This document shows, piece after piece, positions 1 through 34,186 of a DNA stretch of 34,186 bases. Position numbers and translations under genes: made by a program. The first letter of the stretch is position 1. The number at the start of each line of letters is the position of its first letter. This DNA comes from Octopus bimaculoides (taxonomy: Eukaryota). The notes under the pieces were generated by a model, which was not told the origin of the DNA, ran no database searches, and saw only the letters and a list, made by a program, of their open reading frames with translations. Location of the stretch: contig NC_068985.1 in NCBI RefSeq assembly GCF_001194135.2, positions 34,509,006-34,543,191 of the forward strand, written 5' to 3'.

Positions 1-414
1 TTTATTATTGAAATTACATTTAGTTTTATCTAAACATGTACAATTAATTATATCCTGGTCAACATTATTATTATTAAAATTAATATTAGAATAATTATTA
101 AATTTAAATTTATAATACTTATTTAACTTAAATTTATTAAAAGAAGAGATAATATTAGCAACATTATTAGTAGTAGAATAACCTACACCAAAATTATTTT
201 TAGAAAAAATATAATGATATTTTTTATTATCTCTAATGAATAAATCAATAACTTTTAAAACTTCATTAATAATGTTAGTTTTAACTTGAACGCCGTATGG
301 AATAATTAGCCAGAGTTTGTTCTTATTATAGATATTATTGAATTTATTATTGGTATTATTAAATTTATTATTATCATTAAAAAAATTAAAATAATATTTA
401 TATATATATAAATG
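1..414 (-). mobile_element. Penelope-like element ORF fragment (RT-to-GIY-YIG linker), extremely AT-rich, runs off the window edge
   Basis: Hand translation of the minus strand gives 138 stop-free codons: ...KLWLIIPYGVQVKTNIINEVLKVIDLFIRDNKKYHYIFSKNNFGVGYSTTNNVANIISSFNK...CTCLDKTKCNFNNK. This aligns by eye with the PLE linker pattern (IWFNPPF..NVKTNI...LIDKHF...IFNRN...SYSC..N...II.SHN...CxCx5C) and with the same segment of the second PLE at ~25500-25680. Confidence 0.75.
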
Positions 415-425
415 TTATGTGAACA

Positions 426-1132
426 GAGATATGCTGTGTTTGAGAAGACCCAGTAAGCCAAGTGAGACTGTAACTGTAGCCTCTGCCAGTTTAGCATAAC
501 CAGTCCATTTAAGACTACCCTTCAATCATTAGGCAATAAACTGTGCTTGAGAAGACCTGTTGAGTCAAGTGAAATCATTGTTGTGGCTGATGCCAGTACC
601 TCCTGACTGGCAGCTGTACTGGTGGCATGTAAAAAGCACCATTCGAGCATGGTCGATGTCAGTGCCGCCTGGTTAGTCCTGTACTGGAGGCACATAAAAA
701 AAGTATCATTTGTGTGCAGCCATTGCCAGTGCTGCCTGATTGGCTTCCATGCCGGTGGCACGTAAAAAGCACCATTCAAGTTTGGTCGTTGCCAGTGCTG
801 CCTGACTGGCTCCCATGCTGGTCGCACATAAAACGCACCATTCAAGCGTGGTTGTTACCAGTGCTAACTGACTGGCTCCCATGCTGGTGGCATGTAAACA
901 ACACCATTCAAGAATTGTCAGTGACAGTACCGCTGGACTGGCCCTTGTGCCAGTGGCACATAAACAACACCCACTACTCTCTCAGAGTGGTTGGCGTTAG
1001 GAAGGGCATCCAGTTGTAGAAACCTTGCTAGATCAGATTGGAGCCTGGTGCAGCCTTCTGGCTTGCTAGTCCTCACTCAAACTGTCCAGTCCATGCCAGC
1101 ATGGAAAGCAGATGTTAAACGATAATGATGAT
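426..1132 (+). mobile_element. RTE-clade LINE 3' end/3'UTR with ~64-bp internal tandem repeats and (GAT)n tail
   Basis: Colinear with the 3' part of the RTE at 2976-4148. Ends ccatgccagcatggaaagcagatgttaaacgataatgatgat. About 6 copies of a gccagtgctgcctgactggctcccatgctggtggcacgtaaaaagcaccattcaag-type unit. Confidence 0.85.
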
Positions 1133-1829
1133 ATATATTCTTGTTCATATAACATCTATGTATATGTTATATGAACAGTAATATTTTGAAAACAAAAGTG
1201 TTTAGTATTTAATTTCATATAGATATTTGCATGTGTGTGTGTGTGTGTGTGCATGTACATGAAACTGATAAACTAAATATAATTAACAATAAAAATTTGC
1301 AGTTTTATTTTGATTAAAATATCACTGTCTTCAGAGCAAATCTTTTGACTGTTGTTCACTTGCTTCACTACTTCTGACTGTCACTCACTCTCACTCTGTT
1401 TATTGTTTTATTCTTCTTTCCCTATCATGATTGATGAGATATCCTGTTGTGTTTTATTATATGTAAGACATATACATATATATATATATATATATTGATA
1501 GATATTTACATATATAGCTAATTGTTGAATTAAACATTGATTATTCCCTCTTTTCTATGGCATATTTGATTATAGATACTGCTTTCTCTCTGTTAGTAGC
1601 ATTAAGAAATAATCCCCAAACCAAATGTGTGTATGTGTGGGTGCTATTTTCTCTTCTGATGTGTGCTTGATTGGCAGCAATGGCTATTCTTGTCTATGAG
1701 AATGCTGTTGATTAATATTGTTTAAAACAATAAGATTAAAAGATTACATAAAACAAAATGGTTGCATGAATAACATATTCTATTTGTTAAAATAATTATA
1801 GTGGGTTAATGTCAAGAACATGGTCTAAA

Positions 1830-1850
1830 CTACTGCTGCTACTACTACTA

Positions 1851-1894
<44 letters not shown>

Positions 1895-1982
1895 ACTACT
1901 ACTTCTGCTGCTGCTGCTGCTGCTACTACTACTACTACTACTACTACTTCTGCTGCTGCTGCTACTGCTACTACTACTACCT

Positions 1983-2035
<53 letters not shown>

Positions 2036-2057
2036 GCTGCTGTTGCTGCTGCTGCTG

Positions 2058-2108
<51 letters not shown>
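1830..2108. repeat. Compound trinucleotide microsatellite (CTA)n/(CTG)n
   Basis: Directly visible. It produces the spurious poly-Leu and poly-Val/Ala ORFs in the track. Confidence 0.98.
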
Positions 2109-2129
2109 TAAATAATAGTATAATTCTTC

Positions 2130-2345
2130 CTACTACAGGCACAAGGCCTGAATTTTTTTGGATGCAGTTTGGGGGCAAATCAATTACATCAATCCCAGTG
2201 CTGAACTGGTACCTATTTCACCAACCCTGAAAGGATGAAAAGCAAAGCCAACCTTGGCAAAATTTGCACTCAGAACATAAAACAGACAACTTGCTGCTAA
2301 GTATTTCGTCTGGTTATGCTAACAATTCTGCAAACTTGCCACTTT
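2130..2345 (-). mobile_element. tRNA-derived SINE, family A (degenerate)
   Basis: Colinear with 4160-4364. The reverse complement has a tRNA-like head (box A ggcagaat.gttag, box B gttc.aatt) and a gcctttcatcctttc.gggt central block. Confidence 0.8.
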
Positions 2346-2562
2346 TATTATAATAATGATGATGAAGAAGGAGGAGGAGGAGGAGGAGGGGTGATGATAA
2401 TGATGATGCCCTGTTGCAGTACCAGACAGTGGCACTCATGATGAGTTTACTGGGCGTCATATATTTGGCACCAGTATCACTTTGATGGCATGCACTACTC
2501 TCTCACTCAATAATAATTTATTTTTTGAACCAGTGGAAGACACGCGAGATGTCGAAATATTG

Positions 2563-2774
2563 TTCACAAGATAGCGAATGGCACTCTTCTTTTAATTTTG
2601 ACTCTATATCTTCAGGAGGAGTTACCTCAATCCTTTCTATATTAACCAAAATGAAGTAGATTGATAAATTTGTCAATCTACTTCATTTTGGTTAATATAG
2701 AAAGGATTGAGGTAACTCCTCCTGAAGATATAGAGTCAAAATTAAAAGAAGGGTGCCATTCGCTATCTTGTGAA
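2563..2774. repeat. 212-bp near-perfect spacerless palindrome
   Basis: 2563-2668 is the reverse complement of 2669-2774, centred on aaa|ttt. I count 2 mismatched pairs. Confidence 0.97.
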
Positions 2775-2905
2775 GTGGGTGCTTTTACGTGTTACCCACA
2801 CGAAGGCCAGTCAGGCAGTACTAGCAATGGCCACGCTCAAAATGGTGTATTTTATGTGCCACCCGCCCAAGAGCCAGTCCAGGGGCACTGGCAACAATCT
2901 CGTTC
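2775..2905 (-). mobile_element. RTE-family 3'UTR fragment
   Basis: Matches ~14990-15100 of the minus-strand RTE tail (gaaggccagtcaggc.gtact.gcaa.ggcca.gctcaaaatggtgtatttt). Confidence 0.75.
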
Positions 2906-2975
2906 GAAAATAATAATAATAATAATAACAATAATAATAATATTGATAATAATATATGCCCTGTTGCAGTACCAG

Positions 2976-4148
2976 GCAATAAACACTGAAAATGTGCAGA
3001 AAACATCTTCCGTCACATGCCAGGGGGAAAAACTAGAAGTAGTTGATATCTTCCATTACCTAGGTGACCAAGTCAGTAGCAGGAGTGGATGCTCTGAAAG
3101 TGTAGCTGCTGGAATAAGAATAGTTCAGAGATCTTCTACCTCTATTGGTGACAAAGGGCCTCTTGCTCAGAGTAAAAGGTAGACTGTATGATGCATGTGT
3201 GCAAACAGCCATGCTACATGGAAGTGAAACATGGGCCATGACTGCTGAGGACATGTGTAAGCTTGCAAGGAATGAAGCTAGTATACTCTGCTGGATGTGT
3301 AATGTCAGTGTACATACTCGACAGAGTGTAAACGCCCTGAAAGAAAAGTTGGACATAAGAAGAATCTGATGTGCAAGAGAGATGACTGTGCTGGTATGGT
3401 CATATGTTGGATATGGATGAGGACAGCTGTGTGAAAAATTGTCACACCCTAGCAGTTGAGGGAACCTGTGGAAGAAGTAGACCCAGGAAGACCTGGGATG
3501 AAGTGGTGAAGCACGACCTTTGAACATTGGGCCTCATGAAGGTGATCACAAATGACCAAGACCTTTGGAGATACGCTGTGCTTGAGAAGACCCAGCAAGC
3601 CAAGTGAGACCATAACTGTGGCCTATGCCAGTGCAGCATAAACGGCCCATTTAAGAGTACCCTTCAATCATTGGGCAATAAATTGCACTTGTGAAGACCT
3701 ACTGAGTCAAGTGAAATCATTGTCATCGCCGATGACAGTACCGCCTAATTGACAACCATGCTGATGGCATGTAAAAAGCACCATTCAAGCATGGTGGATG
3801 TCAGTGCTGCCTGATTGGTCCTGCGCTGGTGGCACATAAAAAGCACCATTTTTGAGTGGTCATTGCCAGTGCCACCTGACTGGCTCCTGTGCCAGTGGCA
3901 AGTAAAAAGCACCATTCGAGCGTGGTTGATGCCAGTGCTAGCAGATTGGTTCTGTGCCTGTGGCACGTAAAAAGCACCTTTCCAGTGTGGTCAATGCCAG
4001 TACTGCCTGGCTGGCCTTTGTGCTGGTGGCACATAAAAAGCACCCACTACACTCTCAGAGTGGTTGGCATTAGGAAGAGCTGTAGATACCTTGCCAAACC
4101 ATCCTATCTATGCCAGCATGGAAAGTGGACGTTAAATGACGATGATGC
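2976..4148 (+). mobile_element. 5'-truncated RTE LINE: ORF C-terminus (frameshifted) plus 3'UTR
   Basis: Translates to GEKLEVVDIFHYLGDQVS...KGRLYDACVQTAMLHGSETWAMTAEDMCKLARNEASILCWMCNVS...GRPRKTWDEVVKHDL, typical of the RTE post-RT region. Ends in the ccatgccagcatgg stem and (GAT)n tail. Confidence 0.9.
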
Positions 4149-4159
4149 CTGAATCCTTT

Positions 4160-4362
4160 TTATTATAAGCACAAGGCCTGAAATTTGAAGGGAGGGGCTA
4201 AGTTGATTACATCGACCCAGTGTTCACCTGGTACTTAATTTATTGACACCGAAAGGATGAAGGGCAAAAGTTGACTTCGGCAGAATTTGAACTCAGAATA
4301 TAGGGATAAAATACCGGTAAGCATATCTCCCAGTGTTCTAATGATTCTGCCAGCTTGCTACC

Positions 4363-4364
<2 letters not shown>
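4160..4364 (-). mobile_element. tRNA-derived SINE, family A
   Basis: Reverse complement begins aaggtagcaagctggcagaatcattag...ttctgagttcaaattctgccgaagtcaac, with pol III box A/B. Its head abuts an (AAT)n tract. Confidence 0.85.
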
Positions 4365-4404
<40 letters not shown>

Positions 4405-4413
4405 GTAATAGTA

Positions 4414-4472
<59 letters not shown>
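4364..4472. repeat. (AAT)n microsatellite
   Basis: Directly visible. Source of the poly-N/I/Y ORFs in the track. Confidence 0.98.
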
Positions 4473-6480
4473 CCCCTGGTATTGATAGAGTACCAAATTT
4501 CTGGCTCTCATTACTCTCGTCCGCACACAAAATGTTAGTAATACTATTTAATAGTATTATGAAAGACCCAGAAAAACTCCCCATTGGATGGCAAATGGCA
4601 TTACTTACCTCCTACCCCAAAATAATAAAACCAAAGACCCAAAAAACTACCGGCCTATAACTTGTTTGTATACTACCTATAAGATTTTGACATCTATTCT
4701 AGTGGAGAAAACATATACCTTTATGGAAGAGAATAACCTCGTTCCCACTGAACAAAAAGGATGCAGATGAGGCTCATACAGATGCAAAAATCAGCTCCTA
4801 ATTAATCACATGATCCTTGAGAACTGCCATAACAAGCGCAGAAATCTCAGCTATTCATGGATTGATTATAAAAAAGGCTTTGACAGCATACCACATTCGT
4901 GGATTCTGAAATCGCTGGACATTTTCAAAATTTCTCCTGTGATTTCAGATTTTTTAAAGTATAGTATGTCACTATGGAACATGAAACTGCAATTATATCA
5001 TTCTGATGGAGTATTGCTCTCAAACAATATTAGCATAAACTGTGGAATTTTCCAAGGTGACTCACTTTCACCACTAATTTTCTGCATAACACTAATACCA
5101 CTCTTAAGTGAACTGAATAGAACAGGGTATGACTACAAAATTGACAACAGGAAAATAAGCCATCTATTTTATATGGATGATTTAAAACTATATGGCAAAG
5201 ATGATGAAGAGCTTGAAGGACTACTACATGCTGTGAAAGGATTCAGTGATAATATCAGGATGGAGTTTGGCCTTGTAAAGTGTGCCAAAGCCACTTTTAA
5301 GAAAGGGAAACTGGTAAAGTCAAGTTNNNNNNNNNNAGTGAAATAATGAAAATTGATAGAAAAATCCGCAAGTTACTGACTTGTAAATAAGATGCACCAT
5401 CCAAAGGTAGATGTGGATCATCTTTACCTTCCCAGAGCTCAGGGGGGTTGAGGCTTGATCCAGCTTGAACTTACGTACAAAACCACCACAATCGGACTGG
5501 CCAAATACCTTGAAACAACCAATGATTGGATGAAACTTGTTGAAAAACATGAAAGACCGAAAAAAACTTCTCTCTATTCTGAAAGAGAGCAAAATATTCA
5601 CTACTGATCTCTTAGATACCCACCAGCTTGATCAGGTTGAAGGAAATGCTCCAACTGCTGCTGCAAAGAAAAGAAAATTAATTGCAAAGACAAAAGCACA
5701 TGAAAAATTAGATAGCAGATGGGAACAGAAACCTCTGCATGGCAAGTATGTGGCTCATAGCAAACAAACTGATGTCAACCAGAAATACATGCATCAGTGG
5801 TTATGAAGCTCAGGGCTAAAAGTAGAGAGTGAAGGTTTCATATTAGTTGCTCAAGACCAAAGCTTATTAACCTGGAACTACCAAGCCAATGTGATAAAAA
5901 ATGGAGCTGACCCAAAATGCCGATTCTGTAACGATGAGATTGAAACTATAGGCCACCTAATCTCAGGGTGTAGAGTCTTAGCACCTGTAGAATATAAAAC
6001 AAGATATGACAGAGTCGGCCAGTATTTACACTGGACAATATGTCGGCATTATAAAATGAAAACCACTGACAAATGGTATAAACACCATCCTGAAGCTGTG
6101 ACTGAGGGAGAAAATGTATCGATTCTCTGGGACTTCCCCGTACTTACCGACAAAACTATAAAAGCTAATACCGGATATTATTATAAAAGATCAGACAAAA
6201 AAGATGTGTTTATTAATTGGCATGAGTATTCCTTGCGATCATAATATAGCGGTGAAAGAATTTGACAAGATCAGTAAATATAAAGACTTGCTAATAGAAA
6301 TTGAAAAAATGTGGCACCACAAGGCGACTACTGTACCAGTGATTGTAGGATCTCTAGGAATGATAAAAAAGGTACTGAAACCTATTTGAAAATGATACCA
6401 GGCTTACAAGAAGTGCAAAAAATCATGTTAACTGGTACGACTCATGTACTGAGAAGAGCATTATCGCTGTGAAAACAACA
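4473..6480 (+). mobile_element. 5'-truncated R4/Dong-like non-LTR retrotransposon (RT + CCHC + REL endonuclease), disrupted
   Basis: RT motifs NYRPITCL, WIDYKKGFDSIPHSW, GIFQGDSLSPL, HLFYMDDLKLY, MEFGL.KC. Zn knuckle KCRFC...ETIGHLISGC. REL region ILWDF...KYKDL...PVIVGSLG. Contains stops, frameshifts and one assembly gap. Confidence 0.88.
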
Positions 6481-6499
6481 TCCATTCATGAATTTATTC

Positions 6500-6758
6500 A
6501 CGGAGGCAGTGACAAGTGACCAAAGCCTTTGGCAATATGCCGTGCTTGAGAAGACCTGACAAGTCAAGTGAGATCATAGTTGTGGCCAATGCCAGTGTCG
6601 CGTAACTGGCATGTAAAAAGCACTCACTTCACTTTTGGAGTGGTTGACATTAGAAAGGGCATCCAGCTGTAGAAACCATATCAAATCAGATTGGAATCTG
6701 GTGCAGCTCTCCACCATACTAGTTTTCACACAAACTGTCCAATCCATGCCAGCATGGT
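6500..6758 (+). mobile_element. RTE 3' fragment (short 3'UTR variant)
   Basis: Same terminal sequence as 2976-4148 but with only about one internal repeat unit. Confidence 0.8.
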
Positions 6759-6771
6759 AAGTAATACGTCT

Positions 6772-7060
6772 CTAAATCTCTGTCCATTCAGAGGATCCTT
6801 AAACTTCCGGATCCTTAAGCTTCTTTTCCACTCTAGTCACCTTCTGGGCAGCCATTTAGCCCTGTTCCTGAAGTTGCTAACTACTAACCGATGTTGTGGG
6901 ATGCATTGTTTACCTGGGAAAGTTTTAGCATTTATAAGTAGCCATCTTTCCTAGTCAATCTGACTAGTATATCCACGAGACTGGTAGGTGAACAGGTGAC
7001 TGGCTGGTTTCCTGAAGTTAGTTTTACAGATCATAATATCATTTGCATCACAAAACTCTA
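6772..7060 (-). mobile_element. RTE apurinic endonuclease-region fragment
   Basis: Minus-strand translation LEFCDANDIMICKTNFRKPASHLFTYQSRGYTSQID...FPGKQCIPQHRLVVSNFR. The T.F.K...H..TY...SQID and QHRLVV motifs are characteristic of the RTE APE domain end. Confidence 0.8.
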
Positions 7061-7089
7061 GCAGCTTGGTTCCCTCCTCATTCTCCATT

Positions 7090-7570
7090 TCTTTATTTTT
7101 CCTGTTTCTGGAAATTTTTTTTTGCGAAATACATAGAAAAATCCGAAGATTACGATTCCGAAAACAAAATGTTTGTAAAATTTCAATTTTTCAAAAAAAA
7201 AAGAAACACCTAACCCCCTCCCCTCCCAATTCTTGGCCTTCAAGCAGGCTATCCACATGCTAGAAATAACAGCTAAATCCCACAAAACTGCGATAGCATA
7301 ATGAAAGAAATATGTAATCAATCTGCCCATTTTCTGTTCCACTAACACATGATGTTTTGCGCTGGTCAAATGATTCTTTTTAATAACTGTGACATTAAAG
7401 TGTAGGTTTTTTTTTTAGAATCATAATCTCCATATTTTTCTACATATTTCGCAAAAAGAAATTTCCAGAAAAAGTGAAAAATGTAAAAAGTGGGAGATGG
7501 GGCGGGGGTTGAAATTTTGAAGTTCCGATTTTTGCAAAATTATTTTTCAGAATCAGAAATGTGGGATTCC
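7090..7570. repeat. Degenerate foldback/MITE-like element with internal inverted repeats
   Basis: ~7096-7170 (tttctggaaattttttttgcgaaatacatagaaaaat) is the inverted counterpart of ~7407-7480 (atttttctacatatttcgcaaaaagaaatttccagaaa). A second, weaker inverted match links ~7150-7230 and ~7480-7570. Confidence 0.55.
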
Positions 7571-7850
7571 GTAAAAAATGATCATCTATCAATAGTTAAT
7601 ATTAAAGCATAAAAAGTCAAAGAAATAGTGATCTTTTTCTTGAATTATCACACTTGCATTCATAATTAAATTTTGTGTTTCTTTATGTTGTTTGTTTTTT
7701 TTTGTTTTCTTTTTTTGTCGTATTTCAGTATACGTTACTATATCCTATAAACATTTTTTAATACATCTAATCTGAGAAACAGTTTATTTCAGATGTCATG
7801 CACCGCACATATATAGACAATAAACATATTTTACATTTCTAGTTTCATAG

Positions 7851-7892
7851 AGAAAGAAAATGCTTATGCTACTATTTCACTTGCATCTGATA
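7851..7892 (+). CDS. 42-nt phase 1-1 micro-exon, (x)KENAYATISLASD
   Basis: Acceptor ttctagtttcatAG, donor GTAAGT. Stop-free in phase 1 with an acidic YATI motif. Confidence 0.8.
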
Positions 7893-8315
7893 GTAAGTAT
7901 AATTAATGCCTATTAGTAAATAGCATTATAGTTCATATTACTCTCAAAATTATATTTCACCTCTCATTTGTTTGAGTTACTTCTCTGCATCCATAGTGGG
8001 GTACCAACTTGAAGAGTTTTAGTTGAATAAATTAACCCTTCTGCTTCTGCTTTTCCTATCAATTTCTTTTATTAAACAACTCAGTTACTCAAGGGAGGTA
8101 AACTAATCAGCACTGGTCAAATGTTGGGAAGATAAACACAAAGACAGATTTGCACACACGAAAACACACACACGAAAACACACACGTGCATAACATTATC
8201 ATGAACGTTATTTTTTCTGTTTCCCAAGTTGGCATAAGTAGGATTGTTCAACAGGATTCAGTAGATTAGAGGACCAGATCTTATTTCAATGTCTCAATGC
8301 TAAGGAGAATGCATT

Positions 8316-8706
8316 AGGTGTGGCTGTGTGGTAAATAGCATGCTTACGAACCACATGGTTCCAGGTTCAGTCTCACTGTGTGGCACCTTGGGCAAGTGTC
8401 TTCTACTATAGCCTCGGGCCGACCAAAGCCTTGTGAGTGGATTTGGTAGATGGAAACTGAAAGAAGCCCATTGTATATATGTATGTATATATATGCATGT
8501 GTGTGTATATGTTTGTGTGTCCGTGTTTGTCCCCCCACAACATCGTTTGACAACCGATGCTGGTGTGTTTATGTCCCCGTAACTTAGCGGTTCGGCAAAA
8601 GAGACAGTAGGATAAGTACTAGGCTTAGAAAGAATAAGTCCTGGGGTCGATTTACTTGATTAAAGGCGGTGCTCCAGCATGGCCACAGTCAAACGACTGA
8701 AACAAG
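8316..8706 (+). mobile_element. tRNA-derived SINE, family B, full length
   Basis: gtggctgtgtggtaa...ggttcagtc head, internal (TA/TG) microsatellite, cagtcaaacgactgaaacaag tail. Absent at the paralogous A2/A3 junction (~11520-11550). Confidence 0.92.
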
Positions 8707-8794
8707 ACAACAACAACAGGACTGATCATCTAGCCATATATTGAATATAAAAAGTCAAAGAGAAAGTGATCTTTTTCTTGATTTATCACACTTA

Positions 8795-9423
8795 TGTAGT
8801 GGTTAAATGAGTATCATGGTGAACAGATGCAAAAGGAATGTGTATGCCTTTGAAGTAAACAAAAGAGTGAATCGATTCATAGTAGAAAATAATTTATTCA
8901 CTGGATTTGCTGTTGGTACACATAATTCTTCATTACATGCAAAATGTTGACAACTGCTACGAGTTGCTAGAAATAGAAACTGGGTACATCTGTGGAAATG
9001 ATATGTCAGAAATGAATATTTATGTGTGTATACATAGTTCATCTGAGACAGTAGTCTACTGTAAAACTTTGAACATTGCTCTGGGTTTCTGCGAAAAGCT
9101 GTCATGTTGTAGACCTTTCTCGTCTGCCTGCTAAGCCTTTCTCCTTCACGTATGTCTGTTGACCACTGTATTTATAATAATTGTGGCAGCTAGAAGGACA
9201 GACATACTGCAGCAGAGGCTGCACCTAAATAGGTCAGCTCCTGTCCATTTGAACTTCGCCTGACATGGCTAAGGTCGTAGGTCAAAGAGAGATGATCAAT
9301 CACTTTTTGACAGGACAAAGAAAACCTGTTTTCACGCCTGTTGATCGTGGTGGTTTGGACGACTGAGAATTCTTAGATTCAGTTTCGAATCTAGGCTTGG
9401 AGAAGGAAGTGTTAATTTTTACA
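8795..9423 (-). mobile_element. Solo LTR (629 bp), TG...CA ends, 4-bp TSD CTTA
   Basis: ctta|TGTAGTGG...TTTTTACA|ctta. The empty site acacttatattggtaa is present in paralogous unit A3 (~11635). TATAAATA (~9172) and AATAAA (~8895) on the minus strand give the orientation. Confidence 0.8.
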
Positions 9424-9635
9424 CTTACATTGGTAATTAAATTTTGTGTTTCTTTATATGTTATTTTGTTTTTGTTTTGTTTTATTTCAGTATACTTTAC
9501 TATATCCTGATATTATATTATAATGCTATAAACGTTCTTTAATACATCTGATCCTAGAAACAGTTCATTTCAGATGTTATGTACCACACATATATAAACA
9601 ATAAACATATTTACTTTACATTTTTATTTTCATAG

Positions 9636-9677
9636 ATGAGGAAAATGCTTATGCTACTATTTCACTTGCATCTGATA
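9636..9677 (+). CDS. 42-nt phase 1-1 micro-exon, (N/D)EENAYATISLASD
   Basis: Acceptor tttttatttttcatAG, donor GTAAGT, stop-free. Confidence 0.82.
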
Positions 9678-9903
9678 GTAAGTATAATTAATGCCTATTA
9701 GTAAATAGAATTGTAGTTCATATCACTCTCATAATTATATTTTGCCTTTCACCTTTAACTTGTTTGAGTCACTTCTCTGCATCCATCTTGAAGAGTTTTA
9801 ATTGAATAAATTAACCTTCCTGCTACTTTTCCAATCAATTTTATTTACTAAACAACTCAGTTACTCAACCAGCACTGGTTGTCAAATGTTGGGAAGATAA
9901 ACA

Positions 9904-9907
<4 letters not shown>

Positions 9908-9949
<42 letters not shown>

Positions 9950-10105
9950 NNNNNNNNNNNNNNNNNNNNNNNNNNNNNNNNNNNNNNNNNNNNNNNNNNN
10001 NNNNNNNNNNNNNNNNNNNNNNNNNNNNNNNNNNNNNNNNNNNNNNNNNNNNNNNNNNNNNNNNNNNNNNNNNNNNNNNNNNNNNNNNNNNNNNNNNNNN
10101 NNNNN
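9908..10105. repeat. (GA)n microsatellite followed by a 156-N assembly gap
   Basis: Directly visible. Confidence 0.97.
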
Positions 10106-11361
10106 TTCCATAAATAATGTTATTTTTTATATACTTCTATTATTTTTCAAAATCAAGAGAAACAAAGTTCTTTTTTCATCTAAAATATACTCTCCATTAT
10201 TTTCTACAATGCTCTTCCATCTATCTGGTAGACTTGCAAGGCCCCTCTTCCAAAATTCACTTGTCTGTGACAAAAAAATAATCCTCTGGTACTGCTCTGA
10301 CCTCATCTACAGAATTTATATTTTTCCCATCCAAATGACTTTGAAAACTACTGAATAAATGATAATCAGATGGTGCAATGCCCAGCAAATATGATGTGGT
10401 GTGTGTGTGTGTGTGGGTGGGTGGGGGGTGTTTCCCATTCAAACTGCCCCAGTCTTTGGAATCTCATCCTTGCTGTATGTGGCCAAGCATTATCCTGATG
10501 GAAGAACACCTTTTGCCTTGAAACCAAAGATGGTCGTTTTTTTCTACAATCAAGCTGCAGTAGATCTTTGTTATCGTTTGCTTTGGGTTTAAAAGTTCAA
10601 AGTGGACTAAACCTTTCATATCCCTCTAAACAGATAACAACACCTTACGTGGGTGAAGACCTTTAAGTCTGGGGTGTTTCTTATTTCCCTACTAACTGTC
10701 CTTGGTGCTTGACATTTTTATAGAGAATCCATTTCTCGTCACCAGTCACAAGTTGGTCCAAAAAGGTTCATCTGTGAGACGTGACAGCAAAGAAGATCAC
10801 ACATTCACTCTTTGCATGCAATTAGACTTGAAAAGTTTGTGAGAAACCCATTAACTGTTCTCTTTTCCAATGGCACACAGGTGTCAATGAATAGTTGAAT
10901 AACCAAATTCAAGTATCTCTGCTAGTTTCTCAAATGTTACGATGGAATTTGGCTCCACCAGGTTTTTCGGAACATCCTTGTTGGGCTTTACAGATCTTTC
11001 AGGACAAGGCTCACCTGCAAAAGTGTAGTTTCCAGCTCAGAATTTCTGAAACTACCAGTTGACACTGGCTTATGCTTATTGTCTGATCCCCATATACTGC
11101 ATTAATATTCCTTGCACTTTCTGCTGTGTTTTTGCCTTTATTGAACTCATAAGGCAAAATATGCCAAATATGTTCCATTGTCACTTTGAAAAAATAGCTG
11201 TTAGAATTGAACTGCACTCTTCAAAACTTGCACTAAGAGTAAGGACAAGGTAAAATTACTACCTGCTTTTATACCAAGTTGATGCAGGTAGCTTATCCCA
11301 TCCCGCACTGAGATTTAGTCCATGCAATTGAAAAAATTGCCTTATTTATAGGATGACCCAA
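10106..11361 (-). mobile_element. Mariner DNA transposon, degenerate; left end lies in the gap
   Basis: Fragments MEHIWHILPYEFNKGKNTAESARNINAVYG and IAPSDYHLF...HLDGK. The right TIR ...ggatgacccaa is followed by TA. Colinear with 29589-30818. Confidence 0.88.
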
Positions 11362-11850
11362 TAAAATATGTATTTTATACACATACACACACACACATAA
11401 CATCATTATGATCGTTATTTTTTCTGTTTTCTAAGCTGGCATGTGTAAGGTGGTTCAACAGGATTCAATGAATTGGAGGACCCGATCTTATTTCAATGTC
11501 TCAATACTAAGGAGAAAATGCATTTGATCATGTCTGACTTGGAAGTAAACAACAACAACAGGACTGATCATCTAGCCATAATTAATATTGAGTATAAAAA
11601 ATCAAAGAGAAAGTGATCTTTATCTTGATTTATCACACTTATATTGGTAACTGAATTTTTAAAGTGTTTTTTATGTTATTTTGTTTTTGTTTTGTTTTAT
11701 TTCAGTATACTTTACTATATCCTGATATTATATTATAATGCTATAAACGTTCTTTAATACATCTGATCCTAGAAACAGTTCATTTCAGATGTCATGTACC
11801 ACACATATATAGACAATAAACATATTTATTTTACATTTTTATTTTCATAG

Positions 11851-11892
11851 ATGAGGAAAATGCTTATGCTACTATTTCATTTGCATCTGATA
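11851..11892 (+). CDS. 42-nt phase 1-1 micro-exon, (N/D)EENAYATISFASD
   Basis: Acceptor tttttattttcatAG, donor GTAAGT, stop-free. Confidence 0.82.
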
Positions 11893-12619
11893 GTAAGTAT
11901 AATTAATGCCTATTAGTAAATAGAATTGTAGTTCATATTACTCTCAAAAATATATTTTGCCTTTCGCCTTTCACTTGTTTGAGTCACTTCTCTGCATCCA
12001 TAGTGGTGTACTATCTTGAAGACTTTTAGTTGAATAAATTAACCCTCCTGCTGCTTTTTCTATCAATTTTTTTTACTAAACAACTCAGTTACTCAAGAGA
12101 GGTAAACTAATCATCACTGGTTGTCAAGTGCTGAGAGTATAATCACAAAGACAGGCATGCATAAATACACACACACAAACACATGTGCGTGCATTCACAG
12201 ACACACACACACACACACACACACGCGCGCGCACGCACAGAAATATATGACAGGCTTCTTATGTTGTTTACATTTCATGGCAGTAATTGCTTTCACCTCA
12301 ATAGACGTCAGTGATTGGTTGAAATTACCGAAATACGACAATTTTTTTACATGAAATAACTTCGAATACAAAATTTTTTATCTGTTCTATAACACAAAAT
12401 ATACAAGTATACGAAGTTTGAAAGTGTTTCGGTACCAAAATCACTACATAAAACATAAATGAAAAGTGGTACCTGTCAATTCAGAAAGATCCAATATTAA
12501 TTATTGTTTATTCAACTGTTAAGGTTTATTCCCTCTGGCTTCCAACTCACACCATTGATTTTTTAAAAAAATTAGTCACCCAATCAAATTCAATTGCTTA
12601 TTCATTATACTATAACAAC

Positions 12620-12855
12620 TATTGCATAATTATTGTGGCTTTTTTCCAACAAAAACAATAACAATATTTTACAAAAACATCTTTAAGTGATGGTCTGACC
12701 GTCTGCCAAGCAAATGGGGGGTGGGCAGTAATTGAAGTAGATGGTGAATATGTTCCGGAATAATCATTTAAAGATGTTTTTGTTACATATTATTATTTTT
12801 TTTGTTGAATAAAATTTGGTGAAAAAACCCACAATAATTATGCACCAACCCAATA
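12620..12855 (+). mobile_element. Mariner-derived miniature element (transposase C-terminus between ~70-bp inverted ends)
   Basis: The interior encodes RLPSKW..AVIEVDGEYVPE*. The right end is taattatgcaccaacccaa-TA, and the left arm is an inverted copy of the right subterminal region. Confidence 0.7.
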
Positions 12856-13483
12856 CATTGCATTATATTATATCCTTAATATTAAATCAAAAACTATATA
12901 TAAAAGCGAGTACAAATGTACAGGTTATATCCAGAAGTAGGAATTGCAAATAATTAAAAGGAATAAGAATGCAAAATAGGTATTTAAAAGTTGAAATTAC
13001 AAAAACAATTTAAATTAAAGTGGTAGATGAGAAATTAAATAAGTAAATAAATATTCAAAAAGTATATATAATGCCACAAATAAAAAAAAAAGAAAGAAGA
13101 AATGATGGAAATATTAGACACGAAGGTAAAAAGCTAAAGACAGAAAAAGAGGAGGAGGGAGAAGAAATATACAAAATATATATACATAAGAAAATATATA
13201 TACATAAAAATATATCTACATCTGAACATTTGCACTGATACATATATGTACATATTTGTTGATGTATGCAATGTACACATACATATATGAAAACATACAA
13301 GCATACATGTTTGTATATATTTGGTCACACACAAGCCCAAATATAAAAACATAAAATAACATGCAAATTTACATAAAAACATTCATATATCACATATAAA
13401 GTATACATACACATGCACACAAAATGTTTATATACACTCGTGTGTTAAACATATGCAAACAAAAAAATGACAGAGTAAAATAG

Positions 13484-13600
13484 GCATGGCTGTGTGGTAA
13501 GAAGTTTGCTTCTCAACCACATGGTTCTGGGTTCCGTCCCACTGTGTGGCACCTTGGACAAGTACCTTCTATTATAGCCTTGGGATGACAAAAGTCTTGT
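13484..13600 (+). mobile_element. SINE family B, head half
   Basis: ggcatggctgtgtggtaagaagtttgcttctcaaccacatggttctgggttccgtcccactg, ending at a (TG)n tract. Confidence 0.8.
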
Positions 13601-13629
13601 GTGTGTGTGTGTGTGTGTGTGTCTATAAA

Positions 13630-14560
13630 GAAGTGCACCTGTGGAAGAGGGAGACCCAGGAAGAGATGGGATGAAGTGGTGAGGACTGATCTCAGAATGT
13701 TAGGACTCACAGAGGAAATGACACTGGACAGAGATGTCTGATGCTATGAAGTTCTAGAGAAGACCTACCCGAGTCAGTGAACCTGAGTTCTAGAAGCATT
13801 ATGTCCCACAATAAAACTTTCACATGCTCTACCCCAACAAACCAAACTACATCCCCCACTTCCCTCTCCAAAGTGTCTCTTTTCTTTACATTTCCCCTTC
13901 ATACACTCTCCAATCCAGTCCTTGCTACCCTGATCACTGTATCGTTGCTTCCCCTCTCCCCTACTCAGATTCTAACCAGTCACAGCATTCCCCACTTCCA
14001 CTCCCCAACTCAGTCCACACTACTCTGCTCACAGCATCACTGCTTCTCCCCATCCCCTCTCTCTATATATATACCCAGATTCTTTCCAGTTAAGGCATTC
14101 CTCCATTCCCAACTCATGACTCCTTGGTGATACCCTGCCAGCACTTGTCACAATTCATCTCCCCCTTTCTTACTCTACCATCCCATCTATGCCTTGATCC
14201 CTGTTCATTGCAAGTATACCCTGGTACTTGCCGCCATCCCTCTCCTGCCCTTGCTGTCTCCTACTCTCTCTCTCTCCCTCTTTCCTTTGCTCTCCCCTCT
14301 GGCTGAGTAATCACGTATCTCCTCTAGAGCAACAAACCTGTTTCTGCCCTCATTCTCATTAACTCTTGCTCTCCCGCTCTCTGGCTAGGTCACCATGGTC
14401 CTCCGCAACAACAAGACATCTGTTCTACCTCTCTGTCACACTCTAATCTTTCATCATCTGACACAAGTTCAGCTTCTCCAATGCCTCCCCCTCCCCTCTC
14501 AAAGAATCTTTGTCTTGCAAAGTCACTTGGTGACCCCACCAGTGCAGGTGCCGCTGTGTA
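13630..14560 (+). mobile_element. RTE-related C-terminal fragment with pyrimidine-rich 3'UTR
   Basis: TCGRGRPRKRWDEVVRTDLRMLGLTEEMT matches the RTE end at ~3465-3600. The downstream pyrimidine-rich region has internal repeats and is inferred to be its UTR. Confidence 0.6.
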
Positions 14561-14815
14561 ATTCTGTTTAAGTAACATTGATTGGGCAATAACTATCTTG
14601 TCCATTAAAGTCTGCTCATGAGAGAATAAGAACATTTCTTATCTAAGAGTCAGAAATTAAAACTAATACCTGATACTCATGTTTATACAGATAATGGTGT
14701 GTATGCGTGTGTGTGTGCACATGCATGCATGTGTGTTTATTTGTGCATGTGTGTGTGTGCGCATGCACGTGTGTGAGTCTATCTTGTATTTAGTATGCTA
14801 GTTTCAGCACAACAC

Positions 14816-15330
14816 ATCATCATCATTGTCATCATCGTCGTTTAACGTTCGCTTTCCATGCTAGCATGGGTTGGACGATTTGACTGAGGACTGGTGAAAC
14901 CAGATGGCTACAACAGGCTCCAATCTGATTTGGCAGAGTTTCTACAACTGGATGCCCTTCCTAACTCCAACCACTCCGAGAGTGTAGTAGGTGCTTTTAC
15001 GAAGGCCAGTCAGGCGGTACTGGCAACGGCCATGCTCAAAATGGTGTATTTTACATGCCACCTGCACAGGAGCCAGTTCGGCGGTTCTGGCAACGATCTC
15101 ACTTGAATGTCTTTACACATGCCATCTGCCACAAGTGCCAGGAAGGCGATGCTGAGCACAGGTGCCATTGACGGTTTCGCTTTCACTTGCACCAATAGGT
15201 CTTCGCAAGCCAAGTTTCGTTTCCAATGAAGGAGACGACATTGGCATGGGTGCCAGTCATCGAATTTAATTCGATTTCAGTTTCCCTTGCCTCAACAGGT
15301 CTTCGCAAGCGGAGTTTAGTGTCCAATATA
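14816..15330 (-). mobile_element. RTE-family 3'UTR with (GAT)n tail
   Basis: catcatcat...cgtttaacgttcgctttccatgctagcatggg...ctggatgcccttcctaactccaaccactc is the reverse complement of the RTE tail. Confidence 0.85.
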
Positions 15331-15384
15331 TTCTAAATATTATTTAAAGCCATGTATCATATTCATTACTTCAATTTCTTAAAG

Positions 15385-15426
15385 AAGTGGATAATGCTGG
15401 TGTTAATGTTTTCAAGAAATGTGATA
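15385..15426 (+). pseudogene. Inactivated 42-nt micro-exon paralog, (x)VDNAGVNVFKKCD
   Basis: Acceptor ttcttaaAG intact. The donor reads CTAAGT instead of GTAAGT, and the conserved Tyr codon is GGT. The downstream intron (aataaaattacattcatt) is homologous to that after 16663. Confidence 0.7.
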
Positions 15427-16327
15427 CTAAGTATATAAACAACCCTTTAATAAAATTACATTCATTAAAACACAAGTTCATCCTTTTGTTTTATTTTAAT
15501 TTCAGTCAGAGGTTATGGCCATACTTGGGGACCACCATTAGAGTTAATACTTGTTTGTTTTGGGTTCATTTCCAAGCCCTGTCTCTGGAATCAGTCCAAG
15601 TGAAGTTAGCAAAAAATTATTTCTTTGTGTAAAATATATGGTTTAATAATATGTCTATGGATGTTCTTAAATACAACATAGAAAATCAGTTGTTGTTGAT
15701 AATTAACTGCAATCAGTCCCATTTTTAGATACTTCTCGCCTTAAAATATCTTATTTCTCCAGCCATATTTGTGAATGGCTTTTAATGGTAACATGCTTAA
15801 TTTTAACTGTCAACAAAACTTTTGAATGACAGAAATAGAAGAATTTCATAACAAATTAATTAATTTAGTCTCATAACATTCTGAGTTCAAAATGTGTAGG
15901 AGTAAATTTTATTCTGTGAACCAACCTATAAGTACTAGTTTTATATAATTTCTCTTATAAAATTAGCATTTTGATAATGGAATAAAATTTTGAGTGCCAA
16001 TTCATTGGAGAACTTTCTGTTCAAGCACTAGTTCTGAAATACCATTTAACCAAAATTGCTCTTTGTTTCCTTTTGTTCATACAGAATGGATTTATTATGC
16101 AATTCTTTTCTTTTCTGCAATATACCAATGAGGGATAAAGAACTAATATTGTACACCCAGTTTCATTGGAAGTCAAATATTAATTTGTTTCTAAATACAT
16201 GTGTATATCTATATAAAATATATAATATATTTTATTATTTTTTTAGTTACTTTCTGTGCCACATCAAAATATTTAAAACATCTTCTTGAAACAATAATTA
16301 TGCCTATTTTTAATTAATTTCTTGAAG

Positions 16328-16387
16328 CTATGGAAAAGCAATATGCTAAAACTAGAAGGTCCCATTATTTAGAAATGAAACCACTAG
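16328..16387 (+). CDS. 60-nt phase 1-1 micro-exon, (x)MEKQYAKTRRSHYLEMKPL
   Basis: Acceptor ttaatttcttgaAG, donor AG|GTAAGT, stop-free, YLEM motif. Confidence 0.82.
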
Positions 16388-16621
16388 GTAAGTACAATTA
16401 ATATTCTTAGTGCACAGCATGATCTTAGAAATTATCAGTGAACATCCATGAAATGTAACACTCTCTAACTTTGGTCTATTGATATGTGTGTACATGCATG
16501 TCTGTGTATGTGAGTGTGTTTGGGTATATCTCATTTGTGTTTATAATGCTTGTATCAGCACAATACTAACATAATTTAAATGTTATTTATAACCATGTTT
16601 AAAAAATTCATTTTCTTAAAG

Positions 16622-16663
16622 ACCTGGAAGGTGTTTATGTCAACATTTTACAGAAACCTGGTG
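16622..16663 (+). CDS. 42-nt phase 1-1 micro-exon, DLEGVYVNILQKPG
   Basis: Acceptor ttttcttaaAG, donor G|GTAAGT, stop-free, YVNI motif. Confidence 0.82.
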
Positions 16664-16862
16664 GTAAGTATATAAGTAATCCATTAATAAAATTACATTC
16701 ATTAGAGCAAGAGTTAGCAAAATCTTAGTTCACTCTTTCTTTGAGTAGAATATACAGCTTAATATACGACTTTTATCTTTTAGTTCTTTCAATCACTGAA
16801 CTGTAGCTTTGCTAAGGCACCACCTTGAAGGGTTTAGTCCAACAAACCCACCCAAGGACTTA

Positions 16863-19800
16863 TTACAGTTGTTTATAATTATGTGATTCATTTAGAAATT
16901 AAGAACAATTATTATACAATAAGAATACAACGAAGCTGATGACACTGCAGTGCAATGAAAAAAGGGAGAAGAGATATGAATAACACTCTACTGTTTTTCT
17001 ACCTGCAACATCTGACAGGTTTACATCAGTGTCAGTGAAAAAGGAATATATTTTACAAAAGAAAGACAAAATAACTTCAAAAAATGGAGAAAGAAAACCA
17101 CAGCATCACAGCACCAAGTGCTTCAATTGGTCGCATACTCCAAGGTTCAACAGAACTTACTGAAGCAAATCAACACATGTGCAACATCACCATGGGTGAT
17201 GACAAGGCTAAGGCATTGGAAAAGCCAAGCACCCTTAAGGGAATCATCTGACACCTCGGTAAGGCAAACTGCCAACAGTGTCAGGTTTAGCTGGAATTAG
17301 TCCTGCTCATCCCTTTATTTACCTTACAACTCCTGTAGCAGCCAGCTTCCAGCCATTGCCTCCTGCACCATCCCCCACTGAACCCCACCACCAATGCTAA
17401 TGCTCTTCATCCAACTCCTCCCTCTACTTTCATTTCTAACTTTCCTCCATTTCCCCTTATTCACCTCACCACTCCTGTAACAACTAGCGTACCTCCATCG
17501 CCTCCTGCACCCCCCAAGCCCCCCACCAGAGTTAATGTTGTTCACCCAGCTACTCCCTCTACCTCCAACACTTACTAAGGTTCAAAGCAAACATTTTTCA
17601 AACTGGACATACAACTAATGTCACTTCAGCTCCAACATACTTTGGAGAACAAAACTTTGCTCTGAAGTCCAGATCCCTGTTGAGGATTTTGCTGTCGTGC
17701 TCCAGGGATTGCCCAAGTTGAAGTTCATCAACTGAATTCCTAAGGGAGCTTGGACTTGTTTCACCCATGTTGTCCCAAAGCTGTTGAAGAATGTCTGCTT
17801 ATCCTTCAACACTATGGATTGGCAGAGATTATTCCTTTTCCCTCTGGTCTCTCTCCATATGAGGAACGTGAGTACTGGAACCCTCATATCTTCCCTTAAA
17901 TGGCAGTTTGAGCTGTTCAAATCCACCCCAACCACTGTTCGTTGCAGATCAGTGATCAGCACAGCCCCAAACAATGGTCAATCACCAAACTTAAGGAAGG
18001 CCAGTAATGCCATATTCAGCAAATATGACATTAAAGGTGCTGTTCACCTCCTCCCCTCTTTGTTGTCCCTCACCCAGTGTACCACAGATTCCCTCAGTGA
18101 ATTAGGAGAAACATTCTCCGACCCCTCTGGATGAGTACCTACACTGGCCCAACCCACCAGGTGTTTTACAACCTGTTTTTACCTCCAACGATGTCAAGAA
18201 GGTGATTGCATCCTTTCCTGTGGGTTCTGGTGCTGGGATCAATGGTTTACAACCTCAGCATCTCAAGGATGGTATCTCCCTGTCAGCCAGTGCTGCCAAT
18301 CTTATGCTGTTCATAAACTTATTTTTGTCTGAGAGTGTCTTTTCTTACATTCGTCCACTATTCTTTGAGGTGACTTCCACCCCATAGCAGTTGGTTGCAC
18401 TCTGTGTCTGTGATGACTCACAGCAAAAGTGTGTCTGTCCTCTAACTGCAGGTCTGCCAAATTTTCCCCTATTCAGCTAGGTTGTGAGGCTGCTGCTCAT
18501 GCCTCTAGAGCTTTCACCAACTTGCTCTCTGGGTCCCCAAAGGTCATCCTCAAACTACACCCCAGAAATACCTTCAGTTTCATCAGTCGGGATGTCATCC
18601 TCTGTGCAGTAAAGGAGAATGCCCTACAGCACTATCACATTGCTTGGAAAGCTTATCAGAAGGCCTCCTACCTCTCCTATGGTGACCATCTTATCCTATC
18701 TGCCTCTGGAGTGACCTACTTAGACCTGCTCTATTTGCACTACATATTGATGATGTTACCAAGATGGGAGCTGACCTGGATTTGACTGTCTGATATTTTG
18801 ATGATGCTTATTTGGAGGGGCCCTCCTGATAAGGTCCTTTCAGCTGTGAGGATGATGATTGAGGAACTTGGTTGTAGGGGCCTTAGCATTAAAGTTCCAC
18901 TTGTAAATTCTGACTCCACAACCATCCAGCTTCACATTAGCAGACTGTAAACCTGTTTACAAACCCCTTTCCCTCTATCACACTTCCTCCTTCATCAGTG
19001 TGGGGATCTCTTGGAGCCCTAATTACTGATCAAGCTTTTGAGTATCATTCTTTCGATCCAAGATGGCTAACACAAAATTCTTGAGGTACCTGAGCCCCAT
19101 CAAGGTTTTTTTTATACTTAGGAATTACTTGTCAATTCTTAAGTTATTGTATTTTCTCAGAGTTAGTCCTTCTTATAGATTCTCGGCATCTCTACAATGC
19201 TTTGATGACCTTATCTTCAGAAAGCTCAAATGCTTAATGTCAAACTCATTCCAGAGTCTCATGACCTGGCTGCTTTACCCAAATGGTTTGGGGGTCTAGG
19301 TTTGTGCAAGTACTCATTGCCATCTCTTCCCTATTTTCTTTCTTCCATCCATGCTTGCTCTCCTTTAGTAGACAACATTCTCTCTTCAACATGGACTAGT
19401 TCCAACAGGGAGGTGGATGAAACTCTGCTACAGTGGAGAGACCTGGGTTCATCAGTTTCTGTTACAGTTGAGGATACACAAAAGCAGAGTGTATGAGACA
19501 ATCTGCATTCAGGTGTCACTTTCAATTCTCTCTTTGATCAATCTGATCAATTTTCAAGGTGTTGCCTACTTTTTGCTAGTGCAAGATTCTCGGTGGACTG
19601 GATTGATGCCCTGCCTGCAGCCAACATTGGAAGTCTTCTCAATCTAGATGAGCTCTGCATCTCCATTGAACTCAGAGTGGGAGCTGACGTTTGTAGAAGA
19701 CTGAAATGATGCTGTGATAGGCCCCTTCACTCTACAGGTCTTCACAGTCTGTCTTGCCAGCTAAATGCTGGTCGTTTTGTTTGTCACACTGAGCTAAACT

Positions 19801-20217
19801 AAATCCTTAAGTGAGCCCTGGCTTAGATTAATATCCCCTTAGTTCTGGAACCAGTAGGATAATCCAGAAGTGATGGGAAGAGACCAGATGGTCTTACCCT
19901 CTGTCTTTGATTAAGAGGTAGGTGCCTCATCTGGGCTTCCACAGTCTGTGACTCTTTTGCACCCTCCCATATCTTGGATGCTGCAGTAAATAAGAGGTTC
20001 ATTGCTTCTGTAGCTGAATGGAACAAAAACCTGGAGTATTGGGACCTGGCAATGAAGTATCTATTCCAGCCTATAGTGTTTGAAACACTTGGAGGGACTG
20101 GGTCACTAAAGATGAAGTTCTTGTCATCGTTGACAGCTTGCCTTACTGAGGTGTCAGGTGCTGCCCTTAAAGGTGCTTGGCTTTTCCAAAACCTTAGCCT
20201 TGTCATAACCTATGGTG
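16863..20217 (+). mobile_element. CRE-clade non-LTR retrotransposon, degenerate; ORF body on + (~17300-20217) and 3' end/UTR on - (~16863-17290)
   Basis: IPKGA...DWQRLFLFP near the N-terminus. SYLSYGDHLILSASGV and YFDDAYLEG correspond to the CRE RT region and WYLDD motif. REL domain SDGKRPDGLTL...LIWASTVCDSFAPSH...FQPIVFETLG...WLFQNLSLVI. Many stops and frameshifts. Confidence 0.85.
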
Positions 20218-20599
20218 GGTTTCTTTCAGTTTCCATTTACCAAATCCACACACAAGGCATTCGTTGGCACTGGGCTACAGTGGAATACAATTGTCCAAGG
20301 TTCCTCACAGTGGGACTGAATCCAGAATCATGTGTTTAGGAAGTAAACTTCTTACCACAGGGCTACACTTGCAAAGCTTTGAAAATGTTAAAATTTCACA
20401 GTATATGCAATAAACCTCTAGCGGACATTCCTATTTAACTCTGATATTTTACCCTATTATTAATCCTTACTCTTAATAATCCAGTGCATAAGCATATATT
20501 TTGTAAGCTATATTTGTACAAAAAATCCAAATAATAATATAACTAATATTGAATTCAGTAAATATTTGCCTAGACATGAGACACAAACTATGGAACACA

Positions 20600-20705
20600 T
20601 ATCATCATCATCATCATCCTTGTTTAACATCCATTTTCCATGCTGGCATGGGTTGGACGGTTTGACTGAGGGCTGGCAAATAGAAGGCTGCACCAGGTTC
20701 CAATC
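20600..20705 (-). mobile_element. RTE 3' tail, inverted relative to the adjacent RTE
   Basis: catcatcatcatccttgtttaacatccattttccatgctggcatgggttggacggtttgactgagg. Confidence 0.85.
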
Positions 20706-20736
20706 CATAATAGGGAATGGAATCTGCTGCACCAGG

Positions 20737-21490
20737 CTCCCTGAGAGAAAATTTGGGCATAAGAAGCATCAAATGTGGTGTGCAAGAGAGACTGTGCTGA
20801 GATGGTCATGTGTTACGTATGGATGAGAACAGATGTGTGAGGAAGTGCCACTCTCTAAGTGTGAAAGGAACCTGTGGAAGAGGTAGACCCAGGAAGACAT
20901 GGGATGGAGTAGTGAAGCATGACTGTCGAACATTGGGCTTCACAGAGGCAATGACAGGAGACCAATACCTTTGGAGATATGCTGTGATTGAGATCGCAGC
21001 CATGGCTGATGCTAGTGTTGCATGTCTGGCCCATTTGAGAGTACCCGGGTAATATGATATGCTTGAGAAGACCTGTTGAGTCAAATAAAACCAAAATCGT
21101 AGCTGTCACCAGTGCCCCGACTGGCTCCCATTCTGGTGGCACGTAAAATGCATCATCCGAATGTCATTGATGCCAGGTCTCCACCTGACTGGCTCCCGTG
21201 CCAGTGGCACATAAAAATCATCACCTGAACGTGGCTCCCATGCTAGTGGCACGTAAAAAGTACTATCCGAATGTGACCAATGCCAGGCCCGCCTGACTGG
21301 CTCCTGTGTCAGTGGCACATAAAAATCACCCTCTACACTCTCAGAGTGATTGGTGTTAGGAAGGGCATCCAGCTGTAGAAACATTGCCAGATCAGATTGG
21401 AGCCTGGTGCAGCTACTGGTACTCCAGACCTCAGTCAAACCATCCAACCCATGCCAGCATGGAAAATAGACGTTAAACAATGATCATGAC
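20737..21490 (+). mobile_element. 5'-truncated RTE LINE C-terminus plus 3'UTR
   Basis: MDENRCVRKCHSLSVKGTCGRGRPRKTWDGVVKHDCRTLG, then ~4 UTR repeat units and the ccatgccagcatgg/(GAT)n tail. Confidence 0.88.
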
Positions 21491-21593
21491 GATATTTTAT
21501 TATATTTTTAGTTACTTTCTGTGACATAAAAAATATTTAAATCATTTTCTCCAAACAATAAATATGCCCATTTGTTTATTTAATTTCTTGAAA

Positions 21594-21653
21594 CCATGGA
21601 AGAGCAAAATGCTGAAGCTAGTGAGCCAGAATATTTAGAAATGAAACAACCAT
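21594..21653 (+). CDS. 60-nt micro-exon paralog, (x)MEEQNAEASEPEYLEMKQP; acceptor reads AA
   Basis: Homologous acceptor position is ttcttgaAA. Donor GTAAGT, length and frame are intact. An in-frame AG lies 9 nt downstream (21601-21602). Confidence 0.6.
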
Positions 21654-21912
21654 GTAAGTACAACCAATACTGTTAGTACACAGCATGATCTTAGAAATTA
21701 TCTTAAACAAAAACAGAAAGTGAACAGCCATGAAGTGTATCACTCTCTAACTTTGGTCTATTAATATGTGTGTACATGCATGTATGTGTGTGCGAGAGTA
21801 TTTGAGTGTACCTCATTAGTGTTTATTATGTTAGTATCATCACAATACTAATACAATTTAAATGTTAACCATAGCCATGTGTTTTTAAATCTATTTTTTA
21901 AATTTCTTGAAG

Positions 21913-21954
21913 ACATGGGATGTGCTTATGATAATGTGTCAAAGAAACCTGGTG
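21913..21954 (+). CDS. 42-nt phase 1-1 micro-exon, (D/Y)MGCAYDNVSKKPG
   Basis: Acceptor tttcttgaAG, donor G|GTAAAC (weaker), stop-free, YDNV motif. Confidence 0.72.
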
Positions 21955-22273
21955 GTAAACAATCCATTTATAAAATTACATTCATTAGAGCAAGAGTTAG
22001 CAAAATCTTAGTTCAGTCTTTTTTTGTGTAGTATGGGCAGCTTGATGTTTGTCATTTATTTTTTATTTGTTTCAGTGACTAGATAGCAGCCATGGTAAGG
22101 CACCACCTTGATGGGTTTAGTCCAACAAATCCACCCAAGTACTTAATATTTTTAAGCTTTATACTCATTCTGTTGTTTTCTTTTGCCAAACCATTAAGTT
22201 CTATGGATGTAAACAAATCCACACCAATTGCGATGTGGTAGTTGTTGATGAACAGAAAGACACACCCACTCTC

Positions 22274-22653
22274 AGGAGTGGGTGTGTGGTAAGTAGCTTG
22301 CCTACCAATCACATAGTTCCGGATTCAGTCCCACTGTGTGGCACCTTGGTCAAGTGTCTTCTACTACAGCCTCAGGCTGACCAATGCCTTGTGAGTGGAT
22401 TTGGTAGACAGAAACTAAAAGAAGCCTGTCATGTGTGTGTGTGTGTGTGTGTGTTTGTGTGTCTGTGTTTGTCCCCCCCAACATTGCTTGACAACTGATG
22501 CTTGTGTGTTTACATCCCTGCAACTTAGCGGTTCAGCAAAAGACACCAATAGAATAAGTTCTAGGCTTACAAAGAATAAGTCCTAGGGTCGATTTGCTCA
22601 ACTAAAGGTGGTGCTCCAGGATGACCGCAGTCAAATGACTGAAACAAATGAAA

Positions 22654-22655
<2 letters not shown>
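22274..22655 (+). mobile_element. SINE family B, full length, inserted inside an older minus-strand copy of the same family
   Basis: Colinear with 8316-8706. Flanked by the old SINE tail (~22060-22265) and old head (~22715-22860), both on the minus strand. Confidence 0.88.
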
Positions 22656-22694
<39 letters not shown>

Positions 22695-23308
22695 CACACA
22701 CATACATATATGATGAGTTTCTTTCAGTTTCCATCTACCAAATCCACTCACATTATATTTGTTGGCACAGGGATATAACGGAATGCACTTGGCCAAATTG
22801 CCTCATAGTGGGACCGAACACAGAACCATGTGTTTGGGAAGTAAACTTCTTACCACACAGATTCTACTCTAAAGCTTTGAAAATGTTAAAATTTAATAGC
22901 ATATACAATACACTTGTGGCAGACATTTATATGTAACTCAGATTTTATACCCTTTTATTAATCATTAGCCTTAATAATACAGTTCATAAGCATATATTTG
23001 GTAAGTTTTATTTATTGAAATAATCCAAATAATTATATAACTAATATTTAATTCAATAGATATTTGCCTAGACACGAGACACAAAGTATGGAACAGATTT
23101 GTAATGGGAGATGTGATCGGTTGCTGAGTATCCAAAATCAGTCTAGCTTATGGTTAACTCTATTGGTTCCTTTTGGCAAACTGCTAAGTTACATAGATGA
23201 GAGCAGCTAGCACCAACTGTCAAGTGGTGGTGGCTGAACACAAAGACACACTCACTCTCATATATAAATATATATATATGTATGTGTGTGTGTATATATA
23301 CACTTTAA

Positions 23309-23538
23309 CTCTTTTACTCTTTTACTTGTTTCAGTCATTTGACTGCGGCCATGCTGGAGCACCGCCTTTAGTCGAGCAAATCGACCCTAGGACTTATTCT
23401 TTGGATGTCTAGTACTTATTCTACTCTTTTGCCGAACCGCTAAGTTACGGGGACCTAAACACACCACCATCGGTTGTCAAGCGATGTTGGGGGGACACAG
23501 ACACACAAACATATACACATACATACATACATACATAC

Positions 23539-23575
<37 letters not shown>

Positions 23576-23740
23576 TACGACGGGCTTCTTTCAGTTTTCG
23601 TCTACCAAATCCACTCACAAGGCTTTGGTCGGCTCGAGGCTATAGTAGAAGACACTTGCCCAAGGTGCCATGCAGTGGGACTGAACCCAGAACCATGTGG
23701 TTGGTAAGCAAGCTACTTACCACACAGTCACTCCTACGCC
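23309..23740 (-). mobile_element. SINE family B, full length, least degraded copy
   Basis: Reverse complement begins ggcgtaggagtgactgtgtggtaagtagcttgcttaccaaccacatggttctgggttcagtccc. Tail ...gactgaaacaagtaaaagagtaaaagag. Confidence 0.92.
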
Positions 23741-23874
23741 TATATATATAATCAAATAAGTAACAGGATATCAAGTTTTAATGCAATATGACCATTTCAA
23801 GTGGCTCCATAGCTCTTATAAAATATTTGAGAAAAATTATATTAATATATCCTGTCTGTCACATGGTGTCATGA

Positions 23875-24393
23875 TTTGATGTTGATATATGGGTAAAAGT
23901 TAGTTGAAAAATACTGCATGGCGAACAGTAAATTGATCATGTGGAGGGCAGGAAATAGACTAGAGGTTGGTTCGGTCATTGAGGGGGAGTAGGAAGGGGC
24001 AAGATTTGCAAGTATATAGTTCTATATGTGTGTGTGCAGATGTGCTCATATAGTTTTGTGTGTATGTGCATATTGATAAGAGTGGCTAGATGTATGTGTG
24101 TGTAGGCTTGTATGTGTGTGCATATGCGTGCATGCAGGTTTGTCCAAGCACGTGTGTGTGTGCGTGCCCATGTACAGATGTGCTTACTCTCATCAATATA
24201 CATGTGCACGCAAAACTATATGAGCACGTCTGCACACCCACATATAGTGCTATATACTTGCACATGTCATCCCTTCCTACTCCCCCCAACGACCTGACCA
24301 ACATCTAGTCTATTTCCTGTACTCCACGTGTTTAATTTCCTGTTTGCCATGTAGTATTTTCCAACTAACTGTTACCCTTATATTAACATCAAA
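23875..24393. repeat. Foldback element: ~210-bp inverted arms around a ~100-bp TG-rich spacer
   Basis: 23875-24083 versus the reverse complement of 24186-24393, e.g. gggtaaaagttagttgaaaaatactgcatggcgaacagtaaatt vs gggtaacagttagttggaaaatactacatggcaaacaggaaatt. About 80% identical by eye. Confidence 0.85.
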
Positions 24394-24554
24394 CCTTCCA
24401 CGACCAGTCACAGCCCATCTTACAATAATAACAATCAACTTCTGTCATTCAAATTCAAAATGGCTGTTGACTAGCTCATCATGCTTGAAACTCCTTAATA
24501 ACAGCATCACACAAACATACAGGAGCCCCCCCCNNNNNNNNNNCACACACATAT

Positions 24555-26200
24555 GATGATATTAACCAGTAGGCCAGAGATATAGCTATTAAAATAGGTA
24601 AAGAAAATAGAATAGAGACTCTAACAAAGAGAGAGACCTTCATAATGATCAAAGATCATAAGCCTAACTTTTTCCTCTAACTCTAACTGCAGGCTGATGA
24701 ACCTGGCAAACTCTGAGATTGGCCAGGTGAGCAAGCAGCTCATCAGGAAGATCTGTAACAGCATCAGAAATGTCTCTGACCTCACCTTACGGTGCAACAC
24801 CAAAGAGGCCATTACTTGATTTAAGGCCAACAGCAGTAGGAGTAGAGGTAGGTTTATCCAATTTGATATAGTGGACTTCTACCCACCTATATCAAGGGAG
24901 CTCCTATCAGGGGCACTTGACTTCAACATAACCTTTACCGAGGTCAACGACAAAGACATACACATTATCATGCATATCAGGAGAACCCTTCTCTTTAGTA
25001 AGGGGTCCACTTGGACCAAATGCACCAACCTCGCTGGTTTATTTATCCTGGACATATTGAAAAAGAAATTCTCTTCTATTATTTTTGGCCTATAAAGGGA
25101 TGACGTGCTGGCAATTTCAAGAGGTGCTAACAACCATATGCTAGATAGGCTCCAAAAGGACCTCATGTCCACCATGAACTCCCTCGGATTGAAGGTCATT
25201 ATAGAGACCAACCTGAAAGCGGATTTCCTTGATGGGACACTGAACCTGGATTCAGGTGCCTATAGGTCCTTTAGAAAACCAAATGAGAAGTTGTCTTATA
25301 TTAACACAGGTTCTTTCCATCCAGCCATAGTGTTCAGGAACCTAGTTAAGGGCATCAGTAGGAGAATCTCCAACTTGTCTTCAATCAAAGAGATCTTCGA
25401 TGCTGCCACCTCATATTACAACTGGGCTCTGGCTGCCAGTGGTTTCAAGGATAGGATTAGTTACATGCCAGACTCTAGCACCACCAATAGAAAACACCAC
25501 TGGAAAGTACTGTGATTCACACAACCTTTCTCTTTAAATGTTAGGACCAGAGTAGATAAGATCTTTCTTAGCTTAATTGACAGACACTTTCCTTTGACCA
25601 ATAGATTCTATAAAATATTTAATAAGCATACTCTGAGATCATCCTTTAGCTGTGCACCTAGTTTAAAAATGATTTTAGTAGGTAGACCCAGACCTGAGAC
25701 TGTGGCAGAATGTTCAAGAAAGGGTAACACAACACTAAATGGGCAATGCAATACAAAAAGGGGCAACAGAAGGCCTCTTCAGAACCTGCTTTAACAGCCA
25801 CAAGTTCATTTTTAACATCCCTGAGAGATGGAATGCCACAACCCTAGTCCAGCACGTCTGGGCTTTAAAAGGAAGCACCACAGAATACAGTATCAAGTAG
25901 AAAATCATAGAAAGATGCAAGCTCTGCTTCAAAAGTAGCAGGAAGTGCAGACTATGCCTGGTCGAGAAGAGGGCAATCTTAAAAGGCACCCAACACCCGG
26001 ATATTTACCTCAGTAGCAAGAGTGAGGCATTTAATCCTTGTCCACATGAAAGAAAATACATTCTGTCATACCTGCATGATTCACCATGACTGTCACCATG
26101 GGTCCCCTGCCTCGTCCTTCTGCAATAGACCTTCCATCAATGCCCTTGAGGCTGGCGTAAAGCGATTGACCAAGACATACACCAAAATACCCATGTGCAC
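24555..26200 (+). mobile_element. Penelope-like retroelement (RT + GIY-YIG-type C-terminus), degenerate and 5'-truncated
   Basis: TFIMIKDHKPNF...CRLMNLANSEIG...FIQFDIVDFYPPIS, GL*RDD (YRDD catalytic motif), DFLDGTLNL, LSYINTGSFHP, *FTQPFSLNVRT. C-terminal ...KCRLCLVEKRAI...SKSEAFNPCPHERKY. The 3' boundary is uncertain. Confidence 0.9.
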
Positions 26201-27781
26201 AAATACACACACACACACACTCACTCATAAGACAGACACCTCACAAATAAACACTCCCACAACCCTCAGCACACACCACCCTCACATAAACAAACCAACT
26301 TGCACACTTACGCACTATACATTACACACAATACACACTACACTTTATGCATCACATTATACATCACACATTACACACCACATGGAAATATATATAAAAA
26401 AAACTACACAACTTTATCCTTTACATGCACCCCACCCCCACCCCACAGAGAAACTACACAATTTTAATACAACCTTTCCCCACTTCACAATTTCCTTTCT
26501 CCAACTCAGCAGCAAACAAGGGACATGACTCATAACTGACTCACTTGGAACTTTTTTTCATTCTACCAACTTTACACAGCAGATGCCAACCGGTTATGCT
26601 CATTTCCACCTTCAACAGTGGAGAGCGGTTGCCATTTCCCATTCCATGCCAGCTATCTCTGACGAGCGTATATCATAGTATATTATAAAGCTGGTTTGTT
26701 GTCTAACACTCCATTATATAATTTCACACAAAACCAATTGGTAAGACCAGCCATAATGAGTAATTAACACTATAAAAGTCAGACAATATGTATACATACA
26801 CACACACACATATATATATATATCATTTCAGTTTCCATCAACCAAATCCATACCCAAGGCATTTGTTAGCCCAGGGCTATGGTGAATTGCACCTGCAAAG
26901 CTCTGATTGTGTTGAAAATTTCATAGCATATACAATATACTTTTGAGAAAAATTCATATTTAATTTTGATATTTCGCCATTTTATTAATCCTTACCTATA
27001 TCAATGCAGTTGATAAGCATATATTTTTAAAGCTTTATTTGTACAAATGAGCCAAATAATTACATGACTAATATTGAATTCAGCAGATATTTGCCTAGAC
27101 ATGAGAACAAAGTATTGAAGAGATTAGCAATGGTGAATATGATCAGCTGTTGTTGTTGAATATGTAAAATCATTACAGCTTATAGTTAACCCTAGCAAGA
27201 AAGTAACCTTAGAAAGAATCTTACTTCTGTAAACATATTTATGAACAGCTTCTCTTTATGGTAAAATTATCACTTTTAAGTACGAATAAAATATTGAAGT
27301 GACAGAAATAGTACACATCTATGCTTAACACTGTCAGAAATACATTTAGTGTGAGTACATTCTGAGATCAAATCCCATTAAAGAAAATTTTGTTCAATCA
27401 GCCTGTCAATAAATATTACTTTTATACAATCATTAGCATTTTGCTTATAGAATAGAATTTTGGTTGCCAAGGAACCTTCTCGTCAAGCACTAATTCTGAA
27501 ATGTCATATTAATCAAAATTACTCTTGTTTCCTCTTGATAGAAAATGAATTTATTAGGCAATTCTTTTCTTTTTTCCCAATACATCATGAGAGGATGAAG
27601 AGCATACACTATTCATGGAATTTGCCTGGATTTAAATATTCTTTGCTTTTAAATACATGTTTACATATAAAATATACAATATATTTTATTATTTTGTTAG
27701 TTACTTTCTGTGCCACATCAAATTATTTGGAACATCCTCTCCAAACAATAAATTTACCCATATTTATTTAATTTCTTGAAG

Positions 27782-27841
27782 CTATGGAAGAGCAATGTGC
27801 TGAAGCTAGTAGGTCCAAGTATGTAAAATTGTTACCACCAG
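27782..27841 (+). CDS. 60-nt phase 1-1 micro-exon, AMEEQCAEASRSKYVKLLPP
   Basis: Acceptor ttaatttcttgaAG, donor CAG|GTAAGT, stop-free, SKYVKL motif. Confidence 0.82.
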
Positions 27842-27965
27842 GTAAGTACACTTAATTTTGTTAGTACACTGCATGATCTTAGAAATTATCTTAAACAAAA
27901 ATGGAAAGCAAACAACCATAAAATGTATCACTCTCTAACTTTGGTCTATTAATATGTGTGTACAA

Positions 27966-28353
27966 GTGGAGGCGCAATGGCCCAGTGGTTAGGGCAGCGG
28001 ACTCGTGGTCATAGGATCATGGTTTCGATTCCCAGACCGGGTGTTGTGAGTGTTTATTGAGCGAAAAAACCTAAAAGCTCCACGAGGCTCCAGAAGGGGA
28101 TGGTGGCAAACCCTGCTGTACACTTTCACCACAACTTTCTCTCACTCTTACTTCCTGTTTCTGTTGTGCCTGTAATTCAAAGGACCAGCCTTGTCACACT
28201 GTGTCACGCTGAATATCCCTGAGAACTATGTTAAGGGTACACGTGTCTGTGGAGTGCTCAGTCACTTGCACATTAATTTCAAGAGCAGGCTGTTCCGTTG
28301 ATCGGATCAACTGGAACCCTCGACGTCGTAAGCGACAGAGTGCCAACAAAAAA
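27966..28353 (+). mobile_element. tRNA-derived SINE, family C, with TSD (~tgtgtaca)
   Basis: Box A TGGCCCAGTGG, box B GGTTTCGATTCC, ~300-bp non-tRNA body, A-rich tail. The empty site is visible in paralogous introns (~21765, ~16490). Confidence 0.9.
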
Positions 28354-28462
28354 TATGTGTACATGAATGTATGTGTGTGCAACAGTGCTTGAGTGTATCT
28401 TATTGGTGTTTATTATGCTAGTATCAGCACAATACTAACACTATCTGAATGTCATTCATAGC

Positions 28463-29163
28463 TAGTGGCGGCTCGTGTATAGGTGCTGTGGAACTTCAGC
28501 ACCCCCTATTTCAACTCACTATTATTGATAACATTCAATATAATGGGTCCTTTTTTTTAAATTCTTTCTTTATACTTTGTACATCATATAATCCTTAAGC
28601 TTAATGTCAGTAGCCATCCCCTAGTTTATGAAACAAATACAGAAGTCCTTGTATAGATCAGTGTGCTTCAGTTCCAGCAATGCAGTGTTTGGCTGTTGTG
28701 TGCATGTTCACATGTCTGAGATAGGAAGCTGCACGCTAGGGAGAGAGAGCACTGTGGTTCAGCTGTGCTGATCCTGGTGTGCTAGTGAAAGATGATTTTT
28801 CTTTTTGACTCTATGTGTGTTATGCTTCAAAACGTGTTTATATTCTTGAATGTGATCAAGTGTAGAATTAGATTATTATCCTGCTTCCAACTACAGTGTT
28901 GCTGCCAGGATTTGAAAAATAGGGCAGATTTCACCCCCTTGTTTTGTGATGTTTGGGGGATTTTTGAAAAACAAGGGGGAATTTGCAGCAGTGTTCAGGG
29001 AACAAATTAAACACACTACCCGTCAGTGGCTAAAACTCGAACCAATCAAGTTTATGTATATATTTTATTTTTATATGTTCGTTTCCTTTTCCCAATATTA
29101 AAACAACGGCTAAAAATTTTCTGAAGCAGCACCTCCACTAATTTTATCTATGAGCCACCACTA
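28463..29163. mobile_element. Non-autonomous hAT-type DNA transposon (701 bp), TIR TAGTGGYGGCTC, 8-bp TSD TTCATAGC
   Basis: ttcatagc|TAGTGGCGGCTC...GAGCCACCACTA|ttcatagc. The empty site tcattcattgccatg is at ~33856. Confidence 0.88.
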
Positions 29164-29205
29164 TTCATAGCCATGTTTTTAATTCTATTTTTTAATTTCT
29201 TAAAA

Positions 29206-29247
29206 ATATGGAAGGTGCTTATATTAATGTTTCCCAGAAACCTGGCA
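29206..29247 (+). CDS. 42-nt micro-exon paralog, DMEGAYINVSQKPG; acceptor reads AA
   Basis: Homologous acceptor position is ttcttaaAA. Donor GTAAGC, length and frame are intact. An in-frame AG lies 9 nt downstream (29213-29214). Confidence 0.6.
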
Positions 29248-29588
29248 GTAAGCAATCCATTAATAAAATCACATTCATCAGAGCAAGAGTTAGCAAATCT
29301 TGGTTCATTCTTTCTTTGAGTAGTATAGGCAGCTTAATGTATGTCTTTTATATTTCACTTGTTTCAGTCATTGGACTGCAGCCATGCAGCACCACCTTGA
29401 TGGGTTTAATCCAACAAATCTGCCCAAGTACTTATTCTCAAGCTTTGTACTCATTCTGCTGTGTCTTTTGCCAAACTGTTTAGTTCTGTAGATGTAAACA
29501 GACCAACATTGACTGTCATGTGGTGGCGGTGGTAGTGGTGGATGAACACAAAGACATGCACACTCTTGTATATGTATACATATATGTA

Positions 29589-30818
29589 TTGGGTCATCTC
29601 ATAAATAGTGCAGTTTTTATACTTCTTTTATTTTTCTAAATTAAGGTAAACAAAGTTCTTTTTTAATCTAAAATATACTCTCCTTCATTTTCTACAATGC
29701 TCTTCCATCTATCTGGTAGACTTGCAAGGTCACTCTTCCAAAATGCACTCGTCTGTGATGAAAAATACCGCTCCACTTCTTTTCTGACCTTGTCTACAGT
29801 ATTCATATTTTTTCTGTCCAAATGATTTTGAAGACTGTGGAATAAATGATAATCAGATGAGGCAATGTCTGACAAATATGATGGGTAGGGCATCATTTAC
29901 CATTCAAACTGTTCTAGCCTTTGGAATGTCATCCTTGCTGTATGTTGCTGAGCATTAATCCTGATGGAAGAACACCTTTCATCTTGAAATCAAAGAAGGT
30001 CGTTTTCCTTCTTGTACTGACTTAAATCACTCAAGTAGATCTCCTTTGTTTTCATTTGGTTTGAGTTTAAGAAGTTCGAAGTGGATTAAACCTTTCATAT
30101 CCCACCAAACAGATAACGACACCATATGTGGGTGAACACTTTCTTTAGCCTGGAGTGCTGGTGCTTCTCCTTCCCCTACCCACTGTCTTCAGCACTTGAC
30201 ATTTTTACAGAGAACCCATTTCTCATCACCAGTCACTGTTCAGTCAAAAAAAAGGTTCATTCATGAGATGTGACAGAAAAGAAGAGTGCACATTCACTCT
30301 CTGTACGCGATTAGACTCTGAAAGTTTGTGAGGAACCCATTGACCTAATTTGCTGACTTTCCTGATGGCACACAGGTGTTGATGAATGGTTGAATGACCA
30401 AATCCAAGCTCTGCTGGTTTCCCAAAAGTTATTATGGGATTTTGTTCCACCAGGGTTTGCAGGATGAGGCTCATCTTCTAGGCTGTAGTTTCTGGAACCA
30501 CTGTTGACACTGGCTTATGCTTATTGTCCAATCTCCACATACTGCATTAATATTCCTCACATTTTCCATTGCATTGTAGCCTTTATTGGACTCGTATAGC
30601 AAAATATGCCGAATATGTTCCTTTGTTACTTCCATTATAGCTTTGAAAAAATAACTGTCGAAATCGAACTGCACTCTTCAAAATTTGCACTAAGAATAAA
30701 TACAAAGTAAATTTACTATCTGCTTTTATAGCAAGTTGATACTGGTAGTTCATCCTGTCCCCTTCCAACTTTTAGTTCATGCAATTGAAAAAACTGCATT
30801 ATTTATTGGATGACCCAA
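29589..30818 (-). mobile_element. Near full-length mariner transposon (1230 bp), TA TSD, degenerate transposase
   Basis: TA|TTGGGTCATC...GATGACCCAA|TA. Peptides MEVTKEHIRHILLYE, LGQWVPHKLSE (WVPHEL motif), SDIASSDYHLF (YSPDLAPSDYHLF motif) and LPDRWKSIVENEGEYILD*. Confidence 0.93.
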
Positions 30819-32321
30819 TATATATATTGTAAGTGCTTATTCTGAAATGCCATATTAACTAAAATTACTTTTTGCTTCCTTTTATTAGAAAATGAATTTA
30901 TTAGGTAATACTTTTCTTTTTCACAATACATCTGAGAGGACAGGGAACATATACTGTATATGAACTTTGGCTGGATTTAAATATTCTTTGTTTCTTTTGT
31001 GTTTCACTCTTATAGAAAATGTGTTGAATGTTCATAACTGTACAGTTCCTAGCATCCCCCGGTGCATAGCAGTATTGCACCTTTTATGGCTGCCAGCTCA
31101 TTCATCTCTCATCTCATGATTTCCATGTGGTTGCACAAGGCTTCCTTCGAGAGCTATATATATCAGGATACCAATATCAGAAACACAATGCAACTATCAC
31201 ATTATTTCTCCTTGAAACGTTTTGACCTTCCACATCATGCTGCAATTATTGCATTTCGCCTCAGTTGAGGACTTGATGAAATTTTCATGTTCAATCTTTG
31301 ACAGCTAGCATTGTCAATAATAGGCTGCTCCACTTCTTTTATTACTCTAGGCTGCTTGGCTTCTATAACTCCAGTTAGTGTCACACCTAGCCTGGGGATT
31401 TGATATAGTCACACTGTCACTGTTAGGCATACTTGTACACTCAACATGAACCATTGTTCCAGGTGTTGTGTGCAATTCTGGTTCTGGTTCCTGTGTGTTT
31501 AGTGGGGTCAGTTTCTCAACTGCCACTAACTGCAGTAGGTGACACTCCTTCTTAATCCATGCAGTATTCTTTCCAGCATATATCACATATTGTGCCTTGG
31601 ATGTCGCCTTGTTGAACATGGTTTTGTGTATTACATCCTCAACTCTTTTAAAGAATAGGTTTACAGCAACCCTCAATGGTCTATAATTGACTTTTCAGCC
31701 AGTGATAATTTGCAATCACCTGAGGTACTCTGATGATTAAACAGAATTTTGTTCAACTAGTTGCTGAAATTATCTGCCTTCAGATCAAAATGCTTCAGTA
31801 CAGCTTTCACAGTTTGTACAGCTGGACTGTAGGCAGGTGTCTCAATTTTTTGCAACCCATTGAGGACAACATATTCTTTAATGCAACAAATTCAGGTCTG
31901 TTGTCCAATATTAAAGCCGTGGGCACACCAAGATGAATGAAGACCTCAAGCAGCTTGCTTTTCACTACCTCAGTCGAGTGATTAGGACACAAAAATGCCT
32001 AGATCCATGTTGAATAGACATCTACAATTACAAGTATGTTATTGATGCTTGGAATCTATGCCCAATCCATATGTACACATTCCCAGGGCCCAGAAATAGG
32101 CCATGAATAATTTGCCTTTACTAAATTAGGGCTAATTCTCTGGCAACTATCACAAGGTTTGACAAACTTCTCCTTTGAGTAAGCCAACTCAGGCCACCAA
32201 ATACAGAGTCTTGCCTTCTTTATTGTTTGTTGAATACCCATGTGTGTGTCATGTATTTTAGCTAATACTGTGACTCTATAAGGTGCTGGAATAAACAGAT
32301 GATTTTTATGATATATTGAGA

Positions 32322-32412
32322 GTGGAACCTGGTGCAGCATTCTGGCTTACCAGTCCTCAGTTGAACCGTCCAACCCATGCCAGCATGGAAAGTGGACGTT
32401 AAATGATGATGA
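32322..32412 (+). mobile_element. Short RTE 3' tail nested in the Gypsy pol remnant
   Basis: ggaacctggtgcagc...ccatgccagcatggaaagtggacgttaaatgatgatga. Confidence 0.85.
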
Positions 32413-33366
32413 GGATAAGCCGTTTTTGAATGTTAGAAAATCCTCCAGATTAAAAATCGATCTCCAATTTTGCTGTAAAATTCTTTCTTGTATTTTGCTA
32501 TATAATGCATTTGCATCTAGTTGTTTTTAGATATCTTCCATCATTATGGGATCAATGTCCTACCATGCACTGTTGCATTTGCCTAAATGTGAAGCAAAGA
32601 AAATGATATCATCTTCATTAATTTCAGCATATCTCAATTGAGATAGGGCATCGACATGCAGAATACTCTTACCTGGAACATGCTTAACGATCAATTTGTA
32701 CTGATAGAATCAAACTCTACCTGGCTATTTTTTGTGAAGCATGCTGGAATACATCTAAATCCTTAACAAACAGGATTTTTAAAGGCTGGTGATTTGTTTC
32801 TAAATAAAACTGTTTTCCTAGAAGGAAATGCTGCAGTCTATCTACACACCATAACACAGCATAAACCTCGCTCTCTATGTTCAACCAATTTCATTGTGCC
32901 TCACTAAAGATGTAGCTTATGAATGCTACTGTGTTTTCTTCCTGGGATAACACCACAGCTACTGCAAGCAAGGATGCATCTACAGTTAGTGGCAGTTGAG
33001 CAACTGGCCCCACTAACCACACGGAAAACAGAACCAGAATTCAGACTACACTTGGCACAATGGTCCATGCTTAATCTGCAAGGATGTCTAACAATGATGT
33101 GCAACTATATCAAGTCCCCAGGCTAGGCATGACACCAACGCCAGAGTTATAGAAATGGAGCAGCCTATTATTGACAATGCTAATACATTGGGATATCCCC
33201 AGATGAGTTTGTATCTCATTCTCATCCCCATATGTTGTGCTTCACTCTTACAGAAAATGCATTTCACCTCTGAGGCACATGCTGTACAGTTAATAACATA
33301 CGTTGCTGTGTAATGGTATTGTCACTTTTATGGCTACCAGCTCATTGATCACTCATCTCATGATTT

Positions 33367-33368
<2 letters not shown>

Positions 33369-33422
<54 letters not shown>
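33369..33422. repeat. (TA)n microsatellite expanded inside the Gypsy 5' LTR
   Basis: Directly visible. The other LTR has only a short tatatata at the matching region. Confidence 0.95.
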
Positions 33423-33429
<7 letters not shown>

Positions 33430-33591
33430 TGAGGATACTAATGCAACTATCAGAGTTTCTGAACGCATGTTTACATGTAAAATATACAATATATTTTATT
33501 ATTTTGTTAGTTACTTTCTGTGACATATCAAAATAATTGGAACATCTTCTCTGAACAATAAATACACCCATATTTATTTAATTTCTTGAAG

Positions 33592-33651
33592 CTATTGAAG
33601 AGCAATATGCTGAAGCTAGTGGGCCCGAATATTTAGAATTGATACCACCAG
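33592..33651 (+). CDS. 60-nt phase 1-1 micro-exon, (A/T)IEEQYAEASGPEYLELIPP
   Basis: Acceptor ttaatttcttgaAG, donor CAG|GTAAGT, stop-free, two tyrosines. Confidence 0.85.
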
Positions 33652-33898
33652 GTAAGTACACTTAATTTTGTTAGTACACTGCATGATCTTAGAAAAAATC
33701 TTTGTCAAAATAGAAAGCAAACAACCATGAAATGTATCGCTCTTGGTTTAATACTATGTGCGTACATGCATGTATGTGCATGTGAGAATGTTCAAGTGTA
33801 TCGCATTAGTGTTTATTATGCTAGTATCAGCACAATGCTAATACAATTTAAATGTCATTCATTGCCATGTTTTTTTTCTATATTTTAATTTCTTGAAG

Positions 33899-33940
33899 AC
33901 ATGGATGGTACTTATGCCAATATTTCACAAAAACCTGGTG
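33899..33940 (+). CDS. 42-nt phase 1-1 micro-exon, DMDGTYANISQKPG
   Basis: Acceptor ttttaatttcttgaAG, donor G|GTAAAA, stop-free, YANI motif. Confidence 0.78.
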
Positions 33941-34186
33941 GTAAAAAATCCATTAACAAGATTACATTCATTAGAGCAAGAGATAGCAAAATCTTGGTTC
34001 ATTCTTTCTTTGGGTAGTATAGGCAGTGTAAAGTATGTCGTTTATCTTTGTACTTGTTTCAGTGATTGGACTGATGCCGTGCTAAGATACCACCTTGATG
34101 GGTTCAGTCCTACTAGTCCACCAAAGTACTTATCATTTTTAAGCTTTGTACTCATTTTGCTGTTGTGTTTTGTCAAACCATTAAGT

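What the first reader, a model, noticed from the sequence alone, without database searches (positions are those of the whole stretch)
7851..33940. Hidden array of 12 symmetric tyrosine-motif micro-exons: a modular phosphotyrosine receptor tail
Seen: eight 42-nt and four 60-nt segments sit between polypyrimidine-AG and GTAAG-type sites, all phase 1-1. None has an indel or an in-frame stop, while the homologous flanking introns have many indels and TE insertions. Codon 6 is Tyr in 7 of 8 short and 2 of 4 long exons, and all 4 long exons have a Tyr at codon 14. Acidic residues precede the tyrosines. Established: pY-x-N is the Grb2 SH2 consensus, pYxxM the PI3K p85 consensus, and ENPYATI-like motifs occur in MEGF10/PEAR1 tails. 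Inference: these exons encode the cytoplasmic tail of a receptor (MEGF10/Draper-like scavenger receptor, or the juxtamembrane region of a receptor PTP) that grew by exon duplication. Any subset can be skipped in frame, which allows combinatorial choice of SH2 docking sites. The host gene cannot be identified from this window.
Basis: partly seen in the sequence, partly recalled or inferred. Interest (0 to 1): 0.92.

Follow-up and report, generated by a model that had tools for sequence, protein, structure and literature searches.

The report
Tandem array of exon-like tyrosine cassettes
Twelve short exon-looking segments with tyrosine motifs do sit in this animal (octopus-like) DNA, but they are copies of one duplicated unit that change as fast as the surrounding non-coding DNA, so nothing here shows that they form a working signalling tail.

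Summary
The 12 segments exist at the stated coordinates: eight of 42 nt and four of 60 nt, all on the + strand. Three claims are overstated. Three copies lack an essential splice dinucleotide: 15385-15426 has donor CT, and 21594-21653 and 29206-29247 have acceptor AA. Two more copies have weak donors. All 12 descend from one ancestral unit of about 0.3 kb by local tandem duplication, so they count as one observation multiplied by copying, not twelve.

Among the four B units the exons diverge more than their flanks (0.21-0.24 against 0.16). pN/pS is about 1, and third codon positions vary least. Splice dinucleotides are lost at the neutral rate (3.2-4.4 expected, 3 seen). Tyr codons are kept no better than drift predicts. 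The only signals that depart from neutrality are modest: no stops (P about 0.02-0.04, but a control frame is open too), no indels (P about 0.1), and well-kept splice-site blocks.

No transcript, homologue or host gene could be reached with these tools. The protein database appears to lack cephalopods. Both assembly gaps lie in repeats between cassettes. Whether any copy is spliced into mRNA is close to even odds. The MEGF10/Draper or receptor-phosphatase tail reading is unsupported.

The parts
7851..7892 (+). A-type 42-nt cassette 1. Peptide KENAYATISLASD, acceptor tttcatAG, donor GTAAGTAT.
9636..9677 (+). A-type 42-nt cassette 2. Peptide EENAYATISLASD, intact AG and GTAAGTAT.
11851..11892 (+). 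A-type 42-nt cassette 3. Peptide EENAYATISFASD, intact AG and GTAAGTAT. 96% identical to cassette 2 over exon +/-60 nt.
15385..15426 (+). Decayed 42-nt copy (X). Peptide VDNAGVNVFKKCD, Tyr replaced by Gly, donor GT changed to CT.
16328..16387 (+). B1 60-nt cassette. Peptide MEKQYAKTRRSHYLEMKPL, intact AAG acceptor and GTAAGTAC donor.
16622..16663 (+). B1 42-nt cassette. Peptide LEGVYVNILQKPG, intact AG and GTAAGTAT.
21594..21653 (+). B2 60-nt copy. Peptide MEEQNAEASEPEYLEMKQP, acceptor AG changed to AA, first Tyr replaced by Asn.
21913..21954 (+). B2 42-nt cassette. Peptide MGCAYDNVSKKPG, weak donor GTAAAC.
27782..27841 (+). B3 60-nt cassette. Peptide MEEQCAEASRSKYVKLLPP, intact sites, first Tyr replaced by Cys.
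29206..29247 (+). B3 42-nt copy. Peptide MEGAYINVSQKPG, acceptor AG changed to AA, donor GTAAGC. About 1.36 kb separates it from its 60-nt partner (donor 27841 to 29206); only parts of that stretch (28350-28462 and from about 29163) match the other B units.
33592..33651 (+). B4 60-nt cassette. Peptide IEEQYAEASGPEYLELIPP, intact sites.
33899..33940 (+). B4 42-nt cassette. Peptide MDGTYANISQKPG, weak donor GTAAAA.
7579..12194 (+). Three A repeat units (7579-8191, 9412-9912, 11565-12194). Between them lie a SINE, an insertion of about 0.6 kb, assembly gap 9950-10105 and a mariner-like element.
15325..34186 (+). Fragment X plus four B repeat units: 16187-16865, 21452-22272, 27646-27964 with 29163-29566, and 33455 to the window end. 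Each unit is a dimer of two homologous subunits of about 0.3 kb (60-nt type and 42-nt type). TEs lie between units, as does gap 24534-24543.
16768..16865 (+). Old reversed SINE-tail fragment about 100 nt 3' of the 42-nt cassette. It is present at the same relative place in all A and B units (also at 7952, 9744, 11959, 22051, 29343 and 34038) and marks their common descent.
   Evidence: (family D16)

Best explanation
The region is a local, same-strand tandem array of one ancestral unit of about 0.3 kb that carried a single exon-like cassette: a T-rich tract with AG, a 42-nt open frame, and a GTAAGTAT donor.

How the array formed:
- Repeated segmental duplication gave the A units (three copies, recent) and the dimeric B units (four copies, each with a 60-nt and a 42-nt derivative).
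- One further decayed fragment (X) also survives.
- SINEs, mariner-like elements and other TEs later pushed the copies 1.8-6 kb apart.

How the copies evolve:
- They drift at about the neutral rate.
- There is no detectable constraint on the encoded peptide, on the tyrosines, or on the AG/GT dinucleotides.

Most likely these are unconstrained cassette copies. Either they are pseudo-exons in an intron or intergenic stretch, or they are redundant and freely skippable copies of a proto-exon. They are not a selected 12-module phosphotyrosine docking tail. Seven copies (A1-A3, B1 60 and 42, B3 60, B4 60) still have fully canonical splice signals and could be included in an mRNA.

Shown here: the duplication history and the neutral-like divergence. 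Inferred: the lack of function.
For: - Common origin and same orientation of all copies, which share a SINE-tail fragment at the same relative place.
- In the four-way B alignment, pairwise divergence is 0.206 (60-nt) and 0.242 (42-nt) against 0.159 in the flanks.
- Variable columns number 41 of 102 in exons against 129 of 449 in flanks (Fisher p = 0.03, with exons faster).
- pN/pS is 0.67-2.3.
- Pooled differences by codon position are 21, 16 and 13, with third positions least variable. P = 5e-4 if third positions carried half of the changes.
- Broken AG/GT: 3 copies observed, 3.2-4.4 expected under drift (and a flank-rate estimate).
- Tyr codons kept: 4 of 4, 4 of 4 and 2 of 4, against about 2.7-2.8 of 4 expected.
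- A against B-short is 60% identical over 328 nt. The best-kept block there is the SINE fragment, not the exon.
- Exon-like segments occur by chance about once per 7-8 kb per strand.
- Frame 0 of all eight short copies is open as well.
Against: - No copy has an in-frame stop (simulated P = 0.02-0.04).
- No copy has an indel (P about 0.09-0.14 for B, 0.2 for A against B).
- The 60-nt and 42-nt forms differ by a multiple of 3.
- The best-kept block between the old 60-type and 42-type subunits (58.6% identical overall) spans the acceptor and the exon start. The donor GTAAGTA is kept in all three deep lineages.
- Exons are richer in G+C and purines than the upstream flanks.
- The peptides look like real acidic Tyr motifs. 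Y-x-N-[IV] is kept in 4 of 4 B 42-nt copies while the +1 residue varies.
- These points fit cassettes that are spliced in and constrained only to stay in frame.
Confidence: 0.5

Rival explanations
1. At least the splice-competent copies are genuine cassette exons of an unidentified + strand gene. They encode a disordered, tyrosine-rich segment: Y-A-T-I in A; Y-x-x-[LM] followed by Y-x-N-[IV] in B. This would be a cytoplasmic tail or an adaptor region. The array evolves by birth and death, some copies are dead, and in-frame skipping gives isoforms with different sets of SH2 docking sites.
For: - Canonical AG/GT in 9 of 12 copies, and donors with full U1 complementarity in 8.
- No stops and no indels.
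- The length difference is 18 nt.
- Conservation peaks at the acceptor and donor between old subunits.
- Exon G+C and purine content exceed those of the upstream flank.
- Asn at +2 and Ile/Val at +3 are kept in all four B 42-nt copies.
- Known precedents exist for short Tyr-bearing cytoplasmic exons that are alternatively spliced, such as PECAM-1 exon 14 of 19 aa (PMC2132561).
Against: - No purifying selection on the peptide, the Tyr codons or the splice dinucleotides.
- Three copies are splice-dead and two have weak donors.
- The B acceptors are AAG, which is suboptimal.
- No homologue was found (weak evidence).
- No transmembrane or ectodomain exon was seen in 34 kb.
- All copies trace to one ancestor, so the independent evidence amounts to about one exon.
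Confidence: 0.4
2. The four B units (or the three A units) form a cluster of mutually exclusive exons, chosen by base-pairing between a docking site and conserved intronic selector sequences, as in Dscam-type clusters.
For: Intronic islands just 3' of each B cassette are unusually well kept, at 6-8% divergence against 16% on average.
Against: A duplex-energy scan of the three conserved islands against the whole window found no outstanding complementary site. The best z was about -4 among roughly 3400 windows, which is what extremes give.
Confidence: 0.03
3. The unit is a dispersed, high-copy transposable element or satellite found genome-wide, and its exon-like signals are incidental.
For: - Each unit contains an old SINE-tail fragment.
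- The window is crowded with TEs.
Against: - All 12 copies lie on the same strand in one local array and share flanks, as tandem duplication predicts.
- No terminal repeats, target-site duplications or ORF belong to the unit itself.
- The cassette lies outside the SINE-derived part.
Confidence: 0.04

Closest known systems
Intronic pseudo-exons inside tandem segmental repeats (ordinary non-coding DNA)
   Same: - One exon-like unit multiplied by local duplication.
- Neutral-rate divergence.
- Splice dinucleotides decaying at the expected rate.
- TE insertions between copies.
   Different: - All 12 copies remain free of stops and indels.
- The splice-site blocks are among the best-kept parts of the unit.
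- Both are a little better than drift predicts.
PECAM-1 (CD31) cytoplasmic domain, built from several very short exons that are alternatively spliced (exon 14 is 19 aa and carries a regulatory Tyr; PMC2132561)
   Same: - Short cassettes of 14-20 aa.
- Each carries one or two Tyr motifs.
- Skipping would change the signalling motifs without breaking the frame.
   Different: - PECAM-1 exons are distinct, conserved and proven in cDNA.
- Here the cassettes are recent paralogues with no constraint and no transcript evidence, and no Ig or TM exons are known.
Draper / CED-1 / MEGF10 engulfment receptor tails (ITAM YxxI/L-x6-12-YxxI/L, NPxY, and about 10 other Tyr; PMC6219719)
   Same: - A Tyr-rich acidic segment.
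- One hypothetical junction (33592-33651 + 33899-33940) would give YLEL-x8-YANI, which has ITAM spacing.
   Different: - No NPxY in any cassette.
- The ITAM pattern fits in 1 of 4 units only.
- No EMI, EGF or TM exon was found.
- No sequence homology was detected.
Invertebrate-chordate allorecognition co-receptors with ITIM/hemITAM tails and alternative splicing of the tail (Botryllus FcoR/fester; PMC11507803)
   Same: The idea of switching Tyr motifs in a cytoplasmic tail through isoforms.
   Different: - The motif definitions are not met. ITIM needs I/L/V at -2, and here that position is N, G or C. hemITAM needs three acidic residues plus YxxL.
- No homology was found.
Grb2/Drk SH2 docking sites (pY-x-N) in adaptors and receptor tails (own knowledge, not tested)
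   Same: All four B 42-nt cassettes read Y-x-N-[IV].
   Different: This is only a four-residue pattern. Phosphorylation, binding and even translation are unknown.

Membership tests
Functional cassette exon | Canonical AG acceptor and GT donor | tested here: inconclusive
   Both are present in 9 of 12 copies. They are lost at 15385-15426 (donor CT), 21594 (acceptor AA) and 29206 (acceptor AA). Donors are weak at 21913 and 33899.
Functional cassette exon | Stronger conservation than flanking intron, with an excess of synonymous or third-position change | tested here: not met
   Exon divergence is 0.21-0.24 against 0.16 in the flanks. pN/pS is 0.67-2.3. Differences by codon position are 21, 16 and 13.
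Functional cassette exon | Open frame and length kept in phase in all copies | tested here: met
   No stops and no indels in any of the 12 copies, and 60-42 = 18 nt. Significance is modest: P is 0.02-0.04 for stops and about 0.1 for indels, and control frame 0 is also open.
Functional cassette exon | Splice junctions seen in RNA | not testable with these tools
   No transcriptome of the source organism can be reached. The protein database seems to lack cephalopods.
Draper/CED-1/MEGF10-like receptor tail | NPxY motif | tested here: not met
   None of the 12 peptides contains N-P-x-Y. The Asn sits at -2, not -3, and there is no Pro.
Draper/CED-1/MEGF10-like receptor tail | ITAM YxxI/L-x6-12-YxxI/L (PMC6219719) | tested here: inconclusive
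   It forms only if the 60-nt and 42-nt cassettes are spliced together. B4 then fits (YLEL-x8-YANI). B1 and B2 (YLEM) and B3 (second half YINV) do not.
Draper/CED-1/MEGF10-like receptor tail | EMI/EGF ectodomain and transmembrane exons in the same gene | tested here: inconclusive
   Nothing of the kind was recognised among the window's ORFs. Pfam hits were TE domains only. Short exons could be missed, and the gene may extend beyond the window.
Receptor protein tyrosine phosphatase juxtamembrane region | PTP catalytic or FN3/Ig exons nearby | not testable with these tools
   None was seen in the window, and the scaffold cannot be extended.
ITIM-bearing immunoreceptor tail | (I/V/L/S)-x-Y-x-x-(I/V/L) | tested here: not met
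   Only 27782-27841 (SKYVKL) fits the broad pattern. A cassettes have N at -2, and B 42-nt cassettes have G or C at -2.
Grb2-type SH2 docking site | Y-x-N | tested here: met
   YVNI, YDNV, YINV and YANI occur in the four B 42-nt cassettes. This is a pattern match only, and binding was not tested.
Dispersed transposable element family | Copies in both orientations at unrelated sites, with terminal repeats or target-site duplications | tested here: not met
   All copies lie on the + strand in one array and share flanks. Genome-wide copy number cannot be tested here.

The most novel reading that the evidence does not exclude
The splice-competent copies are real, alternatively included micro-exons of a cephalopod receptor or adaptor. 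Recent tandem duplication is building a variable set of SH2 docking sites: Y-A-T-I, Y-x-x-[LM] and Grb2-type Y-x-N, plus an ITAM-spaced pair across one junction. Selection acts only on frame and splice competence. This would be a signalling tail caught in the act of growing by exon birth and death.
Probability: 0.3. Interest if true: 0.6.

Novelty: new member of a known kind. Interest (0 to 1): 0.3.

Why it matters
If the cassettes are spliced, this would be a clear invertebrate case of a signalling tail that expands by tandem duplication of symmetric micro-exons. Dead and live copies would sit side by side, which is useful for studying how short linear motifs are born. If they are not spliced, the locus is a cautionary case. 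One chance exon-like unit, once copied 12 times, looks like strong evidence, yet it carries the weight of a single observation. In both cases the kind of object is already known, so the interest is moderate to low until RNA evidence exists.

Tried and rejected
- **Joined-peptide protein search:** the 9-cassette peptide against 5.8 billion proteins gave no hit at E<=10. A control with the window's reverse-transcriptase ORF found only matches of 67% identity or less, on ENA/JGI metagenome host contigs. The negative result is therefore uninformative.
- **Exact look-ups:** two window ORFs were not on record, so the scaffold could not be extended.
- **Metagenome DNA scan:** an exact scan for the A-cassette core gave 0 matches.
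- **Domain and structure searches:** Pfam and PDB sequence searches of the joined peptide found nothing meaningful.
- **RNA genes:** Rfam and tRNA scans of the window found nothing, so no intronic RNA gene reveals a host-gene strand.
- **Docking/selector test:** the test for mutually exclusive splicing found no complementary site.
- **Six-frame Pfam scan:** a whole-window scan was started, but the tool refuses translations with stops. It was not pursued beyond TE ORFs.
- **Literature:** searches for cephalopod Tyr-motif receptors found nothing relevant.
- **TE-family reading:** rejected on orientation and local structure.

Full report
**What the window is.** The sequence is AT-rich animal DNA (30-46% G+C) full of microsatellites, SINE copies and transposon fragments. 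Its SINE and repeat content resembles what I recall of octopus genomes. That is my own recollection and no tool tested it. No tRNA gene or Rfam family was found.

**Checking the observation.**
- All 12 segments are present on the + strand.
- The eight 42-nt copies are at 7851, 9636, 11851, 15385, 16622, 21913, 29206 and 33899. The four 60-nt copies are at 16328, 21594, 27782 and 33592.
- In the frame that starts at exon position 3 (phase 1-1) none has a stop, and none has an indel relative to its paralogues.
- The tyrosine counts are exactly as stated: codon 6 is Tyr in 7 of 8 short and 2 of 4 long copies, and codon 14 is Tyr in 4 of 4 long copies.
- The statement that all copies sit between AG and GTAAG-type sites is not correct. 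21594-21653 and 29206-29247 have AA where the acceptor AG should be. 15385-15426 has CT where the donor GT should be. 21913 (GTAAAC) and 33899 (GTAAAA) have weak donors.
- Seven copies have fully canonical signals.

**Assembly gaps.**
- Gap 9950-10105 lies 272 nt downstream of cassette 9636-9677. On its left is an (AG)n run. On its right the sequence starts about 10 nt inside the left inverted repeat of a mariner-like element (10106-11370, minus strand).
- Beyond that element, the flank 11385-11524 matches 8178-8315, which is the flank of the preceding unit. Order and orientation across the gap therefore agree with the paralogous unit.
- Gap 24534-24543 lies in unique repeat-like DNA 2.6 kb after 21954 and 3.2 kb before 27782. 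Nothing in the window spans it, so continuity there is untested.
- Neither gap touches a cassette, and each cassette has its own boundaries, so the frame across the gaps is not an issue. A collapsed extra unit cannot be excluded.

**Anatomy.**
- Self-comparison shows three A units of about 0.6-0.75 kb: 7579-8191, 9412-9912 and 11565-12194.
- It also shows four B units of about 0.7 kb (16187-16865, 21452-22272, 27646-27964 with 29163-29566, and 33455 to the window end) and one fragment X (15325-15478). All are in one orientation.
- Each B unit is itself a dimer. The subunit with the 60-nt cassette and the subunit with the 42-nt cassette align over about 260 nt at 58.6% identity (score 64, against 31 +/- 5 for shuffles).
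- A and B-short units align over 328 nt at 60% identity. They share an old, reversed SINE-tail fragment about 100 nt 3' of the cassette.
- All 12 cassettes therefore descend from one ancestral unit by local tandem duplication. SINEs, two independent mariner-like insertions, an LTR-type integrase fragment and other repeats were inserted later.
It also means the 12 cassettes are one observation copied, not 12 independent ones.

**Is one such unit surprising?** Outside the units, segments with a pyrimidine-rich tract, an AG, 30-120 nt with an open frame and a GTAAG donor occur 3 times on the + strand and at about 4-5 distinct places on the - strand. That is roughly one per 7-8 kb per strand. A single ancestral exon-like segment is therefore unremarkable. 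Any case for function has to rest on how the copies have been kept.

**How the copies evolve.**
- In the four-way alignment of the B units, pairwise divergence is 0.206 in the 60-nt cassettes, 0.242 in the 42-nt cassettes and 0.159 in the aligned flanks.
- Variable columns number 41 of 102 in exons against 129 of 449 in flanks (Fisher p = 0.03, with the exons faster).
- pN/pS between copies is 0.67-2.3.
- Pooling the B-family variable sites with the A against B differences gives 21, 16 and 13 differences at codon positions 1, 2 and 3. Third positions vary least.
- That split is compatible with uniform change (p = 0.38). It is very unlikely if third positions carried half of the changes, as in constrained coding sequence (P = 5e-4).
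- Tyr codons are kept in 4 of 4, 4 of 4 and 2 of 4 B copies, where drift alone predicts about 2.7-2.8 of 4.
- Simulations that place each copy's observed number of substitutions at random predict 4.4 copies with a broken AG or GT. The flank rate predicts about 3.2. Three are observed.
- Between A and B-short the best-kept block is the SINE fragment, not the cassette.
- The A units are too recent to be informative. The exon region and several hundred flanking bases are equally well kept.
- In short, neither the peptide, nor the tyrosines, nor the essential splice dinucleotides show purifying selection.

**What does depart from neutrality.**
- The simulated chance that none of the 12 copies acquires an in-frame stop is 0.02-0.04. 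As a caution, frame 0 of the eight short copies is also open in all 8, an outcome with P about 0.10 under the same model.
- The chance of no indel is about 0.09-0.14 for the B cassettes, 0.5 for A, and 0.2 for A against B.
- The 60-nt and 42-nt forms differ by 18 nt, a multiple of three, though apparently through several smaller indels.
- Between the old 60-type and 42-type subunits the best-kept block is the acceptor region plus the first 10 nt of the exon. The GTAAGTA donor is kept in all three deep lineages.
- The cassettes are richer in G+C (31-42%) and purines than the 100 nt upstream (18-30% G+C).
- In the four B 42-nt copies the pattern Y-x-N-[IV] is kept while the +1 residue varies (V, D, I, A).
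- These points fit cassettes that are spliced in and constrained only to remain in frame.

**External evidence.**
- None could be obtained.
- The joined peptide has no match at E<=10 among 5.8 billion proteins.
- The same database returns only matches of 67% identity or less for a transposon ORF of this window, all from metagenome host contigs. Cephalopod proteomes and transcriptomes are evidently not covered.
- Window ORFs are not on record.
- The exhaustive search refuses spliced peptides.
- A DNA scan of metagenome contigs found nothing.
- Pfam and PDB searches of the peptide were empty.
- A search for a docking site complementary to the conserved intronic islands, which mutually exclusive splicing would need, was negative.

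**Comparison with known systems.**
- The idea itself is not new. PECAM-1 has a cytoplasmic domain in which a 19-aa Tyr-bearing exon is alternatively spliced and changes function (PMC2132561).
- Botryllus FcoR and fester genes vary Tyr motifs in their tails by splicing (PMC11507803).
- Draper has an ITAM, an NPxY motif and about ten further tyrosines (PMC6219719).
- Tested against those definitions, no cassette has NPxY. ITIM and hemITAM patterns are not met, except SKYVKL in 27782-27841. An ITAM would arise only in the hypothetical junction of 33592-33651 with 33899-33940.
- Only the four-residue Grb2-type Y-x-N pattern is consistently present.
- No EGF, Ig, FN3, transmembrane or phosphatase exon was recognised in the window. 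That search was not exhaustive.
- The MEGF10/Draper or receptor-phosphatase assignment therefore rests on nothing beyond motif resemblance.

**Verdict.**
- The functional reading as a selected, modular phosphotyrosine tail is not supported by the way the copies evolve.
- Whether some copies are spliced into a coding mRNA cannot be decided here. I put the odds near even.
- I give 0.5 to unconstrained or pseudo-exon copies and about 0.4 to genuine cassette exons that evolve by birth and death. The remainder goes to minor alternatives.
- RNA junction evidence and the orthologous locus in other octopods would settle it.

Noticed in passing
window 10106-11370 (-) and 29590-30824 (-): Two decayed mariner-like elements about 75% identical to each other. 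The second has intact inverted repeats (TATTGGGTCATC...). The left repeat of the first is cut by the assembly gap. Pfam HTH_48 (Mos1 transposase) scores 6e-14. They are independent insertions into different repeat units.
   Followed up: yes
window 8315-8706 (+), 22274-22647 (+), 23325-23736 (-), 29358-29589 (-), 13481-13605 (+), 20216-20368 (-): Many copies of one SINE of about 0.4 kb, in both orientations. An older fragment of its tail is built into every A and B unit.
   Followed up: partly
window 4771-5343 (+), 5891-6241 (+): Reverse-transcriptase ORF fragment (RVT_1 relatives, best 67% identical) interrupted by a third assembly gap at 5327-5336, followed by a weak zf-RVT match. Probably one non-LTR retroelement.
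   Followed up: partly
window 32059-32340 (-); 31348-31535 and 32980-33167: Integrase zinc-binding (H2C2) fragment of an LTR-type element (9e-12). It lies between two 188-nt inverted repeats that are 80% identical.
   Followed up: no
window 426-1131, 3568-4094, 21060-21489, 14829-15109 (-): A repeated element that contains arrays of a 65-66 bp tandem unit (591-971, 3759-4044, 21182-21259). There are four copies in the window, one of them inverted.
   Followed up: no
window 1829-2108 and 4364-4472: Long microsatellites: (ACT) x93 and (TAA) x36.
   Followed up: no
B units, about 25-50 nt 3' of each 60-nt cassette (e.g. 16412-16431, 33676-33695) and 15-80 nt 3' of each 42-nt cassette: Intronic islands that diverge only 6-8% among the four B units, less than the cassettes themselves (21-24%). 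The first island contains GCATG in all four copies (TGCATG in two), which is the core of the Rbfox binding motif. A single 5-mer could easily be chance.
   Followed up: partly
window 33842-34186 (+): The non-coding frame 0 of cassette 33899-33940 is part of a 115-codon stretch without stops that runs off the window end. Frame 0 is open in all eight 42-nt copies. This weakens the open-frame argument.
   Followed up: partly
window 16664-16680 versus 21955-21962, 29248-29255, 33941-33948: An 8-nt indel lies exactly at the donor of the B 42-nt cassettes. B1 and X carry TAAGTATA twice in near-tandem form. B2-B4 carry it once, which recreates a GT donor but leaves it weaker in B2 and B4.
   Followed up: partly

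What the first reader, a model, noticed from the sequence alone, without database searches (positions are those of the whole stretch)
16328..33940. Each 60+42-nt exon pair assembles an ITAM-like motif split across an intron
Seen: splicing each pair gives YLEM-x8-YVNI (B1), YLEM-x8-YDNV (B2), YVKL-x8-YINV (B3) and YLEL-x8-YANI (B4). The 8-residue spacer is the same in all four. Adjacent A-type exons give YATI-x10-YATI. Established: the ITAM consensus is YxxL/I-x6-8-YxxL/I and binds tandem-SH2 Syk/ZAP70/Shark kinases; B4 fits it exactly. Drosophila Draper switches between ITAM- and ITIM-bearing isoforms by alternative splicing. Inference: the duplicated B unit is an ITAM cassette, and skipping either half would turn it into single-tyrosine motifs.
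Basis: partly seen in the sequence, partly recalled or inferred. Interest (0 to 1): 0.82.

Follow-up and report, generated by a model that had tools for sequence, protein, structure and literature searches.

The report
Duplicated tyrosine-motif mini-exon array
The window holds a run of tandemly duplicated, exon-like 42- and 60-base segments that each encode one or two tyrosine docking motifs. Calling the pairs ITAMs is only one loosely fitting reading, and I could find no evidence that they are expressed or which gene they belong to.

Summary
The sequence observation holds. Joined in silico, the four 60+42-nt pairs give YLEM-x8-YVNI, YLEM-x8-YDNV, YVKL-x8-YINV and YLEL-x8-YANI. Adjacent 42-nt A units give YATI-x10-YATI. 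All units are phase 1-1, so skipping any of them keeps the frame.

There are caveats. Two of the eight B exons (B2a, B3b) have AA instead of the AG acceptor. A fifth copy (B0b) is dead. The N gap at 24534-24543 is deep in an intron and touches no exon.

All units are paralogs of one ancestral 42-nt exon. Exon substitutions look neutral (9 synonymous, 39 non-synonymous) and are as frequent as in the introns. Even so, no copy has a stop or an indel, and both tyrosine modules survive in all four pairs (about 0.1% of neutral simulations). I read this as coding exons of a disordered tail in which only the motifs are constrained.

ITAM membership is weak. Only B4 fits YxxL/I twice, no Pfam ITAM model matched, and the exon border lies in the spacer rather than in the first tyrosine module as in classical ITAMs. 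The second tyrosine is always YxN, the Grb2/Drk type.

I found no transcript, homologue or gene identity. Interest is moderate to low.

The parts
7851..7892 (+). A1, 42-nt exon-like unit, phase 1-1, encodes KENAYATISLASD
   Evidence: tttcatag| acceptor and |gtaagtat donor. One of only four hits in the strict + strand exon scan.
9636..9677 (+). A2, 42-nt unit, EENAYATISLASD
   Evidence: A2 and A3 units are 97% identical including flanks.
11851..11892 (+). A3, 42-nt unit, EENAYATISFASD
15385..15426 (+). B0b, dead fifth copy of the 42-nt B exon. Tyr codon is now GGT (Gly) and the donor GT is now CT. No matching 60-nt partner was found.
16328..16387 (+). B1a, 60-nt exon, MEKQYAKTRRSHYLEMKPL
   Evidence: AG acceptor and GTAAGT donor. 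Only one frame is open.
16622..16663 (+). B1b, 42-nt exon, LEGVYVNILQKPG
   Evidence: AG acceptor and GTAAGT donor.
21594..21653 (+). B2a, 60-nt unit, MEEQNAEASEPEYLEMKQP. Acceptor is AA, not AG. The next AG would start the exon at 21603 (51 nt, in frame).
21913..21954 (+). B2b, 42-nt exon, MGCAYDNVSKKPG. Weak donor GTAAAC.
24534..24543 (.). Assembly gap (10 N) inside the B2b-B3a intron. Not part of any exon.
27782..27841 (+). B3a, 60-nt exon, MEEQCAEASRSKYVKLLPP
   Evidence: AG acceptor and GTAAGT donor.
29206..29247 (+). B3b, 42-nt unit, MEGAYINVSQKPG. Acceptor is AA, not AG. The next AG would start the exon at 29215 (33 nt, in frame, spacer then 5). The a-b intron is 1364 nt because of inserted repeats.
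33592..33651 (+). B4a, 60-nt exon, IEEQYAEASGPEYLEL IPP
   Evidence: AG acceptor and GTAAGT donor.
33899..33940 (+). B4b, 42-nt exon, MDGTYANISQKPG. Weak donor GTAAAA. With B4a this is the only pair fitting YxxL/I-x8-YxxL/I.
16417..16431 (+). Invariant intronic block GCATGATCTTAGAAA, 30 nt after the 60-nt exon. The same block lies at 21683, 27871 and 33681.
   Evidence: Intron blocks next to the donors are more conserved than the exons.

Best explanation
This is a birth-and-death array of tandemly duplicated micro-exons, all descended from one 42-nt exon that encoded roughly E-x-A-Y-x-x-(I/V)-S.

The array has three A copies (YATI). It has four copies of a two-exon B unit: a 60-nt exon with Y(L/V)(E/K)(M/L) and a variable extra QYA, then a 42-nt exon with YxN(I/V). 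There is also one decayed fifth B copy. Each unit sits between AG and GTAAG-type signals. All are phase 1-1, so any subset can be spliced together in frame.

Most likely (inferred) they encode part of a disordered cytoplasmic region of a receptor or adaptor whose other exons lie outside the window. In that reading each exon adds one phosphotyrosine docking site in an acidic context, and selection acts only on frame, tyrosine and the residues at +2 and +3.

The second tyrosine of each B pair has the pYxN signature of Grb2/Drk-type SH2 binding. The first (YxxM/L) and the A motif (YATI) would recruit other SH2 proteins. On this view a B pair is a bidentate docking cassette, and its ITAM-like spacing follows from the exon lengths. 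True ITAM behaviour (tandem-SH2 Syk/Shark binding) is possible for B4 and perhaps B1, but it is not the favoured reading.

Shown here: the anatomy, the paralogy, the phase symmetry and the pattern of conservation. Inferred: expression, cytoplasmic location, phosphorylation and binding partners.
For: A and Bb units are paralogs: the local alignment runs through the whole exon without gaps, z about 8, with 0 of 500 shuffles reaching the score. A against Ba gives z about 5.

Only one frame is open in all four 60-nt exons. There are 0 gap columns in 102 exon columns against 89 in 608 flanking columns among B copies. There are also 0 gaps in the exon in A-B comparisons, whose flanks are full of indels.

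Substitutions in the exons are 9 synonymous to 39 non-synonymous, about the 20% synonymous expected at random. In a neutral star-tree simulation with the observed numbers of changes, all four copies stay open in 2.6% of runs. All four keep Yxx[LIVM]-x8-Yxx[LIVM] in 1.3%, and both hold in 0.1%.

The one copy without a donor (B0b) has also lost its tyrosine. With a GTAAGT donor required, every phase-1 symmetric candidate exon of 30-120 nt on the + strand is an A or B exon. Asn at +2 of the second tyrosine is kept in all four B copies while +1 is V, D, I or A, and it includes one synonymous AAC/AAT change. pYXNX is the Grb2/Drk SH2 motif (PMC11203457).
Against: There is no transcript, protein or orthologue evidence. 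The 177-aa all-exon peptide found nothing among 5.8 billion proteins even at E<=10, nothing in PDB and no Pfam family.

Exon nucleotide identity is no higher than intron identity at any level: A-A 0.94 against 0.91-0.98, B-B 0.76 against 0.77-0.91, A-B 0.59 against 0.56-0.57. Exons in fact have more variable columns than flanks (41 of 102 against 150 of 519, p=0.026). Overall dN/dS is about 1.

Two acceptors are AA, and two 42-nt donors are weak (GTAAAC, GTAAAA). The neutral test was framed after the motif had been noticed, and the copies share history, so its probabilities are rough. Keeping Asn in four copies is by itself not unlikely (my estimate is about 0.25 under neutrality). No TM, signal or domain exon is in the window.
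Confidence: 0.5

Rival explanations
1. ITAM cassette. Each 60+42 pair forms an ITAM that, when doubly phosphorylated, recruits the tandem SH2 domains of a Syk/Shark-family kinase. Alternative inclusion of one half converts it to single-tyrosine motifs.
For: The spacer is 8 in all four pairs and B4 fits YxxL/I-x8-YxxL/I. All exons are phase 1-1, so halves can be skipped in frame. Both tyrosine modules are retained in all four copies. Splice switching between ITAM and ITIM forms is known in Draper (PMC4503800). ITAM-Syk signalling is reported in an oyster (PMC6994640). Vertebrate ITAMs are also split between two exons and have been multiplied by exon duplication (PMC4536121).
Against: Three of four pairs have M or V at +3. 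Only B2 has an acidic residue at -3. No Pfam ITAM hit. The exon border lies in the spacer, not in the first tyrosine module as in classical ITAMs. B2a and B3b lack AG acceptors. The ITAM regex occurs 45 times in the raw translation of this window. The spacing follows simply from exon length.
Confidence: 0.15
2. Not functional exons. The units are neutrally evolving remnants of a segmental duplication inside a large intron or intergenic region, either former exons or exon look-alikes. The motifs persist only because the copies are young.
For: Exons are no more conserved than introns, and dN/dS is about 1. Two acceptors and one donor are already lost. No protein in a 5.8-billion-sequence collection contains them. 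The window is otherwise transposon debris: LINE RT, Ty3-type integrase and RNase H, two Mos1-type elements.
Against: About 50 substitutions produced no stop, there is no indel in 12 exon copies, and both tyrosine modules survive (0.1% jointly in simulation). The 42-nt length is kept between A and B types at about 59% identity while flanks are riddled with indels. The protein collection does not seem to hold the source species: the best match to the window's LINE is 68% and comes from anonymous ENA contigs, and window ORFs are not on record. Absence of a hit is therefore weak evidence.
Confidence: 0.25
3. Tyrosine-based sorting signals. The YxxPhi motifs (YATI, YLEM, YVNI and the rest) are read unphosphorylated by clathrin adaptor mu subunits for endocytosis or lysosomal targeting.
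For: Every conserved tyrosine is followed at +3 by I, L, M or V. That fits the YxxPhi sorting consensus (my own knowledge, not tested).
Against: An array of up to about 11 such signals, each in an acidic context (EENAY, EPEY, DMEGAY), is more typical of tyrosine-kinase substrates. Sorting signals do not need Asn at +2. Nothing here tests it.
Confidence: 0.05

Closest known systems
Classical vertebrate ITAM signalling chains (CD3 zeta, FcR gamma, CD79a/b, DAP12)
   Same: Two YxxPhi modules a fixed short distance apart, encoded across two small exons. Copy number was raised by exon duplication: three ITAMs in TCR zeta, and an extra exon giving a second ITAM in Xenopus FcR gamma (PMC4536121).
   Different: The consensus D/E/NxxYxxL/I-x7-YxxL/I is met fully by none of the four pairs. 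The exon border lies in the spacer, not inside the first tyrosine module. No Pfam ITAM match. No TM exon with a charged residue was seen. Asn is fixed at +2 of the second tyrosine.
Grb2/Drk/Sem-5 SH2 docking sites (pYXNX), e.g. Sevenless Y2546 YANE and the YVNV peptide used with GRB2 (PMC11203457)
   Same: YVNI, YDNV, YINV and YANI all have Asn at +2, the residue that defines this class. They sit in an acidic, disordered-looking context.
   Different: Here the site is multiplied as a separate micro-exon and always paired with an upstream YxxM/L. Binding is untested.
Drosophila Draper-I / Draper-II (CED-1/MEGF10 family)
   Same: Alternative splicing of cytoplasmic exons changes which tyrosine motif (ITAM or ITIM) the receptor carries (PMC4503800).
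   Different: No NPxY and no EGF or EMI exons are in the window. There is no sequence similarity. Draper has one ITAM, not an array.
Oyster CgIgR-CgSyk pathway
   Same: A mollusc receptor tail with an ITAM reported to recruit a two-SH2 Syk kinase (PMC6994640).
   Different: The authors describe it as a single classical ITAM in an Ig-domain receptor. No relation to these exons was detected.
Short-linear-motif gain by exon formation and alternative splicing (e.g. CoRNR boxes of NCoR-family co-repressors, PMC4554918, title and abstract seen)
   Same: Motif-sized exons in disordered regions that diversify isoforms by inclusion or skipping.
   Different: Different motif and protein class. Here the driver is repeated tandem duplication of one micro-exon.

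Membership tests
Classical ITAM | Both tyrosine modules are YxxL/I | tested here: not met
   Met only by B4 (YLEL / YANI). B1 is YLEM/YVNI, B2 is YLEM/YDNV and B3 is YVKL/YINV.
Classical ITAM | Spacer of 6-8 residues between the modules (7 in the consensus quoted in PMC4536121) | tested here: met
   Eight residues in all four in-silico pairs. It would be 5 in B3 if the inner AG is used.
Classical ITAM | D/E/N three residues before the first tyrosine | tested here: not met
   The -3 residue is R (B1), E (B2), R (B3) and G (B4). Only B2 meets it, and B2 fails the L/I rule.
Classical ITAM | [quoted passage not shown] | tested here: not met
   There are two exons, but the border is phase 1, three residues after the first module (YLEMKPL|D), that is in the spacer.
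Classical ITAM | Match to the curated Pfam ITAM model | tested here: not met
   No ITAM family was listed for the 177-aa peptide or for any single pair at E<=10. HMMER filters may drop very weak matches.
Classical ITAM | Doubly phosphorylated motif binds the tandem SH2 of a Syk-family kinase | not testable with these tools
   Needs peptides and protein.
Classical ITAM | Lies in the cytoplasmic tail of a membrane receptor or signalling chain | not testable with these tools
   No TM or signal exon is in the window. Other exons of the gene lie outside it.
Grb2/Drk SH2 site (pYXNX) | Asn at +2 of the tyrosine | tested here: met
   YVNI, YDNV, YINV and YANI in the four 42-nt B exons. A exons (YATI) and the first B tyrosine do not have it.
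Grb2/Drk SH2 site (pYXNX) | Tyrosine is phosphorylated and binds the SH2 domain | not testable with these tools
   Bench assay needed.
ITIM (S/I/V/L-x-Y-x-x-I/V/L; consensus from my own knowledge) | S/I/V/L at -2 and I/V/L at +3 | tested here: not met
   A exons read N-A-Y-A-T-I, with N at -2. Only B3a (S-K-Y-V-K-L) fits.
Draper/CED-1/MEGF10 tail | NPxY motif with the ITAM, and EMI/EGF ectodomain | tested here: not met
   No NPxY in the 11 exon translations. No such domains in the window ORFs searched. The ectodomain could lie outside the window.
Genuine spliced coding exons | AG acceptor and GT donor at both borders, with an open frame | tested here: inconclusive
   11 of 11 donors are GT (8 are GTAAG). 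9 of 11 acceptors are AG, and B2a and B3b are AA. All are open in one shared phase.
Genuine spliced coding exons | Presence in transcripts or in orthologues | not testable with these tools
   No match in the protein collection, PDB or metagenome DNA. The source species seems absent from the collections.

The most novel reading that the evidence does not exclude
The array is the splice-programmable signalling tail of a cephalopod-type receptor. ITAM-like B cassettes and single-tyrosine A cassettes (NAYATI, close to but not matching inhibitory motifs) would be included in different combinations, so that one gene can be set from activating to inhibitory or to Ras-coupled output. This would be an independent invention, by micro-exon duplication, of what vertebrates do with separate ITAM and ITIM chains.
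Probability: 0.08. Interest if true: 0.7.

Novelty: new member of a known kind. Interest (0 to 1): 0.35.

Why it matters
If the units are expressed, they would be a clean example of signalling capacity growing by tandem duplication of a motif-sized exon. Frame symmetry would let splicing dial the number and kind of phosphotyrosine docking sites. They would also give a concrete set of peptides for asking whether lophotrochozoan Syk/Shark or Grb2/Drk adaptors read them. If they are not expressed, the locus is just duplicated intronic DNA. The lesson then is that ITAM-like patterns are cheap in AT-rich sequence.

Tried and rejected
- Gene identity: the 177-aa all-exon peptide was searched against the 5.8-billion protein collection at E<=0.01 and E<=10 with no hit. 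PDB sequences gave nothing. Pfam gave no relevant family and no ITAM model.
- DNA scans of JGI metagenome contigs with a B-intron pattern and with the A exon found nothing.
- Source species: the window's LINE RT matched best at 68% to anonymous ENA metagenome-assembly contigs. Two window ORFs are not on record. The 'cephalopod' origin therefore stays unverified.
- Other exons in the window: a strict scan found only the A exons plus one unlikely candidate at 17781-17867 inside transposon-like sequence. nhmmer profiles of the units found no further copies.
- Dscam-style docking/selector RNA pairing between the conserved intron blocks: duplex energies were no better than shuffles, with all |z|<2. 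Rejected.
- The highly conserved block after the 42-nt exon as extra coding sequence: rejected, because B3 carries a 1-nt deletion there and B1 an 8-nt difference.
- Rfam and tRNA scans of the window: nothing.
- Literature searches for cephalopod ITAM or micro-exon reports: nothing relevant.


Full report
**What is in the window**

The window is AT-rich (about 30-47% GC) and mostly repeats. It holds:
- a LINE reverse-transcriptase fragment at about 4.8-6.2 kb (+);
- Ty3-type integrase and RNase H fragments at about 32.1-33.0 kb (-);
- two decayed Mos1-type transposons on the - strand, at about 10.3-11.2 kb and 29.7-30.7 kb;
- SINE-like arrays and microsatellites.

Among this, on the + strand only, lie twelve short units with exon anatomy.

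| Unit | Coordinates | Length | Note |
|---|---|---|---|
| A1 | 7851-7892 | 42 nt | |
| A2 | 9636-9677 | 42 nt | |
| A3 | 11851-11892 | 42 nt | |
| B0b | 15385-15426 | 42 nt | degenerate extra copy |
| B1a / B1b | 16328-16387 / 16622-16663 | 60 / 42 nt | |
| B2a / B2b | 21594-21653 / 21913-21954 | 60 / 42 nt | B2a acceptor is AA |
| B3a / B3b | 27782-27841 / 29206-29247 | 60 / 42 nt | B3b acceptor is AA |
| B4a / B4b | 33592-33651 / 33899-33940 | 60 / 42 nt | |

**The assembly gap**

The N run at 24534-24543 sits between a C8 run and a (CA)n run. It is 2,580 nt after B2b and 3,239 nt before B3a. No A- or B-like sequence lies next to it. Nothing in the window spans it, so I cannot show that the two sides are contiguous.

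The gap does not bear on the reading frame. Every unit has its own splice signals and a length divisible by three. The B2-to-B3 spacing (6,188 nt) is in line with B1-to-B2 (5,266) and B3-to-B4 (5,810). A hidden extra unit inside the gap cannot be excluded.

**Checking the observation**

- B1: YLEM-KPLDLEGV-YVNI
- B2: YLEM-KQPYMGCA-YDNV
- B3: YVKL-LPPDMEGA-YINV
- B4: YLEL-IPPDMDGT-YANI

Consecutive A units give YATI-SLASDNEENA-YATI. In the 60-nt exons only this frame is open in all four copies, so another frame is excluded if they are coding. All units begin with two bases and end with one base of split codons (phase 1-1). Any subset therefore stays in frame.

- **Lost acceptors.** B2a is preceded by ttgaaa| and B3b by cttaaaa|, that is AA where all other copies have AG. 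The first AG downstream is 9 nt inside each exon and is in frame (exon starts at 21603 and 29215). If it is used, B2 keeps its x8 spacer but B3 drops to x5. If it is not used, these halves are skipped.
- **Weak donors.** The donors of B2b and B4b have weakened to GTAAAC and GTAAAA.

**Is it more than chance?**

The bare ITAM pattern is cheap here. YxxL/I-x6-8-YxxL/I occurs 45 times in the raw six-frame translation of the window. The evidence has to come from anatomy and evolution.

*Common descent.* All units are paralogs.
- A and Bb units align through the whole 42-nt exon without a gap (z about 8, 0 of 500 shuffles).
- A and Ba flanks align as well (z about 5).
- Ba and Bb share the acceptor context and first nine bases.
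- A and B units carry the same SINE fragment downstream.

The array therefore grew from one exon-plus-intron unit, and the a+b pair was then amplified as a block.

*Identity.* Exon identity equals intron identity at every depth:

| Comparison | Exon identity | Flank identity |
|---|---|---|
| A-A | 0.94 | 0.91-0.98 |
| B-B | 0.76 | 0.77-0.91 |
| A-B | 0.59 | 0.56-0.57 |

B exons have more variable columns than flanks (41 of 102 against 150 of 519, Fisher p=0.026). Changes are 9 synonymous to 39 non-synonymous, the random expectation.

*Constraint.* Exons have no indel at all, while flanks have 89 gap columns in 608. Those columns cluster into far fewer events, so this is modest evidence. No stop has arisen. 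Both tyrosine modules survive in all four copies.

I ran a neutral star-tree simulation with the observed number of changes per copy:
- all four copies stay open in 2.6% of runs;
- all four keep Yxx[LIVM]-x8-Yxx[LIVM] in 1.3%;
- both hold together in 0.1%.

These figures are rough, because the test was framed after the motif was seen and the copies share history.

*The dead copy.* The only copy that lost its donor (B0b, GT to CT) has also lost the tyrosine (TAT to GGT).

Taken together, this is the pattern expected of exons encoding a disordered segment where only frame and motif residues matter. I put about two chances in three on at least the A, B1 and B4 units being real coding exons.

**What the motifs are**

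The ITAM label is weakly founded.
- Only B4 has L/I at +3 of both tyrosines.
- The acidic -3 residue is present only in B2.
- No Pfam ITAM model matched.
- The gene structure differs from classical ITAMs. [quoted passage not shown] Here the border is in the spacer.
- The 8-residue spacing follows directly from the exon lengths.

A different regularity stands out. The second tyrosine is Y-x-N-(I/V) in all four copies, with +1 free (V, D, I, A) and a synonymous AAC/AAT change in the Asn codon. pYXNX is the recognition motif of the Grb2 and Drk SH2 domains, with the +2 Asn making the defining contacts (PMC11203457). By itself, keeping Asn in four copies is not improbable under neutrality (my estimate is about 0.25), so this is a lead and not proof.

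From my own knowledge, and untested here:
- YLEM fits the YxxM class of PI3K p85 SH2 sites.
- YATI resembles SHP-2 or Csk-type sites.
- All motifs fit the YxxPhi sorting consensus.

The upstream QYA tyrosine of the 60-nt exon is lost in B2 (N) and B3 (C), so it is not constrained.

**Most likely mechanism**

The array probably encodes a modular, possibly splice-tunable, multi-SH2 docking region of an unidentified receptor or adaptor. In this reading the B pair is a bidentate cassette whose second site couples to Grb2/Drk. The ITAM/Syk reading remains possible for B4 and B1. Splice switching of tyrosine motifs is known in Draper (PMC4503800). ITAM-Syk signalling is reported in an oyster (PMC6994640).

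I saw no sign of enforced mutual exclusion. The a-b introns are 234-1364 nt, and the conserved intron blocks show no complementarity beyond shuffles.

**What could not be done**

No homologue, transcript or gene identity could be obtained. The collections do not seem to contain the source species. No TM, signal or domain exon is in the window.

**Verdict**

The units are probably real motif-bearing micro-exons produced by tandem duplication. Calling them ITAMs overstates the evidence.

This is a new member of a known kind (tyrosine-motif tails expanded by exon duplication). It is moderately interesting if expression is shown.

Noticed in passing
window 16417-16431, 21683-21697, 27871-27885, 33681-33695: An invariant 15-nt block GCATGATCTTAGAAA lies exactly 30 nt downstream of every 60-nt exon. 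It contains GCAUG (UGCAUG in B3 and B4), which from my own knowledge is the RBFOX-type splicing-enhancer word. Intron blocks next to the donors are more conserved among copies than the exons themselves.
   Followed up: partly
window 16664-16720, 21955-22010, 29248-29300, 33941-33995: The roughly 55 nt after each 42-nt B exon (AATCCATTAATAAAATTACATTCATTAGAGCAAGAGTTAGCAAAATCTT...) is about 91% identical among copies, against 76% for the exon. It carries a 1-nt deletion in B3, so it is not coding. Its role is unknown.
   Followed up: partly
window 23875-24393: A palindrome of about 500 bp (two inverted arms, 76% match) lies just left of the assembly gap. It could be the reason the assembly broke there.
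   Followed up: no
window 9950-10105: A second, larger assembly gap (156 N) flanked by (GA)n lies in the A2-A3 intron, 273 nt after A2. The A2-A3 spacing (2,215 nt) is larger than A1-A2 (1,785 nt), partly because a Mos1-type element lies there. A third gap (5327-5336) interrupts the LINE RT frame.
   Followed up: no
window 10260-11220 (-) and 29666-30677 (-): Two decayed mariner/Mos1-type transposons (Pfam HTH_48, E about 1e-13 each) are inserted in the A2-A3 and B3b-B4a introns.
   Followed up: yes
window 30995-33455, ORFs 32059-33040 (-): A Ty3-type LTR-retrotransposon fragment (integrase zinc-binding and RNase H domains) splits the upstream flank of the B4 unit. Homology to the B1 and B3 flanks stops at 30995 and resumes at 33455.
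   Followed up: partly
window 27967-28349: An insertion in the B3 a-b intron looks like a tRNA-derived SINE (GGTTCGATTCCC-like box). ARAGORN and Rfam report nothing.
   Followed up: no
window 17000-20340 and 24600-26100: Two stretches of higher GC (0.42-0.46) carry several 90-140-aa open frames on the + strand with no Pfam match. They are probably unclassified transposon remnants inside the B1-B2 and B2-B3 introns.
   Followed up: partly
window 1787-2155 and 4346-4479: Long trinucleotide microsatellites, (CTA/TAC)n of about 370 nt and (TAA)n of about 130 nt.
   Followed up: no
window 21651-21653 with 21913-21914: The B2a-B2b junction codon would be TAC (Tyr). This adds a third tyrosine inside the B2 spacer (KQP-Y-MGCA). 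The other pairs have Asp there.
   Followed up: no
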